From a virus: a stretch of 64,000 nucleotides of DNA. The DNA is taken from the IMG/VR virus record IMGVR_UViG_3300035696_000016, positions 32,001-96,000 of that record; one strand, 5' to 3'. Of this stretch, positions 1 to 64,000 are shown one piece after another. Every line of letters begins with the position of its first letter. The stretch's first letter is position 1. The notes beneath the pieces were generated by a model. The model ran no database searches and was not told the origin of the DNA. It worked only from the letters and a program-made list of their open reading frames with translations. The position numbers were made by a program, and so were the translations under genes.

Positions 1-2
1 AT

Positions 3-176
3 ATGTTAATTTACGCAACGATATTAAATATAGCTATCTGCCCAATATTTTTTGTATATAAAGAAAAGGTTAATGCTGCCAGAATCATTCTTGGTCTCAT
101 ATACGGATTATTTTGGCCAATTAGTTTCCCGGTGTTAATTGCAGTATTTTACTATTGTAAGATAGATAACGAATAG
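3..176 (+). CDS. small membrane protein (may be 5'-truncated by the window edge)
   Basis: Manually translated ATG3..TAG176, MLIYATILNIAICPIFFVY...GLFWPISFPVLIAVFYY; two hydrophobic stretches. Confidence 0.5.
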   Translation: MLIYATILNIAICPIFFVYKEKVNAARIILGLIYGLFWPISFPVLIAVFYYCKIDNE

Positions 177-188
177 AAAGTATATATT

Positions 189-521
189 ATGCCATATATT
201 AAATCAGAAGTTAGACCCAAGTTAGATCTTTTTATTGATCAATTGGCTGGTAATATAGTAGAACTTGCCAGACAAGATGGAAGCGAAACAGCATATGCTG
301 GATTGTTAAACTATACTTGCACAAAATTAGCAATGAGAATAATCGATATTCAATTCGGCAAAATTAAATATGGAACACTTGCTACGATAACAGGCGTGTT
401 TAAAAACATAGCAGATGAGTTTTATAGACGCATTGCCGTTCCATATGAAGATAAGCAAATAGAAAAAAGCGGCGATGTTGATTTATATGCCACTTATGTA
501 AATAAAATAAAAGAAACCTAA
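189..521 (+). CDS. conserved phage protein, DUF6899-like
   Basis: MPYI start, GLLNY, EFYRRIAVPYEDKQIEKSGDV pattern typical of this phage family. Confidence 0.6.
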   Translation: MPYIKSEVRPKLDLFIDQLAGNIVELARQDGSETAYAGLLNYTCTKLAMRIIDIQFGKIKYGTLATITGVFKNIADEFYRRIAVPYEDKQIEKSGDVDLYATYVNKIKET

Positions 522-713
522 ATGAAAACACAAGATGAATTATATAATGAATACATTGAATTAATCGATCAAATGCTAAAAGATCGATCACTATCAGACA
601 ATGATGGGTTTTTGGATAAATGTGATGAAGTTTGGTATGCAATGGATAAAGAAACTCATCAGCGAGTGGAAACATATTTAATTAAGAAATCTAAAACAAA
701 TATGATCGAGTGA
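522..713 (+). CDS. hypothetical protein
   Basis: ORF directly abutting upstream gene. Confidence 0.55.
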   Translation: MKTQDELYNEYIELIDQMLKDRSLSDNDGFLDKCDEVWYAMDKETHQRVETYLIKKSKTNMIE

Positions 714-719
714 TCTGTC

Positions 720-748
720 TTGACTTCCGCTCACCGAAGCCTTACAGT
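720..748 (+). promoter_or_regulatory. sigma70-like promoter (TTGACT-17-TACAGT) placed for leaderless initiation at ATG 755
   Basis: TTGACT 720-725, 17-nt spacer, TACAGT 743-748, ATG 6 nt later, no SD. Confidence 0.5.
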
Positions 749-754
749 CCTACG

Positions 755-1321
755 ATGAGCACACTTCCGCCTGCACACCTCGACACACCAGAGAACCGTT
801 TCTTATGGCAACGCAATGTCAGAGATCAATATAAAAACGTATCTACGGAAGATATAAAAAATGATCTAAAAGAAAAAGCGTTGCCAGCAGGCGTATTGGT
901 GCAAAATCTTGAAAAAGATTTTAATATTGGAACTATTATGCGTTCGGCTAATTCTTTTGGTATTTTTGATTTTTATTATTTTGGCGCAAGACATATCGAT
1001 AGAAGAGGCGCTGCTGGATGCTATCATTATATGAATGTAAATAATATAAAAAATATACAAGATGTAAAGAAATTAAAAGAACGATATGTGTTCGTTGGAT
1101 TAGAGAATAATTTAACTCGTGGATCAGTTGATATTCGTAAATATCAATATAAACCGGCAACATTATTTATTATTGGCGAAGAAAATGCCGGTATTACAGA
1201 TGAGTTATTGGATTTATGTGATGACTTAATTGAAATACCTATGTTCGGTAGTATTCGTAGTTTCAATGCTGCAACAGCAGCAAGTATTGCATTTTACGAT
1301 TATGTGAATAAAACACAATGA
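755..1321 (+). CDS. TrmH/SpoU-family RNA 2'-O-methyltransferase (ORF track starts at 710)
   Basis: SPOUT motifs NLEKDFNIGTIMRS, IIGEENAGI, IEIPMFG, SFNAATAASIA. Confidence 0.9.
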   Translation: MSTLPPAHLDTPENRFLWQRNVRDQYKNVSTEDIKNDLKEKALPAGVLVQNLEKDFNIGTIMRSANSFGIFDFYYFGARHIDRRGAAGCYHYMNVNNIKNIQDVKKLKERYVFVGLENNLTRGSVDIRKYQYKPATLFIIGEENAGITDELLDLCDDLIEIPMFGSIRSFNAATAASIAFYDYVNKTQ

Positions 1322-1674
1322 TAATTGATTTTGCATTGACATCTAATTTAGATAATTTTGCCCATTGTTGCATCTGCGGAAAAGAAAACGATGTATTCGC
1401 ATCATTACAATATAGATGTTATGATTGTAAAGTATATATTGAAGTAAGAGAAGACAATAAGGTATCTCAAATATGGATTGGTTGGGATATAGATGTGGAT
1501 AGAGCTGCCGTTTATTATAGCAAGTTGGTTATTCAGCCATTTTTCCTTACTATAACAAAAGATTACATTGTGGTGTTTTCTTTTGGTGATGAAGTAAAAC
1601 GCTTACCAACACCAGAAACGATAGATATCAAAAAACTATACAACAATGTCGATACGTATAAATTACTAATATAA
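1318..1674 (+). CDS. Zn-ribbon hypothetical protein with shared C-terminal tag (DTYKLLI)
   Basis: CxxC...CxxC; C-terminal tag. Confidence 0.65.
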   Translation: MIIDFALTSNLDNFAHCCICGKENDVFASLQYRCYDCKVYIEVREDNKVSQIWIGWDIDVDRAAVYYSKLVIQPFFLTITKDYIVVFSFGDEVKRLPTPETIDIKKLYNNVDTYKLLI

Positions 1675-1682
1675 AGGAAACT

Positions 1683-1865
1683 ATGTTATATCTTATATAT
1701 AAAACGTACTATTCATTGGATGGTAATATAGAAAAAGTAGAACTTGTTGAGGCAGATCAAAATGAAACATCTGTCATTAGTTTTACAAAACTATATGGCT
1801 TACAGACACCAAAAGATATAAAAGATCGCATTGCCTATAATTATATAGGAATGAAAATAGTATGA
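1683..1865 (+). CDS. hypothetical protein
   Basis: SD AAGGA upstream; ATGA overlap with next gene. Confidence 0.55.
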   Translation: MLYLIYKTYYSLDGNIEKVELVEADQNETSVISFTKLYGLQTPKDIKDRIAYNYIGMKIV

Positions 1866-2335
1866 TTTTAGGAACATCTGGACATCGTGCATTGGGCGAG
1901 GCTTCGTTTCCGAAGTCTGCGTATAATGCTATTTATGATAAAACGAAAAGCATTATTCAAGACTTGAAACCAAGTAAAACTATAATGGGTGGCGCTATTG
2001 GTTTTGATCTAATGATCGGTGATATATGCATTGAATTAGGAACACCATACATTGTTGCAGTTCCGTTTAGTGGTCAAGAAGCATATTGGTCAGTATATGA
2101 TAAAAAGCATTACAATGATGTTTTAGCAAAAGCAGATAAGATAGAAGTGATCAATAGGGCGGGTTGGGCAAATTGGAAGTATAATACGCGGAATCAATGG
2201 ATCGTAGATAATAGTGATAAAATGTTGTTTTGTTATGATGGTGGTGTTTCCAGTGGAACTAAAAACTGCTATGATTATGCCGTGAAAAAGAACAAAGAGA
2301 TTATTAGGATAAATCCGTTGGATTACAGGAAGTAA
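1862..2335 (+). CDS. SLOG superfamily protein (YspA/DUF1273-like)
   Basis: GTSGHR, GGAIGFD, VPFSGQEAYW, RNQWIVDNSD, GTKNCYDYA motifs. Confidence 0.85.
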   Translation: MILGTSGHRALGEASFPKSAYNAIYDKTKSIIQDLKPSKTIMGGAIGFDLMIGDICIELGTPYIVAVPFSGQEAYWSVYDKKHYNDVLAKADKIEVINRAGWANWKYNTRNQWIVDNSDKMLFCYDGGVSSGTKNCYDYAVKKNKEIIRINPLDYRK

Positions 2336-2361
2336 TCTAATATATTGGTATTTATATTGTT

Positions 2362-3036
2362 ATGAATAAATTGTTCGAGAAATGTAGGGAGTTTTTGAAA
2401 CAAGCAACGGAATTGAAAGTTTCGCTTGTGGAGAATAATGATCCGATTTTGAAACAATTGAGTGAGTTGAAAGATTTTGATGATAGGGTGGAGTTGGCGG
2501 AAGAACATTGGGAAAAACTTGGAACCGGCTCAGCCAGAGCGGTATTCAAAATTAGTGATGATTTAATAATTAAAATTGCGATAAATAAAAAAGGCGTTTC
2601 TCAAATAAAAGTTGAGGCGGAGTTTGACTTACAAAAGCCTTGTGTTGCTACGGTTGTAGTTGCCGATCCAGAAGGTAAATGGCTAATATCACATTTTACC
2701 GATACGATGACTCACGAATTATTTAAAAAAATAATTGGATACGGATTCGATAATTTTATGTCATGTTTATTTTTTGCCTATAATAATGAGAGTGATAATT
2801 GGATTAAAGAACCTAAAAGTTATGATGAGATTAAAAATCTCCCATTATTTAAATGCATTGGAGCAATGGTAGTAGATGGAAATATATTGTTGGGGGACGT
2901 GGGAAAAGTTTCAAGTTGGGGCGTTAGAAACGGAAAAGTTTTATTGAGGGATTACGGATTAGATAAATTAACTTATGAAAAATTTTATGATGACGGGTCT
3001 GCCCCAAGTTCAAGTCCGCCAAAAACATCAAGTTAA
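2362..3036 (+). CDS. protein kinase-like fold protein
   Basis: Gly loop LGTGSARAVF, beta3 IIKIA, catalytic-loop-like GDVGKVSSWG, DYG. Confidence 0.65.
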   Translation: MNKLFEKCREFLKQATELKVSLVENNDPILKQLSELKDFDDRVELAEEHWEKLGTGSARAVFKISDDLIIKIAINKKGVSQIKVEAEFDLQKPCVATVVVADPEGKWLISHFTDTMTHELFKKIIGYGFDNFMSCLFFAYNNESDNWIKEPKSYDEIKNLPLFKCIGAMVVDGNILLGDVGKVSSWGVRNGKVLLRDYGLDKLTYEKFYDDGSAPSSSPPKTSS

Positions 3037-4091
3037 GTTTTAATACGCCCAAGCGGTATATTGTTTTGTTTTTTATATTTTGTAATTAATTTTTCTATTG
3101 TTTTTGGTGGAATATTAATTATTTTACTAATTTTTAGTGCGGAAAGTTTTTCATTAAATGTTAAATCAATAATCTTATTATAAGTTTCACTATTTATAAT
3201 TATTTTAATTGGTTTTGTTATTTTTATTTTTTTAGCGAGTTCCGAGCGACGTTTTTCGGTTAGAGGGCGTTTAATTCCTTTGACTATACCACAAATTGTT
3301 TGTCTGCTTACCTTGTAAGTTGATTGTAAATCAGCAAGTGAATAATCACCAGTTGCATATAATTTTTTTATAGTTTGCTTTTCTTGATCATTGATTTTTC
3401 TTCTTGCTTTTTGGCTTTTTGCCCACTGCCCATTTAATCTTTTTTCAATTGCTTTTTGTTTGTCATAATTATTTTTACCTTCGCGACCTTCGTTAGTGAG
3501 AAAGGTTCGATCATTAGGCGATTTTATTTTAGCATTACGCAATATGCTACCAACGGTACTTATACCTATTTCATATTTTCTTGCTAACTGCTTTCTTGTA
3601 TATTTTCCAGATTTGTAATCGATACATAAATCTTGTGTTTTTTCGGGAGTTAAAATAAAATTACCAATATTTGGTGATTGATATGTTCCATCAGATATTC
3701 TTTTTTGAACCGCTATGCTTAATTTTTCCTTTGTTGCATCTGAAACGATTACCCCAATAGATCCATCACCCCCATCGGTTAAATTATATCCATAAAATGG
3801 ATTTTTAGTTTCGAAAAACGCAATATATTTTATTTCTCCCGCTTTCATTTCTTGGCTGGAATTATATTCTCTGATCACTTCAAATTTAAAATTTTCAGCA
3901 CCATATTTTCTAATTGCTCGGGAAAGATAACAGTGATACCTTCTTGCTTTCGGATTATTTGCAGAATAAATATGACCACGCATTCTTGTGGCGGAATTGG
4001 TGGTAAATCCTATATATAATTTCCAATTAATAATATTAATTATTTTATATACGTAAAATCGTTTTTCTTTTTTATTTTTTGCTACTAACAT
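3033..4091 (-). CDS. GIY-YIG homing endonuclease with NUMOD/HTH DNA-binding repeats
   Basis: YVYKI..LYIG..R, E-x-YI, GYNLTDGGDG; repeated HTH (KQLARKYEIGISTV, DLQSTYKVSRQTI). Confidence 0.9.
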   Translation of the reverse strand: MLVAKNKKEKRFYVYKIINIINWKLYIGFTTNSATRMRGHIYSANNPKARRYHCYLSRAIRKYGAENFKFEVIREYNSSQEMKAGEIKYIAFFETKNPFYGYNLTDGGDGSIGVIVSDATKEKLSIAVQKRISDGTYQSPNIGNFILTPEKTQDLCIDYKSGKYTRKQLARKYEIGISTVGSILRNAKIKSPNDRTFLTNEGREGKNNYDKQKAIEKRLNGQWAKSQKARRKINDQEKQTIKKLYATGDYSLADLQSTYKVSRQTICGIVKGIKRPLTEKRRSELAKKIKITKPIKIIINSETYNKIIDLTFNEKLSALKISKIINIPPKTIEKLITKYKKQNNIPLGRIKT

Positions 4092-4233
4092 TTTTAATAC
4101 CTTCTTTGATTAAGAAACGACATAGCATAGCATAATTTGCTTCACCTTTAAAAATTGATTGGTTCAGAGCATCCATAGCCTTAATTTCTTCATCAGTAAG
4201 TCTTACATTAATTTGGTGATTGAACTTTTTCAT
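4072..4233 (-). CDS. ribbon-helix-helix (CopG/Arc-like) regulator, 53 aa, absent from ORF track
   Basis: Manual translation MKKFNHQINVRLTDEEIKAMDALNQSIFKGEANYAMLCRFLIKEGIKNVSSKK; overlaps GIY-YIG start; AAGGA upstream. Confidence 0.7.
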   Translation of the reverse strand: MKKFNHQINVRLTDEEIKAMDALNQSIFKGEANYAMLCRFLIKEGIKNVSSKK

Positions 4234-4317
4234 TTGATATCCTTGATATTTTTGATCCCATAAATATATATCAATAGTAGTAGAAAACGTAATAAAGGTG
4301 CATTTAAGTAGGTAAAA

Positions 4318-4806
4318 ATGTTATTGTACTTGGCGGTGATAATATTTGGTTTAATGTCAATGACTTTTTTGGGTTATTTTTTTCACTGGATTTTCCACCA
4401 AAAATGGAGCGGTCGCTTAAATATCGCTCACAAAACTCATCATAATATTTTATACCCGCCAAAAGATTTTGTATCCGATGTATATCGAAATCCAAAAAAA
4501 GATAACACGGTTTATTTATTCGGACTTGTGTTTGCTCCATTTATATTGACAGCATTCTTTCTAACAGTTTTCCGAATAATACCACTTGGTATTGGATTAA
4601 TTATTCTCGGTGAGATGGCGATCGTTGGCACAGTTAATAATTTTTTACACGATGCGTTTCATCTAAAAAATAGTTTTTGGCATAAGTTTTGGTTTTTTCC
4701 GCGTTTGAAAAGACTCCACTATAATCATCACGTTAGACAAAACACGAACTTCGGCATTTTCTCATTCGTGTGGGACAGAGTTTTTCATACTTACAATAAC
4801 AAATAG
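4318..4806 (+). CDS. fatty acid hydroxylase / sterol desaturase family membrane di-iron protein
   Basis: His boxes HWIFH, HKTHH, HDAFH, HYNHH plus NFGI..WDRVF; TM segments. Confidence 0.85.
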   Translation: MLLYLAVIIFGLMSMTFLGYFFHWIFHQKWSGRLNIAHKTHHNILYPPKDFVSDVYRNPKKDNTVYLFGLVFAPFILTAFFLTVFRIIPLGIGLIILGEMAIVGTVNNFLHDAFHLKNSFWHKFWFFPRLKRLHYNHHVRQNTNFGIFSFVWDRVFHTYNNK

Positions 4807-4814
4807 GATCATCC

Positions 4815-4934
4815 ATGACACGCTTATTATGTTTGCTTGGATTGCATTGTTTTATTCTCGACTATATAAAAGAAGACGAAGAAGTTGAGTGGAAGTGTGC
4901 AAAATGCGGTAAGCATTGGGAATGTATTTTTTGA
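4815..4934 (+). CDS. small Zn-binding protein (DUF1660-like), 39 aa
   Basis: Manual translation MTRLLCLLGLHCF...KCAKCGK; stop overlaps ATG 4934. Confidence 0.45.
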   Translation: MTRLLCLLGLHCFILDYIKEDEEVEWKCAKCGKHWECIF

Positions 4935-6037
4935 TGAATGATATAATTGAAAAGATTGTAAAACAATCACCGCATCTATCTTGGATGAGAAGCGGTGTTA
5001 TATATTTAACGCTATATGGAAGCAAGGCGTATGGCACGGACACGCTTACAAGTGATTCCGATTACAAGGGTGTTGCAATCCCAACAGCGCCATATTTTTA
5101 TGGTTTCCAAAACAAGTTCGAACAAGCAGAACTAAAAGAACCAGACACGGTTATATATGATATTCGTAAGTTTTTCAATCTCGCAAGCGCTGCCAATCCA
5201 TCGATCATAGAAACATTATTTACGGACGATAAAGATCATTTATTGGTTTCAGATATTGGCAATGTTTTATTGCAAAACAGAGACAGGTTTCTATCGAAAA
5301 GAGTTCGTTTTACATTTTCGGGTTATGCAGTTTCGCAATTAAATAGGATAAAACTTCATCGTCGATATCTACTAAATCCGCCAACGCATTTTCCAACGCG
5401 TAAAGAGTTTGGTTTGCCAGAAGAAACATTGATTCCGGCAGATCAATTAATGGCAGCGGAAGCAGAAATAAAAAAAGAATTGGAAAAATATCAGTTCGAT
5501 TTTCTTGGTGAATTGTCGGAACCAATGAAAATTATGATCCGAAACTCAATGTCGGATATATTGACGGATTTAAAAATCTCAAAAGATGATCAATGGCTTG
5601 CTGCATCACGAAAAGTAGGCTTCAATGATAACTTCATTGAGTTTATGAAAAAAGAGCGATCGTATAAAAATCTTAAAACGGAATGGGATAACTATCAGAC
5701 TTGGAAGAAGAACAGAAACGCAAAGCGTGCAGCAGACGAAGCAAAGTTTGGAATTGATTTAAAACACGCATATCATTTAGTAAGATTGATGCGAATGTGT
5801 AGAGAAATACTTACAACAGGCAAAGTAATCGTAAAACGACCGGATAGAAAAGAACTGCTTGCCATTAGAAATGGTGCATGGACTTACGATCAAATCGTAG
5901 AGTTTGCAGAACGAGAAGATAAAGATTTACAAGTTATTTATGAGACAAGTAATCTTTTGCCGAAAATGCCAGATATAAAGTTTTTGGACAATTTATGCGT
6001 TGAGTTAGTAGAGAGACGATTATGCGATGTATATTGA
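4934..6037 (+). CDS. DNA polymerase beta-superfamily nucleotidyltransferase (RlaP/PF10127-like); ORF track starts at 4916
   Basis: YGSKAYGTDTLTSDSDYKG, ANPSIIE, FSGYA, DLKHAYHLVRL. Confidence 0.85.
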   Translation: MNDIIEKIVKQSPHLSWMRSGVIYLTLYGSKAYGTDTLTSDSDYKGVAIPTAPYFYGFQNKFEQAELKEPDTVIYDIRKFFNLASAANPSIIETLFTDDKDHLLVSDIGNVLLQNRDRFLSKRVRFTFSGYAVSQLNRIKLHRRYLLNPPTHFPTRKEFGLPEETLIPADQLMAAEAEIKKELEKYQFDFLGELSEPMKIMIRNSMSDILTDLKISKDDQWLAASRKVGFNDNFIEFMKKERSYKNLKTEWDNYQTWKKNRNAKRAADEAKFGIDLKHAYHLVRLMRMCREILTTGKVIVKRPDRKELLAIRNGAWTYDQIVEFAEREDKDLQVIYETSNLLPKMPDIKFLDNLCVELVERRLCDVY

Positions 6038-6222
6038 AAGATACTGAATACAATCTATGTGTATCTTGGTGTGGTAAAAAAGGAATAAGTTGGAGTGATT
6101 CATATAAAAATATAAAAGAGTGTATTGATATGAAAGATGGCAATGCCTGCAAAGAATGTTTGCATAAATTAATTTTATTACTTCGCGTTTTAGAAAATGA
6201 AAGTTTTACCCTATTGACATAG
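6022..6222 (+). CDS. Cys-rich hypothetical protein with C-terminal tag variant (ESFTLLT)
   Basis: ORF track; CxxxC/CxxC. Confidence 0.5.
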   Translation: MRCILKDTEYNLCVSWCGKKGISWSDSYKNIKECIDMKDGNACKECLHKLILLLRVLENESFTLLT

Positions 6223-6233
6223 GAGATGCCAGT

Positions 6234-6563
6234 ATGACCCTCACGCCAGCAGCCATAGCAGCAGCCAAAACAAAATTACAAAATAGCCAGCACGCTCGCC
6301 TACGCATCGGAATTAAAGGTTCGGGTGGTTGCGAGGGAGCGGTTTTAGCCTTAAGTTATTCCGATGGCGACCTTCGTGCCAATGACACAGAGTTTCTTTT
6401 CGATGATATAAAGATCGTTGTTGATGCTAAAAGTTTGGCATATTTACAAGGAGCCGTTATAGACTATGAGAAGAGTTTGATGCAAGAAGGATTTATACTA
6501 AAAAGTGAAAAAATACAATCAGTTTGTTCGTGTGGAAAATCATTCGTAATCACAAAGGAATAA
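6234..6563 (+). CDS. HesB/IscA Fe-S cluster assembly accessory protein
   Basis: LRIGIKGSGGCEG, VVDAKSLAYLQGAVIDY, CSCGKSF; SD AGGAG. Confidence 0.9.
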   Translation: MTLTPAAIAAAKTKLQNSQHARLRIGIKGSGGCEGAVLALSYSDGDLRANDTEFLFDDIKIVVDAKSLAYLQGAVIDYEKSLMQEGFILKSEKIQSVCSCGKSFVITKE

Positions 6564-6567
6564 TCAA

Positions 6568-6792
6568 ATGATACTTGGAATATATATCAAAAATCGCAAG
6601 AAAGATAAATGGAGTTTATTCACGGTATCAAAAGATTTAGAAGTAGCAAAGAAAACAAGTAAGAAGTTGATAAAAGAGTTTCAGGAAATTGGTTATGATG
6701 ACGCAGATGCGATCGTTCAGAAGTTTGACAATGTTCATGACATCCCCGGAACATTGGATGTTGTTAAGTCCGAATCACAATTATATAACTAA
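6568..6792 (+). CDS. hypothetical protein
   Basis: ORF in operon context. Confidence 0.55.
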   Translation: MILGIYIKNRKKDKWSLFTVSKDLEVAKKTSKKLIKEFQEIGYDDADAIVQKFDNVHDIPGTLDVVKSESQLYN

Positions 6793-7082
6793 TGTTCGCC
6801 CAAATGAAAAGTCGTCAGCCAAGTAAGCCTTGCCCTTGCAATAATACTTGCTTGTGTCATAAGTCCCAAGGAGAAACTTGGGAAGTGTGGCTATTGTGTT
6901 TTATTGGACTTGCAGTATTAATTGTATTCCCATATTTAATGTATCAAGTTGGTCATCATCAGCCAAGAGAACAACACATTGAAGTAAATGGTCAGGACTG
7001 CATCGTAATGAAAAAAATTGACGGTGTAGGTAGCACCGGAAATCCTTATGGTCATGATATTGCGGTTTGCCCGGTAAAATAA
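6792..7082 (+). CDS. single-pass membrane protein
   Basis: Hydrophobic segment WLLCFIGLAVLIVFPYLMY. Confidence 0.55.
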   Translation: MFAQMKSRQPSKPCPCNNTCLCHKSQGETWEVWLLCFIGLAVLIVFPYLMYQVGHHQPREQHIEVNGQDCIVMKKIDGVGSTGNPYGHDIAVCPVK

Positions 7083-7083
7083 A

Positions 7084-7398
7084 ATGATAACACATTTTTT
7101 TGAAAAAAGCGCGCATAGTATTCTCATCGTTGATGATACCTATGGAGAGGTTGAATTAGGTATAAGAATGGGATATACATTTGTATGTTGCATTAGATCG
7201 GTAATGGAGTTTTATACTAGTAAAAATGAAGATGTGGCAAAGAATGTTATAAAATTTATGTTAATATACAGTAAGTATGCCGCGATACCTCACGCCTCAA
7301 ATACATCTATACTCGAACTTGCACAGTTTGTTAAAAAATATGATGATAAGTATCCACAATATGGCGAACAATTAGAAAAATATACGCTATTACTATGA
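7084..7398 (+). CDS. accessory protein, paralog family B, C-terminal tag (EKYTLLL)
   Basis: Shares xDVAKN..Y..Y..LEKY pattern with 8440, 12588, 12888. Confidence 0.65.
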   Translation: MITHFFEKSAHSILIVDDTYGEVELGIRMGYTFVCCIRSVMEFYTSKNEDVAKNVIKFMLIYSKYAAIPHASNTSILELAQFVKKYDDKYPQYGEQLEKYTLLL

Positions 7399-8207
7399 AT
7401 CGACCATTTATTTTCCTATCAGGTGAGTTCCGTATAACATTACCGCTTGTGTTTCAACACGAACGGTGGCAACATTGCATGAATGCTCGGATATTAGAAT
7501 TGAATGACAATAAATCATTCCATCGTAAAAATAACGATGAAAAATTACTTGGTTGCATATATCACGCAGACGTTTCCGACGACACAATCAGACGACAAAA
7601 CTTCCATTTTCTAATTGACAACAATATTCCTTGCTATCCCGATCCAAGAAAATTGCTTGCGATAGACAATAGGCATGTGTGCATGGAGAAGGTTATTCGT
7701 GCCAATTTACATACCAATGTAGTTGTTCAATCCAAATACACGAAAGATATTCCAATACAATATCCATTCGTCGTAAAGACCGGAAATGAGCATCAAGGGC
7801 AAGGAAAGTTTTTAGTTAGGAACGAATTAGAGTTGCCAAGATGGGATGGTATTGCAACGATAGAACCGTTTTTTGATGGCGTATCTTGCAGGGTGTTGTG
7901 GATTGGTGATGATTGGTTTAATCTTCGTTTTGACAATGAAACTTCGTGGATAAAAAACAGCAGCGGAGCAGAGGCTTCATTATATCCAGAGATGCCACAA
8001 GGAGTTATAGATCATTCACGCAAAGTAAAAGAATTGTTTGGATTGGATGTTTGTGGAATTGATTATATTGTCGGAAAAGATGGTTGGTGGTTCTTGGAGT
8101 TCAATTATGCGCCGGGATTGGATGTAAGCAATCAAGCTACGGAAGTGGTTAATAAGTTTTTTGGAAGCAAGATGAAATGGGTTGAGGAACAGGTTTATGG
8201 AATATAA
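7395..8207 (+). CDS. ATP-grasp ligase (RimK-like)
   Basis: YPFVVKTGNEHQGQGK, EPFFDG, GLDVCGIDY, FLEFNYAPG. Confidence 0.8.
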   Translation: MNRPFIFLSGEFRITLPLVFQHERWQHCMNARILELNDNKSFHRKNNDEKLLGCIYHADVSDDTIRRQNFHFLIDNNIPCYPDPRKLLAIDNRHVCMEKVIRANLHTNVVVQSKYTKDIPIQYPFVVKTGNEHQGQGKFLVRNELELPRWDGIATIEPFFDGVSCRVLWIGDDWFNLRFDNETSWIKNSSGAEASLYPEMPQGVIDHSRKVKELFGLDVCGIDYIVGKDGWWFLEFNYAPGLDVSNQATEVVNKFFGSKMKWVEEQVYGI

Positions 8208-8439
8208 GGAAGTAAGAATTGCTCATACGAGCGCAAGCCCCAATGAGGAGTTCATATGTATCGATTTATATGTGGATAATATAGATTCAGAATATGACAT
8301 AGATAAAATGGAAAACAAAACTCGGTTTAGAATTGGAAACAAGGGCGAGTATTTTTGTTTGAATACGGTTCTTTTAATGAATATAAATGAACCAAAAGAA
8401 ACATTGTGTAGATTTTTCAAATTATTGATGTTGCAATAA
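8197..8439 (+). CDS. accessory protein with C-terminal tag variant (FKLLMLQ); ORF track starts at 8182
   Basis: ORF; tag. Confidence 0.55.
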   Translation: MEYKEVRIAHTSASPNEEFICIDLYVDNIDSEYDIDKMENKTRFRIGNKGEYFCLNTVLLMNINEPKETLCRFFKLLMLQ

Positions 8440-8754
8440 ATGATTACAGGTATTAGTTTTGAATATTGTGGGGCAAAACAGCAAGCACATTATATTGTGT
8501 ATGATACGGATTTTGAATTAAATATTGAAACTACGATGCTTTCATTTACATCCAATCCTTATATATTCGAATGTCTAAAAGTAATTATAGATGTATATAA
8601 GGAAAAACAATTAAATGTTGCCGCTAATATTGCACATTGGCTGATTATTTTCTATCCTTCCACTGCTCACTCATATTTAGAGCAATTTAAAATGAACATA
8701 CCGGCATACAATAAGTATGCGAATGATGTAGAAAAGTATCTATTACTAATGTAA
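8440..8754 (+). CDS. accessory protein, paralog family B, C-terminal tag (EKYLLLM)
   Basis: YDTDF...VYKEKQLNVAAN...KYANDVEKY. Confidence 0.65.
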   Translation: MITGISFEYCGAKQQAHYIVYDTDFELNIETTMLSFTSNPYIFECLKVIIDVYKEKQLNVAANIAHWLIIFYPSTAHSYLEQFKMNIPAYNKYANDVEKYLLLM

Positions 8755-8765
8755 GGAAAAATAAA

Positions 8766-9083
8766 ATGTGGAAATCAAAATATACGAACGGTGAAAAGTG
8801 CCATTGTGGAGAAGATGCCATTGCAAAAGTGGGCGAAGAAATTATGAACGATGATCCGTTTTCGGCAAGACACAATCTAACTGCTTATATATGTGAAAAA
8901 CATTATAGAGAGTTGTTCGGAAATTATGGTGTTGATCTTGTTGATGGAATGAGAAAAAAAACAATGGATCAAATTAAGTTTAGAGAACATATGAATAAAT
9001 TGTCTGGTAATCGTGATATTGATATTGCAGAAGAGTTGAGAACAGATCAAATAATACTTAAAGATTTTATGGATAAAAAATGA
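8766..9083 (+). CDS. Zn-binding hypothetical protein
   Basis: CHC...CEKH; SD AAGGA. Confidence 0.6.
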   Translation: MWKSKYTNGEKCHCGEDAIAKVGEEIMNDDPFSARHNLTAYICEKHYRELFGNYGVDLVDGMRKKTMDQIKFREHMNKLSGNRDIDIAEELRTDQIILKDFMDKK

Positions 9084-9415
9084 AAACCCCATACATACAC
9101 ATATACGGTCAGGCATATAACCACAGCAATGCATTTATTATTGGAAATTACGATGGGTTAATGTTATTATTGAGAGCGCTCGAAAAAACATTACATTATG
9201 AGCCTACGCCAAATGGCGATGCGGTTGGAACTAATTTTTTTGTGGGAGATGGCGAAGGATACAAAATCATTATTAAAGAAACTTCCAATGAGGAAATGGC
9301 ACAGTTAGAATTACCATATACAGAAACATATCAAAGTGATTATGATAATATAGATGGTAAATCACCAGTTGAGTTGATTGGTGTTGATGCGTATAGAAAA
9401 TTGTTTGGGAAATAA
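9080..9415 (+). CDS. hypothetical protein
   Basis: ORF with ATGA overlap. Confidence 0.6.
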   Translation: MKTPYIHIYGQAYNHSNAFIIGNYDGLMLLLRALEKTLHYEPTPNGDAVGTNFFVGDGEGYKIIIKETSNEEMAQLELPYTETYQSDYDNIDGKSPVELIGVDAYRKLFGK

Positions 9416-9416
9416 G

Positions 9417-9671
9417 ATGGCAAAGAAAAAGAAAACAAGAATGATTGAAGTTTGTAAAAATGTTGGCGAACGAATTGATGTTCAAAATCTATCATATTCA
9501 ATCCCAGAATTATTGAGTTTTATTAAACGCAATACGCCAGAAGGTGTAAAAGAAGAAGATATTCAGTTGTCGTTTGAGAGTGAAGAAGAACCATATTATT
9601 ATGATGAGACCATAAATCATTGTTATATGAGTGTCGTTGTTAGAGAAATGAAAGAATTGAATGTGCGATGA
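9417..9671 (+). CDS. hypothetical protein (ORF track starts at 9378)
   Basis: MAKKKK start directly after upstream stop. Confidence 0.55.
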   Translation: MAKKKKTRMIEVCKNVGERIDVQNLSYSIPELLSFIKRNTPEGVKEEDIQLSFESEEEPYYYDETINHCYMSVVVREMKELNVR

Positions 9672-10609
9672 ATAATCAATTGAAAATAATGATGTTGCGC
9701 GGAGTCCCAGCATCAGGGAAATCATCATTTTGTCATGAATTGATTAGGAAAGAACCGGGCGTGTGGAAACGCATCAATAATGATAGTTTGCGTGATAGCA
9801 TCGATCTATCCGTGTATTCCGCTGATAACGAAAAAATCATACATTCACTTCGCAATCACATGTTGAAAGAGTTTTTGCGAAAAGGATACAATGTTGTAAT
9901 TGACAATGTCAATGCTGGTTCGCGTCATTTTAAAGAGGTATGTGAGATTGTTTCTAAAATGAATATCGATGCGCAGGTTTTCGAGAAGCATTTTTTCGTG
10001 CCGCTTGACGAATTATTGGAACGAGATAGCAAGCGTGTTGGCAATGCAAAAGTTGGCGAAGATGTTGTGAAGAAGTTTTTTGGAAAACTCGGCGGAAATC
10101 AATTTAAATTTTATAAGCCGCAACATGAAGTATTCTCAAAACGAACAACAGCAGCAGAAGGTCATTGGGCACCTATGCAACAAAATGAAAAACTTCCAAA
10201 ATGCGTTGTGTATGATCTTGATGGAACTATGTGTCTGATATCACATCGAAATCCATACGATGCATCCCGTTGCATTGATGATGCTCCTCATCAGCATGTT
10301 GTCGAATTGTGTAAATTGCATCACGACAATGGACATAAGATATTTTTCTTTTCGGGAAGAGAAGATAAGCATCGTGCGATGACAGAAGAGTGGTTGAATA
10401 CATATTTTGGCTATCCGTATGAGTTATACATGCGGGAAACGGATAATTTTGAAGACGACGTAAAACTGAAAGAAAGACTATTCCATACGCATATAAATGG
10501 AAAGTATAACATTCGGGCTTGGATCGATGATAGAGCGAAGGTATGTAAATGGGTATATGAGAATGCCCTTCCGCTTTTTCGCGTCGGAGATCCGTATAGT
10601 TCATTCTAA
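9668..10609 (+). CDS. pseT: polynucleotide 5'-kinase/3'-phosphatase (T4 PseT-like)
   Basis: Walker A GVPASGKS, AAA_33 kinase domain; HAD DLDGT, SGR, D..K, DDR. Confidence 0.92.
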   Translation: MNNQLKIMMLRGVPASGKSSFCHELIRKEPGVWKRINNDSLRDSIDLSVYSADNEKIIHSLRNHMLKEFLRKGYNVVIDNVNAGSRHFKEVCEIVSKMNIDAQVFEKHFFVPLDELLERDSKRVGNAKVGEDVVKKFFGKLGGNQFKFYKPQHEVFSKRTTAAEGHWAPMQQNEKLPKCVVYDLDGTMCLISHRNPYDASRCIDDAPHQHVVELCKLHHDNGHKIFFFSGREDKHRAMTEEWLNTYFGYPYELYMRETDNFEDDVKLKERLFHTHINGKYNIRAWIDDRAKVCKWVYENALPLFRVGDPYSSF

Positions 10610-10661
10610 AAACTACGCATAAAGATGCATTAGGGTATCCATCTATGAAAAGGAGATCCAG

Positions 10662-11456
10662 ATGCAGATATTTACAAGACAATGTCCAGTATGTAATAAA
10701 ACCATAGAATATACCACGAAACTTGGGCTAATTAATGCACAAGGAAAACCATGTATTAGTTGTCATGATAGAAAAAATAGTATCATATCAATAACAGAAA
10801 TACAATCCTTTAAGGATATGATAGCAAACGGAGCTTTTAAAAAAGATATTGTGAAACACTTCAAAATAACTAATTCTCAATATAAAGTATTGATGTCTAA
10901 ATTAGAATTGAAATCTAATAAAGAAACTTCGATTAAAATAATCGATAAAGATAATAGATTGGCTGAATGTAGTGATTGTAAAGAAGTAAAATCATTAGAT
11001 GAGTTTCCGACCAGAACAAAATCCACAGGATGCACATACTATTTCACATATTGTTATGAATGCACTTATAAAAAAAAATCAGAATATATAAATTCAGATA
11101 TAAATATATTTTTGTCCGAAAGATATTTAAAAATAAAAGGAGCATCCACAAAAAAGAATTATATTTTTAATATAGCAAAAGAAGATTTTGTATCGCAATA
11201 TAAAAGTCAAAATGGAATGTGTTTTTATACTGATTTACCAATGGTATGTTTATGGGGACATGGAAAACAAAGAGATGCAGTTAGTGTAGATAAAATAATA
11301 CCAGAATTAGGATATGTTAAAAACAATGTTGTGTTTTGTTTAAATAGAATCAATATGGCAAAACACGATTTTTCACTTGAAGAAATAAAACTATGGATGC
11401 CAGATTGGCATAGACGAATAATGGTTTTTTTTGAAAAAAATAAAGCAGACAAATAA
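10662..11456 (+). CDS. HNH-type homing endonuclease with Zn fingers
   Basis: CxxC pairs; QNGMCFYT...SVDKIIPELGYVKNNVVFCLNRINMAK. Confidence 0.75.
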   Translation: MQIFTRQCPVCNKTIEYTTKLGLINAQGKPCISCHDRKNSIISITEIQSFKDMIANGAFKKDIVKHFKITNSQYKVLMSKLELKSNKETSIKIIDKDNRLAECSDCKEVKSLDEFPTRTKSTGCTYYFTYCYECTYKKKSEYINSDINIFLSERYLKIKGASTKKNYIFNIAKEDFVSQYKSQNGMCFYTDLPMVCLWGHGKQRDAVSVDKIIPELGYVKNNVVFCLNRINMAKHDFSLEEIKLWMPDWHRRIMVFFEKNKADK

Positions 11457-11461
11457 TATAT

Positions 11462-12016
11462 ATGATATATATAAAAGACCAGGTAAAAGATTTAGTTATA
11501 GAACATTCATACAAAAATAATATTTTTACGGATTGTAAGAATACATTCGTTAATTCGGATGCCATATATACGATAGGTCAATACATCATTGATGTAATTG
11601 AACGGCATGGGTTTTGGGAATCGAGACATAATTTTTCATATCCACTAAAATCAAAACTTGATGCGGTCGTTTCAATAAATGAAGGAAGTTATGCTATGGC
11701 TACTTCGGTAGCAACTATTAGCAATAGTTGGTTTGATGACGAATCAATAAATCATATTGCTATTCATGATAATGATATTACTGGTGAAATCATAGATGAT
11801 ATGTGTGTAATAATATTGTGTGATGTTTTAACAGATGGACAAGATTGTATTAACGCTATCAATTTACTAAAACAAAAAAACGTATATGTTTATAAAGTTA
11901 TATCATTAATTGATAAGGGTTGTGGTGGAGAAACAAATATACGAAAACATTGTAAATTTGAATCTCTTTTAAATATTAAAGATCTCGATAAGCCTACTCA
12001 AAAAGAAATTGATTAA
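11462..12016 (+). CDS. divergent orotate phosphoribosyltransferase paralog
   Basis: FTDCK, PRPP-like motif IILCDVLTDG, collinear with adjacent pyrE but lacks the RK..K.HG loop. Confidence 0.6.
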   Translation: MIYIKDQVKDLVIEHSYKNNIFTDCKNTFVNSDAIYTIGQYIIDVIERHGFWESRHNFSYPLKSKLDAVVSINEGSYAMATSVATISNSWFDDESINHIAIHDNDITGEIIDDMCVIILCDVLTDGQDCINAINLLKQKNVYVYKVISLIDKGCGGETNIRKHCKFESLLNIKDLDKPTQKEID

Positions 12017-12021
12017 ATAAA

Positions 12022-12588
12022 ATGACAACAAAATCATTACTATTAAATCTCCTAAAACAGTATTCCTATCGACAAGGTTCATTCACCCTTGCGTCGGGAC
12101 AACAGAGCAGTTTCTTCCTCGACTGCAAGCCCACATTATTGCAATCGCAAGGACATATACTATCCGCAGAACTCATCTTCGATGAAATCATAAAACTTCG
12201 ACAATACCAAAACATAGGAACGGTTGCAGGAGTTCCACTTGGTGGTTGCAGTCTTGCATCAGCGGTATCTACATATAGCGCAATGCAACGAACAGATATA
12301 ATACATTCACCAGTCAATGCATTGTATATTCGTAAGCAAGCAAAAGACCACGGGACACAACAATTAATTGAAGGCTACGCCGACAACAAGTCAGGTATAG
12401 TTTTACTCGAAGACGTAATCACAAGCGGAGGCTCATCAATTATTGCCCTTGACACATTATATCAAAATGGCTATAATCCAGTAGCAGTTATATGTGTGGT
12501 GGATCGCCTTGCTGGTGGTAAAGAAAATATAGAAAAGAAGTTTCGCATTCCAGTGGTATCGTTGTTTTCGATTGAGGATTTTCAATAA
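12022..12588 (+). CDS. pyrE: orotate phosphoribosyltransferase
   Basis: FTLASGQQSSFFLDCK, IRKQAKDHG, VLLEDVITSGGS, VVDR. Confidence 0.92.
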   Translation: MTTKSLLLNLLKQYSYRQGSFTLASGQQSSFFLDCKPTLLQSQGHILSAELIFDEIIKLRQYQNIGTVAGVPLGGCSLASAVSTYSAMQRTDIIHSPVNALYIRKQAKDHGTQQLIEGYADNKSGIVLLEDVITSGGSSIIALDTLYQNGYNPVAVICVVDRLAGGKENIEKKFRIPVVSLFSIEDFQ

Positions 12589-12878
12589 TGTTCGTTAAGT
12601 CATATAAATCTGATGATGATTGGATTATAGAAGATACGGATTTTATAGAAAAAATAGTGAATCCTCCACCAGTGTCTGGATGGGAACTGATTGTTTGGGT
12701 GTATGAGAAGAAAAATCTTGATGTCGTCAAAAACTTATTACTTGCAATGGATCAATATGATATATTGACTTGTTTTACCCATATGGATATTTTTAATTAT
12801 AGTGATGAACATAAAGAATATTATTCTAAATACCTTAAATATAAAGACGAAGTTGCAAAATACTTGATGTTAGTTTGA
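12588..12878 (+). CDS. accessory protein, paralog family B, C-terminal tag (AKYLMLV)
   Basis: IEDTDF...SGWE.IVWVYEKKNLDVVKNL. Confidence 0.65.
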   Translation: MFVKSYKSDDDWIIEDTDFIEKIVNPPPVSGWELIVWVYEKKNLDVVKNLLLAMDQYDILTCFTHMDIFNYSDEHKEYYSKYLKYKDEVAKYLMLV

Positions 12879-12887
12879 GGATCAATA

Positions 12888-13220
12888 ATGTTTATTCGTA
12901 GTAGCAGCGCCTATAAAGGTAATACATTATTCTTCACAATAGAAGATTCAGATTTTACTGAAACAATAGAAATGGAAAACTTAAAGCATTCTGGATGGGA
13001 AGCAATTATCAGAGTATATGAGCAAAGAAACCTAAATGTTGCCAAAAATCTAATGCGCGCCATGGTGGCTCCATTTTATGGAAATAATAACAGTTCTTAT
13101 ACAGATATTTATTTAATTATAAATGCTATAAATGCTATAAATCATAAAGATATGATAGAATATAATCCGAGTTTTCATAAGTATGCTGATGAAATTAAAA
13201 AATATCTATTGCTAATATGA
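12888..13220 (+). CDS. accessory protein, paralog family B, C-terminal tag (KKYLLLI)
   Basis: IEDSDF...SGWEAIIRVYEQRNLNVAKNL; tandem paralog of 12588. Confidence 0.65.
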   Translation: MFIRSSSAYKGNTLFFTIEDSDFTETIEMENLKHSGWEAIIRVYEQRNLNVAKNLMRAMVAPFYGNNNSSYTDIYLIINAINAINHKDMIEYNPSFHKYADEIKKYLLLI

Positions 13221-13630
13221 ATAAATTAGAACAATATAAAAATATAATTAAATATGATACATGCCCCGTATGTGGTAATAAAGATATGATGTATGAGAAG
13301 ATGGGCGATAATCCCAATGTCGCGCGTCCAAAAGAATATCCATTCGAACTTAGTATAGCATGCTATATTGATAAAGATATTACTAATTACAGCCATTATT
13401 TTCAAAATATAGATAATGAAAATCATACCTATTGGAACTTACGATATAAACATAATGGATACGTTTATGAGATAACCAATTCCTACAAGAACGGATTAAT
13501 ACGTTCATATTTTTATTTTTCTGAAACGGGGCATAAAGTTGATTGGGTTTATAGTCCGGGTAAAGATTTTAGCAATCTATCAAAAGAAGAAGTAATCAAA
13601 TTAATTGATAAGGCGGTATTATTGAAATGA
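13217..13630 (+). CDS. Zn-ribbon accessory protein, C-terminal tag (DKAVLLK)
   Basis: CPVCG; tag. Confidence 0.6.
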   Translation: MNKLEQYKNIIKYDTCPVCGNKDMMYEKMGDNPNVARPKEYPFELSIACYIDKDITNYSHYFQNIDNENHTYWNLRYKHNGYVYEITNSYKNGLIRSYFYFSETGHKVDWVYSPGKDFSNLSKEEVIKLIDKAVLLK

Positions 13631-14457
13631 GAAAGATTATTGTTGGAACAATTTTGGGTTCGGCGTTGTTAGTTGCGTTTCTTAGCGGGAAAGAAACTGC
13701 GATTGCGGAAGAATGTCATCGCAGCGATAGTTGTGATGTGAAAACACAAAAGATTGATGAGAAGAAATGTCCTGATGATATGCAATTTATTGAGGGAGAT
13801 TTTTGCCCCAATGTTGAAGAAATATGTTTATACGGAGTAGATGCATACGGGAAACGTATTCCTGGCCCGTATAAATCGGGTTCTTGCGGAGAATACAAAT
13901 ATCCAACACGTTGTCTATCCACAACAAAGATTCATAAAAGATTTTGCATTGACCGTTTTGAGTTTCCGAATAAGGAAGGTGTTGTTCCTCGTGATTGGAT
14001 GACTTGGTATGAAGCACGAGATGAGGCTGCAAAAATTGGAAAACGATTATGCACAGATAGTGAATGGACGTTTGCAGCAGAAGGTCAGGAAATGCGTCCG
14101 CTTCCATATGGAGACGGCTATCATAGGAATAGCGGTCTATGCAATATTGACAGACATGAAAAAATAGATGTCTTTCACGCGAAAACTCCACATTCACCTG
14201 CATCCGAAATGCTACGAAGCCTCCTTGTTCCAAGCGGATCAATGCCATTATGTGTTAGTAGCACAGGAGTTCATGATATGGCTGGAAACATAGATGAGTT
14301 TGTAATTAATGAAAGCGGAAAACCATATGTTTCAGCATTGAAAGGCGGTCATATATGGCATGTAAGACAGGCATCGAGACCAAGCACACTTGCCCATGGG
14401 CCTAATTTTGCATGGTATGAAACAGGAACTCGTTTTTGCCAAGATGCACTAAAATAA
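13627..14457 (+). CDS. secreted SUMF1/FGE-sulfatase-domain protein
   Basis: Signal peptide; FCIDRFEFPN, GKRLCTDSEWTFAAEG, GVHDMAGNIDE, GTRFC. Confidence 0.85.
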   Translation: MRKIIVGTILGSALLVAFLSGKETAIAEECHRSDSCDVKTQKIDEKKCPDDMQFIEGDFCPNVEEICLYGVDAYGKRIPGPYKSGSCGEYKYPTRCLSTTKIHKRFCIDRFEFPNKEGVVPRDWMTWYEARDEAAKIGKRLCTDSEWTFAAEGQEMRPLPYGDGYHRNSGLCNIDRHEKIDVFHAKTPHSPASEMLRSLLVPSGSMPLCVSSTGVHDMAGNIDEFVINESGKPYVSALKGGHIWHVRQASRPSTLAHGPNFAWYETGTRFCQDALK

Positions 14458-14460
14458 TTT

Positions 14461-14844
14461 ATGAATCTAATCTATCCTAAATGCATTATATGCGACGATA
14501 AATGGGACGATGATCCCCGTGATATATTATGGGAAAATGAAAGTTTAGATCTATTTTGTTCAAATAACCACGACACAATATGGTATTCCCAAAGTAAAGA
14601 TGGTGAATGCAGTTTTGATAGGAACATCCACAATCTATGCGGACATGAGTTCTTGCTTCGATATAATTGTAATTGCGTAATAGATGCTTGTCGTAATAAA
14701 AATGTAATCTATAATTACTCACACACGCGAAACCATGGATGGCATCCAGATAAAATAATAAAAATATTCGATCCTCCATTGCCATTAAATGTATCTCACG
14801 AAGATTTATGGAATAAAATTGAGCACCTATTGGTATTACTATAA
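14461..14844 (+). CDS. Cys-rich accessory protein, C-terminal tag (EHLLVLL)
   Basis: CIIC; tag. Confidence 0.6.
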   Translation: MNLIYPKCIICDDKWDDDPRDILWENESLDLFCSNNHDTIWYSQSKDGECSFDRNIHNLCGHEFLLRYNCNCVIDACRNKNVIYNYSHTRNHGWHPDKIIKIFDPPLPLNVSHEDLWNKIEHLLVLL

Positions 14845-15087
14845 ATGATAGCGTTAGTATCACTTGCAGTCATAGGATATATCCTATATGTTCTTTTCGT
14901 CAAAGGAGCGTTTTGGGGAATTGCCGTTTTGGTAGGGGGAATATATGGAATACGATTAGGCTTGCTAACATTAGTTCCCGAAAGTCAAAATTCAATAATG
15001 ACATTCCTATCCTACGATGTTAGTTATGCTGCATTTTTTGCAACGATAATAACAATACTTGGATTAGCATATTTTGCGAAAGATTAA
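14845..15087 (+). CDS. multi-pass membrane protein
   Basis: Three hydrophobic segments. Confidence 0.6.
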   Translation: MIALVSLAVIGYILYVLFVKGAFWGIAVLVGGIYGIRLGLLTLVPESQNSIMTFLSYDVSYAAFFATIITILGLAYFAKD

Positions 15088-15089
15088 AA

Positions 15090-15287
15090 ATGAGTGAGAT
15101 ATTACATTACTTGCGCTTAAACGCAACACAACATAATTTTTCAAATAAAATAAGAATACTTAATTCGGTCAAAGACTTAAAACAGTTATTCATACAAAAT
15201 TGTAATGACCCTATATTTATTGATGTTTTAAAAAATAATTTTCCGATATATTACGAAATCCTCGAACCGCTAATCTTATTAAAATAG
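15090..15287 (+). CDS. accessory protein, C-terminal tag (EPLILLK)
   Basis: FPxY pre-tag motif shared with 15401 and 20295. Confidence 0.55.
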   Translation: MSEILHYLRLNATQHNFSNKIRILNSVKDLKQLFIQNCNDPIFIDVLKNNFPIYYEILEPLILLK

Positions 15288-15400
15288 GAAAACATAGGAT
15301 AATGAATGAGACATCATGATGGTGATATAACAAAAGACCAATTAATTGAAATGTTTGCAATTATATGTATCGTATTTTTTGTTGTTGAAGTATTTATTAA

Positions 15401-15658
15401 ATGAGTTTTGTAAATTGTTCAATGTTTGATATTGAAAAATGTTGGATGTGTTGTCGCGAAGATTCCAGTATTACTGGAAGTTGTTCGATTAATTATTTTT
15501 ACCGTCGTATTAAGTATATAGAAAATGTAAAAGATTTTATAGTTCGTGTATTTAATGCTAAATCGTCCAAGGACAAATCTATATATTTACAAAAATCAAT
15601 AGAATATCATTTTCCACAATATATAAAGTTATATAACACGATATCGCTATTATACTAA
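15401..15658 (+). CDS. Cys-rich accessory protein, C-terminal tag (NTISLLY)
   Basis: HFPQYIKLY before the tag. Confidence 0.55.
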   Translation: MSFVNCSMFDIEKCWMCCREDSSITGSCSINYFYRRIKYIENVKDFIVRVFNAKSSKDKSIYLQKSIEYHFPQYIKLYNTISLLY

Positions 15659-15676
15659 TTTTCCAACATTTACTAT

Positions 15677-16375
15677 GTGGAAAATATTTACCTTTCTGCT
15701 ATCCATAATGTAGTTAAAATTGAAAATAAAAAAGAGCGTTTAGAACAAGTAAAAGAATTAGAAGATTACATATTCGAGACTAAAAACACATATATGGCGT
15801 TGCGACTTGCATATGAATTAGAGTTCATTGGGGTCAGGACTACGCGAATAGAAAATTATATATGTAAAACTGGTAATGGGCGTTTGATTTACCGTTTTGC
15901 TTCTAATATAGAAAAATCAAATATTCAAAAACTCCAAAATGCGATCATTGAATCGAATGATTTTGAAGAAATGGCGCGTTTTGCTTGTTTTGTTAATGGA
16001 GCAGATAAGAATAAAATAGGCGATATCATTGCTCAATCAAACAACATTAAAGCACAATACTTATACATGTGCTTCGTTAAGACATACCCATATATTAATT
16101 TTAGAGAAAGTGTATTAAAATCAAAACGACCACGGTATATTTTTCAATACGCAAAAGTATCAAAAAATGAAAAAGATTTAGAAATAATTCAGGAATTAAT
16201 TTTGAATAGTAAAAGTCTTATGTATTGTAGATTATTTTGCAAAATGTTTCCAAAAATGGATATAAAACGATTCGAGGACAAAGTCTTACGAAGTAAGAAC
16301 GCAAGAGAAATTAGATTATTCGCCAATGAGATTCCGTCAGCAGAACGAGCCAGAACGATGATGTTGTTATTCTAA
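15677..16375 (+). CDS. alpha-helical repeat protein (~35-aa repeats), C-terminal tag variant (RTMMLLF)
   Basis: Repeating IYRFA..IEKSNIQKLQNAII.S / MARFA..V.GAD..KI..II..S units. Confidence 0.65.
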   Translation: MENIYLSAIHNVVKIENKKERLEQVKELEDYIFETKNTYMALRLAYELEFIGVRTTRIENYICKTGNGRLIYRFASNIEKSNIQKLQNAIIESNDFEEMARFACFVNGADKNKIGDIIAQSNNIKAQYLYMCFVKTYPYINFRESVLKSKRPRYIFQYAKVSKNEKDLEIIQELILNSKSLMYCRLFCKMFPKMDIKRFEDKVLRSKNAREIRLFANEIPSAERARTMMLLF

Positions 16376-17088
16376 AATAAATGAAATATATCGCTTGAAC
16401 ATGAAGGAGATGTGTCGCAAGGATTTAATAGTTCAGGATCACAATTATACAGATAACAAAAATATTTTAGATCTATCAATGTAATACATGATGAAGCAAA
16501 GTCCGCGCCCGGTGCCATGATAGAATAATCACGCAAGTGCATCATTTTTAAGTTATGAGCATACTCGTGTTCTACAATAGTTTTATATTCTTCGATACTA
16601 TCAATTCTTCCATTAACAATATATATTGTTTTTATATCTTGGTTAGTTTCATTGTCTATATCGGCATATCCTGCAATAGGTGCTTGTAATAAATCATCCG
16701 TTCGTTGAATTAATGGATCGGTTCCTTGTGCTGGCTTAATTCTTATTATATTAAACAACGTGTTTGGGTTTAATCTTATTTTTATATTGGGATAATACCC
16801 CACCTCATAGGTTATATTAACAATACCTTTCGTAGCATATACCCATTGATCTAACGCATCTTTTATTGTATCTACTTCTATTTTACTAAATGTTGGATCT
16901 ATTAATACGATAGATTTTATATAGATAGGTTCATTAGATTGTGTTGTTAGTAATGTTTCATTGTGTTCAATAATTGGTTGCGGTGTATCGTTTGATAAAG
17001 TTTTTGGAATAAACGATCGTATCGTATAAATTGTTGTAAATATAAAAACTAATAGTAGTAAAAGTCTAAAAAAATAATATATTTTCAT
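16372..17088 (-). CDS. matrixin/M10-like zinc metalloprotease, membrane-anchored
   Basis: HEYAHNLKMMH plus SIM Met-turn; N-terminal TM. Confidence 0.75.
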   Translation of the reverse strand: MKIYYFFRLLLLLVFIFTTIYTIRSFIPKTLSNDTPQPIIEHNETLLTTQSNEPIYIKSIVLIDPTFSKIEVDTIKDALDQWVYATKGIVNITYEVGYYPNIKIRLNPNTLFNIIRIKPAQGTDPLIQRTDDLLQAPIAGYADIDNETNQDIKTIYIVNGRIDSIEEYKTIVEHEYAHNLKMMHLRDYSIMAPGADFASSCITLIDLKYFCYLYNCDPELLNPCDTSPSCSSDIFHLF

Positions 17089-17705
17089 TTAATATTACAT
17101 ACCTTCATATCACTATAATTAAATCTATAAATAGAACAGACATTTTTTATATCTAATTCAGTAATTTTATTAGAGCCTATGTCAGTAAATCTATACATAA
17201 CACTATTCTTGTCATCAGAATGACCTAATCCCAAAAAATGTCCGATCTCATGAATCGAGATTGTCCAAATATCATCAGTTCCTATTCTATCCATCCTTAA
17301 TAATATAACGCTCGGATGTTTAGTTCCAATTAAAAATAACCCAACAACAAACCTATCCGTTCTATCATCGCCTTGTTCAAGTTTTTTGTCAGCCTCAATT
17401 ATATGTTCGTTTTTAGAATCAACCTTCCATATGAATAAATCTTTTTTGTCAGCGGCTTCGAAATATTCATAATGAGTATCATAATGTATCTTAAATCTTA
17501 TTTTGTAATTTAAAGAACATTCCCAAGATTTTAATGCATTAGTTATACTGGTTTCTTCTGGTTCAGAGAAACGGTAATCTATATAAACGTTTGTTTGGAC
17601 TGATTCACCGCCAGAAGATAATACTGGAAATAATAACGGTGTGGGTTTAGTGCATCCTACAAGAATAAGAAATATTACAATAATAAATGCGAGAAGTTTC
17701 CTCAC
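17085..17705 (-). CDS. matrixin/M10-like zinc metalloprotease, predicted lipoprotein
   Basis: HEIGHFLGLGHS..SVM; lipobox-like LVGC. Confidence 0.85.
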   Translation of the reverse strand: MRKLLAFIIVIFLILVGCTKPTPLLFPVLSSGGESVQTNVYIDYRFSEPEETSITNALKSWECSLNYKIRFKIHYDTHYEYFEAADKKDLFIWKVDSKNEHIIEADKKLEQGDDRTDRFVVGLFLIGTKHPSVILLRMDRIGTDDIWTISIHEIGHFLGLGHSDDKNSVMYRFTDIGSNKITELDIKNVCSIYRFNYSDMKVCNIK

Positions 17706-17738
17706 AAAGATATATGTATAAATTAGTATATATGGACT

Positions 17739-18608
17739 ATGAGCGATTTTAATAAATTAGCAGAAAAGTTTGAATATTGGTGTGATCAGCCATTAGAAGT
17801 TATTGCGAAAGCGGTAAAGGAAAAAAAGAAAAGTAAAAACCTAAAACCCTCCGCAAAATCCCGTCATAGAGGGACAGTTGCAGTAGATGTCAATCATCCC
17901 AAAAATAAATCAAATGTTCAGCATTTTCCGGTCAATTCAGAAGCGCAGGGAGCAAATGCGATAGCGCGCGTGCATCAATATAGTTCAGCGCCTGAATGGT
18001 GGTCAGGAAGCCTTAAAGAGTTGCAAAATACAGTGGTTAGAAAAGTTCATAGTGAATATCCGGGCATCAAAATAAAAGATTTAGAAAAGAAGAAAAAGAA
18101 ATCATCATTAGAAATACTGCTCGAAAAATATGCAGACAACGAAGACGCATTCGTAAAATGTCCCGTATGCAAAGATAATCGTTTAGCATCATCCCCCGCT
18201 CATGCAAAGGTTCATGCAAGACAATGTGCTAAAAAACATAATGTTGATGCATCTAAATATAAGTCATTCATTGAAGAGGCAGAAGCAAAATCAAAACATA
18301 AAAAATCAGCAGATGAATCGATATCATTAACCAAGACCGCTAATCCACAAGCGTTTTCAGCCATCGTAAGTCAATACGAAGGTAGCGCGGATTGTGTTAG
18401 AGATTTTGCTCATGCAATGAAACTATCAGCAGAACAGTTTGCTCGTGAAAGCGATTTAAATAATCCAAAAGATCGCCGTATTTATGATATTCTATTGAAA
18501 GCAGCAAATGTTGTTTTTGAAACAGTTCCAGAATTGGAAGCATTAGACCAAGAGATGGAAAAAACTTGGAACGCACCAGATCAGGCACAGGGCGAAGGAG
18601 AAATTTAA
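17739..18608 (+). CDS. hypothetical protein with C2H2-like Zn finger, possibly virion-associated
   Basis: CPVC...H...C..H; K-x-A/S motifs at apparent domain borders. Confidence 0.6.
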   Translation: MSDFNKLAEKFEYWCDQPLEVIAKAVKEKKKSKNLKPSAKSRHRGTVAVDVNHPKNKSNVQHFPVNSEAQGANAIARVHQYSSAPEWWSGSLKELQNTVVRKVHSEYPGIKIKDLEKKKKKSSLEILLEKYADNEDAFVKCPVCKDNRLASSPAHAKVHARQCAKKHNVDASKYKSFIEEAEAKSKHKKSADESISLTKTANPQAFSAIVSQYEGSADCVRDFAHAMKLSAEQFARESDLNNPKDRRIYDILLKAANVVFETVPELEALDQEMEKTWNAPDQAQGEGEI

Positions 18609-18655
18609 TTTACGCACCTTACGCTAAAAACATTAGTAATTAAATTGGTGATGTT

Positions 18656-19288
18656 ATGAAGTATCCACGCACCTTTCACCTAACATTTTCACATTGTTCC
18701 AATGATGATAAAATCTTGGATGATAACTCCTATTTTTTAAATAGAGAAATAATTATCAGTAGCAAGTTAGACGGATCATCAGTTGCATTGTCTAATGGTG
18801 ATGTATTCGCTCGTTCTCATGCACAAGTCCCAACGCATCCAAGTTTCAATTTACTAAAACAAATACATAGTGAATTAAGACATAGTATTCATCCAAATTT
18901 AATCATATATGCCGAATGGTTATATGCACGACATACAAATAAATACACACAATTACCATCATACCTACAAGTATTCAATATTCTCGATAAAAACTCACAT
19001 ACATTCCTATCTTGGATAGATGTGGAATTAGTGTGTGATATATTAAATATTAATACAGTTCCGGTTCTTTTTAGTGGCATAGTGAAGACAGAAAAAGAAT
19101 TAGAAAAATTAGTTCTTTCATTAGCGAAAGAAAAAGAGTTTGATATAGACGAACGCGAGGGCGTTGTTGTTAGGGATGCGAGATTTTTTCAGCAAGATGA
19201 GTTTCCAAAATCAGTCGCAAAATATGTCAAAAAATCTTTTACAGAAAGCATTGGCGACGAACATTGGAAACATAAAAATATGTCATGA
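18656..19288 (+). CDS. ATP-dependent RNA ligase (PF09414-like)
   Basis: KYPRTFHL, motif I KLDGS, YAEW, EGVVV, AKYV. Confidence 0.88.
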   Translation: MKYPRTFHLTFSHCSNDDKILDDNSYFLNREIIISSKLDGSSVALSNGDVFARSHAQVPTHPSFNLLKQIHSELRHSIHPNLIIYAEWLYARHTNKYTQLPSYLQVFNILDKNSHTFLSWIDVELVCDILNINTVPVLFSGIVKTEKELEKLVLSLAKEKEFDIDEREGVVVRDARFFQQDEFPKSVAKYVKKSFTESIGDEHWKHKNMS

Positions 19289-19578
19289 AAAAAGAGGATA
19301 TAGAAAAATTACAATTATTGGCAAATGATAACTATCATTTTCTAACGATCTTATTAAATAAGATAATAAAAGAAGAAGTAAAAAATCACAATATGGGCGA
19401 GCCATACGAGTATTGGCTCCATAATAATTATTATGAAGACACAGATGGTGTTAGGTCGGCTTGTAGAAAATGTAGTTATATTATTGATGTTGAGTGTAGC
19501 CGTAATACTAATTACAAAAACGTATTAATAGAACATATCAATGTTGGAACAATACGTTTTTGTAAGGCTAATATATGA
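19285..19578 (+). CDS. Zn-binding hypothetical protein, paralog of 19575
   Basis: DIEKL..LAN...H; CRKC. Confidence 0.6.
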   Translation: MKKEDIEKLQLLANDNYHFLTILLNKIIKEEVKNHNMGEPYEYWLHNNYYEDTDGVRSACRKCSYIIDVECSRNTNYKNVLIEHINVGTIRFCKANI

Positions 19579-19856
19579 ACAATGACGACATAGAAAAATT
19601 TCGCCCGCTTGCAAATAACACAAAACATTTAATCCAGATCATTTTAGAAAAAATGACAAAAGAGGCATGTGAGATTGGGCATGAGATGTCAGGGAAGTTT
19701 CAGGAGTTTTACAATTTTGGCGGTCAAGGTGTAGTATATTCATATTGTAAATATTGCGCTTACGAAATTGAAATAGAATTGATCACGACTGACAAAAAAG
19801 AAGAGAAAATATACGTTAAAGAAATTGCAGCGTTGAAAAAATTATGTGAAAAATAA
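19575..19856 (+). CDS. Zn-binding hypothetical protein, paralog of 19285
   Basis: DIEKF..LAN...H; CKYC. Confidence 0.6.
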   Translation: MNNDDIEKFRPLANNTKHLIQIILEKMTKEACEIGHEMSGKFQEFYNFGGQGVVYSYCKYCAYEIEIELITTDKKEEKIYVKEIAALKKLCEK

Positions 19857-19891
19857 AACGCTGATATATTTTATATTGAGGAGACTATACA

Positions 19892-20293
19892 ATGAAATTA
19901 TTTTACCAATTAGATCACGAACAAAGGCACAATGCTACCCATTATATGATTGATATAGTGGTTCAAAATATGATTGAGGACGGTGTAGAAATTGATCCAG
20001 AAGATGATGAAGAAGAAATTGAAATGAAAGAAAAAATGCGTGAAGCGTTTGAGCACATAAAACAGTTTGATCAATATGAAGACAAGATAGAATATCTTAT
20101 GTCCGATGATGATATAAATAGTATCCTGCATCAAATTGGAGAAAACATGGCGACCGGAGCCTATTACCATGAGGACAGTGAAATGGTAGTGTTTGAGGGC
20201 GAAATTACGCCAGAAGACGGCGATGAAGTAAAAGAAGACGATGGAACGGTAAAAAATGTCATCAGCAGTGATGATAAAAAGATGTTGAATTAA
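19892..20293 (+). CDS. highly acidic protein
   Basis: D/E-rich; SD GAGGAG; TGATATA promoter motif at 19862. Confidence 0.7.
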   Translation: MKLFYQLDHEQRHNATHYMIDIVVQNMIEDGVEIDPEDDEEEIEMKEKMREAFEHIKQFDQYEDKIEYLMSDDDINSILHQIGENMATGAYYHEDSEMVVFEGEITPEDGDEVKEDDGTVKNVISSDDKKMLN

Positions 20294-20294
20294 T

Positions 20295-20531
20295 ATGTCA
20301 GAACGAAAACTTACATGGTCAGATGAAGAAATAATCGTCATCAATCCTATGATTTATGTTGTTGATGCGATAAAAAGAAATGACAAAACAGTTAACTTAT
20401 CAAATATTAATAAATTAATAAAATTGTGTTTCTCACTTTCCCTAAATAGAAAAGAATATATTCTCGATAGAATTGAGAAGGCGTTCCCTCATTTAAAAGA
20501 CGAAATAGATAAATATAGGATTTTAGTATGA
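20295..20531 (+). CDS. accessory protein, C-terminal tag (DKYRILV)
   Basis: AFPHLKDEIDKYRILV. Confidence 0.6.
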   Translation: MSERKLTWSDEEIIVINPMIYVVDAIKRNDKTVNLSNINKLIKLCFSLSLNRKEYILDRIEKAFPHLKDEIDKYRILV

Positions 20532-21268
20532 CAACGAGCGTTATGCTTACTACATTTAACCGTCTTTCGCTCACACAGCGAACATTCGATAATTTTTTTG
20601 CCACGACAAAATCGCCCTATCATTTAATCATTACAGATAATGGTTCCACGGATGGAACGCCTGAATATCTAAAATCATTAAAAGTGAATGAGTTTTGTCT
20701 ATCATACGATATTCATTTAAATGCTGAAAATCTTGGCATTGCCCGCGGAAGAAATCGTGGATTGAAAATTGCTGAAAAATATAATGCAGAATATTTATGC
20801 ACAATGGATCCCGATGTTGAATTACCAGATGATTGGCTCGGAAAATGCATTGATATAATTGGTTCCAATCCTAATTTTGTAATTGGAGTTAATTTTGAAG
20901 ACACGACATACCCGCCAATTACTATAAATAATAAAACATTCCAATTAAAGGCTCGTGGAAATCTTGGTTCCGCATTAATGGTGTTCAAGAAAGAATTACA
21001 CAATAAAATAGGCTATTTTTATACAGATTGGCCAAAGCCAAGGTATGCCCACGAAGACGCAGACGCTGGTCAGAGAATGAGATTGGCAGGATACAAATTA
21101 GGATACCTATTGGAGAACGGCGTCCATTTAGGGGTTGGAGCAGAAGACAGCGGCGAATATCGTCAAATGAAAGACGAATGCTCAAAAGCAAATCTCACCC
21201 AGTTCCATCAAAATTGCGCATTATATACAAGTGGTAAAAAATCCATTTACATTCCTTTCAATGGTTAG
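20528..21268 (+). CDS. glycosyltransferase family 2
   Basis: TTFNR, DNGSTDGT, NLGIARGRN, DPD, HED. Confidence 0.9.
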   Translation: MTTSVMLTTFNRLSLTQRTFDNFFATTKSPYHLIITDNGSTDGTPEYLKSLKVNEFCLSYDIHLNAENLGIARGRNRGLKIAEKYNAEYLCTMDPDVELPDDWLGKCIDIIGSNPNFVIGVNFEDTTYPPITINNKTFQLKARGNLGSALMVFKKELHNKIGYFYTDWPKPRYAHEDADAGQRMRLAGYKLGYLLENGVHLGVGAEDSGEYRQMKDECSKANLTQFHQNCALYTSGKKSIYIPFNG

Positions 21269-21286
21269 ACATACTATTAAGGAATT

Positions 21287-23188
21287 ATGCATCCAGCGGA
21301 ATATCAGCAGAGAAATCATAAATTAATAAAACTAATTATAGATCATTTTGGTCATCGTTATTTTTTAAATAAAACAGTTTTAGATTTAGGTTGTTTCAAT
21401 GGTGATTTAGCCAATGCCTTCGCACGAATTGGTGCCAAAATAACAGCAGTTGATGCTCGAAAAGAGCATATCGACGATATAAATAAAAAATACCCTCATA
21501 TCCGCACGATCCAATTAGATTTAGATAAAGATTGGCCGTTTGCGGATTTTGAATTTAATATCGTTCTTTCACTCGGTGTGATGTGCCATTTAAAGGATTA
21601 CGCGAAACACTTAAACAATATATGTTCCGCCGCAGAAGTAGTTGTTTTAGAAACAGAAGTTCTTGATTTTGCTCATGAAAAAAGCGAAATGCATCGTGAA
21701 GATAATGTGATTCCAGATCGTTCGTTTAACGGTGAAATTAATTTAGTAAGCGGACTTGCAATACAAAATAAGTTGTCAGAAATTGGTGCTACATTCAAAA
21801 GAATTGATGATACAAAATTAAATGTTAGAGGTCATCGATACGATTGGAGAGAACATAACACCGGTAAAAACGATGGACTCCGAAGAATATGGTTTATTAG
21901 AAGAGATAAGCACATTGCTCAAAAGGTATTAAATGAACAGAGAATGGTATTGGCGAGACAAGAAGCGGATGAGAGAGCAAAAAGGTTAGCAAGCGAAGAG
22001 CAACAAAGGAAAGAGAGAGAAGAAAAAGATAGAGCAGAAGCGGAAGCAAGATCAAAGGAAATGCCGGTTCCTCATATTGCAAGACAGTTTCCGCCGCCTG
22101 ATGTGAATATTATACCCGAAATAAAATCGGAACAAATTATGTGTTCAATGCAGCCAATACAAACGAGTAATCAATCAGTTAAATTATACCCATTGCCAGA
22201 TGATCTTTCCACGCTTCGTAAAAATAATGAAAAACTTCGTGTATTATATTTAGAGTTGGGCGAACAACAAGGAATGCGAGATGCATTCAATAATATTGGT
22301 GTTGATTTACAAGTATATGATTATTGGTCAAGTTGGTTAAATCATAAAAATCATTCAAGATTAAAATCAGAGTTTTTGCAAAAAGTAAATGATTTAAAAC
22401 CACAATTAATACACACACAATTACAATTTACTGGATTATTAAAAGATGCATTAAATGAAGCCAGAACAACATCACAAGGAACAATTATAACAAATTGGTC
22501 AGGAGATGTCAGAGCCAATGCAGTATCAGATTTTATTACTATTGGTAGATTAGTTGATTATTCATTAATATCAAGCACCGGACAATTAAATATGTATAAA
22601 AGTGCTGGACTGAATAACATTCAATATTGGCAAATCGGGTTAGATCCAAAAATCAATTATGCTAAAAATGCAACAGAATTTAAATATGATGGAGTATTTT
22701 TGGGAAACCATTATGGTGGAACATTCCCAGATGGAAGAATGAGACATGATGCAGTTAGCAAATGCAAAGATGTTTTTGGTAGTAGGTTCGGATTATTCGG
22801 AAATGGTTATGGAAGTAAATCAAATGGTAGCGTGGAAAACAGAAGAGCCAATGACATATATAATGAAAGTATATGTTGCGTTAGTATAAGTAATTTTAAT
22901 AATATAGCACATTATTTTTCAGATAGATTATTACATTGTTTAGGATCAGGAAGACCAACAATATCTTGGTATTTTCCGGGGATTGAAGATTATTTTATTG
23001 AAGGCGAGAATATATTAATCGCTCGTTCAATACAAAACTTGGTAGATAAAATTGAATGGTGCAAAAATAATATAAATGAAGCCAATAGAATTGGTAAAAA
23101 TGGCTATAATCTTGTTATGAAAAATCATACATTTACTTCGAGAGTATTAGAATTATTAAATATAACGGGACTAATTGGAAAACTATAA
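21287..23188 (+). CDS. class I SAM methyltransferase fused via coiled coil to a CgeB/Glyco_trans_1_2 glycosyltransferase
   Basis: VLDLGCFNG motif I; C-terminal YFSDRLL..LGSG, FIEGE, IGKNG...HTF..RV. Confidence 0.8.
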   Translation: MHPAEYQQRNHKLIKLIIDHFGHRYFLNKTVLDLGCFNGDLANAFARIGAKITAVDARKEHIDDINKKYPHIRTIQLDLDKDWPFADFEFNIVLSLGVMCHLKDYAKHLNNICSAAEVVVLETEVLDFAHEKSEMHREDNVIPDRSFNGEINLVSGLAIQNKLSEIGATFKRIDDTKLNVRGHRYDWREHNTGKNDGLRRIWFIRRDKHIAQKVLNEQRMVLARQEADERAKRLASEEQQRKEREEKDRAEAEARSKEMPVPHIARQFPPPDVNIIPEIKSEQIMCSMQPIQTSNQSVKLYPLPDDLSTLRKNNEKLRVLYLELGEQQGMRDAFNNIGVDLQVYDYWSSWLNHKNHSRLKSEFLQKVNDLKPQLIHTQLQFTGLLKDALNEARTTSQGTIITNWSGDVRANAVSDFITIGRLVDYSLISSTGQLNMYKSAGLNNIQYWQIGLDPKINYAKNATEFKYDGVFLGNHYGGTFPDGRMRHDAVSKCKDVFGSRFGLFGNGYGSKSNGSVENRRANDIYNESICCVSISNFNNIAHYFSDRLLHCLGSGRPTISWYFPGIEDYFIEGENILIARSIQNLVDKIEWCKNNINEANRIGKNGYNLVMKNHTFTSRVLELLNITGLIGKL

Positions 23189-23751
23189 TGATTAGGTTAT
23201 TTTACAATTATTATGAAGATAAAAATCCTACAAGAAAACAGGAAATAGATTTATGTTATAAAAATAATTTAGCAAATCCATTACTAAATGTTGTTATTTT
23301 GGACACAAAAGATAGACCTACATATAAATTTTTTTTTGATAAGATAAATGAAATAACAAGTAATAATGATATCAATATAATATGTAATTCAGATATATTT
23401 TTTGATGAAACGATTAGTCTAACAGAAAAACTAAAAGAAAAACAAGTGTGGGCATTGTCGCGTTGGGATTGGAAAGGAAATGGCACGAGCATTCATTTTA
23501 ATCGCCAAGATAGCCAAGATACTTGGATAATTAGAGGAAAAGTTGAAAACGTATATGGAGATTTTCCATTAGGCAAAAGAGGTTGCGATAACAGAATTGC
23601 TCACGAGTTTCATAAAGCAGGGTATAGCATCAGTAATCCAAGCAAAACGGTAAAAAGTCATCATGTTCATAATTCCAATATAAGAACATATGGAATGAAA
23701 GATGTTGTTCCGCCCCCATATAAGGTTCTTCCGCCAGAGGATTTACCATGA
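23188..23751 (+). CDS. putative GT-A glycosyltransferase-like protein
   Basis: ICNSDIFFD, ALSRW, SQDTW, GCDNRIA; cluster context. Confidence 0.55.
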   Translation: MIRLFYNYYEDKNPTRKQEIDLCYKNNLANPLLNVVILDTKDRPTYKFFFDKINEITSNNDINIICNSDIFFDETISLTEKLKEKQVWALSRWDWKGNGTSIHFNRQDSQDTWIIRGKVENVYGDFPLGKRGCDNRIAHEFHKAGYSISNPSKTVKSHHVHNSNIRTYGMKDVVPPPYKVLPPEDLP

Positions 23752-24653
23752 ACATAGTTTTTTACAATCATTTTCATAACGGCGATATTCATGTCAGTCG
23801 AGGATTTATTCGTAAAATAATGGAAAAAACAAAAGAGATGCACAAAGATGTATCGTTTTGTTATACGCATAAAAATTATGCTGGATTGTTGGCAGATATC
23901 GATGGATTAATATATGACAGGGGCGTATTGGGTAATTGTGGTAGCGAACATAATACTTGGCATAAAAATGGCGATACAGTATATATAAATACTTGGTATG
24001 CACAAGGAAAATTTAAGCACATGAATAGATACGGTATATCTATGGATTGTTTATATTCAGCCTTGGATGAAAATTGCATTGGAGCATTGGGGTTTTCACT
24101 TGGAGATATTGGTTGCGATCCAAAAGAGTTTTTTCCAATAATTAATTATAGCAAGTTTTATATTGGAGAAGCGAAAAAATGGCTGGATGAGCATACTGGG
24201 AAAAAGATTTTTATATCAAATGGAAAAGTGTTGTCGGGACAAGCACACGAGTTCAATATGAATGGTATTATTGAAAGCGTTGCAAAAAAACATAGCGATA
24301 AGATTTTTATTGTTTCCAATAATGAAGGAAAGATTAATTTACCAAATGTTATTTATTCTTGTGATATAATAAAGAAAAACGGAAATGATTTAAATGAGAA
24401 TGCATTTTTGAGCGAATATTGCGATGTGATTATTGGAAGGGCATCGGGAACATTTAGTTTCGCATTAACGCAAAAAAATCTATTCGAGAGAAATATTAAG
24501 TTTTTATGTTTTTCTAACTTGGTTCCAAAGAAAGACGGAAAGTTTTGGTTGGATGATATGTTTAGCGATAAAATAAATTATAATTCACCGATGATTACAA
24601 CGAATGAGAACGATCAAAATAAGATTATAAAAATTATTGGAGAAAATATATGA
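23748..24653 (+). CDS. putative GT-B (GT9-like) glycosyltransferase
   Basis: HNGD N-terminal loop; CDVIIGRASG; cluster context. Confidence 0.5.
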   Translation: MNIVFYNHFHNGDIHVSRGFIRKIMEKTKEMHKDVSFCYTHKNYAGLLADIDGLIYDRGVLGNCGSEHNTWHKNGDTVYINTWYAQGKFKHMNRYGISMDCLYSALDENCIGALGFSLGDIGCDPKEFFPIINYSKFYIGEAKKWLDEHTGKKIFISNGKVLSGQAHEFNMNGIIESVAKKHSDKIFIVSNNEGKINLPNVIYSCDIIKKNGNDLNENAFLSEYCDVIIGRASGTFSFALTQKNLFERNIKFLCFSNLVPKKDGKFWLDDMFSDKINYNSPMITTNENDQNKIIKIIGENI

Positions 24654-25549
24654 AAGTATTATTCGTTGGTGGCGGCAGAAGAGTTTCACTTGCTAATAGA
24701 TTTATTGCAGGCGGGTTCGATGTATTAGCATATGAAACAGATGTTAGATGCCCCGTTGCAAGTATTGGAGAAGTCATTCAGGGGAAAAAATGGAATGAAG
24801 CGGGCATCGAAGAAGATTTATTGAATGTATTTTCAGAAAGAAAAATAGATATTGCTATCCCGTTGCAAGACGCAGCAACAACGATATTGTCAAGAATATC
24901 AAATAAAACATTTACTAAAATACCTACGGCATCAGAAGAAACTAATAGTTTATGTTTAAATAAAACATTGTTTGAGAAAAAATTATGCAATGAAGATATC
25001 TATCCATCGGTAGAAAAAAATTGTGATGTAATGATAAAACCAGTTTTTGGATTTAATTCAAAGGGAATAAAACGCATTAGTTATTACGATTATAGTCGAG
25101 GTGAGTATGACGAAGAGGTCGTAGCGCAAAAGTTCATTGATGGAAAGCGAGAAGTTTCCGTTGATGCATATTTTAATAGAGATGCAAAAATGGTGGATGC
25201 AGTGCCAAGATGGCGCGTTGAAGTGCAAGGCGGAGAGGTTAGTAAAAGCACAACAATGCGTCGAGATGAGTTTGGATTAATTGAAATAACAAGAAAAATC
25301 GGAGAACAGTTTGGGTTGATTGGGCCCACATGTTGTCAATACATAATTGACAACAACGACAAGCCGTTTATTATGGAAATAAATGCTCGTTTCGGTGGCG
25401 GAGTTATTTTGAGTTTGGAAGCAGGGCTGGATATGGTAAGTATCATTAAAAATGAATATATAGAAGGAATTACATATCCGCCAAGAAATCATAATTGGAA
25501 AGAAAGTTTTTCAATGGTTAGATATTTTCAGGAGTATTTTTATGAGTAA
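24650..25549 (+). CDS. ATP-grasp protein (carbamoyl-phosphate synthase-like, polysaccharide-locus type)
   Basis: GGGRRV, IKPVFG, QKFIDG.E.SVD, EINARFGGG. Confidence 0.85.
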   Translation: MKVLFVGGGRRVSLANRFIAGGFDVLAYETDVRCPVASIGEVIQGKKWNEAGIEEDLLNVFSERKIDIAIPLQDAATTILSRISNKTFTKIPTASEETNSLCLNKTLFEKKLCNEDIYPSVEKNCDVMIKPVFGFNSKGIKRISYYDYSRGEYDEEVVAQKFIDGKREVSVDAYFNRDAKMVDAVPRWRVEVQGGEVSKSTTMRRDEFGLIEITRKIGEQFGLIGPTCCQYIIDNNDKPFIMEINARFGGGVILSLEAGLDMVSIIKNEYIEGITYPPRNHNWKESFSMVRYFQEYFYE

Positions 25550-25841
25550 GACATATGTGTTTGACCTCGATGGTTCATTGTGTGAGGAACGAAAAACATT
25601 CGAAAAAGCATTGGCAAAACCATATCAGCATGTGATAGATATTGCAAATAAATTATATGATAACGGTAATACAATAATCGTATATACTGCAAGAAGTTGG
25701 GGTGAATATAAAATAACAGAACATTGGCTACAAGTAAATGGTGTTAAATATAATTTATTAATGTGCGGTAAAGTGATATATGATCATTGGATTGATGATA
25801 GGGCAATAAATATAAAAGATGTGGAAACTATAAAGGAATAA
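25542..25841 (+). CDS. HAD-family capsule biosynthesis phosphatase (EcbF-like)
   Basis: FDLDGSL, YTAR, GK, IDDRA. Confidence 0.85.
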   Translation: MSKTYVFDLDGSLCEERKTFEKALAKPYQHVIDIANKLYDNGNTIIVYTARSWGEYKITEHWLQVNGVKYNLLMCGKVIYDHWIDDRAINIKDVETIKE

Positions 25842-25842
25842 A

Positions 25843-26151
25843 ATGGCTGATACATTGGGTGGAATTATTGATAAATTATTTACGATCGATACCAAAATGT
25901 GGGTTAATCAGGATTTAATTTATGAGATACGAAGAATGAGTTTTGATGAATATAAAACAAAATATTTTACCAATGAAGAGGGTGCCCAAAAACTATGGGA
26001 TTGTTTAAAAAAGGCTTGCGATCTTAATGTGCAGAGGAACGCCCTCATTGATGAAATTGATCAAAAAATAATTGAGATGATTGAAGCGAAGTTTAGCGGT
26101 GAAGAGTTAGATGGTGGAAAGTTTTTGCAAAGAAAACATAAAACTTATTAA
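25843..26151 (+). CDS. DUF4254-like helical protein
   Basis: TLGGIIDKL...W...LNVQRNALIDEID. Confidence 0.5.
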   Translation: MADTLGGIIDKLFTIDTKMWVNQDLIYEIRRMSFDEYKTKYFTNEEGAQKLWDCLKKACDLNVQRNALIDEIDQKIIEMIEAKFSGEELDGGKFLQRKHKTY

Positions 26152-26957
26152 TGAAAACATTCAAAGCCACAATTCACATCGGATTAGGTGATATAATTTA
26201 TACACGTGGTCAATTCGATCCAGTAAAACATTTATATGATAGAATTGAAATATCATTTAATAAAATGTTATATGGGCTACATGATGATAACTATCCGATT
26301 TTTTTAAATGATCTTGGAAAACTACTATTTTCAGAACACCCATATGTATTAACTGACGCCGATCATCCACACCTTAATCCAGTTGATATGGCAAAAGAAG
26401 CAAAACCATGCAAACCAGATTTAAAAAATATTTTATGTAAAGGAAACTCGTTAAATTTAGGTTCTGAATACATTGTATTAACAACAAAATTACGATATTT
26501 TCGCAGAAATATATTTAATAGTCTATCTAATGAACTATTTAATACAATAAAAGAACTATCAAATAAATATAAAATAGTTGTTTTAGGTGAAAAAATTATT
26601 GAAATGAATAATGAATATAAGTTTTGGGGAAATAACGAAATATATAGTATTTACGATGATATAATTAAGAATATTCCAGCGGATAAATTAGTTGATTTAA
26701 CAATTCCAGCATTAGGAATAACAAGCCCTAAATTGTCGCAAGTCCAACAAGATTGTTTAATAATGAAGGAAGCAAAATTAGTAATATCACTTGGAGTAGG
26801 GGGTAATTTTTGTATGGCAACAGCAGTTGCCAATACAGTAGGATATAGAACGGATAATGATCCAATTGCCAATGCCGCATTCGACAGAGAATACCCAGAC
26901 GCTATAATAACTAAAAATTGGACATATTTTATAGAAACATTAAAAAAATACTTATAG
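26151..26957 (+). CDS. putative GT9-like glycosyltransferase
   Basis: IGLGDII, VVLGE, late LVISLG.GG. Confidence 0.5.
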   Translation: MKTFKATIHIGLGDIIYTRGQFDPVKHLYDRIEISFNKMLYGLHDDNYPIFLNDLGKLLFSEHPYVLTDADHPHLNPVDMAKEAKPCKPDLKNILCKGNSLNLGSEYIVLTTKLRYFRRNIFNSLSNELFNTIKELSNKYKIVVLGEKIIEMNNEYKFWGNNEIYSIYDDIIKNIPADKLVDLTIPALGITSPKLSQVQQDCLIMKEAKLVISLGVGGNFCMATAVANTVGYRTDNDPIANAAFDREYPDAIITKNWTYFIETLKKYL

Positions 26958-26964
26958 GAATAAT

Positions 26965-27588
26965 ATGTTTTATGGTCAATTCGAGTTAGATAGAATTATT
27001 TATGAAACATTTTTCCAAAATAAAAGAAACGGATTTTTTGTCGAATGTGGGGCATTCGATGGATTGACGGAATGCACTTGTAAGTTTTTTGAAGAAACTA
27101 TGGGATGGACTGGATTGAATATAGAGCCTACGCCATACGCATTTAACAAATTAAAACAAAATAGACCAAATTGTATAAATGAAAATTATGCCTTGTCATC
27201 AGCAACGGGTAAAGCGATTTTTACAAATGCCATTCACCCATCACATGGATTGCATTTTGGAAATGGATCATTATCACATTCGGAAAATCATAAAAATGAA
27301 TTAATAAATACCGGATGTTCATTCGAAACCTTCGAGGTTAATAAAATAATATTTATAGACTTATATAATAAATATTCATTACCAGATATAGATTTATTCG
27401 TTTTAGATGTGGAAGGACACGAAGCAGACGCACTAAAAGGTATCTTATTACTTCCACAACATGCATTACCAAAAGTTTTTTGCATTGAGAACTCAATCAC
27501 TAATTCTAATAAAATAGTACATATGCTATCACAAAGTTATATTTTTCATAGCCAACACGCACATAACGCGTTTTACACAAAAATATAA
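26965..27588 (+). CDS. FkbM-family methyltransferase
   Basis: GFFVECGAFDG, WTGLNIEP, IDLFVLDVEGHE. Confidence 0.9.
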   Translation: MFYGQFELDRIIYETFFQNKRNGFFVECGAFDGLTECTCKFFEETMGWTGLNIEPTPYAFNKLKQNRPNCINENYALSSATGKAIFTNAIHPSHGLHFGNGSLSHSENHKNELINTGCSFETFEVNKIIFIDLYNKYSLPDIDLFVLDVEGHEADALKGILLLPQHALPKVFCIENSITNSNKIVHMLSQSYIFHSQHAHNAFYTKI

Positions 27589-27589
27589 T

Positions 27590-28429
27590 ATGAGTAGCGA
27601 AAAACTCCAAAAAGTTTTAGGATTAAATGAGTATCAGCCTAAAACTAAATATGTATGTTTTCTTCCTTTCATCGGAGAATTTGGATGGATGATCACTACA
27701 TTCGTCAAGCGCATTCAAGGCTATAACCACGCCAACAAAATCGTTTGCACAAAACGAGGACACGAATGTTTATACCCTTCCGCAACGCAATTTTTCTACG
27801 ATTGGCAAGATATTCCAGATCATATGAAAGCGGGTATTTACGAGAAGTTCGATCACGAAGAAATCATCAAAGAAAAAATCAAAACTCAATTAAATACAGA
27901 CGATATTCATTTTTGTTCCCCATCAGAAACTTCGTGGGATGAAAAGAAAACATTAGCAAATAATATATTTATTCCAAAATCAAATCATAATCTTGGACTA
28001 AAAACGGATATCGTAATTACTCCTCGCAATCGTAAGATGGATCCAGATAGAAACTGGAGACAAGAAAACTGGCAACTCGTTGTGGATGAGTTAGCAAAAT
28101 TAAATATCACAGTAGGCGTATGTGGAGCAAAAGATTCGACATTCCAATTAGATAATATAAAATATAAATCATATGATTATATAGATGTCGATAGTGATGT
28201 TGAATTGATGACTAACGCACAATTAGTGATAACACAAGAAAGTGGATTACAATATCTATCATTTTTATGTCAGAGGCCAACATTTTGTATAGATCGCTAT
28301 CATAGGGATTTTGGCGCAGATCTCCATAGAAACCAACATATTCCATTCAGAGAATTAATGAGACAAGTATGGGATAAGCCACAAAGATTAGTAGGAGAGA
28401 TACAATTATTTTTAGACCAGAATAAGTAA
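27590..28429 (+). CDS. putative GT9-like glycosyltransferase
   Basis: GEFGW, RNW..ENW, AQLVITQESGLQYLS. Confidence 0.55.
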   Translation: MSSEKLQKVLGLNEYQPKTKYVCFLPFIGEFGWMITTFVKRIQGYNHANKIVCTKRGHECLYPSATQFFYDWQDIPDHMKAGIYEKFDHEEIIKEKIKTQLNTDDIHFCSPSETSWDEKKTLANNIFIPKSNHNLGLKTDIVITPRNRKMDPDRNWRQENWQLVVDELAKLNITVGVCGAKDSTFQLDNIKYKSYDYIDVDSDVELMTNAQLVITQESGLQYLSFLCQRPTFCIDRYHRDFGADLHRNQHIPFRELMRQVWDKPQRLVGEIQLFLDQNK

Positions 28430-28446
28430 TGATATAGCATTTAATA

Positions 28447-29556
28447 ATGAACTATATTCCAATGTATAAGCCCTATTTTCCGAAGGGCTCATTAAACCAC
28501 GCTCACGATGCATTGGATAGCACATGGGTATCTTCGCAAGGCAAGTATATTGATATGGCGAAAGAAAAACTCCAAGAATTACTTGGGGTTAAGTATGTCC
28601 AATTGCTCAATAATGGAACTTCGGCATGCCACTTAATGGCAAAAGCAGTTATTCGTAAGCATAAAATCAATGAAATCATTGTTCAAAATAATGTGTATGT
28701 TGCGGCGTGGAATGGATTCCTATTCGATGGCAATTGGAAACTTACAGCTATTGACGTAGATTTAGATACTTGGAACTTCGATTTAAATAAATTAGATACT
28801 GCGATAAAAGATAATCCATATGCAGCAGTATTGATTGTGCATAATATCGGAAATATAATTAATGTTCCAGCATTAAAACAAAAATACCCTAATACAATTT
28901 TTGTGGAGGACGCCTGCGAAGCGCTATTCGGTTCCTATGAAGGAAAACAAGCAGGAACAGATAGTTTTTGTTCAGCAATATCTTTCTTCGGTAATAAATC
29001 AATCACTTCGGGCGAGGGAGGCGCATTCCTAACCAATGACGAGGCTACATTCAATTATATAAAATGCGTTCAAGGTCAAGGGCAGTCAGACCAAAGGTTC
29101 ATTCATAACGAGTTAGGATATAATTATAGAATAACCAATGTGCAAGCAGCAATCCTATTAGGGCAACTCGAAATACTTCCAACGATTTTAGATATGAAGA
29201 ACGAAGTTTTTACAACATATCGAACTGCATTAAAAGATCGTGAAGATATATTTATGCAAAAAATTGAAGAAAATACAACACATTCCAATTGGATGTTCGG
29301 CATTCGAGTTCCAAATCATAAAGGATATAAAGAAGCAGAAGCATTTTTCAAGAAAAATAATATAGAAATACGACCAATGTTTTATTCTATTGATGAGCAT
29401 AAATATCTAAATAACAATAGTAAAGTATATTGGAATGATTGCACAAATGCCGATATTCTAAATAAAGAATGTTTTATTTTACCATCGTATCCTGAATTAA
29501 CGAAGGATGAACAAAAACATATATTAAAAACATTAGATGATTATCTCATCCCATAA
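28447..29556 (+). CDS. DegT/DnrJ/EryC1/StrS sugar aminotransferase (perosamine synthase-like)
   Basis: NNGTSACHL, EDACEA, SFFGNKSITSGEGG, GYNYR. Confidence 0.92.
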   Translation: MNYIPMYKPYFPKGSLNHAHDALDSTWVSSQGKYIDMAKEKLQELLGVKYVQLLNNGTSACHLMAKAVIRKHKINEIIVQNNVYVAAWNGFLFDGNWKLTAIDVDLDTWNFDLNKLDTAIKDNPYAAVLIVHNIGNIINVPALKQKYPNTIFVEDACEALFGSYEGKQAGTDSFCSAISFFGNKSITSGEGGAFLTNDEATFNYIKCVQGQGQSDQRFIHNELGYNYRITNVQAAILLGQLEILPTILDMKNEVFTTYRTALKDREDIFMQKIEENTTHSNWMFGIRVPNHKGYKEAEAFFKKNNIEIRPMFYSIDEHKYLNNNSKVYWNDCTNADILNKECFILPSYPELTKDEQKHILKTLDDYLIP

Positions 29557-29572
29557 TTCCACATATTACTAT

Positions 29573-30712
29573 ATGAACCATCGTCAGCGCATCCGCATAT
29601 TAAAACTTGCCCAAGCAAATCCGTCAGCAGGTGCGCCAGCCAGTGCCCCCGGAACCGTTCCAGTGGCATCAACAACGACAACAACGGATAACAATACAGA
29701 TGCTTCAACAACCACGTCAGCACCAACTCTCAATTCTTCGCAAGCATCCGTCAATATCCGTGCCCTCCCATCGTTTCGACCTCAATTATTCCAACTTCGA
29801 CCAGATCTAATTGATGACTTCGGGAAACTCGCAAACACAATCAATAGATATCTTTTATTGTTGTCAGGAAACGTTATTAGTTTTTCAACGGTATATACAA
29901 ATCCTGCAATCACAGGCGATCAATATACACAAAGCGTAAAAAACCTATTAACGCTTGCAAAATGGATATATAACCTAATAACATCGCACGGGCCAGAATA
30001 CACAGTAGGCGTTCTTCAACAGATGACACAAACCTTACTATCTATGGTCAAATCATATGCGTTTTCCGAAAATAATGCCACAAACGCTCAAACAGAATTA
30101 GTTTCACAGGTGCAAACAATTATTACAAAACTTGGAACCGCAAATAAAACAAGCCAAGAAAGACAGCGTATTCTTCGCAGATTGGCACAAGCAAATCCAT
30201 CCGCAGGAGCACCAGCATCGGCACCGGGAACATCGGCAACATCAGCACCAACCACAACGACGACTTCCACTACAACGCCAACAACGACAACAACACCGGC
30301 AGCAGTAAAAATAGATATTCAGGCAATTCCGGGTTTTCGTCCCGATTTATTTTCTCAAAGACCAGATTTAATTCTCGATATGAGCAGAATTATTAATGCG
30401 GTGAATGGTTATTTACAAATGCTAACTCAAAATCAGGTCAATTTTCAGATGACTTGGCTTAATCCGAGTGTATCAGGGAGTGAGTATGTCAATAGTGTAA
30501 AAAACCTATATAATCTTGCAAAATGGTTATTCGGGGTTTTGACAACAAAAACAACAAAGTTTTATTCATTGGATGGATTAAAACAAATTGCCACAACTAT
30601 GATCAGTATGGTGCGTCAGTATTCTTTCCCAGAGCCATCAATGTCAAACACAGCAAGTCAATTAATAGCAATGAGTGAGAGTATGTTAGCAAAACTTGGC
30701 ACAACAAAATAA
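29573..30712 (+). CDS. two-domain internally duplicated protein with Thr-rich linkers (ORF track starts at 29537)
   Basis: Two ~190-aa repeats, each LAQANPSAGAPASAPGT...FRP.LF..RPDLI...SVKNL..LAKW...KLGT. Confidence 0.75.
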   Translation: MNHRQRIRILKLAQANPSAGAPASAPGTVPVASTTTTTDNNTDASTTTSAPTLNSSQASVNIRALPSFRPQLFQLRPDLIDDFGKLANTINRYLLLLSGNVISFSTVYTNPAITGDQYTQSVKNLLTLAKWIYNLITSHGPEYTVGVLQQMTQTLLSMVKSYAFSENNATNAQTELVSQVQTIITKLGTANKTSQERQRILRRLAQANPSAGAPASAPGTSATSAPTTTTTSTTTPTTTTTPAAVKIDIQAIPGFRPDLFSQRPDLILDMSRIINAVNGYLQMLTQNQVNFQMTWLNPSVSGSEYVNSVKNLYNLAKWLFGVLTTKTTKFYSLDGLKQIATTMISMVRQYSFPEPSMSNTASQLIAMSESMLAKLGTTK

Positions 30713-30732
30713 ATCATTGATATATTGTTAAT

Positions 30733-31485
30733 ATGCTTACAACATTGCGTGAAAGGATCAAATCCTATGAGGATCAGTCCGATATAAAATTATTGAAAAA
30801 ACTTCCAGTCATAACGATTGTGAATGGAAGGCAATTTAAGAAACTTACGTCGTTATTAAATAAACCATTCGATATTAATTTTTTTGAGATATTTACTGCA
30901 ACGGCAATAAAACTAATGCAAGAAATTGATGGAAGTGTATTTTCATATTCTTTTAATGATGAAATTGTAATTATTAGTCGAAACGATCAAACAAACGATA
31001 CACAGCCATATTATGACAATCGAGTGCAAAAAATAGTTTCAGCAACAGCATCGATTGCAAGCATTGAATTTAGTAAAATGGCGGGAGCAAAGAATGTAGA
31101 CTTATTCGGAGATCCGATATTTACGAGCAAGTGTTTTGTCGTCCCTCATATTGGAGAGGCAATAAATACATTGATAGCAAAACAGCAACAATGTTTTCAT
31201 ATAGGGTTATATCAATGTTGTTTTTACAACTTGGTAAAACAACACGATATTGAAATAGTAAAAGAGACATTGGCTAAAAAAACCGTTGATGATAAGTTAG
31301 AGATTTTAATGGAAGATTTTGGAATAGATTTTAACGCCCTGCCCTTGACAATCCGCCGAGGCGTGGGAGTATATAGGGCAGTGGCGGAGGGGCTTGACAA
31401 ACCGCGGAAAAAGATTTATATTAACACGGAACTTCCCGTTTTTGCCAAGGCTCCGGAGTTTTTGAAAGATATTTTGAATGGATAA
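30733..31485 (+). CDS. tRNA-His guanylyltransferase Thg1/TLP-like protein (first catalytic Asp appears replaced by Asn)
   Basis: RIKSYE, NGRQF..LT...KPFD, YSFNDEI, RVQKIVS..AS, RRG. Confidence 0.8.
   Translation: MLTTLRERIKSYEDQSDIKLLKKLPVITIVNGRQFKKLTSLLNKPFDINFFEIFTATAIKLMQEIDGSVFSYSFNDEIVIISRNDQTNDTQPYYDNRVQKIVSATASIASIEFSKMAGAKNVDLFGDPIFTSKCFVVPHIGEAINTLIAKQQQCFHIGLYQCCFYNLVKQHDIEIVKETLAKKTVDDKLEILMEDFGIDFNALPLTIRRGVGVYRAVAEGLDKPRKKIYINTELPVFAKAPEFLKDILNG
31394..31422 (+). promoter_or_regulatory. sigma70-like promoter inside the 3' end of Thg1, upstream of the paralog family A cluster
   Basis: TTGACA 31394-31399, 17 nt, TATATT 31417-31422; second TTGACA at 31345. Confidence 0.55.
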
Positions 31486-31753
31486 ATTATATTACTTAAC
31501 TCCGTGGCAGAAAAAACAAGATGATTTTTATTTTGCACGATATTCCATTGGTGATAATTTTAGACGAGCAATAGTATATCTAATCGAACCATACAAGAAA
31601 ACTAATGATAGTGAATGGGCTGGTTCGGAAACTGGTAATAAATTGTGCAAAACCAAAAAAGAAATTATGAAACGCACAGATAAAGAGTTGGTGGATCGCG
31701 GGTATATCTTACTAACGCAAGAACAATATGATAAACTCATAATTTTAGTATGA
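31478..31753 (+). CDS. paralog family A (YxxPW...GYxLLTQEQ), tag DKLIILV
   Basis: Shared N- and C-terminal motifs. Confidence 0.7.
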   Translation: MDKLYYLTPWQKKQDDFYFARYSIGDNFRRAIVYLIEPYKKTNDSEWAGSETGNKLCKTKKEIMKRTDKELVDRGYILLTQEQYDKLIILV

Positions 31754-32019
31754 ATAAAGTATATTTTTCACCTTGGATTGATGTTGGAACATACCATTGG
31801 GAAAGAAAATCTTTTAGTAAAATATATTTTGTCTATTTATATGATATTCATAGATTGGATAATTATTCATGTTCAGCCTGCATCGATGGTATGTCTATAT
31901 ATCATATAGATGTAAAAGGGAAAATAAATGCTTTCAATCATATGAATAAATGGCTTGCAGATAATAAATGTGTTTTGTTGTCCCAAGAACAATGGGATAA
32001 GTATCAATTACTAAAATGA
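31750..32019 (+). CDS. paralog family A, tag DKYQLLK
   Basis: YFSPW...VLLSQEQW. Confidence 0.7.
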   Translation: MNKVYFSPWIDVGTYHWERKSFSKIYFVYLYDIHRLDNYSCSACIDGMSIYHIDVKGKINAFNHMNKWLADNKCVLLSQEQWDKYQLLK

Positions 32020-32294
32020 ATAAAGATAAAATCCTAAAACCATACGAACAAACCGGCGATGGTAATTATGTCCGTTATTCATTAACGCATATATATTATG
32101 GCGTTGTGTATAAACATAGCAGCATTAATGTATGGTATAGTTCAGAAAATTGGAGTGGTGATGATCAACTCGGTATATCAATACCGTATGGCTCAAAAGA
32201 AGAAGCAATGGCTGCAACGGATGAGGCATTAATAAAAGAAGGATTTACAATATTAACACAGGAACAATACGAAAAATTGTTGTTATTACTATGA
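32016..32294 (+). CDS. paralog family A, tag EKLLLLL
   Basis: ILKPY...SKEEAM..D..LI..GFTILTQEQ. Confidence 0.7.
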   Translation: MNKDKILKPYEQTGDGNYVRYSLTHIYYGVVYKHSSINVWYSSENWSGDDQLGISIPYGSKEEAMAATDEALIKEGFTILTQEQYEKLLLLL

Positions 32295-32536
32295 AAAGAA
32301 AATATGTATCACCTTATATTGATAATAAAAGATATATAATCAATGATCCACAAGGACAATTTTTCTCGGTTCAACCGTGCATCGGCAACGAAGCATTGGA
32401 TGGAATGTGGTATTATTCTATGGGTTATTTTCCATCAAAAGAATTGACGATGGAAGCCCTTGATAAACAACTAATTAAGCAAGGATATACATTATTAACA
32501 CAGGAACAACTTGACAAACTCACCATATTATTCTAA
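32291..32536 (+). CDS. paralog family A, tag DKLTILF
   Basis: YVSPY...DKQLIKQGYTLLTQEQ. Confidence 0.7.
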   Translation: MKRKYVSPYIDNKRYIINDPQGQFFSVQPCIGNEALDGMWYYSMGYFPSKELTMEALDKQLIKQGYTLLTQEQLDKLTILF

Positions 32537-32813
32537 TGATTATATAAAAGTTCATTTAATAGAAAAAGATTACGGAACAACAATTAGTTTTTGGTATGAC
32601 CCACCACCATCATTGTGGATTTTTCATACACGAATAGCAGAAGAATTAGAACAAGAATTATATAATGTGTTGCAAGAGTTCGTTAATAAACTAAACACCA
32701 AAACCACACAAGCATTTATGGCTGGAAAATTAGAACAAATCTTTCGATTTTGGATGCAACGAGGCTGGCTAACAATTAATCCTATTTATGATCTTATAAA
32801 AGAAAATGAGTAA
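32511..32813 (+). CDS. hypothetical protein (start uncertain)
   Basis: ORF track. Confidence 0.45.
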   Translation: MTNSPYYSNDYIKVHLIEKDYGTTISFWYDPPPSLWIFHTRIAEELEQELYNVLQEFVNKLNTKTTQAFMAGKLEQIFRFWMQRGWLTINPIYDLIKENE

Positions 32814-32838
32814 GAAAAAGAAAATGAGTAAGAAAAAG
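32803..32838 (+). repeat. 18-bp tandem duplication AAAATGAGTAAGAAAAAG x2 (duplicates MSKKKK start)
   Basis: Exact copies at 32803-32820 and 32821-32838. Confidence 0.9.
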
Positions 32839-32979
32839 AAAACGAATAAAAAGCCCTGCAAGCATTGTGATGGAAGTGGCTGGCAAACAGGAGAAAACGA
32901 AGGATTTATATGTGATTTTTGCGATAACGCGTGTTGTTGTGAAACCAATCGTGCAAAATGTTGTGTTCATCAAGGCTGA
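32806..32979 (+). CDS. small Cys-rich Zn-finger protein, 57 aa, absent from ORF track
   Basis: MSKKKKMSKKKKTNKKPCKHCDGSG...CDFC..CCC...CC; DnaJ-like CxxCxGxG. Confidence 0.55.
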   Translation: MSKKKKMSKKKKTNKKPCKHCDGSGWQTGENEGFICDFCDNACCCETNRAKCCVHQG

Positions 32980-33008
32980 AAAGACAATCTTTAACAGGAG
33001 AAACTACA

Positions 33009-33488
33009 ATGGCAATTTTTAAACACCTCAACTCAAAAATTGAAAAATCATCATACGACATCACAATCCAAAACATTGATGCGAGCAATGATCATTGGGG
33101 GAATGAAAAAGACATCACTCAATTTTTAGGAGAAATTGAGGGGTTGTCGTATGACAAAGACAACTTTGATAAAAACCTTGTCAAACATAGTCTTGCTATT
33201 ATAAACTATAATCCTCGCACCGAAGACATGATTTTTTACAAACAAGGACGAAACATTGTATTGCTAACGATTGCAGATCGTCGCAGTTTCAGTGATGTGG
33301 AGTGGCTATCTCGTCGATTAGAGATCAACCTAAAACGACAAGGGTTTTCATTCATTGTTATTGAAGTATTAAAGAAGGAATATGAGGAAGTGGCAAAAGG
33401 CACTAAAACATTGCCAGAGACTTGGGTATTGGACGAGGATTTAAATAAACGATTGTCGAGAATGAAAAACTTCGTGAATGCAATATAG
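33009..33488 (+). CDS. hypothetical protein (ORF track starts at 32958)
   Basis: SD AGGAG upstream of ATG 33009. Confidence 0.65.
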   Translation: MAIFKHLNSKIEKSSYDITIQNIDASNDHWGNEKDITQFLGEIEGLSYDKDNFDKNLVKHSLAIINYNPRTEDMIFYKQGRNIVLLTIADRRSFSDVEWLSRRLEINLKRQGFSFIVIEVLKKEYEEVAKGTKTLPETWVLDEDLNKRLSRMKNFVNAI

Positions 33489-33501
33489 TAGTATTATATA
33501 G

Positions 33502-33987
33502 ATGGACAACTATGTAATAAAAAACTCACTTGGTAAAGGCAATGGGGTTTTTAGCACAGTAAATCTTCCCGCGAATCATACAATTTTTGAGTTCGTGGGT
33601 AAGGTTCTTTTAAGACAAGATATTCCAGATTTTAGCGGAACGATTGCAAGCAATTATTTACAAATTGGCCCAACACAATATCTTGATCTTGCTGGCACAG
33701 CACCATTCTACATTAATCATGCCTGCCTACCAAATTGTATGATAAAAATCATTGTCAATCGAGCCTTCCTCGTTTCAATTCAACCTATAAAAATAGGTGA
33801 TGAATTGACATTCGATTACAGCACAACATCGACAGAAACTCCTGCAACATGGAGCATGGCTTGCAAATGCAATGCTGGACAGTTTCAATGTAGAAAAACG
33901 ATAACAGGATTTTCTTCCGTTCCAGTAAAACAACAGCAAAAATATATTGCAAATGGAATGGTTCCTAATTATGTAATTGTAAAGTAA
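33502..33987 (+). CDS. SET-domain lysine methyltransferase with post-SET Cys motif
   Basis: GKGNGVF, YINHACLPN, GDELTFDY, CKC....CR. Confidence 0.9.
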   Translation: MDNYVIKNSLGKGNGVFSTVNLPANHTIFEFVGKVLLRQDIPDFSGTIASNYLQIGPTQYLDLAGTAPFYINHACLPNCMIKIIVNRAFLVSIQPIKIGDELTFDYSTTSTETPATWSMACKCNAGQFQCRKTITGFSSVPVKQQQKYIANGMVPNYVIVK

Positions 33988-33991
33988 TAAT

Positions 33992-34795
33992 ATGTCGAAT
34001 ACAGATACTACAACTAATCTTAATGGTCAATGTTCAATATGTGAAGGATGGAATTGCAACACTGGATATTATGTTAGTAATGGCGGAAATATAAAATGTA
34101 ATTACTTAAGAGAATTAAGTAATGAAAATATTTTTCTAAGATCGGAGATTGTTGTGCTAAAACAATCTATTGCTGATTTAGAAATTAAAACCTTGACTAA
34201 AAAAGATATAATGAAAATATTCGGCGATATAGATCATAATCTAAATGTGTCGCCTCATCACGAAAAAAATATGGCATATTTACGAAATCTATTACAACAT
34301 AAAAATCTTTCCATTGAAAGCAGATATGTTATTTTTCAACAAGCAATAACTGGAAAATATTCTTTTTTAATCGAAGGGTATTTTACCTACATAGTCAATG
34401 AAAATGTATTAGATTTTGTAGATTTTCTGAAATATAATATGGATGACGAAGAAGAAAATATATTAATTGAATTTATTAAAACAAAATCTCATTATATATT
34501 TTACGCGCTTACATTATTTTTTCGATTAGAACGACCAAAACTATCCGAGTTTCTCGAAGACATTATGTATGAAACTATTATTGAAAGACATGTGAATCCT
34601 ATATATTCACAAAATCCTCGTTTTACAAGTGGAAATTGGTCAGTGTATAGAGTATTAGATGCGTATGGGAGCCCAAATCTCGGTAAGGCGCTATCGGTGA
34701 TAAAGAAAATATCAGCACCATATGTATTGAATAATGAAATTAAAGCCTTCGTGCAAAAATATCCCGAAGCAGAAAAATATGCGATGTTAATATGA
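33992..34795 (+). CDS. hypothetical protein, C-terminal tag (EKYAMLI)
   Basis: N-terminal Cys cluster and coiled coil; tag. Confidence 0.65.
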   Translation: MSNTDTTTNLNGQCSICEGWNCNTGYYVSNGGNIKCNYLRELSNENIFLRSEIVVLKQSIADLEIKTLTKKDIMKIFGDIDHNLNVSPHHEKNMAYLRNLLQHKNLSIESRYVIFQQAITGKYSFLIEGYFTYIVNENVLDFVDFLKYNMDDEEENILIEFIKTKSHYIFYALTLFFRLERPKLSEFLEDIMYETIIERHVNPIYSQNPRFTSGNWSVYRVLDAYGSPNLGKALSVIKKISAPYVLNNEIKAFVQKYPEAEKYAMLI

Positions 34796-35036
34796 TGATT
34801 AATTGGTTAAATCGATTATTAGGAAAACCTTTTTATATTAAAGATATAAATAATTGGTATAAACCTATTAAAATATGGTATAATAAATATGGTGAATTAC
34901 ATAATCCGGACGGACCGGCCGTCGAATATAAAAATGGCACCGCTACTGAATACTGGATCAATGGAAAACGTATCTTTCAACTTGACGGCAAACGCATTTA
35001 TGGCAAAAACAAAATAGAAAAATATGCGATGTTAAT
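34771..35036 (+). repeat. 21-bp direct repeat AGAAAAATATGCGATGTTAAT at 34771-34791 and 35016-35036, bracketing gene 34792
   Basis: Exact match read from the sequence; both copies encode the EKYAMLI tag. Confidence 0.9.
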
Positions 35037-35040
35037 CTAA
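34792..35040 (+). CDS. protein with one LHxxDGPA-type repeat, C-terminal tag (EKYAMLI)
   Basis: GELHNPDGPAVEYKNG..EYWING. Confidence 0.65.
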   Translation: MMINWLNRLLGKPFYIKDINNWYKPIKIWYNKYGELHNPDGPAVEYKNGTATEYWINGKRIFQLDGKRIYGKNKIEKYAMLI

Positions 35041-35327
35041 TGCCAAGAGTATATCATTGTAAAAAAGTTCCATATGATGTTAATGCAGTATATGTGGCTC
35101 GCCCCACAAAATACGGTAATCCATATAGCCATATGGATGGAACGCTTGCTAAATACAAAGTAGAAACGCGGGAAGAGGCTATTGCAAAATATGAAGAATG
35201 GATTCGGAGTCAGCCAGAATTAATGGCTGCTGCAAAGAAAGAATTGAAAAATCGTGATCTTTCTTGCTGGTGTTTTCCACTTGCTTGTCATGCAGACATA
35301 CTATTAAAAATTGCCAATGAAGAATAA
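35040..35327 (+). CDS. DUF4326-domain protein
   Basis: VYVARPTKYGNPY, REEAIAKY, LSCWCFPLACHADIL. Confidence 0.88.
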   Translation: MPRVYHCKKVPYDVNAVYVARPTKYGNPYSHMDGTLAKYKVETREEAIAKYEEWIRSQPELMAAAKKELKNRDLSCWCFPLACHADILLKIANEE

Positions 35328-35345
35328 GGTGATATAGTATCATGT

Positions 35346-35885
35346 ATGCACTTAAACCATATCATCAACGAACTTGACAAACAAATCACGGCATCAAAAA
35401 CGGAATTAGTCTTACTTGAAGAAAGAAAAATCGCGCTAATAAAGTTAGCAGCGAGATACCCAGATGCTCATTTAGAGAAAAACAATACAGTATGCATCGA
35501 TAATCTATGGGACAAGATGTCGTGTATGCGTGTTGCTTGGGGATACGGCTATGGAACATACGGGTCGATGACGAAAGTCAATGTTCGTTTTTCCGTAGGG
35601 AAAAAAGATATGGAAGATGATATCAGGATACATTCATATCCGTATAATAATACAATCGCAAATATTGCATATCTTCCAAATCAAAATGGGTTGTATCCAC
35701 GAAGAACAAAAGAAATTACAATACTTGATTACTCAAATATCATTCCAAACGTTTGTCCAAAACGAAAAATCTTCCTAAAACGAATTAGAAATTATTTATT
35801 AAATATAATAATAAAAGAACAAATGAAAATAAATACCAAATCATATAATACAGATGAGTTCGAGAGGTTAATTTTATTGAAATGA
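35346..35885 (+). CDS. hypothetical protein, C-terminal tag (ERLILLK)
   Basis: N-terminal coiled coil; TGATATA motif 9 nt upstream. Confidence 0.65.
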   Translation: MHLNHIINELDKQITASKTELVLLEERKIALIKLAARYPDAHLEKNNTVCIDNLWDKMSCMRVAWGYGYGTYGSMTKVNVRFSVGKKDMEDDIRIHSYPYNNTIANIAYLPNQNGLYPRRTKEITILDYSNIIPNVCPKRKIFLKRIRNYLLNIIIKEQMKINTKSYNTDEFERLILLK

Positions 35886-36154
35886 AATATCTTTCACCTT
35901 GGAAAAAGATCAGTGAAACGGAAGAGGTTATATTCTCACTTGGTTCAAAAGAGCCATTTATTTATATAATCCATGATCCAGATCCAAACGATGTCAGAGG
36001 CTATGCGACGGCTGGAATGATTAGATTTTCTAATGGTCGATTTAGTTATGATACGCGTGCGGAGGCAAGACAGTTCGTGGAAACTACATTAATTGATAAT
36101 GGATATTGTTTTTTAGATGATGAAAGATATGAAAAATTGGAATTACTGATATGA
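35882..36154 (+). CDS. paralog family A, tag EKLELLI
   Basis: YLSPW...TRAEA..FV...LIDNGY. Confidence 0.7.
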   Translation: MKYLSPWKKISETEEVIFSLGSKEPFIYIIHDPDPNDVRGYATAGMIRFSNGRFSYDTRAEARQFVETTLIDNGYCFLDDERYEKLELLI

Positions 36155-36393
36155 TCTATCTAACGCCTTGGAATAAAGATAATAGACGGCATTATGTAAA
36201 AACTGGACATGTGTGTGTTATGATCGCCTCATACGAACATCACTATGTTATATGGTTAAATAATCTTTCGTCTGAAATAGAAAGATTTAATTGTATTAAG
36301 CGAGCAAAACAATATGCTGATAATTATTTAATTGATAATAGATATGTGTTACTGACACAAGGACAAGTAGATAAAATGAGTATTTTGATATGA
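36151..36393 (+). CDS. paralog family A, tag DKMSILI
   Basis: YLTPW...LIDNRYVLLTQGQ. Confidence 0.7.
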   Translation: MIYLTPWNKDNRRHYVKTGHVCVMIASYEHHYVIWLNNLSSEIERFNCIKRAKQYADNYLIDNRYVLLTQGQVDKMSILI

Positions 36394-37265
36394 AAATATA
36401 TACATTAGGAAATGGTTTCATTGCAAGCCATTTACCATATAGTCCTATATTAGATCGGGTCTCACCAAATGAAAAACAAATAAAAGAATTGCTTGCTTGG
36501 TATAAACCAGATATAATAATTAATTGTATAGGGTATTGTGGTATTCCAAATATAGATCAGTGCGAAATAGAAAAAGAAAAAACGCACACTGCCAATGTCG
36601 TTATTCCAACAATGTTCGCGCGTGAATGTGAAAAGTTGGGTATTCGTTTCATTCACCTTGGAAGTGGATGTATAATGTATGGACAATCGCCTCACGGTAG
36701 AGATGAAATGCATTGTCTATTATGGGATGATGCCATACCATACAAGGTTCGCATTGATACAGGGTGGAAAGAAACCGATTTAGCTGCACCGCTTTCATAT
36801 TATAGTGAAACAAAATATATTGCTGAAAATAATCTAAAAGATATGAAGAATACGACAATTCTTCGTCTTCGTATGCCAATATCATCAAAGAAACATCCAA
36901 GAAACTTGTTAAATAAATTAATAAAATACAAACAAGTTTTAGATGAGCCTAACTCAATGACATTCGTTTCGGATTTAGTGAATGCGATAGATTTTGTGAT
37001 AAACAAGGAATTATATGGTATATATAATGTAGCAAGTCCATTACCACTTAAACATTCGTATTTATTGGAAGAATATCGAAAACATGTGCCAAGCCATTGG
37101 TATCAAAGAATAAGCAAAGAAACATTAGATAAAATGGTTATTGCACCAAGATCAAATTGCATATTAGATATGAGCAAAATAATAAATGAAGGATTTAAGT
37201 TCGGTGATACGGATACGCTTGTGCGTGAATGTATTAAAAATTATATTAAGGAAATTAATGGCTAA
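36390..37265 (+). CDS. NDP-sugar 4-reductase (RmlD / NRS-ER-like)
   Basis: GNGFIA, NCIG..G.PNID.CE, SGCI, YSETK, LRLRMP, RSNC.LD. Confidence 0.85.
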   Translation: MKIYTLGNGFIASHLPYSPILDRVSPNEKQIKELLAWYKPDIIINCIGYCGIPNIDQCEIEKEKTHTANVVIPTMFARECEKLGIRFIHLGSGCIMYGQSPHGRDEMHCLLWDDAIPYKVRIDTGWKETDLAAPLSYYSETKYIAENNLKDMKNTTILRLRMPISSKKHPRNLLNKLIKYKQVLDEPNSMTFVSDLVNAIDFVINKELYGIYNVASPLPLKHSYLLEEYRKHVPSHWYQRISKETLDKMVIAPRSNCILDMSKIINEGFKFGDTDTLVRECIKNYIKEING

Positions 37266-37488
37266 TAATAAGTTAAGTATTGAATTGGAACCAAGAATAG
37301 ATGAGCAAGGAAGAAAGTATTACATAGGAAAATTGCAAGCACCTATTACCATAGAATGCAAGGACGAAGCAGTATTTTTGGTTTTCGTAAGTGAAAATGG
37401 TGCGGAGGAATTACAAGTTTGTAATTCCAAACCACCAAAGAACAAGATAAGGCTTGAAAAATATGACAGACAAAATCAAAAGTTTTGA
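37258..37488 (+). CDS. hypothetical protein (ORF track starts at 37186)
   Basis: AAGGA SD before MANNK. Confidence 0.6.
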   Translation: MANNKLSIELEPRIDEQGRKYYIGKLQAPITIECKDEAVFLVFVSENGAEELQVCNSKPPKNKIRLEKYDRQNQKF

Positions 37489-37756
37489 TGATTTATGGAA
37501 CGAAGCAGAACGGCGTTCGCTCCAAGTAAATAAGAATGATGACTCGGCATATATAGTATATGAGATCCAAAATCTATGTTCAGATATTAAAGACAGCGTA
37601 GATCCAGAGGCATTAGAAATCCTTAATAAATCAGGAATAAAAAAACCAATATTAACAGATCAAATCGGTGAGTTATTGTTTATGCTAACAACAATAACTG
37701 CCCGTGAAAATATAAATATATACGAAGCATTAAAGAAATATATCGATAATCTATGA
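37454..37756 (+). CDS. MazG-like helical protein (degenerate)
   Basis: QIGELLFML...A.ENINIYEAL resembles MazG ExGD helix. Confidence 0.45.
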   Translation: MKNMTDKIKSFDDLWNEAERRSLQVNKNDDSAYIVYEIQNLCSDIKDSVDPEALEILNKSGIKKPILTDQIGELLFMLTTITARENINIYEALKKYIDNL

Positions 37757-38454
37757 AATCTATTCCAATAAAAGATCGTTTAATTGTTGCATTAGATGTT
37801 GATGGAGCAAAAGAAGCCAAAATACTTGTATCAAAATTAGGTGATGCAATATCATTCTATAAGATAGGTCTCCAATTATTTATGTCATCGAATTATTTCG
37901 ATGTAATTGAACAATTACAATATATGGGTAAAAAAGTATTCGCCGATCTTAAATTTTTCGATGTTCCTCAAACGGTTGGATTGGCGGTAAAAGCACTTGC
38001 AAAACATAATGTAGATTTTGCTACAATACATGGGAATGATGAAATCTTGCGTTATGCAATAAAAGAAAAAGGTAATATAAAGATTTTGTCAGTGTCAGCA
38101 TTGACAAGTCTTGATCAATCAGACATTGATTCACTTGGTTTTAAATGTAATATAGAGGATTTAGTTCTATCGCGCTCAAAAAGAGCGCTGGAAATTGGTT
38201 GTGATGGCGTTATATCTTCTGGATTAGAAATAAACAGATTACGAGAAAACTTCGGAAATAAGTTTTTAGTTGTTGTTCCGGGCATTAGACCAGTGGAAAA
38301 TAAACTTGTGGATGATCAAAAACGAACAGTAGATGTAGAAGAAGCATTTTTAAATGGAGCAGATTATATTGTTGTTGGTCGTCCCATAAAGAATGCTAAT
38401 GATCCATATGCTGCTGCGATGAAATATCAGGAAAGAATTGCTAAAATAATATAA
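37753..38454 (+). CDS. pyrF: orotidine-5'-phosphate decarboxylase
   Basis: LIVALD, KIG, DLKFFDVPQT, LTS, VPGIR, DDQKR, VVGRPI. Confidence 0.95.
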   Translation: MKSIPIKDRLIVALDVDGAKEAKILVSKLGDAISFYKIGLQLFMSSNYFDVIEQLQYMGKKVFADLKFFDVPQTVGLAVKALAKHNVDFATIHGNDEILRYAIKEKGNIKILSVSALTSLDQSDIDSLGFKCNIEDLVLSRSKRALEIGCDGVISSGLEINRLRENFGNKFLVVVPGIRPVENKLVDDQKRTVDVEEAFLNGADYIVVGRPIKNANDPYAAAMKYQERIAKII

Positions 38455-38466
38455 TGACATAGATGT

Positions 38467-38688
38467 GTGAGGTATTGCTTCCTATTGCTATGTTTTCTAT
38501 GCGATTGCGGTGGAACATTCAAAATCTATGATGACACGCGTGTAGGCTCGTATAGAAGCGACAATGGGCAGTTTTCTTGTCGTGCTAACACTTGTTGCTA
38601 CCCATACAAAGAAAAACTTATGATATGTCTTGTTCCTGATATGTATGGAGCAGCAGTTGCGGTGAAATATACACCGTCAAAGAAATAG
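38467..38688 (+). CDS. small Cys-rich exported/lipoprotein-like protein
   Basis: Hydrophobic N-terminus followed by CGG; multiple Cys. Confidence 0.45.
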   Translation: MRYCFLLLCFLCDCGGTFKIYDDTRVGSYRSDNGQFSCRANTCCYPYKEKLMICLVPDMYGAAVAVKYTPSKK

Positions 38689-38689
38689 G

Positions 38690-39445
38690 TTATTTAACCA
38701 TAGACACAAAACCAACGCCGACAGTAAAGTTTTTCATATTGGCTGGAAGAATGCTATAAGCAAATTGTTGAAAGTTTTTCTCAATTTTGTCTTGTATATC
38801 TTGTGGTATAATTTTAGATAGATTTATAGTAGCCCATATCTTTTTATTTTGAATATCTATCGATACGTTAATATCTGATGTTCCTTGAACATAACTTGGA
38901 ACAACAGCCATTAATCTATTCATAAGTTTTTCTTTTAACCAATTAGGATCAATGGATTGTGTTGCAAGGCTTGTTAACGCTGCCTTGCGTGAAGCAAACT
39001 TACTTGTAGATTGTTTTACTGCTTGACCAAGCAAATATACAGCGCTTTCTCGATCGCTTGCGATACTCATAACTAAATCGTCTAACCCTAATGATAGCTT
39101 GCCTTCCTTTTTGACCGTGTCATAAAACGACTGGCTAAATTGTAAAAATTGTTTTTCAATCTCGATGGAGGTTTCCATAGGATCATCACCACTGATTTTT
39201 TCTAAAATCTTATGGATAAATTGTAATTGAAGTTGAGGGTCGAGGGCATCGCTACCAAATAGCCCAATCATTCGTTCGGCTGCACTATCAGCATTTTCAG
39301 ATGAGCTCTTGTATATTCTTTCGAATAAAAGATGATCCCCATAAAATGTTTTACCTTTTGTAATCCAATGTGAATTTTGATGGGTTAAATATATTGCTCG
39401 CAAATATGCAACATATAAATTGGCTAATTCTTCGATCGTTTTCAT
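38690..39445 (-). CDS. Dps/ferritin-like protein (DUF5856-like) with C-terminal extension
   Basis: HQNSHWITKGKTFYGDHLLFERIY...D..AERMIG. Confidence 0.8.
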   Translation of the reverse strand: MKTIEELANLYVAYLRAIYLTHQNSHWITKGKTFYGDHLLFERIYKSSSENADSAAERMIGLFGSDALDPQLQLQFIHKILEKISGDDPMETSIEIEKQFLQFSQSFYDTVKKEGKLSLGLDDLVMSIASDRESAVYLLGQAVKQSTSKFASRKAALTSLATQSIDPNWLKEKLMNRLMAVVPSYVQGTSDINVSIDIQNKKIWATINLSKIIPQDIQDKIEKNFQQFAYSILPANMKNFTVGVGFVSMVK

Positions 39446-39556
39446 TCTAATGCCTTGAATATATGCTATAATATACCTAAAATTATTTTACAGTAATTGT
39501 AGTAAAAATAATATATTTAGAAAAAAATTATTTAAAGTATGTTAATTTACTTCCCA

Positions 39557-39585
39557 TTGACATATATTTTGCAAAATCATATTAT
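39557..39585 (+). promoter_or_regulatory. near-consensus sigma70 promoter
   Basis: TTGACA 39557-39562, 17 nt, TATTAT 39580-39585. Confidence 0.65.
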
Positions 39586-39616
39586 CAATCAAAATGCTCG
39601 GGGAAAGAAACCTATT

Positions 39617-39689
39617 GAGGGAGTAAGAGGGAGTTAAGGGAAAATAGGGTTAACAGTTAAGAGTTAACGTTAAGACAACGTTAAGTTAA
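39617..39689 (+). repeat. purine-rich intergenic repeat tract: GAGGGAGT x2 and seven GTTAA copies
   Basis: GTTAA at 39633, 39649, 39656, 39663, 39669, 39680, 39685. Confidence 0.8.
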
Positions 39690-39721
39690 AGACGAGTTTT
39701 AGTGATATAGAATAGATCTAA

Positions 39722-39994
39722 ATGCTCGAAGATCTACCTATCTCACTTAAACATATACTTCCAATTGTTGATCGTGTTCATTCTCGATACCCTACGATAT
39801 CTAAAATAGAAGTTATTTTAATTATTAAATCATTATTAGAAGTTATTAGAGAATTGTTAGTTTTAGGAAAAATTGTCTCGATCAACGATTTATTCGATCA
39901 CGCACATGTAATATTTTATATTATTGAAAGAAGAAATGGTAAATCTTTTCCATCAGTAAAAATTAGAGTTCAGACACCGAGGGATATGAGATGA
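39722..39994 (+). CDS. HU/IHF-like DNA-binding protein (divergent)
   Basis: ISKIEV..IIKSLLEVIRELLVLGKIVSINDL matches the HU helix-strand layout. Confidence 0.45.
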   Translation: MLEDLPISLKHILPIVDRVHSRYPTISKIEVILIIKSLLEVIRELLVLGKIVSINDLFDHAHVIFYIIERRNGKSFPSVKIRVQTPRDMR

Positions 39995-40146
39995 TTAGGA
40001 AATGGACTAACAGTAATTAGTATCAGGGATCTATTGGAGATAATTGTAGGTTCTGGGCGGAAAAAGAAACAAGGATAAATAAAAGTTATAGTTCTATTGA
40101 GTTTACTTTTAAAGACGGAAAAATAATTACAAAAGAACATGAATAT

Positions 40147-40467
40147 ATGACGATTGATAAACTTATAGAGATAGCAAAAAAAATATCTTTTACTAATATA
40201 AGGAAAGTTATGGAAGAAGAAAATATACAAGAAAATATAAAGCATTTTTCCGATGAAAAATTATGTGAAATTATTGTTTCTAACCGCTATCTTGGGGTGC
40301 TGCGAGACGCAGCGCTCGCTTGCATGGATGAACTATCAGCACGACGAGTTGCTGGAAATGTTTTTCCATATGAGAAAAGAATTGAAGAATTGCTTGCTTC
40401 GCTTCCTAAAATTAATATAGACTTAAAAAGTATTATGAATCCAAACAAATTGGGACGAATAATATGA
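40147..40467 (+). CDS. hypothetical protein
   Basis: ORF track. Confidence 0.65.
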   Translation: MTIDKLIEIAKKISFTNIRKVMEEENIQENIKHFSDEKLCEIIVSNRYLGVLRDAALACMDELSARRVAGNVFPYEKRIEELLASLPKINIDLKSIMNPNKLGRII

Positions 40468-40970
40468 ATCAAAGATTAAAAAAAGAAATCATTCTAAACA
40501 TATTTAATGTGATGGGAGTATTCAGGGACAAAACCAATTTTTCGGCATCGACGCTGATCGAACCGTTGATCGAAGAAAAGTTTCTTTTGGATAAAAAACT
40601 TTCTTTTGAGATCGAAGATGGGACGAAACGCGAAAATCAGGTTTTTGCTGCGACGACAAAAATTGACGGGAATATGATTAAAGTGATGATCGCAGATATT
40701 ATTGATGAAATCCCCGAGTATGCAATAATAATGCAGATGGATAACTTTCCATCGATCGCAATGCGTCTTTCGTTGGAAGACGACGATTATGGAACTATGA
40801 CGTTTCATATCGAAAATAAATGGATAGAAATTGGCACGAGCGCGCAGGCACGCGTGTTAATGGGAATTGAAAACTTAAGCGAGATTTTTGCTGCTTGGGA
40901 AAGAATGATCGACTATAAAGATATGTATAGTGTTTTAATTAGTTTTCTTAATTATGTCGAAGGTATATAG
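40464..40970 (+). CDS. hypothetical protein
   Basis: ORF track, ATGA overlap. Confidence 0.7.
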   Translation: MNQRLKKEIILNIFNVMGVFRDKTNFSASTLIEPLIEEKFLLDKKLSFEIEDGTKRENQVFAATTKIDGNMIKVMIADIIDEIPEYAIIMQMDNFPSIAMRLSLEDDDYGTMTFHIENKWIEIGTSAQARVLMGIENLSEIFAAWERMIDYKDMYSVLISFLNYVEGI

Positions 40971-41221
40971 TGTGTCATCGTTGTAATGGTTTTACAGGCA
41001 GGAAAGATATACTTGAATACTATCGTTCATTTATTACTGATGGTTATATAACTATAAAAGATTTTATTAAATTGAAAAATTACACGGATGAATATCCATT
41101 CATAATACAAAATGTCATAGAGATGGATTTTTATACGGTATTTAGCACTGATATTCAGCCAGAAGAGTTGTTTCCAGATTTAACAAAAGAACGATTAGAA
41201 AAATTATTGGTGTTGCTATGA
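40970..41221 (+). CDS. accessory protein, C-terminal tag (EKLLVLL)
   Basis: Tag. Confidence 0.55.
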   Translation: MCHRCNGFTGRKDILEYYRSFITDGYITIKDFIKLKNYTDEYPFIIQNVIEMDFYTVFSTDIQPEELFPDLTKERLEKLLVLL

Positions 41222-41463
41222 GAGCATACTTGTATCCTTGGGAAAAATTAGTAATAAATGATCGACATTCATATAAACGACGCGTTCATAACGGTGGTGT
41301 ATATTTTGTGGTGCATTCCGCAAATCAATGGTGGGCTTGGAACGCTGATACTTGTGAAAGTATTCCGTATGAAACTGCCGAAGAAGCAATGAATGCGTAT
41401 GATGATTGTCTTCGTAAATTAGGATACATATTGTTAACGGAAGAAACGATGTTATTGTTATGA
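41218..41463 (+). CDS. paralog family A, tag EETMLLL
   Basis: YLYPW...TAEEAM..D..L...GYILLT. Confidence 0.7.
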   Translation: MRAYLYPWEKLVINDRHSYKRRVHNGGVYFVVHSANQWWAWNADTCESIPYETAEEAMNAYDDCLRKLGYILLTEETMLLL

Positions 41464-41681
41464 ATACCGATGAAATTATTGAAGCTATGATAGCAGGCAG
41501 TAGAAGTCGTGCTATTAAATATATTATTAATGACTATCGATGGTATAAAAAAGAAATTAATAATAAGAGAAGTCTAAAATCTTTTTGTAGTGATCTATAT
41601 AATGCGGAGACCAGCAACAAATTAATGAAAAAATATAATCTATCAGTTGAGGACATAGAAAAATATATGTTATTGCTATGA
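41460..41681 (+). CDS. accessory protein, paralog of 41678, tag EKYMLLL
   Basis: SRSRAIKYIINDY...LMKKYNLSVEDI. Confidence 0.65.
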   Translation: MNTDEIIEAMIAGSRSRAIKYIINDYRWYKKEINNKRSLKSFCSDLYNAETSNKLMKKYNLSVEDIEKYMLLL

Positions 41682-41896
41682 TTGAAAACATAGATTCTTT
41701 TGAAATTAAAACGCGTCAGGATGCCATTAAGTGGCTACTATACGATTATAAGTTATTTTTAGATACAAGCACCGGTTCATTCGGAGAATATATTGAAGGT
41801 AATAGTTATGATTTTTATAATCAGTTGGCTGATCAGGTAATGCGAGACTGGGATATTACTATCGAAGAAGTAGAGAAATATTTAATATTAAAATGA
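41678..41896 (+). CDS. accessory protein, paralog of 41460, tag EKYLILK
   Basis: TRQDAIKWLLYDY...VMRDWDITIEEV. Confidence 0.65.
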   Translation: MIENIDSFEIKTRQDAIKWLLYDYKLFLDTSTGSFGEYIEGNSYDFYNQLADQVMRDWDITIEEVEKYLILK

Positions 41897-42198
41897 AACC
41901 AAATCATTATACAAAACGCCAATTATTCCAATTAGTCATCAATAAACTAAAAGGAAAACATATCCATAAATATCATACCATATCAGTAATCAATATATTC
42001 ATTGATGAGATGATTAATGAGTTAAAATCCGGCAATAAAATAAAGATAGATAATTTTGCTACGTTCCAATTAAATCAATTAAAACCTAAAATGGTATGGA
42101 GTTATGTTTCCAAAAAAATGATGATGGGTCGAGCAGTTAAAGCGATGAGAATAAAGTTAGATAAAAAATTAAAAAAATATCTTTTGAACGATGCGTAG
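41893..42198 (+). CDS. HU/IHF-family DNA-binding protein
   Basis: TKRQL...VINIFIDEMINELKSGNKIKIDNFATF. Confidence 0.75.
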   Translation: MKPNHYTKRQLFQLVINKLKGKHIHKYHTISVINIFIDEMINELKSGNKIKIDNFATFQLNQLKPKMVWSYVSKKMMMGRAVKAMRIKLDKKLKKYLLNDA

Positions 42199-42610
42199 AA
42201 AACATAGACAGACATATTTTATATGTAGTGTTATTAAAGATAACAGATTGATATCTATTCCTATTGAAGCAGAAACAGAAGAGATAGCGTCAGTTGTTTT
42301 TAAACAACAAATTGGCATTGTGCCAGAGATTATACTCGGTGCATTCTATAAGAAAAAACGATCCAAAAAAGAATTAAAACCGAGGTTAGAAAAACCAAAG
42401 TTAGAAAAACGAAAAGGGATAAAACGATCTGGTTTAAGATTAAAGCCATTAAATGGCAATCGTGGAACATATGATGGATGGGATATAACTTATATTCCTA
42501 CAAATGATGATAATAAAGTGTTTGTCTTTTACAACAAAAGACTTGATAATATAAAAATACCAAAACCAAGAAACAATATAGTTAATGTTAAGGATATAAT
42601 AATAAAATGA
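42191..42610 (+). CDS. basic hypothetical protein
   Basis: ORF track. Confidence 0.6.
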   Translation: MRRKHRQTYFICSVIKDNRLISIPIEAETEEIASVVFKQQIGIVPEIILGAFYKKKRSKKELKPRLEKPKLEKRKGIKRSGLRLKPLNGNRGTYDGWDITYIPTNDDNKVFVFYNKRLDNIKIPKPRNNIVNVKDIIIK

Positions 42611-42957
42611 AAAAATCATTCATAAAACAGATGAAGCAAAAATTAATTGCTCAAAAAACAGAAATACTCGAAAAATGCAAAAGACATAATGCAGAGATAG
42701 ATGTTTTTGGTGATGAAATAGACAGGATACAAGCCTCCGTTATTGCACTTGCAGATGCTCGTCTTGCAAATCGAGATAAAGATAATCTTGCTAAAATTGA
42801 AGCAACATTGAAACGCATTGATGAAAATACATTCGGTGAATGCCAAGAATGCAATGAAGATATTGATGAAAAACGGTTGATGATAAATCCTGCGTTCATT
42901 ACTTGTATATCTTGTGCAGAACATTTAGAGATGCTGAAAAGAAAACACGGAGGATAA
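42607..42957 (+). CDS. dksA: DksA/TraR C4 Zn-finger transcription factor
   Basis: Coiled coil with GDEID tip; KIEATLKRID..TFGECQECNEDIDEKRL...CISC. Confidence 0.85.
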   Translation: MKKSFIKQMKQKLIAQKTEILEKCKRHNAEIDVFGDEIDRIQASVIALADARLANRDKDNLAKIEATLKRIDENTFGECQECNEDIDEKRLMINPAFITCISCAEHLEMLKRKHGG

Positions 42958-42970
42958 GGATACTAATAAA

Positions 42971-43002
42971 GTGATATATAAAGTATATCACAATTTTGTG
43001 AT
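42971..43002 (+). promoter_or_regulatory. overlapping inverted repeats (candidate RHH operator) over a TGATATA promoter motif
   Basis: GTGATATA-taaag-TATATCAC (42971-42991) and ATCACAA-tt-TTGTGAT (42987-43002). Confidence 0.65.
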
Positions 43003-43017
43003 GCCGAAAGGAACAGA

Positions 43018-43509
43018 ATGTTAGTATCAAAATTGCTTCGTATTGAGGAAAAGTTAGTTGAGCAGATAGAAGAATTAGCAAAAAAGATGTCAGAAACGGA
43101 ATATACTTCGTTTTCAGCGTTGGCAAGAAAATTGATCAAAAACGGATTAAAGATGTTGCCACATAAAGGACAAAAAACTAATATAATTAGTATTCCGCGA
43201 GTTCATTATTCTGGATTAAATCCTAATGAGAATTTAAAGGATCAGGAAATGGACAATATATTGGGCGCGTTAGATTGTTATTATGATTGTATGTTTGCAG
43301 AACACAAAAGCACCGAAAGCGATGAGGGAGAAATAAAGAAAAATCATTTAATGATTGAATGGCGATCAGACGATCATAATGGCGACCATTTTGGGGTTGG
43401 TATAACACCAATTGATTATTTAAATAATGGCGACGAGATTTATATAGGACTTCCTAATTTATATAAATTAATTGTTATTACGAAAAATGATAATGAAGCC
43501 GGTGGCTAA
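43018..43509 (+). CDS. N-terminal ribbon-helix-helix protein
   Basis: SKLLRIEEKLVEQIEELAKK...SFSALARKLIKNGL. Confidence 0.65.
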   Translation: MLVSKLLRIEEKLVEQIEELAKKMSETEYTSFSALARKLIKNGLKMLPHKGQKTNIISIPRVHYSGLNPNENLKDQEMDNILGALDCYYDCMFAEHKSTESDEGEIKKNHLMIEWRSDDHNGDHFGVGITPIDYLNNGDEIYIGLPNLYKLIVITKNDNEAGG

Positions 43510-43529
43510 TAATCCTGCATATTTAGGAT

Positions 43530-44915
43530 ATGCCACAGCAAGGAAACAGACAAAAAGACCCTCGCCAGATGCAGTTGCGTCAGCAAAAGAAGCAATGGAG
43601 CGCTTCCGTTTCTGCGTTAATATCTAAATTGATAGAATATAAAAAGGGATTGAATGGTCGTGGTTCGGCAAAAATCGGAATTGAGCCATCAAAAATTCAA
43701 AATCCGTTGCCCGAATCAGTTTCCTCCACGCTATCCCAATTAACTGGTGAGTTCGCTAAAATTGTGCAGGATGCAGAACAAATAATTGCAGCACAACAGA
43801 ATTATTCAGCCACTCGCAGGAAACGACAGCCAAAGAAGCCAAAAGTTCCACAACAAAATGTGCAAGCCCCTGCACCAACAGCAGAAGCACCTGCGACACC
43901 AGAAGCACCAGCAGAAAATCCGCTGGCACGAATTGGTTCATTTAATGCAGAAATTGAAAAACTTGCATCAAATAAGTTAACGAGGTTTTGGCAATATCTA
44001 ACTTCCGTCTTTTCACGGAAAGAATATAATCGTCATAGATTAGGAATGCTTAGTCTTTCTGCAAAATTATTTTATGATCTGCTGGATTTTGAGAATAGTA
44101 TTCTCAGGACAGGTGAAAAAACTATTCCTGACACAATGAATAAGTTTCAGAATATGAAAAATACTTGTATTGCATTAAAAAAACTATTCGAGAATGTTGC
44201 TAAAACATTAGCAGATAAAGCCCAAAAAGAAGGTGTAAAACCTCCCGTGGAAGAAGCAAAGCCTGCTGCATCAGAACAAAAACCGGCAAAACCGCAAGTA
44301 ATAAATCTCGATGAAGAAGAGGAAGACGAGAGCGATCCTAATGGTATTTATATAAACCAGTTAAAGCATAACATAAATACATTGAATAATAAGAAACAAG
44401 TTCATCCTAAAAATCTACAAGAGATTATTCATATGATAAATGAATATCAAAAAGAAAAAGATCAACACGCAAAAGATTTATGGTTTAAACAAATTAAAGA
44501 AGAGTATAATAATTTAATGTTTTCACTGAAAAATAAAAAAGCAGATATATTCAATGATAATATGGTAAAAGTTTCTCATAATGCATTGACAAGATTTTTA
44601 CACAAGCAATTAGTAAAAGCAAAATCATATGATAAAACTGCTGCACCAAGATTACAAGCAGCAGATTTAACGACAGCGACAAAAAAGACGATCAAAAGAT
44701 TGATGGATGTTTTAGAAAAAGATCTTTCCGTTGAGGAAACGAGTAAATTGCTTGGAGAGATTGAAAATAAAATTATTGAAGTTGGAAACTTAGTTTCAAT
44801 TTTGAGCGTGTTATATAAAGAAAGATTTTCTGGTGAAAATCACGAGAGTGATAAAGATCTTGATATAGCGCTTCGTAGGCGTGTGCGCAGGGACTTGCTA
44901 CAAGGTATGATGTAA
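43530..44915 (+). CDS. multi-domain helical protein, possibly virion-associated
   Basis: Pro/Ala linkers; internal repeat KLASNKLTRF / KVSHNALTRF. Confidence 0.7.
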   Translation: MPQQGNRQKDPRQMQLRQQKKQWSASVSALISKLIEYKKGLNGRGSAKIGIEPSKIQNPLPESVSSTLSQLTGEFAKIVQDAEQIIAAQQNYSATRRKRQPKKPKVPQQNVQAPAPTAEAPATPEAPAENPLARIGSFNAEIEKLASNKLTRFWQYLTSVFSRKEYNRHRLGMLSLSAKLFYDLLDFENSILRTGEKTIPDTMNKFQNMKNTCIALKKLFENVAKTLADKAQKEGVKPPVEEAKPAASEQKPAKPQVINLDEEEEDESDPNGIYINQLKHNINTLNNKKQVHPKNLQEIIHMINEYQKEKDQHAKDLWFKQIKEEYNNLMFSLKNKKADIFNDNMVKVSHNALTRFLHKQLVKAKSYDKTAAPRLQAADLTTATKKTIKRLMDVLEKDLSVEETSKLLGEIENKIIEVGNLVSILSVLYKERFSGENHESDKDLDIALRRRVRRDLLQGMM

Positions 44916-45307
44916 TGGATTACATAAAAATATCAGATAAAAAGTTTCCAGTTTTACTCGCAATATCATCCGATGAGCAACAACGAGGACTTATGCATCG
45001 TGAGCCACCGTTGCCAAATATGTGTTTTCCTTCGAGAATACCACAAATCAGAAGATTTTGGATGAAATCAGTGAAGGCGGATCTTGACATAATATTCTGC
45101 CTTAAAAACAAAATATCTTCTATATGGAGAGGCGAAGCGGGTTCCACTGCTATGATTGGAAATGATGACCCATGCGATTTAGTAATAGAAATGCCTTACG
45201 GCACCTGCAAATCATCAGGAATAACGGTGGGCTCCGAAATTAATTTAGAATTGTCAAAGGAAGCCGAAATGAAAATTCTTATGCTAAAAACAGGATTAAT
45301 TTTCTAA
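44915..45307 (+). CDS. DUF192-domain protein
   Basis: EQQRGLMHR, FWMK, LDIIF, VIEMPYG. Confidence 0.85.
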   Translation: MDYIKISDKKFPVLLAISSDEQQRGLMHREPPLPNMCFPSRIPQIRRFWMKSVKADLDIIFCLKNKISSIWRGEAGSTAMIGNDDPCDLVIEMPYGTCKSSGITVGSEINLELSKEAEMKILMLKTGLIF

Positions 45308-45345
45308 CCGTTGGCACAAAATCTTCCACGATCTAAATTGATTGT

Positions 45346-46359
45346 ATGGAAGAAATAAATAAATTAAATTCGATATTAAAATCATTCAAAATTAAAGCAG
45401 AGTGTGTAAGATATACAAAGATTAGGAATATAGCACTATACGATATGTTGCTCATGCCATTGACGCGTGTTCAGCATATTGAAAAATATGTTTCAGAGTT
45501 GGCTATCGCATTAAAACTTAAGTCTATACCAGTAATTAGATCTATTCCAGAAGAAGGGGTTGTTAGATTAGAAGCCATAGAAGAAGCACCGCACAAAATA
45601 TCATTTTTCGATAAAATTGATAAATTAGGTGTTCCGTCAGATATGGATGTTCCAATGTATTTAGGTTCGAGTATTTATGGAAAGGAAATATTTACAGACT
45701 TAAGTCGCCATCCTCATACGCTTGTGGGAGGGGCAACGGGAAGCGGTAAATCGGTATTTTTGTCAATAATTATGGCTAATGCATTGAGATTAATAAATAC
45801 AGATATTTTTGTTATTGATACCAAGCGTATAGAGTTCGAGCCATATAAATGTTTTGGTAATGTAAAGGTTGCTAATGATTTTACAGAAGCAATGGATATG
45901 GTTGAATATCTTAATAGAGAAATGGTATGTAGATATGAAATGAAAAGCCATCAGTTGGACATGCAATTTAATAATATAATTTTTATTATAGATGAGATGG
46001 CAGATATCGTTTTGAGCGATGAAGAAAAGATTTTTAGCAAGGCATTATGTGTTCTTGCTCAAAAGTGCAGAAGCGCTGGCATATATATTGTTGCAGCCAC
46101 TCAAAGACCCAGTGTAGATATTGTGTCAGGATCCATCAAAGCCAATCTATCTTCGCGTATAGCGTTTCAGACTGCATCGCACATAGATAGCAAAGTAATA
46201 CTCGACACAGTTGGAGCGGAAGATCTCGCCGGACAAGGAGATTGTATTATTAGAAATTACAATAATGATTTTTTGAGATTGCAAGTAGCATATACAACGC
46301 CAGAAGAGATATGCGATCGGTATAGTAATTTTAGTTTTAATTTAATGAGGCAAAAATGA
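45346..46359 (+). CDS. FtsK/SpoIIIE-family ATPase (motor domain only)
   Basis: PHTLVGGATGSGKS, IIDEMAD, AQKCRSAGI..VAATQRPS, GAEDL.G.GD. Confidence 0.92.
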   Translation: MEEINKLNSILKSFKIKAECVRYTKIRNIALYDMLLMPLTRVQHIEKYVSELAIALKLKSIPVIRSIPEEGVVRLEAIEEAPHKISFFDKIDKLGVPSDMDVPMYLGSSIYGKEIFTDLSRHPHTLVGGATGSGKSVFLSIIMANALRLINTDIFVIDTKRIEFEPYKCFGNVKVANDFTEAMDMVEYLNREMVCRYEMKSHQLDMQFNNIIFIIDEMADIVLSDEEKIFSKALCVLAQKCRSAGIYIVAATQRPSVDIVSGSIKANLSSRIAFQTASHIDSKVILDTVGAEDLAGQGDCIIRNYNNDFLRLQVAYTTPEEICDRYSNFSFNLMRQK

Positions 46360-46544
46360 CAAATAAAAGATTAGAAAAATTAGCAGACGAATGTTTCGAT
46401 GAATTGCGTGGAATGCAAGGTCGTGCTGCCTATGATGTAATTTTACGCTATCTAACAGAAGTTAATAAAATAAATCAAAAAGAAATAGATAGCGCGAATA
46501 GTGATATAGATAATTTACAAATCAATACAGATCGTGGTTATTAG
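46356..46544 (+). CDS. hypothetical protein
   Basis: ORF track. Confidence 0.5.
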   Translation: MTNKRLEKLADECFDELRGMQGRAAYDVILRYLTEVNKINQKEIDSANSDIDNLQINTDRGY

Positions 46545-46552
46545 GAAATAAT

Positions 46553-47335
46553 ATGGCTCGTGCTTGGAGACCCGCATACGCATGCACATACGTGATATCC
46601 GATATATGTGGTAATGCTGCTTCGTTGGAAGTAATACTAAATCGTATCTTTCCATTGCGATTTTCCGAGGATCAGCAAGACCGTTGTATATTTTTAGGAA
46701 ATTACATCGATAAGTTTGATTATGGTTGTGATGTGATTGAATTACTAATTAGAGTAAAACAAGAATATAATAATGATAAAGTAATTTTCCTTCGAGGAAA
46801 GCACGATGAGTTAATGCTTCGGGCATTCCACGGTGGAGAGGTAGATTTTAATTTATGGATGGAGGCTAGTGGTAGAACAACAATCGCTGGATACCTAAAA
46901 AATGCAAAATCAAAAGCATCACCATATGATATCAATAGAAATAGATTGAAAGATTTAATTCCGAATACTCACATAGAGTTTTTACAACACACAGATCATT
47001 ATTATATTATTGATCAGTATTGTATTTTCAATAGCGGTTTTAATGTAAAACAATCTATAAAAGAAAATAACTTAAATAATTTTTGTTTTGATACAACGAG
47101 CAGTAAATATATAAAAGATTGCATTAGAAATAAAATTGAGCCAAGTTTTATAGATCCGTATATTTTTATTGGATCAAATAACTATCAAGGAAAAGAGCCG
47201 TTCATTCATCCAAAATATATGATGCTCGGCGGAACTGACAAGATAATTATTTTAGAATTAAATAGTATGGAGATGTCAGCCATATCTAATGGTAAATCAA
47301 GAATATATAAATATAACTATGATGTGGTAGAATAA
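46553..47335 (+). CDS. PPP-family Ser/Thr phosphatase-like protein with degenerate metal ligands
   Basis: SDICG, LGNYIDK, LRGKHD correspond to DxHG, GDxxDR, GNHE. Confidence 0.75.
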   Translation: MARAWRPAYACTYVISDICGNAASLEVILNRIFPLRFSEDQQDRCIFLGNYIDKFDYGCDVIELLIRVKQEYNNDKVIFLRGKHDELMLRAFHGGEVDFNLWMEASGRTTIAGYLKNAKSKASPYDINRNRLKDLIPNTHIEFLQHTDHYYIIDQYCIFNSGFNVKQSIKENNLNNFCFDTTSSKYIKDCIRNKIEPSFIDPYIFIGSNNYQGKEPFIHPKYMMLGGTDKIIILELNSMEMSAISNGKSRIYKYNYDVVE

Positions 47336-47548
47336 ATGCTGAAAACCGATCATTCTATTCATTGTATGTGCCGTAATAAAAAACTAAATTGCTACATTGC
47401 AAGCAATAGTGATATTTTTGTATGGGCATGTTTTATTAATAATAAAACTGAAATACATCTTAAGAAACAGCAGTATTCAATATCCAAATATATAGAAGCG
47501 AACAGTCTTTCAGAAGAATATATAGAAAAATTATTATTACTGATATGA
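47336..47548 (+). CDS. accessory protein, C-terminal tag (EKLLLLI)
   Basis: Tag. Confidence 0.55.
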   Translation: MLKTDHSIHCMCRNKKLNCYIASNSDIFVWACFINNKTEIHLKKQQYSISKYIEANSLSEEYIEKLLLLI

Positions 47549-47829
47549 AAACCATATTCGTTGCTAATTGTCCAAGATGCTTAAAACCATTGCATAGAGC
47601 GTTTTCTAACGGTGTAGAGATACATTGTAAATGTGGGTATCTATTAAATAGTATAGATTCTAAGATAGAATGTTCCTATTATTACAGAGGATATTTTATT
47701 TTTTCATCGGAACGAATTGGTGAAACTGCGTTTCATCCTGATGATGGTAATGATATTAAATGGATTAAAAAAGTTTTAGACCCACTAATAACGAATGAAA
47801 AATTAGATAAGATTTTGTTGTTGATTTAG
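47545..47829 (+). CDS. Zn-ribbon accessory protein, C-terminal tag (DKILLLI)
   Basis: CPRC...CKCG; tag. Confidence 0.6.
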   Translation: MKTIFVANCPRCLKPLHRAFSNGVEIHCKCGYLLNSIDSKIECSYYYRGYFIFSSERIGETAFHPDDGNDIKWIKKVLDPLITNEKLDKILLLI

Positions 47830-48213
47830 TTTTATTAATTTTCGTGTCTCATTAGTTAGTTCGACAAATTCATCGGACAAACGTTCAAATACGAGCCATT
47901 TTTTATTAGTTAATTTATAGCAAGAGTAATAACTTAATTGACCAATAGTATAATAGTAATCTTTTGATGCATTATTCAAAAACTCGGGACACAGCGTTTC
48001 TGCCCAAAACAGCCAGTCAGCGATATTATTTAATTTTTGGAATGATTGCTGATTTTTTGCTTCCGCGTATATTAGCGTGATAGAGCCTAACTTGGATAGG
48101 TCATCAGTGGCAGTTTTATATTTTGTGAAAATCCCGGTGATGTATGCTCGTGTCGTTGGATCACAGTCAAGATTTTCAAGTCTTTCTTCGAAGAAGGAAG
48201 ATAGATTAATCAT
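47803..48213 (-). CDS. conserved helical hypothetical protein
   Basis: ORF track; ATAA-N4-GCAT motif 7 nt upstream. Confidence 0.65.
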   Translation of the reverse strand: MINLSSFFEERLENLDCDPTTRAYITGIFTKYKTATDDLSKLGSITLIYAEAKNQQSFQKLNNIADWLFWAETLCPEFLNNASKDYYYTIGQLSYYSCYKLTNKKWLVFERLSDEFVELTNETRKLIKLNQQQNLI

Positions 48214-48230
48214 TAATTATATGCGGAATT

Positions 48231-48545
48231 ATGAATAGATCGTATTTAGAACCATATAGACAAAGTCATCATAAGTCTAATGAAGAGAATTATTCTATTG
48301 GTCGATATTTATTAAATGATAAAAGTATGTTTCCCATACCGATTGCCCGTATTGCACGATCTCGTTTAACCAAATTATGGGGATGGGAATATCAAGATAT
48401 CGACGGTAAATGCGAACCCATGTGGATTTACGATCTTCCCGATAGGATAGAAGAATTAAAAGAAAAGATGGATCGTAAGTTGATTGAATGTGGATATATT
48501 TTATTGACGCAGGAACAATGCGAGAAATTTAAGTTATTGATATGA
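48231..48545 (+). CDS. paralog family A, tag EKFKLLI
   Basis: YLEPY...MDRKLIECGYILLTQEQ. Confidence 0.7.
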   Translation: MNRSYLEPYRQSHHKSNEENYSIGRYLLNDKSMFPIPIARIARSRLTKLWGWEYQDIDGKCEPMWIYDLPDRIEELKEKMDRKLIECGYILLTQEQCEKFKLLI

Positions 48546-48590
48546 AAAACCCTATAAAATAGGCATATTTTTGTATTTTACTGAGGTAAA

Positions 48591-49509
48591 ATGGAAGAAA
48601 AAAAGCTGATTAAATGTATAGATTGTCATCAAGAAAAAAATCAAGAAGATTTTGCTCCGTCAAATATAAAAAAAACATTTTTTCGTATGTAGAGCGTGTA
48701 AGTCAATTAGAAATAAAATTTATAATAAAGAAAACGAATATTCCGTAAAAGAATATTATAAGCAATATTATGCTGATCATAAAGATCAAGTAAAAGAATA
48801 TCATCATAATTATTATGAATCTAATAGAAATATTGTTTTAGAGAAAACCAAAAAATACAATGAAGATCATGCGGAAGAGGTTAGGGTTAGAAAACGAAAA
48901 TGGCGCGTGGCTAATGCTGAAAAATTGAAAATTTATGGTCATATCTATTATATAGAGAACAAAGAAAAATTAGATAAGCAAAATAAAGAACGCGCAGATC
49001 GTAATAAAGAAGAAAAACGATTATATGATATAGAATATAGAAAAAATAATGAAGATAAAATAAGAAAAGATAAAAATGAATACGCTAAAAATAGAAGAAA
49101 TACGGATCCTATTTTTAAATGTAAGTCATATGTATCAAGACAGATTAGTAGTATGTTAAATAAACTCGGTTCATCTAAGGACGGTTATTCTTGTTGGGGA
49201 AGACTTCCATATGAACCAAAAGATTTAATGGATCATTTAGAAAAACAGTTTTCAGATCCAGAAAATTTAACACCAGATGGCAAAGTATGGATGACACGAC
49301 TTAATCGTGGCAGATATAATAAAAAAACTTGGGATGAGCAGGATCCTACTACTTGGAGATGGCACATAGATCACATAGAGCCACATTCGAGTTTCCCGTA
49401 CGATAGTATGGATCATCCTAATTTTCAAAAGGCGTGGGCATTAAGTAATTTACGCCCACTTCGTGCAGATAAAAATATAGAAAAGGGTGCTAAAAGCATT
49501 AAGATATAA
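48591..49509 (+). pseudogene. HNH homing endonuclease split by a +1 frameshift at 48668-48683 (A8-CA-T6)
   Basis: ATG 48591 (SD GAGG) frame gives CIDC...FAPSNIKKT then TAG 48690; +1 frame continues CRAC... into ORF 48907 with WHIDHIEP, NLRPL...N. Confidence 0.75.
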
Positions 49510-49510
49510 A

Positions 49511-51283
49511 ATGAAATCATTGGTAATTGTGGAAAGTCCATCAAAAATTAAAAAAATAAAAGAGATATTAGGTGATGAGTATGAAATACTTGCCAGTTTT
49601 GGACATGTAAAAGATCTCGCTTCCGGAAATAAGCACGGCATAGGGATCGATATCGAAAATAATTTTCGACCTCATTACGTTTTGCTCAAAGATAAAATTG
49701 AGGTAATTGATAATATAATCAATGCTTCGTGTGAGTGTAATGAAATACTATTATGCACGGACGCAGATAGAGAGGGTGAAAAAATTAGTGCCGATGTCGC
49801 CGATATTTTAAAATCCACAGGCAAGCCAATTTTTAGGGCAGTATTTAATGAAATAACTAAGTCCGGTATAGAAAAAGGAATAAAAGAAAAGCACGCAATA
49901 GATGCTAATATGGTAAGGGCTCAGGAAGCAAGACGCGTCCTCGATCGTATCGTTGGATTTACCGTTTCACCATATCTAATGACTGCGTATGCTAATAATC
50001 TTTCGGCGGGAAGAGTTCAATCAGTGGCAACACGCTTAATATCAGACAGAGAAGCCGAGATCGACGCATTTAAACCAGAAGAATATTGGACTTGTGGTAT
50101 AAAATTGCAAACTCAATCACGAGAGATATTTTCAGCCAAGTATGATGGCAAGATTAAAAATAAAGATCAGTCAGATAAATTAGTTTCTTTTATACAAGAA
50201 AATAAGCACTTCGTTGTATCAAAGGTTGTTTCCAAACAGGTTAAAGAGAAACCGCCAGCACCACTTATAACTTCCTCGTTGCAACAAGTAATGGCAAAAC
50301 GTGGTTGGGAACCAGAGAAATGTATGAGCGTTGCCCAAGGGTTATATGAGAACGGAGTAATTACATACATCCGTACAGATGCAACATCGATGGCAGAAGA
50401 AGCGATTGCCGACATTAGAAAATGGATCAAAGACAATAATTACGATCTACCCAAAACCAAAAATATTCATGCAACGAAAGAAACAGCGCAGGCGGCACAC
50501 GAAGCGATTCGCCCTACAAACATAAACGCATTACCCGATAGTGGCTATATGAGTGGTGATGAAAAAGAATTATATTCAGTTATATGGCAATATGCTATTG
50601 CAAGTCAGATGACGCCAGCAATATGGAACACCTTAAACGTAAAAATCGTAAATAAAAACGATAATAAAATTGTTTTCAAGGCATCAGGAAAAGCGTTAGC
50701 AGATCATGGATATCTAAAAATATTCGGTGATGTTGATGCTGGCAAAATCGAAATACCCAATCTAATAGAAAAACAAGAATTGTTATTGGATGATAAATCT
50801 ATAAGAGCTGATCAAAAATATACACAGCCTCCGCCAAGATTTAATGATGCTTCGTTGCTAAAAGAATTAGAGCAAAAACAAATCGGAAGACCATCGACCT
50901 TTTCAGAAATTATTAAGAAAATATCAAATAGACATTATGTTGAGAAAACTAATAATACATATAAACCGACAGAATTGGGAAAACAAATAACTAATTGTCT
51001 ATCAGAATTATTTACATTTATGGATTATAGTTTTACTTCGAAGATCGAAGAAGAGTTAGATAAGATAGCAGAAGGTAAAATAACTCATACAGAAGTATTA
51101 AAACAGTTTTACGATATTTTTTCCAAAGAATTAGCAACAGCATATAGGAACAGGTTGGGCGATAAAGTTTTATGTAAAAAATGCAATCAAAATATGATTG
51201 AACGAGAAGGTAAGTTCGGAAAATTTAATGTATGTATAAATCCGGCGTGTAGAAGTATTGAAAATATAAAAATGGTGGCATAA
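49511..51283 (+). CDS. topA: type IA DNA topoisomerase I (ORF track starts at 49487)
   Basis: LVIVESPSK, GHVKDL, DADREGE, SAGRVQS, ITYIRTD, AHEAIRPT, GRPST, Zn ribbon. Confidence 0.97.
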   Translation: MKSLVIVESPSKIKKIKEILGDEYEILASFGHVKDLASGNKHGIGIDIENNFRPHYVLLKDKIEVIDNIINASCECNEILLCTDADREGEKISADVADILKSTGKPIFRAVFNEITKSGIEKGIKEKHAIDANMVRAQEARRVLDRIVGFTVSPYLMTAYANNLSAGRVQSVATRLISDREAEIDAFKPEEYWTCGIKLQTQSREIFSAKYDGKIKNKDQSDKLVSFIQENKHFVVSKVVSKQVKEKPPAPLITSSLQQVMAKRGWEPEKCMSVAQGLYENGVITYIRTDATSMAEEAIADIRKWIKDNNYDLPKTKNIHATKETAQAAHEAIRPTNINALPDSGYMSGDEKELYSVIWQYAIASQMTPAIWNTLNVKIVNKNDNKIVFKASGKALADHGYLKIFGDVDAGKIEIPNLIEKQELLLDDKSIRADQKYTQPPPRFNDASLLKELEQKQIGRPSTFSEIIKKISNRHYVEKTNNTYKPTELGKQITNCLSELFTFMDYSFTSKIEEELDKIAEGKITHTEVLKQFYDIFSKELATAYRNRLGDKVLCKKCNQNMIEREGKFGKFNVCINPACRSIENIKMVA

Positions 51284-51597
51284 TGAGTGATAAAATAATT
51301 TTAACGCCTTGGATGCGTCAGGAAGATTATTGTTATGAAAGGTTAGATTTTTTCCAAAAATATTATACTTGGAGAGGAAGAGTTAAACAAGGATATCATA
51401 TAAATTACCCTAAAAAATGGAGTTGGCGTTATTGGCATGTAGCAGAAAAACATGCCGACTATTATACTACCGATGATAATCAATTATTCGATACTCGTGA
51501 AGAGGCACAAGCATTCGTTGATCAAAAGCTAATTGAACAGGGACGGTATAAACTCTTAACAGAAGAAGAATACGAAAAACTTGCAATTTTAATTTAA
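51283..51597 (+). CDS. paralog family A, tag EKLAILI
   Basis: ILTPW...TREEAQAFVDQKLIEQGRYKLLTEEE. Confidence 0.7.
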   Translation: MSDKIILTPWMRQEDYCYERLDFFQKYYTWRGRVKQGYHINYPKKWSWRYWHVAEKHADYYTTDDNQLFDTREEAQAFVDQKLIEQGRYKLLTEEEYEKLAILI

Positions 51598-51643
51598 CGT
51601 GTTATATAATGACAAAGGAGCGTGTGCATACACACGTATATGA

Positions 51644-52006
51644 ATGAAGAAAACAAATAAAAAATACTCAAAAAAAGAAACATCACCTGAATTCGACTGG
51701 GAATATCTTAAACCGCTCCAAGTCGAAGTATATGGAAATAACTTCGATCGAGCATTCAAAACATTCCGCTCGCTTGTTCAAGCAGACGGTGTTCTTGCTA
51801 AATATAAAGAAAAACAGGCGTATGAAAAGCCTTCGGTTCGTTTGCGCCGTAAGCACGCAGAAACAATGCAACGATTATATGAAGAAAAAATCAAGGCAGA
51901 AAAAATTGCTTCCGGCGAATATGAAAAAGAAAAAATAAAGAAAGAAGCAAAGAAACAGAAACGTCGTCAGGAACGAGATGCAAAGAGGACAGAAGATGTC
52001 GGATAA
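51644..52006 (+). CDS. rpsU: 30S ribosomal protein bS21 homolog with N- and C-terminal extensions
   Basis: VEVYGNNFDRAFKTF...GVL...KEKQAYEKPSVRLRRK. Confidence 0.85.
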   Translation: MKKTNKKYSKKETSPEFDWEYLKPLQVEVYGNNFDRAFKTFRSLVQADGVLAKYKEKQAYEKPSVRLRRKHAETMQRLYEEKIKAEKIASGEYEKEKIKKEAKKQKRRQERDAKRTEDVG

Positions 52007-52538
52007 AGATGATGTAATCAAAAATCCTAACAGAAACAATAACTCTCAAATACCAGTATATGAGCCAGAATGGGTTAGATTAGGTAAAAAGCCAATTCAG
52101 ATTCAGATGCCAAGAAAAACCATCCCATTAGTTAAATCATCGAAAAATGATGAGAAACGTGATTTTTCATCATTAAATGGTGCCATTTTTGACGAGGAAG
52201 GAAAAGAGATAAAAGTTGAACAAGGGCATATCATTGATAATAATGATTATGTTTTTCCTCCTTCTATGACGAATAGTCATCAGGCACAACCAAAAACACA
52301 ACAAGAAGATCCAAAAAATGAACAAGAAACAGTCCAAGGTCAACCAAAAGTCGGTGAATATATATTGCTTGTATTAGGGAAAATTATTCATACAGGATCA
52401 ATAGATCAGATTGAAAGTGTTGCTAGAGCAATTTTATATGGAGAAAATGAACAATTTATTGATCAAGAAGTCAAGGTCGATGATATAGTAATATTGAAGC
52501 GTATTGGTATTAATGTAGGTATTTTTATAGATAGGTAA
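51996..52538 (+). CDS. hypothetical protein (ORF track starts at 51978)
   Basis: ORF track. Confidence 0.65.
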   Translation: MSDKDDVIKNPNRNNNSQIPVYEPEWVRLGKKPIQIQMPRKTIPLVKSSKNDEKRDFSSLNGAIFDEEGKEIKVEQGHIIDNNDYVFPPSMTNSHQAQPKTQQEDPKNEQETVQGQPKVGEYILLVLGKIIHTGSIDQIESVARAILYGENEQFIDQEVKVDDIVILKRIGINVGIFIDR

Positions 52539-52541
52539 TTA

Positions 52542-53240
52542 ATGGTTAATAATACAGAGCAGTTTAATCCAGATGGCTATTACAGAGAGCCGGAGCCTCG
52601 TAAAGCAACAGACATTCTTCTTGCATTAGAAAATAAGATAGATACGTTGCAAAAGCTTGTTTTTAATCAGGATATGTTGTTAAAATTAATTGCCGATAAA
52701 TCAAATAAAATATATGCATATATTAATGAATTACAAAAGGAATATAGTCAATCTGAACAAAATCAAGAGCAATTGGAAGATGATACGCCAAGGATTATTA
52801 ACATAACAAATAAAGATCAGATTGTAGAAGCAAAGAATATTGATATTGGTAGCCGTCGTATTAATCGGGTGCCGTCAGATGCACAAGTTCAGCAGCCAGC
52901 AATTATTGCAATTCCCAATACGCCATCAGAAAAAACGCAGCAGCCTTCCGTTTCAACAGGGAATAAAAAAGTTCCAGTAATTCAAAGAGTATCTGATCCG
53001 ACAGGTAAAGATTTATTTATGGCCACAGTTAATATACTAGATGAAAATGGTAATGAGATTCATAAAACTAAAACTAATGCAGCAGGTAAATGGCAAGCAA
53101 CACTTAAGCCCGGAGAATATGAAGTTAAAATAACTAAAACAGACACAACGTCTAAAAAGATATTAGAAGGAATACAGAAAATTAAAGTTCCAGCATCAAA
53201 TTCAACATTTACATTACCGGTTGTAATTATTCAGAGATAA
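52542..53240 (+). CDS. coiled-coil plus carboxypeptidase-regulatory-like (Ig-like) domain protein
   Basis: ATVNILDENG...TKTNAAGKW...LKPGEYEVKITK. Confidence 0.65.
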   Translation: MVNNTEQFNPDGYYREPEPRKATDILLALENKIDTLQKLVFNQDMLLKLIADKSNKIYAYINELQKEYSQSEQNQEQLEDDTPRIINITNKDQIVEAKNIDIGSRRINRVPSDAQVQQPAIIAIPNTPSEKTQQPSVSTGNKKVPVIQRVSDPTGKDLFMATVNILDENGNEIHKTKTNAAGKWQATLKPGEYEVKITKTDTTSKKILEGIQKIKVPASNSTFTLPVVIIQR

Positions 53241-53244
53241 TAAA

Positions 53245-53580
53245 ATGATTGATGGGTATTCAGACGCAAATAATGTTTTAGTTGAAAAATATGAAAAGAT
53301 GCAGGAACTTTTTGATACACAGATAAAAATCTCAAAAGAATTAGTTGATGTATCAGAAGAGTTGAAATTAGTTCCAGATATGCCAAAAGATTTAGAAAAA
53401 TGGATTGATAGTATACCAAATGAAAATAGTAAATTTAGATTGACAGATTTTAATAAATTGTTTAAGATTGGTAGAAAATACGAGAAACTGGTTGAAAAGC
53501 GAAAAGAAAACGATCAAAAAATAAAAATATTAGTGATTGATAATCTAATTGATAGAATAAATGAGATATTAGGAAAATGA
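53245..53580 (+). CDS. hypothetical coiled-coil protein
   Basis: ORF track. Confidence 0.6.
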   Translation: MIDGYSDANNVLVEKYEKMQELFDTQIKISKELVDVSEELKLVPDMPKDLEKWIDSIPNENSKFRLTDFNKLFKIGRKYEKLVEKRKENDQKIKILVIDNLIDRINEILGK

Positions 53581-54239
53581 AGTTTCAAGTTATAGTTTCA
53601 GACCCGCCGTGGGGTGCGTTCAAAGATAAATTAAAAATGTCAGATGTTAAACGCGGTGCCGAAGCGAATTACAATGGCACCATGAAGACTAATAGTATAT
53701 GTAATCTTCCAGTTAGTCAAATTGCTGATCCAAACGGATGTGTTCTCGCATTATGGGTTCCGTCATCAATTTTACAAGATGGTATGGATGTTATGAATGC
53801 GTGGGGATTTAAGCAAAAGCAAACATATGTATGGTGTAAATCAAAAAAAGAGACTTCGATTTATGAGTTATTGAATGTTGCAGGATTCCGCGATAAAGTA
53901 AAATATATAATGGAAAATCTATTGTCATTCGGTATGGGTAGATTATTCCGCCAATCACACGAGATATGTCTTATTGGTATCAATAATACAGGGATATATA
54001 AACAATTGGAAAATCATTCCCAGCGTTCGGTATCATTCGGACAAAACCTAAAACATTCAGCAAAACCAGAACATTTACAGGATTCACTCGATCGAATGTT
54101 TCCGTCGCCAAAAGATGGCTCAATTAATCGTCTCGAAATGTTCGCAAGACGTGAGCGAAAGGGATGGATTACGCTCGGAAATGAAATACCGCCATATGAG
54201 GATATAAGAGTATCATTAGAAAAATTAATCAATGGATAA
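53577..54239 (+). CDS. MT-A70-family N6-adenine methyltransferase
   Basis: VIVSDPPW, LALWV, WGF, GMG..FR..HE, HSAKP, RLEMFAR..R.GW..GNE. Confidence 0.92.
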   Translation: MKFQVIVSDPPWGAFKDKLKMSDVKRGAEANYNGTMKTNSICNLPVSQIADPNGCVLALWVPSSILQDGMDVMNAWGFKQKQTYVWCKSKKETSIYELLNVAGFRDKVKYIMENLLSFGMGRLFRQSHEICLIGINNTGIYKQLENHSQRSVSFGQNLKHSAKPEHLQDSLDRMFPSPKDGSINRLEMFARRERKGWITLGNEIPPYEDIRVSLEKLING

Positions 54240-54741
54240 CAAGAAAACATTACTGCTAAATTACACAGATGAAATTATTGCATTCATAAAAGAAAAGAAA
54301 GCACTAAGATTAGTGTATAAAGGAAAAGCGGACGTTATATCAGTATGGGAAAACATAAGGTTTCGTGTCAGCACGGGCGTTATGTGCTTACCGGCAGTAA
54401 TAAAACTTAAATATTATGTGTATCGCAAGTTTTCTAAAATAGTTTTCTCACGGTTAAATGTATTAAAAAGAGATAAGTATAGTTGTCAATATTGTGGTAA
54501 AGTCTTAAAATCAACATTAGCAACAATTGATCATGTTTTACCTAAGGCATTAGGTGGTCAATACACGTTCGAAAATTGTGTTGTTGCTTGTAAAAAGTGT
54601 AATTCAAAGAAAAGTAGTAAGACATTAGAAGAATCAGGAATGAAATTAATTAGAGAGCCATGTATCCCGTCCGAACATATGCATTATATGTCCGTCGAGG
54701 ATGGTTGGCATGACACTTGGAGTAAATATATTACAAAATAA
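54232..54741 (+). CDS. HNH endonuclease (McrA/HNH_5-like)
   Basis: RDKYSCQYCG, TIDHVLP..LGG, NCVVACKKCNSKK. Confidence 0.92.
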   Translation: MDNKKTLLLNYTDEIIAFIKEKKALRLVYKGKADVISVWENIRFRVSTGVMCLPAVIKLKYYVYRKFSKIVFSRLNVLKRDKYSCQYCGKVLKSTLATIDHVLPKALGGQYTFENCVVACKKCNSKKSSKTLEESGMKLIREPCIPSEHMHYMSVEDGWHDTWSKYITK

Positions 54742-54773
54742 AGGAAAATCTTAACTTAATAAATCAATAACTC

Positions 54774-54795
54774 GCCATCAATATATATTGATGGC
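54774..54795. promoter_or_regulatory. perfect 22-bp palindrome GCCATCAATATATATTGATGGC
   Basis: Self-complementary; about 30 nt upstream of the Lys-rich micro-gene. Confidence 0.75.
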
Positions 54796-54824
54796 AATTA
54801 ATGCCCTCAAAAAGGAGGTGATTC

Positions 54825-54908
54825 ATGGCTGCTAAAAAGACAAAGTCTACAAAGACTACAAAAACAAAAAAAAGTTCCCCTAAAAAAGGAAAAAAATCAA
54901 GCAAGTAA
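54825..54908 (+). CDS. 27-aa Lys/Ser/Thr-rich histone-H1-like peptide, absent from ORF track
   Basis: MAAKKTKSTKTTKTKKSSPKKGKKSSK; perfect SD AAGGAGGTG; terminator downstream. Confidence 0.75.
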   Translation: MAAKKTKSTKTTKTKKSSPKKGKKSSK

Positions 54909-54923
54909 TTGCTCGATAGCATG

Positions 54924-54962
54924 AATAGGACGCAATAGTAAAATGTTGCGTCCTATTTTTTT
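54924..54962 (+). terminator. rho-independent terminator
   Basis: AATAGGACGCAA / TTGCGTCCTATT 12-bp stem, 10-nt loop, T-tract. Confidence 0.85.
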
Positions 54963-54977
54963 ACATAGGTAAATAAT

Positions 54978-55199
54978 ATGTTTTGTCCATCATGTTCAAA
55001 ATTAGCAGTATTGGCAACACAAAGAACTTGTCTTCGTTGTCAGGGGAAAATACTTAATAACCTATCTTGTATATGTGATAAATGTTCGTCCGAAAACAAA
55101 ATGTGCTCAATATGTTTAAAAAGAATAACTAATAAATTGGACGCTAACAATAACTTAATAGTTCCGCGTGGCTGCAAAGCCTGCGGTGGTGGCAGGTAA
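54978..55199 (+). CDS. Cys-rich multi-Zn-finger protein
   Basis: Five CxxC pairs. Confidence 0.65.
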   Translation: MFCPSCSKLAVLATQRTCLRCQGKILNNLSCICDKCSSENKMCSICLKRITNKLDANNNLIVPRGCKACGGGR

Positions 55200-55256
55200 A
55201 AATTATTTTTTTCGTGGGTTGCGTAAATTAAAAGTTTTGATTAAATTAGCAGTAAG

Positions 55257-55778
55257 ATGATTATTACTGATGAAAAAATATTAAGGATGCCATGTTCTGA
55301 TGCTACTGAAAACGAAGTGGGAAGCATTGTAGAGCAATTAGAACGTGAGTTAGAATATAGTGGTCGTATGGGCAGACCCGGCATTGGACTATCAGCTATT
55401 CAAATAGGGATTCATAAAAATATTGCCATTGTTCGTGTAGATATTAATCATAGTGTTAATTTAGTGAATTGTAAAATTCAAAATAAATACGATGAATTTA
55501 AGTTTATGAAAGAAGGATGTCTATCGTTCCCTAATCTGGTTGGGGATACAGCCAGATATAATGAAATTCATATCACAGATAATTTAATGTATCCATATGC
55601 TATGATTTTAACTGGTATAATGGCAGTGGTTGCTCAACATGAAATAGATCACTGGAATAATCGTCTTTTACCAGATTTTATTTTACCAGAAGAAAAAAAA
55701 GTAAAATTGCGACCCAATGATATATGTTTTTGTGGATCTAAAATAAAATTTAAACGATGTCATGGAAAAGGAAAGTAG
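55257..55778 (+). CDS. def: peptide deformylase with C-terminal SEC-C motif
   Basis: GIGLSAIQIG, EGCLS, QHEIDH; RPNDICFCGSKIKFKRCHG. Confidence 0.92.
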   Translation: MIITDEKILRMPCSDATENEVGSIVEQLERELEYSGRMGRPGIGLSAIQIGIHKNIAIVRVDINHSVNLVNCKIQNKYDEFKFMKEGCLSFPNLVGDTARYNEIHITDNLMYPYAMILTGIMAVVAQHEIDHWNNRLLPDFILPEEKKVKLRPNDICFCGSKIKFKRCHGKGK

Positions 55779-55968
55779 AATGAATATAGGTAATAAAGAA
55801 GTAGATTTATTAATTGCTGATTTAATAATACGTGTTAATGCCATTGAACATATTTTAATAAGTAAAAATGTTTGCACAGCAGATGATCTACTTAAACAAG
55901 TTAAAGAAATATCTGAAAGCGTTGTTAAGTTTTTACAACAAAAACAAGAAAATGAAAATAAAAATTAA
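55762..55968 (+). CDS. hypothetical protein
   Basis: ORF track. Confidence 0.55.
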   Translation: MEKESRMNIGNKEVDLLIADLIIRVNAIEHILISKNVCTADDLLKQVKEISESVVKFLQQKQENENKN

Positions 55969-55971
55969 TAG

Positions 55972-56265
55972 ATGAAGTTTTTAACATCGGAAATTGAATT
56001 AAATATTAATAAAAAAGTTATATTATGTTTTTATTCTTCTGAATTATGCGATTCGATATCAGCTATGTTTTTTGATATTATATCAGAAATACAATCTAAT
56101 ATAGAAATATTATGTATAGATATTATATATTTTAATAATATTGGAAAAAGATTCGGAATAATAGAAATACCATCATTAATATTAATAGATAACGGAAAAG
56201 AATTAAATAGAATAACTGGTCTATTGTCTAAAAAAGATTTAGATTTATTTTTAAACAGGAAGTAA
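55972..56265 (+). CDS. thioredoxin-fold protein lacking CxxC
   Basis: VILCFY...FGIIEIPSLILIDNGKELNRITG. Confidence 0.65.
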   Translation: MKFLTSEIELNINKKVILCFYSSELCDSISAMFFDIISEIQSNIEILCIDIIYFNNIGKRFGIIEIPSLILIDNGKELNRITGLLSKKDLDLFLNRK

Positions 56266-56270
56266 TTGTT

Positions 56271-56609
56271 ATGAAGCCAAAAAAGGAGCAGAAAATGTCA
56301 GATAAGAAAATAGCAAGTCATTCATTACCACAATCAGCACAGCAAAAAACCCCGACAGAGGGTGATAAAATCTGGGATGAGATAAAAAATAAAGAAGTTT
56401 TAATGTTTGCAATTCCAAATCAAATAGTTAACAAATATTGTGAGCCAATTCCACTAGATCCATCAAAATGTTTTCTGAAATATAAAGTTTCAGCATTCAT
56501 ACCAGCGTTAGAGGTTGCCATAGGTGCAAATCAAAAAAACTCTAAATATAATTTAGAGGTTCAAGGCGATTATATTGTAGTTTCAAGGAATAATGTCATC
56601 GGTAAATAA
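56271..56609 (+). CDS. hypothetical protein
   Basis: ORF track; SD AAGGAG before internal Met. Confidence 0.65.
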   Translation: MKPKKEQKMSDKKIASHSLPQSAQQKTPTEGDKIWDEIKNKEVLMFAIPNQIVNKYCEPIPLDPSKCFLKYKVSAFIPALEVAIGANQKNSKYNLEVQGDYIVVSRNNVIGK

Positions 56610-57039
56610 TAAAAAAAAGGGATTGAAGATAAATAATGAAAAATCATCAATCCCACAACCTAAGCCAGATACATCTGCTGCTTTTAATGTAGCAGCAGAT
56701 AAGGCTTATTCAAGAATCGAAGAATATAAGCAAAGAAGTTTTGATCTTGGAACTAGATTTAAATCTATAATAGAAGATCGTAAACTGGCAATTAATAAAA
56801 CCCAAATCAATAAAGATATTGAAATGGAAATTTTAAATAAATTAATATTCCTTGCCAATGATCTTAATACGGATGAAACGCAGCCAGAAGGTGCTGGCGG
56901 CACAGCATTAGCAATGCTTATTATGAAAATGATGCTCTCTCAAAGAGATCTTATTAATGAGCTTGCATTTAAAATAGAAAAAATAGAAAAGATGTTTAAT
57001 GTGCTGGTGGAACAAAACAAAACAAACCAATCAACGTAA
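56593..57039 (+). CDS. hypothetical coiled-coil protein
   Basis: ORF track. Confidence 0.65.
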   Translation: MSSVNNKKKGLKINNEKSSIPQPKPDTSAAFNVAADKAYSRIEEYKQRSFDLGTRFKSIIEDRKLAINKTQINKDIEMEILNKLIFLANDLNTDETQPEGAGGTALAMLIMKMMLSQRDLINELAFKIEKIEKMFNVLVEQNKTNQST

Positions 57040-57211
57040 TCATAAAATGATCACAAAAGAGATAATTCTCAATTTAATTACAGAAGAAAAAGAACAATAT
57101 TCTTCTTATATAACATTATGTCAAAAATACAATATAAATCCGAACGAAATAGCAACGATTCAGCACAAAACGAAGGTTGGAGTGTTGGAGCAAATGATAA
57201 AGATGCTATAA
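56999..57211 (+). CDS. hypothetical protein (likely start at MITKE)
   Basis: ORF track. Confidence 0.45.
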   Translation: MCWWNKTKQTNQRNHKMITKEIILNLITEEKEQYSSYITLCQKYNINPNEIATIQHKTKVGVLEQMIKML

Positions 57212-57726
57212 AGTTACTTATTCAGCGGGCTAATACCGCTGATATAATGACGATTTTTAAATCGTATGGAATTAATTTTGATGGATATGGTTTGGGGGCT
57301 TTAACTAAAATATGTTGCCCATTACCCGGTCATAATGATCGTAGCCCATCATTCTACTATTACAGTGAAACTAAATCATTTAATTGTTTTGGATGTCATA
57401 GAGGCGGGAAAGCGGTTCAATTAGTTTCACATATGGAAAATTTAACTGCTGAACAAGCAGCAAAAAAAATAGTAGATAATTATTATGTTGATAATACGGT
57501 AGAATTAAACAATAATAAAGATTATTTTGATAGGCAATTAGCTATTTTAGATTTTTCATCAAAAATAAGATCATTCATATCTGATAATGCTCACGATCAT
57601 GAAGCAATAAAGTATGCAGAAAAATTAACTCTGGTATATGATTCTATGATAGAAAAGCATACATTAGAAATAGATGGTTTAAAAAAATTAATTGATAAAC
57701 TTGGAAAGAAATTAGAAGTATATTAA
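57118..57726 (+). CDS. CHC2 zinc-finger protein (DnaG primase Zn-binding domain, stand-alone)
   Basis: CPLPGHNDRSPSF...FNCFGC..GG; no TOPRIM domain visible. Confidence 0.85.
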   Translation: MSKIQYKSERNSNDSAQNEGWSVGANDKDAIKLLIQRANTADIMTIFKSYGINFDGYGLGALTKICCPLPGHNDRSPSFYYYSETKSFNCFGCHRGGKAVQLVSHMENLTAEQAAKKIVDNYYVDNTVELNNNKDYFDRQLAILDFSSKIRSFISDNAHDHEAIKYAEKLTLVYDSMIEKHTLEIDGLKKLIDKLGKKLEVY

Positions 57727-58913
57727 TGAATAATAAATCAATCATTTTGGGGGATCCGCATCTGGGTGCTCAATCAGTGTCTGGTAAGCCGGTTATTGGA
57801 AATCAATTAAATTCAAGGGTTATAGATCAATTTAAGATTTTAGATTGGGTATTAGATCAAGCAATTGATAATAATATACATTGTATAATCATAACAGGTG
57901 ATCTTTTTGATGTTCCTACCCCTAGTAGTTCTATTATTGTCTTGTTGATTGAATGGTTGAAGCGATGTTCAGATTTAGCAATTACCGTTCATATTTTGCT
58001 TGGAAATCATGATCTTTTACGATCTGGACAACATCAAGTGTCTGCATTAGATATTATTGTTGCGAGTGAAATAGAACATATATTCATTCATAAAACTATT
58101 AACACGATACATATGGATGGGGTTTCTTATACGATGTTTCCGTTTCGTGATAGACGGTCATTTAATGTTTCCACACACGATGAGGCAGTAAGTATATTAC
58201 AAAATAGATTACCGTATGAACTTACAGAAATTGATCGAAACAATTTACGCGTATGTATTGGACACCTCGCGTTAGAAGGCTCCATCCCAGCATTGAATGA
58301 AATTGATGATTCGATAAATGAATTGTTTTGTCCAATAAATATGTTTAAGGATTATGATTATACGTTTTTTGGTCATATACATAAACCACAAATATTGAAC
58401 GAAAGCCCGTTCGTTGCTCATATAGGTAGCATGGATGTTTCTAACTTCGGCGAGAGCGGTCAAGATAAATATATAGTTATTATAGATCCGGATAATTCAC
58501 CTCATCATACATATGTTCGTGTGCCTACACGTCAATTAAATCAAATATCTATATCCGTTCCTGATACTATCACAGATGCAACGGCTTACGTTCTTAAAGA
58601 ATTAAAAGACAATAAACAAGACTTGGCTAAATCAATCGTAAAACTTAATATCACATTAGATAGTTCAGATGTTGTTAACGTTGATCGTGGAGTTATAGAA
58701 AAGTATCTAAATGATCTAGGAACGTTTCACGTATCAAGAATTAGTGAGGAACGTAAAGTTTCAGCAATAAAGAAAAATACAGAATTAGATGGGATAAATA
58801 ATACAATAAATCCAGCAACAGCTATTAAATTGTATGCAGAAGAAAATATCGAACAAGATATAAAAGATGAGTTCATAATGCTTGCTAACGAAATTGTAAG
58901 AGAAACGGCATGA
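57726..58913 (+). CDS. sbcD: SbcD/Mre11-like nuclease subunit
   Basis: GDPHLG, TGDLFD, GNHD, GH, GHIH, GS. Confidence 0.9.
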   Translation: MNNKSIILGDPHLGAQSVSGKPVIGNQLNSRVIDQFKILDWVLDQAIDNNIHCIIITGDLFDVPTPSSSIIVLLIEWLKRCSDLAITVHILLGNHDLLRSGQHQVSALDIIVASEIEHIFIHKTINTIHMDGVSYTMFPFRDRRSFNVSTHDEAVSILQNRLPYELTEIDRNNLRVCIGHLALEGSIPALNEIDDSINELFCPINMFKDYDYTFFGHIHKPQILNESPFVAHIGSMDVSNFGESGQDKYIVIIDPDNSPHHTYVRVPTRQLNQISISVPDTITDATAYVLKELKDNKQDLAKSIVKLNITLDSSDVVNVDRGVIEKYLNDLGTFHVSRISEERKVSAIKKNTELDGINNTINPATAIKLYAEENIEQDIKDEFIMLANEIVRETA

Positions 58914-61066
58914 AACCTTTAAAATTAACTATTAAAGATTTTTGTGGTCATAGTAATAGCGAGATCGATTTTGATAATTTTAATTGTGCGTTGATAACTG
59001 GTAAAATAAGAGGCAACGAACGCGGAAGTAATGGCGCTGGTAAATCGACTATTTTCGCGGCTATTCGTTTTGTTTTATTTAATCAAACTGATTATTCATC
59101 GCTCGATAAAATCATAAGAAAAACAACAAATAAATGCATAGTTTCATTAGATTTTATATCAAGTTTTGATAATGAAACATATCGTATCATTCGTTCTCGT
59201 AATATAAAAACCGGCTCAGATGTCCGTCTTTTTCGCAAAGAAAATGATGATTGGACAGATCTTACAGCTAGAACTAACTCGCAAACAGAGCAAGAAATAC
59301 AGAAAATAATTAAAATAAACTATAAGACATTTTGTAATTCTGCATTTTTTGGCCAAATGGATCTAACAGGATTAGCATCATCAACGCCATCAGCTCGTAA
59401 AAAGATTTTAAAAGAGATTTTAGATTTAAGCGTATATTCCAAATATGAAAAACTTGCAAGTAAAAAAACATCTGATTTATTAAAAGAAATTGATAAAGCA
59501 AAAACTATTCTTTCGACCATTGGCTCACCTGAAATTGATATCCAGCAGTTCAATTCTGAATTGTTAGAGCTATCAGCATTAACAATAAACAAAAGTAATT
59601 CATTGTTAGTTCTTAAAGAAAAATATGATGTTGAAAATAACAAGCATCTTTCTTCGACCAAACAGTTAGAAATAATTGAAAAAGATATAAAAGAATATAT
59701 ACTTAAATTTAAGTTATTAGAGAATGAAACTGCCAAATCTTTCAATATACAGGAAGAATATAAAAAGAAGCTATTGTCCATTAAGGATGTTGGTAGTTCC
59801 CTCATAAAAGAAGTTAAAGATATTAAAAATGATATATCTAAAATTGATCTTTCAGTCTTTCGAACAAAAGATATAATAAAACAGGATATTGAGAATCTTT
59901 CGAAAGAAGTTATTGAAAAGAAGTCATTAATAAGTTATTCTAATTCTAAACTAACTGAATTAAAAATACCATTGCCATCAGGCGGGCAATGCAAGCATTG
60001 TCGTAGAATAATAACAGAAGATGAAGTAAAGTCTTGTCAAGAAGCAATAGATAATGAAATCAGCGAACATATAAATAAAATCAAGTCTTTTCAAGAAGGC
60101 TTATTATTATTAAGCGGTCAAGATAAAAAATTAAAAGAAGAATTGCAGCAATTAGAAAATGCAACAATATCACTAACATATAAAAAACAACAGTTAGAAA
60201 ATAAAGAAAAAGAAATAGAAACTAAAAAATCAGTTTTTGTTGAGTTCAATGATCTTTTAGAAAAAGCAAAAATAGAGTATGAAAATAAAAAACAAGAGTT
60301 AGATATATTAAAATCAAATAAGCCACAAGATAACTCAGATATCATAAATAATCTAAAACTAGAAATATCTAATATAAAAAATAAATTATATTCAATATCA
60401 CAAGAAATAGAAATAATAAATAAAGAGTTAGCATTAATATCAAATAAAACAGCAGTTCTAAATCATAAAGTAGAACAACGAACATTAGATATTATAAAAA
60501 TAAAAGACCATAAAGAAAATATATCGGTCTTAGAAAAGAAATATGCTATTCACGGCAAAGTTGTTTCGGCGTTCGGTAGTAAAGGTATTCCTGCGTTAAT
60601 CACACAAACTATACTAGATGATTTTATGTATGAGACAAATCAATACATATCTAAATTACATCCCGGTATTGTTTTGCAATTTTTAATTGAGAAAGAGCGA
60701 ACTGATGGTGATAAGGACGACACGCTCGATATTCAATTTTTAATGAACAACGATACGTTCGAGTACGAACAGCTATCAGGCGCCCAGAAACTAATTGTAG
60801 CGTTAGCCTTACGCCTTGGATTGGCTTCCGTACTTACCAAGCGCCTTGGGGTCTCGATGCAAATGTTGCTCATTGACGAGGTGGATCAATGTCTAGATGA
60901 TATAAATGTAGAGTTATTCGAAGAAGCAATAAAGAAACTTAGTCAGGAAATGAAGGTTCTCGTAATAACTCACAATAAAGAACTGAAAGCAAAATTTAAT
61001 CACGTTATAGTAGTAGAGCAGGATGAAAACTTCGTATCGACAGCAAAGGTAGCAAATGATTGGTAA
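58910..61066 (+). CDS. sbcC: SbcC/Rad50-like SMC ATPase
   Basis: NGAGKST, Q-loop, CKHC zinc hook, LSGAQ, LIDEVD, ITH. Confidence 0.92.
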   Translation: MKPLKLTIKDFCGHSNSEIDFDNFNCALITGKIRGNERGSNGAGKSTIFAAIRFVLFNQTDYSSLDKIIRKTTNKCIVSLDFISSFDNETYRIIRSRNIKTGSDVRLFRKENDDWTDLTARTNSQTEQEIQKIIKINYKTFCNSAFFGQMDLTGLASSTPSARKKILKEILDLSVYSKYEKLASKKTSDLLKEIDKAKTILSTIGSPEIDIQQFNSELLELSALTINKSNSLLVLKEKYDVENNKHLSSTKQLEIIEKDIKEYILKFKLLENETAKSFNIQEEYKKKLLSIKDVGSSLIKEVKDIKNDISKIDLSVFRTKDIIKQDIENLSKEVIEKKSLISYSNSKLTELKIPLPSGGQCKHCRRIITEDEVKSCQEAIDNEISEHINKIKSFQEGLLLLSGQDKKLKEELQQLENATISLTYKKQQLENKEKEIETKKSVFVEFNDLLEKAKIEYENKKQELDILKSNKPQDNSDIINNLKLEISNIKNKLYSISQEIEIINKELALISNKTAVLNHKVEQRTLDIIKIKDHKENISVLEKKYAIHGKVVSAFGSKGIPALITQTILDDFMYETNQYISKLHPGIVLQFLIEKERTDGDKDDTLDIQFLMNNDTFEYEQLSGAQKLIVALALRLGLASVLTKRLGVSMQMLLIDEVDQCLDDINVELFEEAIKKLSQEMKVLVITHNKELKAKFNHVIVVEQDENFVSTAKVANDW

Positions 61067-61649
61067 TCAAATAAGAGTAGCGATATCTGGGAAAGCTCGA
61101 TCAGGTAAAAATCTAATTGCTGAATTGCTAATAAAACATCTTAATTTAAATATAAATGAATATAGAATTAGGGCATTCGCCGATCCAATGAAAGAAATTG
61201 TGAAGATTATGTTTCCAAATGCTGATAACGAATGTCTATATGGTGCAAGCCAATTAAGATCTAATATTATAGATACAATCTATAATGATGAAAATAATGA
61301 ATATCTAACATATAGAAAAGCATTAACTGATCTTGGTAAACAGGCACGTAAATATAACAAAGATATATGGATATATAATTTTGATTATGATCTTAGGAAG
61401 AACACGCATATGCACGCGTACGTATGCTCGGATGCAAGATTTTTAAATGAAATAGAATATCTAAAAGATAGGCAATTTTATTTAATTAGGGTTTTGCGAA
61501 ATGGAACAGATATTGGAAAAGATGTTTCTGAGACAGAACAAGATGCTATACCAGACAGTGTTTTTGATAAAGTAATTCATAATGATTATTCTATTGAACA
61601 GTTCTCAGAAGAGGTAAAGCAGATAGTAGAGGAATTGCGTATAAAATAG
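61056..61649 (+). CDS. deoxynucleoside monophosphate kinase
   Basis: ISGKARSGK, AFADPMK, SDARFLNE, SETE. Confidence 0.85.
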   Translation: MIGNQIRVAISGKARSGKNLIAELLIKHLNLNINEYRIRAFADPMKEIVKIMFPNADNECLYGASQLRSNIIDTIYNDENNEYLTYRKALTDLGKQARKYNKDIWIYNFDYDLRKNTHMHAYVCSDARFLNEIEYLKDRQFYLIRVLRNGTDIGKDVSETEQDAIPDSVFDKVIHNDYSIEQFSEEVKQIVEELRIK

Positions 61650-61661
61650 TATTATACTACG

Positions 61662-62681
61662 ATGTCAATTATTAGTATTACGATTACGGCAAGTCCTACG
61701 CAAACAATTCCGGGTATACCAGACACTATTGCATTAAGCACAAATGAGCCAAGTACTATATTTTTTACGTTAGATGGATCGGTTCCAAATCTTTCTTCTC
61801 CAATTTATATAGTTCCAATTGTTATGCCACAAACTCTTCTAACGGTTGTATTAAGTGTATTCGCAACAAATGGTGTAGATAATTCTGCAATAATCACACA
61901 AACGTATTCTACAACACCAAGTCAGCTACCACCATTCGAAGCAGGTGCCAGAGTTTCACGTTCAGCCATAACAAATTTAAATAATTCAAGCACATCTAAT
62001 AGTTTATATCCATTCGGTACAGATGGACCAAATCCTAATTTTCAATATCTTGGAACACAAAATGCTGGTATAACTATATATGATCAATCAGAACCTGCAA
62101 CACCGACTGGTTTTGATGGAAATGGAAACCCGGCTGGATTTATTAATAATCCGACCATAGATAAACAATTTAAACAAATATACTCGACAACTAATTCTGA
62201 AGGTGAAGTATATCCGGGTGTTGGTAATCTTCCATCAACCACAAGAATAATTGGTAAAAACACTCCAATGGAGTACATACAAGAACAAAGTAGTACAGCT
62301 GATAAAATTTTTAATCCAAAAGCATTGGTGATTTACCAAAATACACAAAATGAAGACCCTACAAATCCCGTTATAATTAATAGAGGTGATTTTTCATTAG
62401 AAAATACTGAAATAGTAAAAGATGGTGTTTTATTAATGAATGGGGCATTAGATAGTCCACCGACACAAGGATCTTTCGTTCGTCGTGAATATAATCCAAG
62501 AACAAATACTTTTACTTGTTATTATAGAGATAATACAGTAAATCGTTGGATTATATCTACGTACCCATATCAACCAACAAAACAAAACGTTGGAGCATTA
62601 TATCAAATGGTATTCCCAAGAGATCAGGGTGTTGGAATGGTATTCAAGTGGGTATGGAATCAGCGGGTTGTGCTTCACTAA
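61662..62681 (+). CDS. protein with N-terminal chitobiase/FN3-associated domain, probably structural
   Basis: STIFFTLDGSVP...IY..PI; S/T/N/G-rich beta character. Confidence 0.6.
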   Translation: MSIISITITASPTQTIPGIPDTIALSTNEPSTIFFTLDGSVPNLSSPIYIVPIVMPQTLLTVVLSVFATNGVDNSAIITQTYSTTPSQLPPFEAGARVSRSAITNLNNSSTSNSLYPFGTDGPNPNFQYLGTQNAGITIYDQSEPATPTGFDGNGNPAGFINNPTIDKQFKQIYSTTNSEGEVYPGVGNLPSTTRIIGKNTPMEYIQEQSSTADKIFNPKALVIYQNTQNEDPTNPVIINRGDFSLENTEIVKDGVLLMNGALDSPPTQGSFVRREYNPRTNTFTCYYRDNTVNRWIISTYPYQPTKQNVGALYQMVFPRDQGVGMVFKWVWNQRVVLH

Positions 62682-62738
62682 ATTAAAACTAATATGTCCC
62701 TACTTACACTATAAAACCTACTGATATATTATAGTAGA

Positions 62739-63572
62739 ATGACAGTAGAAGAAGAAAATATAATTAAAAAATTAAAGCTATCGGTGAGTAAGGTCAAGAC
62801 GTTCGATCAGTGTAAGAAAAAATATTATTACACATATGAGATGAAACTCCCAAGGAAAACTTGGGCATTCCATACGCTTGGTAAGTTTGTTCATTCAGTT
62901 TTGGAAGAGTTTCATGGATCTTTTATAAAAGGCTCGGATGAACCGCTAAATGTTGTTATGGGACGAGCATATAAAATTGCCATGAAAGAGTTTGGAAAAT
63001 CGATGTCGGAAGAGAGTAAAAAAGAAGCATTTATTATGATTGATGGTTATTTACAAAAAATAACTAATGAAAAACATACATTAAAAGATGTAATTGCAGT
63101 TGAGAAAAATTTTAGTTTTCCTATAACAGATCGTATTATATTAAATGGTATGATTGATAAGATTCAGATTGATCATGACGGTATATTGAGTGTTGGAGAT
63201 TATAAGACAACAAAAGATAAAAGATATCTTAAAGATGATTGGCTTCAATTACAGACATACGCATACGTGCTTGCGACCGAGGATCCTTCGATAAGAGAAA
63301 TCCGAGGCTCGTATATATTAGTTCGTCATAATTTTGAGCGTATCGAAAAAGTTTTTAATATAAATGAGATTATGGAAATAAAAGATCAATTCGAGACTTA
63401 CGCAAAAGACATAGAAGACGAACAATTATGGGAAGCGACCCCAAGCAAATTGTGCTCATATTGTGATTTTATTGATCGGTGTGATCAAGGAAAAGATTTT
63501 CTGGCTAAAAATAGCAGAAATTATAATGTATTTAGCCATAATAATCAGGATCATGGTGAAATTAAGTGGTAA
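62739..63572 (+). CDS. PD-(D/E)xK RecB/Cas4-like exonuclease
   Basis: LSVSKV.TF.QC, GK.VH..LE, VEK.F, GMIDKI, DYKT, QL.TY, CSYC....C. Confidence 0.9.
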   Translation: MTVEEENIIKKLKLSVSKVKTFDQCKKKYYYTYEMKLPRKTWAFHTLGKFVHSVLEEFHGSFIKGSDEPLNVVMGRAYKIAMKEFGKSMSEESKKEAFIMIDGYLQKITNEKHTLKDVIAVEKNFSFPITDRIILNGMIDKIQIDHDGILSVGDYKTTKDKRYLKDDWLQLQTYAYVLATEDPSIREIRGSYILVRHNFERIEKVFNINEIMEIKDQFETYAKDIEDEQLWEATPSKLCSYCDFIDRCDQGKDFLAKNSRNYNVFSHNNQDHGEIKW

Positions 63573-63578
63573 ATATAT

Positions 63579-63701
63579 TATCCTAATTTTTTAATTGTGT
63601 GGAATAAATTAAATTTACGACCATTGTCCGCAAAACAGAATATAATAGAGGGTTCTACAAGAGCTCGACACGAAAAGAAAAATATAAAAAAATCTAAATA
63701 A
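63579..63701 (+). pseudogene. C-terminal remnant of an HNH homing endonuclease
   Basis: YPNFLIVWNKLNLRPLSAKQNIIEG matches HPNFQKAWALSNLRPLRADKNIEKG of the 48591-49509 HNH; no start codon. Confidence 0.7.
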
Positions 63702-63718
63702 AATAGAAAGATATAACA

Positions 63719-64000
63719 ATGCAAATCCAATTACAAGAAACTGAATATTGCAAAATCCTCGTTCAAGTTGAAGTTGATCAAAACGAAATTAATGAAAAAC
63801 GTAATGAAGTAATAGCTAAGTTTAAAGGATATAAGGTTCCTGGATTTAGAAAAGGTCGCGCTTCATTAGAAGCAATTAAAATTCATTACAAAAAAGAAAT
63901 ACAAAACACTCTAACTCAAAAGCTTGCTGAGTATGCAGTGGAAAATACATTGGCAGAAAATAATGTTAAACCGTTTGGTCGCCCACAATTCACACAAGTT
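63719..64000 (+). CDS. tig: trigger factor, N-terminal ribosome-binding domain (truncated by window end)
   Basis: Manual translation MQIQLQETEYCKILVQVEVD...KVPGFRKGRAS...KPFGRPQF. Confidence 0.85.
   Translation, partial: MQIQLQETEYCKILVQVEVDQNEINEKRNEVIAKFKGYKVPGFRKGRASLEAIKIHYKKEIQNTLTQKLAEYAVENTLAENNVKPFGRPQFTQV

What the first reader, a model, noticed from the sequence alone, without database searches (positions are those of the whole stretch)
1318..51597. About 30 unrelated accessory proteins share one 7-residue C-terminal tag with an invariant penultimate Leu: candidate undescribed tagging or adaptor system
Seen: last 7 aa of 1318 DTYKLLI, 6022 ESFTLLT, 7084 EKYTLLL, 8182 FKLLMLQ, 8440 EKYLLLM, 12588 AKYLMLV, 12888 KKYLLLI, 13217 DKAVLLK, 14461 EHLLVLL, 15090 EPLILLK, 15401 NTISLLY, 15677 RTMMLLF, 20295 DKYRILV, 31478 DKLIILV, 31750 DKYQLLK, 32016 EKLLLLL, 32291 DKLTILF, 33992 EKYAMLI, 34792 EKYAMLI, 35346 ERLILLK, 35882 EKLELLI, 36151 DKMSILI, 40970 EKLLVLL, 41218 EETMLLL, 41460 EKYMLLL, 41678 EKYLILK, 47336 EKLLLLI, 47545 DKILLLI, 48231 EKFKLLI, 51283 EKLAILI. 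Consensus is [ED]-K-[YLM]-x-[LIMV]-L-x-stop, registered exactly to the stop codon. The bodies belong to at least five different folds or families (65-267 aa). No recognisable enzyme in the window has the tag. Codons vary, all three stop codons are used, and the tag persists where no downstream gene is coupled (15677, 47545, 48231, 51283), which argues for selection on the protein. Inference: a variable target-binding body plus a constant docking tail, like an adaptor library. The tail could dock on one hub (AAA+ protease such as ClpX or Lon, a PDZ protease, a sliding clamp, or a phage compartment or capsid import machinery) or act as a timed degron for early anti-host proteins. Precedents for C-terminal docking peptides are the SspB tail on ClpX and T4 gp43/gp33/gp55 tails on gp45; I do not recognise this motif itself.
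Basis: partly seen in the sequence, partly recalled or inferred. Interest (0 to 1): 0.92.

Follow-up and report, generated by a model that had tools for sequence, protein, structure and literature searches.

The report
Shared C-terminal tag on phage proteins
About a fifth of the small accessory proteins of an uncultured huge phage and its relatives end in the same short helix with an invariant second-to-last leucine; this looks like an address label read by a partner that is still unknown.

Summary
All 30 listed tails are present. On the whole 120.6-kb contig, 44 of 217 ORFs end in [KR]-h-x-[LIMV]-L-x-stop, against 0.22 expected. Relatives carry it too: 69 of 633 ORFs in a 406-kb, 95%-complete genome and 54 of 331 in a 157-kb fragment. 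An AT-rich unrelated phage contig has 0 of 64.

The motif core is followed by exactly one residue in 44 and 69 cases, against 0-2 at each neighbouring offset. Orthologue tails have pN/pS 0.13 against 0.38 for the bodies, with synonymous sites saturated. Selection is therefore on the protein. With tails removed, 29 window proteins fall into 19 sequence-unrelated groups. Two families fold differently.

My best reading is a portable 12-13-residue C-terminal address helix read in trans at the chain end. No receptor was found. A purely structural helix is not excluded. A conserved S51 peptidase plus R2K ATP-grasp pair lies among the tagged genes; it is an untested candidate reader.

The scan has noted comparable shared tags, with other motifs, in other phages. 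Two full-text searches found no description of a shared terminal tag of this kind.

The parts
1318..1674 (+). tagged ORF, 118 aa, CxxC body, tail ..DTYKLLI
   Evidence: singleton body group
6022..6222 (+). tagged ORF, 66 aa, Cys-rich, weak tail ..ESFTLLT
7084..7398 (+). tagged ORF, family B, 104 aa, ..EKYTLLL
8182..8439 (+). tagged ORF, 85 aa, ..FKLLMLQ
8440..8754 (+). tagged ORF, family B, 104 aa, ..EKYLLLM
12588..12878 (+). tagged ORF, family B, 96 aa, ..AKYLMLV
12888..13220 (+). tagged ORF, family B, 110 aa, ..KKYLLLI
13217..13630 (+). tagged ORF, 137 aa, CxxC body, ..DKAVLLK
14461..14844 (+). tagged ORF, 127 aa, Cys-rich, ..EHLLVLL
15090..15287 (+). tagged ORF, 65 aa, ..EPLILLK
15401..15658 (+). 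tagged ORF, 85 aa, weak tail ..NTISLLY
15677..16375 (+). tagged ORF, 232 aa, weak tail ..RTMMLLF; next gene on the opposite strand
20295..20531 (+). tagged ORF, 78 aa, ..DKYRILV (not in my greedy gene set)
31478..32536 (+). tandem array of four family-A genes (31478, 31750, 32016, 32291), 81-92 aa, tails DKLIILV, DKYQLLK, EKLLLLL, DKLTILF; the first three ATGA-coupled to the next gene
   Evidence: AF2 model of 32016, pLDDT 88.5, tail is helix 82-91
33992..34795 (+). tagged ORF, 267 aa, ..EKYAMLI; a homologue at 28% identity still ends KKFQILA
34792..35040 (+). tagged ORF, 82 aa, repeat-like body (MORN-like by eye only), ..EKYAMLI; shares a 21-nt exact stretch at its 3' end with the unrelated upstream gene
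35346..35885 (+). tagged ORF, 179 aa, ..ERLILLK
35882..36393 (+). two family-A genes (35882, 36151), ..EKLELLI and ..DKMSILI
40970..41896 (+). four ATGA-coupled tagged genes (40970, 41218 family A short-tail variant ..EETMLLL, 41460, 41678)
47336..47829 (+). two tagged Cys-rich genes (47336 ..EKLLLLI; 47545 ..DKILLLI, last gene before an opposite-strand gene)
   Evidence: an orthologue in G001 keeps the tail
48231..48545 (+). family-A gene, 104 aa, ..EKFKLLI, followed by a 361-nt gap
51283..51597 (+). family-A gene, 104 aa, ..EKLAILI, followed by a 46-nt gap

Best explanation
The tag is a portable C-terminal 'address' helix of 12-13 residues. It has an N-cap (T, S or P), acidic residues at -10 and -7, Lys at -6 and a hydrophobic tip h-x-h-L-x-COOH. 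It is attached to many sequence-unrelated small accessory proteins of one clade of huge phages.

I read it as a docking element that one common partner recognises in trans at the free chain end. The tip, together with the end of the chain, would plug into a closed pocket. The variable bodies would be either the cargo or the specificity modules.

Shown: the motif, its enrichment, its exact registration to the chain end, purifying selection on its residues, its spread over unrelated bodies, and its conservation across the clade.

Inferred: that it is read in trans, and by what.

My first choice of receptor, about 40% of this reading, is a host protein-unfolding or degradation machine. The tail would then act as a class-wide timer for early proteins, or as the constant handle of an adaptor library.

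My second choice is the capsid interior, that is, loading of proteins that are injected with the DNA.
For: - Enrichment is about 200-fold, and composition controls are clean.
- The core is followed by exactly one residue in 44 and 69 cases, against 0-2 at each neighbouring offset. That is hard to explain unless the chain end itself matters.
- Orthologue pairs between G000 and G004 (39 pairs): tail pN/pS 0.126 with pS 0.476; bodies pN/pS 0.384. In untagged genes the tails (0.26) evolve like the bodies (0.23).
- 41 of 42 orthologues keep the ending, even at 32-50% overall identity. A homologue at 28% identity keeps it too.
- 29 window proteins form 19 body groups over all 231 profile pairs.
- AF2 gives two different folds, each ending in the same helix.
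- Three family-A members lack one helical turn yet keep h-L-L-x at the end. So distance from the chain end is kept, not distance from the body.
- Codon sharing between adjacent tails (0.51) equals that between distant tails (0.48), so there is no general gene conversion.
- The last residue is free (I15, K13, L7, V6, M5 and others) while the penultimate is Leu in 55 of 55. The C-terminal HbYX docking motif has the same architecture (abstract of PMC12352868).
Against: - No receptor was found. ClpX zinc domain, ClpP, beta-clamp C-domain, proteasome/HslV and Lon are not detectable in G000 or G004; the first three were also sought in G001.
- The host is unknown.
- In both AF2 models the tail helix has high pLDDT (about 86-96), so it may pack on its own body rather than be free. 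I had no coordinates or PAE to check.
- About 100 tagged proteins per genome would compete for one site.
- Leu, Val and Ile codons in the tail are almost only purine-ending: L(-2) is YTR in 128 of 129. That points to an additional constraint at the nucleotide or translation level, or to common descent of the tails.
- Tagged genes are ATGA-coupled more often than untagged genes, 30 of 54 against 21 of 137.
Confidence: 0.5

Rival explanations
1. The helix is structural and acts in cis, or as a self-association helix. It would be the slowest-evolving core element of small, fast-evolving domains that multiplied in these arrays. No common receptor would exist.
For: - The tail helix is predicted with high confidence and is continuous with the fold in two families.
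- It has built-in helix features: an N-cap and an E(-10)/K(-6) i,i+4 pair.
- Many tagged proteins are paralogues in tandem arrays.
- A weak profile link joins family A to another tagged array, probability 70.
Against: - A core helix need not end exactly one residue after the Leu in 44 and 69 cases, against 0-2 at each neighbouring offset.
- The same tail sits on 19 body groups and on two different folds.
- One-turn deletions keep the tip at the chain end.
- The last five residues are nearly all hydrophobic, which is more than one packing face needs.
Confidence: 0.22
2. The tag is a cargo-loading signal. The tail would bind the inner face of the capsid or the scaffold, so that a varied set of small proteins is packaged and injected. 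This would resemble the T4 capsid targeting sequence or encapsulin cargo-loading peptides.
For: - Precedents: diverse T-even internal proteins share only a targeting sequence (passages of PMC3012670). Encapsulin cargo carries a C-terminal peptide of about 10 aa that binds pockets of an HK97-like shell (passages of PMC8229669).
- The relative G004 has an HK97-class major head protein, phrog_2522, E 2.5e-77.
- The tagged proteins are small, fast-evolving and polymorphic between relatives.
Against: - About 100 distinct cargo species per genome is far beyond known cases.
- Strict tags are absent from the pieces that hold the head and other large-ORF genes of G004, 0 of 109 ORFs. They sit among replication and accessory genes.
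- There is no flexible linker before the tail.
- Binding to the head protein was not tested.
Confidence: 0.1
3. The tail marks substrates of a phage-encoded modification pair that acts on the C-terminus. An R2K.2 ATP-grasp ligase would add residues to the free carboxylate and an S51 peptidase would remove them.
For: - The order tagged gene, S51 (PF03575, 1.7e-40), tagged gene, R2K_2 (PF18299, 5e-26) lies at contig 10354-12486.
- In my ORF lists the same gene order (tagged gene, S51-sized ORF, R2K match) recurs in G004 and G005 (those S51-sized ORFs were not scanned). Pfam confirms S51 next to R2K in two more distant contigs, L047 and L048.
- Tag-like endings lie beside R2K homologues in L048, L049 and L050.
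- R2K.2 is predicted to ligate peptides onto proteins, with targets unknown (passages of PMC4431377).
- The R2K member Cdc123 depends on the C terminus of its client (passages of PMC8844851).
- A ligase or carboxypeptidase would explain the exact registration with a free last residue.
Against: - Tagged genes make up a quarter or more of that region, so adjacency is expected by chance.
- R2K homologues are widespread: 716 clusters.
- The R2K-bearing contigs L046, L047 and L051 show no tags. Neither does the neighbourhood of an R2K-like gene in Tunturiibacter phage Tunturi_5, where I saw no such ending among 49 annotated CDS.
- Known relatives, RimK and TTL as I recall them, act on acidic tails, not hydrophobic ones.
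Confidence: 0.08
4. The tag is a by-product at the DNA or translation level. The tail-coding DNA would be a recombination junction or a coupling signal for the next gene, and the peptide itself would have no role.
For: - Tagged genes are enriched for ATGA overlap, 30 of 54 against 21 of 137.
- Third codon positions in the tail are purine-biased.
- There are two recent copy events: a 21-nt exact stretch shared by unrelated genes 33992 and 34792, and a 29-nt stretch between two paralogues.
Against: - Synonymous sites in tails are as diverged as in bodies, pS 0.48 against 0.38, while residues are conserved.
- 66 tags with no overlapping downstream gene in my ORF set (a gap, or nothing following on that strand) show the same motif and the same codon bias.
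- Untagged ATGA-coupled genes lack the motif.
- Adjacent tails share no more codons than distant ones.
Confidence: 0.05

Closest known systems
Capsid targeting sequence of T-even phage internal proteins
   Same: A set of diverse, polymorphic small phage proteins shares only one short terminal sequence, which sorts them to one destination (passages of PMC3012670).
   Different: The T4 sequence is N-terminal and cleaved off (recalled), and few proteins per phage carry it. Here the tag is C-terminal, about 100 genes carry it, there is no sequence likeness, and the destination is unknown.
Encapsulin cargo-loading peptides
   Same: A C-terminal peptide of about 10 residues on unrelated cargo proteins docks into a pocket of one receptor, an HK97-like shell (passages of PMC8229669).
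   Different: Those peptides follow a flexible Ala/Pro/Gly-rich linker. Here the tail is a helix continuous with the fold. Binding to the head protein was not tested.
HbYX motif of proteasome activators
   Same: Same architecture: hydrophobic residue, invariant penultimate residue, any last residue, fixed at the chain end (abstracts of PMC12352868 and PMC10349882).
   Different: The penultimate residue is Tyr there and Leu here, 55 of 55. No proteasome or HslV gene was found in the phage.
ssrA degron and the SspB XB tail on ClpX
   Same: Short C-terminal peptides that bring many proteins to one AAA+ protease. The XB peptide binds the ClpX zinc-binding domain (passages of PMC12373786).
   Different: XB works regardless of its position in the chain (same passages), whereas this tag is strictly terminal. 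The ssrA and XB sequences are recalled, not checked. No ClpX or ClpP gene was found in the phage.
Poxvirus ankyrin/F-box (PRANC) proteins
   Same: A large viral library of variable binding bodies carries one constant C-terminal handle that docks on a host degradation machine as substrate adapters (abstract of PMC9414399).
   Different: A eukaryotic system, with a folded domain rather than a 13-residue helix. This is an analogy of design only.
Clamp-binding tails (bacterial QL[SD]LF type; T4 gp43, gp33 and gp55 on gp45)
   Same: Short, often C-terminal hydrophobic peptides on unrelated proteins dock on one ring. The phage uses a DnaE-type polymerase, and no beta-clamp C-domain was detected.
   Different: The defining first-position Gln (recalled) is absent: position -6 is K in 42 of 55 and Q in 0. 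About 100 clamp clients would be unprecedented.

Membership tests
Bacterial beta-clamp-binding motif (QL[SD]LF / QLxLxL; consensus recalled) | Gln at the first motif position | tested here: not met
   Aligned position -6: K42, R4, T3, E2, others 4, Q0 of 55
Bacterial beta-clamp-binding motif | Binds the hydrophobic cleft of DnaN | not tested
   Host unknown. No DnaN C-domain in G000, G001 or G004
PDZ / tail-specific-protease ligands (rule recalled) | Hydrophobic last residue and a specific residue at -2 from it; penultimate residue free | tested here: not met
   The pattern is reversed: the last residue varies (K in 13 of 55, also Q, T, C, A) and the penultimate is Leu in 55 of 55
HbYX proteasome-docking motif | Hydrophobic-Tyr-any residue at the C-terminus | tested here: not met
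   Penultimate residue is Leu, never Tyr. The architecture is the same
Encapsulin cargo-loading peptide | C-terminal peptide separated from the cargo by a flexible Ala/Pro/Gly-rich linker (PMC8229669) | tested here: not met
   Residues -13 to -20 are not Ala/Pro/Gly-rich. The tail is the last helix of confident models whose last ten-residue blocks average pLDDT 86-96
Encapsulin cargo-loading peptide | Binds the luminal face of an HK97-fold shell protein | not tested
   Head protein of G004 identified, but no complex was run
T4-type capsid targeting sequence | N-terminal position, removed by the prohead protease (recalled) | tested here: not met
   The tag is at the C-terminus
ssrA-like ClpX degron | Non-polar C-terminal tripeptide with a free carboxylate, on an unstructured tail (recalled) | tested here: inconclusive
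   The tip is non-polar in most but ends in Lys in 13 of 55. It is predicted helical. Degradation is not testable here
SspB-type XB peptide | Binding to the ClpX zinc-binding domain, independent of position in the chain (PMC12373786) | not testable with these tools
   The strict terminal registration differs from a position-independent peptide. No ClpX zinc domain in the phage
Substrates of R2K.2 ATP-grasp ligases | None defined in print; targets are unknown (PMC4431377) | tested here: inconclusive
   Only gene neighbourhood

The most novel reading that the evidence does not exclude
The tail is the recognition element of a phage-encoded cycle that modifies protein C-termini. The conserved R2K.2 ATP-grasp ligase would add residues to the free carboxylate one position after the invariant Leu. 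The adjacent S51 peptidase, and perhaps the nearby TANGO2-like protein, would remove them. About 100 small phage proteins would thus be switched as one class. This would be a bacterial-virus counterpart of the tubulin tyrosination cycle, and would give the first substrates for the R2K.2 family.
Probability: 0.07. Interest if true: 0.95.

Novelty: new variant of a known kind. Interest (0 to 1): 0.72.

Why it matters
Huge phages carry hundreds of small genes of unknown function. Here a sixth to a fifth of them (11% to 20% of ORFs by the strict pattern, 16% to 27% by the loose one, in three genomes) are marked by one short, sharply defined ending that is under stronger selection than the proteins themselves.

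If the ending is an address label, it defines a functional class of about 100 proteins at once. It also gives a direct experimental handle: a 13-residue peptide usable as bait, with a single-residue negative control. That handle could find the machine these proteins use, whether a protease, the capsid, or a modifying enzyme.

The tag could also serve as a portable sorting or degradation tag.

Similar class-wide tags with other motifs have now been noted by this scan in several unrelated phage groups. Terminal address tags may therefore be a general and overlooked way in which large phages organise their accessory proteins.

Tried and rejected
**Complex prediction.** I ran R2K ligase (alignment A4) plus ATP plus a family-B tagged protein (alignment A3). 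The score was 0.00 in both runs, the controls were not run, and the verdict was 'no answer'. It counts neither for nor against binding.

**Hub genes in the phage genomes.** ClpX zinc finger, ClpP and DnaN C-domain were not found in G000, G001 or G004. Proteasome/HslV and Lon_C were not found in G000 or G004. There is only a borderline AAA match at contig 23441-24571 (21 bits), and Pfam gave it no hit.

**Families and folds.**
- Pfam and PHROGs on 10 tagged proteins each gave nothing meaningful.
- Foldseek against the PDB gave no match at E of 0.001 or better for either model.
- VIA-align wide gave best Z 6.0 and 4.9, which is within noise.
- ESM Atlas on two singletons was uninformative.

**R2K as a marker for tags elsewhere.** Only two cultured phages have a weak homologue. 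Among 49 annotated CDS around it in Tunturi_5 I saw no such ending.

**Other tests that led nowhere.**
- Gene conversion between neighbouring tails: codon sharing 0.51 against 0.48, so no general effect.
- Sigma-70-like promoters are not enriched in window 30001-50000: 104 found against 110 in shuffles. Expression timing stays unknown.
- Host search through the aminotransferase gene in genome contigs found no relative.
- hhalign over all tagged clusters covered only 766 of 2278 pairs. All 231 pairs among the window clusters were completed.

**Literature.** I searched for a shared C-terminal motif on phage proteins and for R2K in phages. Neither describes this tag. Supplementary files were not seen.

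**Ideas considered and dropped.**
- Eukaryotic acidic dileucine signal [DE]xxxL[LI]: it matches formally, but this is a phage.
- DnaK-binding Leu core: this does not require a terminal position.

Full report
**What the DNA is.** The window is bases 32001-96000 of a 120,590-nt viral contig that CheckV rates 28% complete. GC is about 0.32. Nearly all genes lie on one strand and are often joined by ATGA overlaps. Recognisable genes include a type IA topoisomerase, an Mre11/Rad50-like pair, PNKP, RlaP and a sugar-modification cluster. Just outside the window lie a DnaE-type polymerase and a helicase. The closest relatives are uncultured:
- G001, 68.7 kb, polymerase 87% identical.
- G004, 406,470 nt and 95% complete, syntenic with this contig: 163 reciprocal best hits, median identity 84%.
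- G005, 157 kb.
So this is a fragment of a huge phage of about 400 kb. The host is unknown.

**Checking the observation.** I built a greedy, non-overlapping set of 217 ORFs of 50 aa or more for the whole contig.
- The loose ending [LIMV]L.$ occurs 58 times, against 4.4 expected from its frequency inside the same proteins.
- The stricter [KR][YLMFIAV].[LIMV]L.$ occurs 44 times, against 0.22 expected.
- With an acidic residue in front it occurs 32 times, against 0.03 expected.
- The 244 discarded overlapping ORFs give 13, 1 and 1.
Three of the 58 loose hits are chance matches, and I left them out of later counts. ORF 20295 was not in my gene set.

The tag extends to about 13 residues. For the 55 tagged proteins:
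- -12 is T, S or Y.
- -10 is E in 27.
- -8 is hydrophobic.
- -7 is E or D in 40.
- -6 is K in 42.
- -5 is L or Y in 43.
- -3 is L, V, I or M in 55.
- -2 is L in 55.
- -1 is variable: I15, K13, L7, V6, M5 and others.

Registration is very sharp. The core is followed by exactly one residue 44 times in this contig and 69 times in G004, and by 0, 2, 3 or 6 residues only 0-2 times each.

**Is it composition or DNA?** Four lines say no.
- Same-genome control: the late region of G004 has 0 strict tags in 109 ORFs.
- Unrelated AT-rich control: phage contig G003, GC about 0.29-0.31 by piece, has 0 in 64.
- Untagged genes that are ATGA-coupled end in unrelated residues.
- The motif is the same in 30 ATGA-coupled tagged genes and 25 that are not.

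For 39 orthologue pairs between this contig and G004, the last seven codons have pS 0.476 and pN/pS 0.126. The bodies have pS 0.380 and pN/pS 0.384. In 99 untagged pairs the tails (0.26) evolve like the bodies (0.23). Of the 42 tagged genes with a reciprocal best hit, 41 orthologues keep the ending, including pairs at 32-50% overall identity. A homologue of the 267-aa protein at 28% identity still ends K-K-F-Q-I-L-A. Adjacent tails share codons no more often than distant ones, 0.51 against 0.48. So the tails are not being homogenised by recombination in general. I saw two recent copy events: 21 nt shared by the unrelated genes 33992 and 34792, and 29 nt shared by two paralogues.

One thing does not fit a purely protein-level picture. 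Leu, Val and Ile codons at -4 to -2 are almost all purine-ending. L(-2) is TTA, TTG, CTA or CTG in 128 of 129 tags from the two genomes. About a quarter would be expected to be CTT or CTC. The bias holds in coupled and uncoupled genes alike. I cannot explain it.

**How unrelated are the bodies?** Less unrelated than '30', but truly diverse. Nine of the 30 belong to one family, which I call A: an N-terminal YLxPW and a C-terminal GYxLLTxEQ. Four belong to a second family, B. I trimmed the last 14 residues, clustered on the bodies (phmmer), and ran hhalign on all 231 pairs of window clusters. The 29 proteins in my set form 19 groups at probability 75 or more. These are family A with 8 members (31750 joins it only by eye), family B with 4, and 17 singletons including 31750. 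The 144 tagged proteins of G000 plus G004 give 68 body clusters.

AlphaFold2 models differ clearly:
- Family A is a beta-sheet with helix 61-74 and tail helix 82-91 (pLDDT 88.5).
- Family B has three strands and five helices, the last of them the tail (pLDDT 89.3).
Neither has a convincing relative in the PDB. No tagged protein matched Pfam or PHROGs meaningfully. None of the 9 window proteins with Pfam hits (8 of them enzymes) carries the tag.

**Spread.** The tag is a feature of the clade. G004 has 69 strict and 101 loose tags among 633 ORFs. They are confined to 40-60 kb and 220-380 kb, apart from a few at 80-101 kb and at the ends. G005 has 54 strict and 90 loose among 331, with the same consensus. 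Family-A homologues from other metagenome contigs all keep it. Tagged proteins are short: 52-137 aa, with three of 179-267 aa.

**What it most likely is.** The tail has the makings of an autonomous helix: an N-cap, acidic residues in the first turn, and an E(-10)/K(-6) pair. It ends in a hydrophobic tip. Three features point to recognition in trans at the chain end:
- The invariant Leu sits exactly one residue from the end, and the last residue is free.
- The same tail sits on unrelated bodies and on different folds.
- Three family-A members have lost one helical turn (xDKh) yet keep h-L-L-x at the very end.

The pattern 'hydrophobic, invariant residue, any residue, end of chain' is the architecture of the HbYX docking motif (abstracts of PMC12352868 and PMC10349882). 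It is the reverse of a PDZ ligand. I therefore favour an address tag that plugs into a closed pocket of one receptor (0.5).

No receptor was identified. The phage genomes lack detectable ClpX zinc domain, ClpP, beta-clamp, proteasome/HslV and Lon, so a protease or clamp hub would have to be the host's. Among receptors I rank them as follows:
- First, a host unfolding or degradation machine, with the tail as a class-wide timer or as an adaptor handle. The design parallels are the SspB XB peptide (PMC12373786 passages) and the poxvirus ankyrin/F-box library (PMC9414399 abstract).
- Second, the capsid interior. The parallels are the T4 capsid targeting sequence (PMC3012670 passages) and encapsulin cargo peptides (PMC8229669 passages).

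The main rival is that the helix is structural, since both models place it with high confidence. I had no coordinates or PAE to see whether the tip is buried.

**A candidate reader in the genome.** At contig 10354-12486 the order is: tagged gene, S51 peptidase, tagged gene, R2K.2 ATP-grasp. A TANGO2-like gene lies nearby. In my ORF lists the same gene order recurs in G004 and G005 (I did not scan those S51-sized ORFs). Pfam confirms S51 next to R2K in two more distant contigs, L047 and L048. Tag-like endings lie next to R2K homologues in L048, L049 and L050. R2K.2 enzymes are predicted protein-modifying peptide ligases without known targets (PMC4431377). The related Cdc123 depends on its client's C terminus (PMC8844851).

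A ligase and peptidase acting on the free carboxylate would explain the registration. But the adjacency is expected by chance in a region this dense in tagged genes. R2K is widespread (716 clusters), and several R2K loci have no tags. I keep this as the most novel reading, at 0.07.

**Novelty.** Shared terminal peptides read by one partner are a known kind: degrons, clamp-binding tails, targeting sequences. This motif, its helix form, its penultimate-Leu rule and its scale of about 100 genes per genome are not in Pfam or PHROGs. Neither of my two searches describes such a tag. The scan has recorded comparable class-wide tags with other motifs in other phages. One of those, in viruses thought to infect DPANN archaea, also ends [VI]-L-[KN]. 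These are unverified notes, not support.

Noticed in passing
L008:3517-8069 (contig 99517-104069, outside the window): The DnaE-type polymerase (1169 aa) is followed by a 330-aa ORF with a weak endonuclease-like match (phrog_2340, E 2.2e-4) that ends in nearly the same acidic tail as the polymerase (..EGLIDLDDE..). In relatives G001 and G002 the polymerase is 1172 aa and carries that tail itself. This looks like a mobile endonuclease gene inserted near the 3' end with duplication of the polymerase's last codons. The acidic tail may itself be a docking peptide.
   Followed up: partly
L006:10647-15246 (contig coordinates, upstream of the window): A conserved module: S51 peptidase, R2K.2 ATP-grasp, three ORFs with no Pfam or PHROG hit, and a TANGO2-like protein. 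Pfam confirms S51 next to R2K in L047 and L048, and TANGO2 in L049.
   Followed up: partly
Tail codons of all tagged genes, for example window 31732-31753: Leu, Val and Ile codons at positions -4 to -2 are almost only purine-ending. L(-2) is YTR in 128 of 129, in coupled and uncoupled genes alike. Unexplained.
   Followed up: partly
L018:1488-1562 and L036:12830-12903 (relative G004): The 406-kb relative encodes only two tRNAs, Lys(UUU) and Ile(UAU). They read AAA and ATA, two codons frequent in the tag. The Ile gene lies beside a tagged array.
   Followed up: no
window 34771-34795 and 35016-35040: Two adjacent, unrelated genes (267 aa and 82 aa) share a 21-nt exact stretch at their 3' ends (longest common substring within their last 45 nt, stop included) and both end in EKYAMLI. 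This looks like a recent transfer or duplication of the tail.
   Followed up: yes
window 45346-46359: An FtsK/SpoIIIE-like ATPase (phrog_1358, E 2.6e-57) lies 1 kb upstream of two tagged genes. Relatives of this ATPase family recognise C-terminal signals in type VII secretion (recalled). It was not tested as a receptor.
   Followed up: no
L006:7949-8842, L007:7298-8272 and L007:5148-7235: Mobile elements inside the phage: an IS605 OrfB/TnpB-like gene, a LAGLIDADG endonuclease and a large HNH endonuclease.
   Followed up: no
window 20528-31485: A cluster of sugar-modification genes: a methyltransferase-glycosyltransferase fusion at 21287-23188 and a DegT-type aminotransferase at 28447-29556. 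None of them is tagged.
   Followed up: no
L018-L019 and L037-L038 (ends of G004): The two ends of the 406-kb relative have higher GC (0.39-0.44) and many short ORFs on mixed strands, unlike the rest. Cause unknown.
   Followed up: no
L050:158-1315: In a 1.5-kb metagenome contig, an R2K homologue is flanked on both sides by overlapping small ORFs that end K-N-L-A-F-L and R-N-L-V-F-L. This may be a lineage variant of the tag.
   Followed up: no
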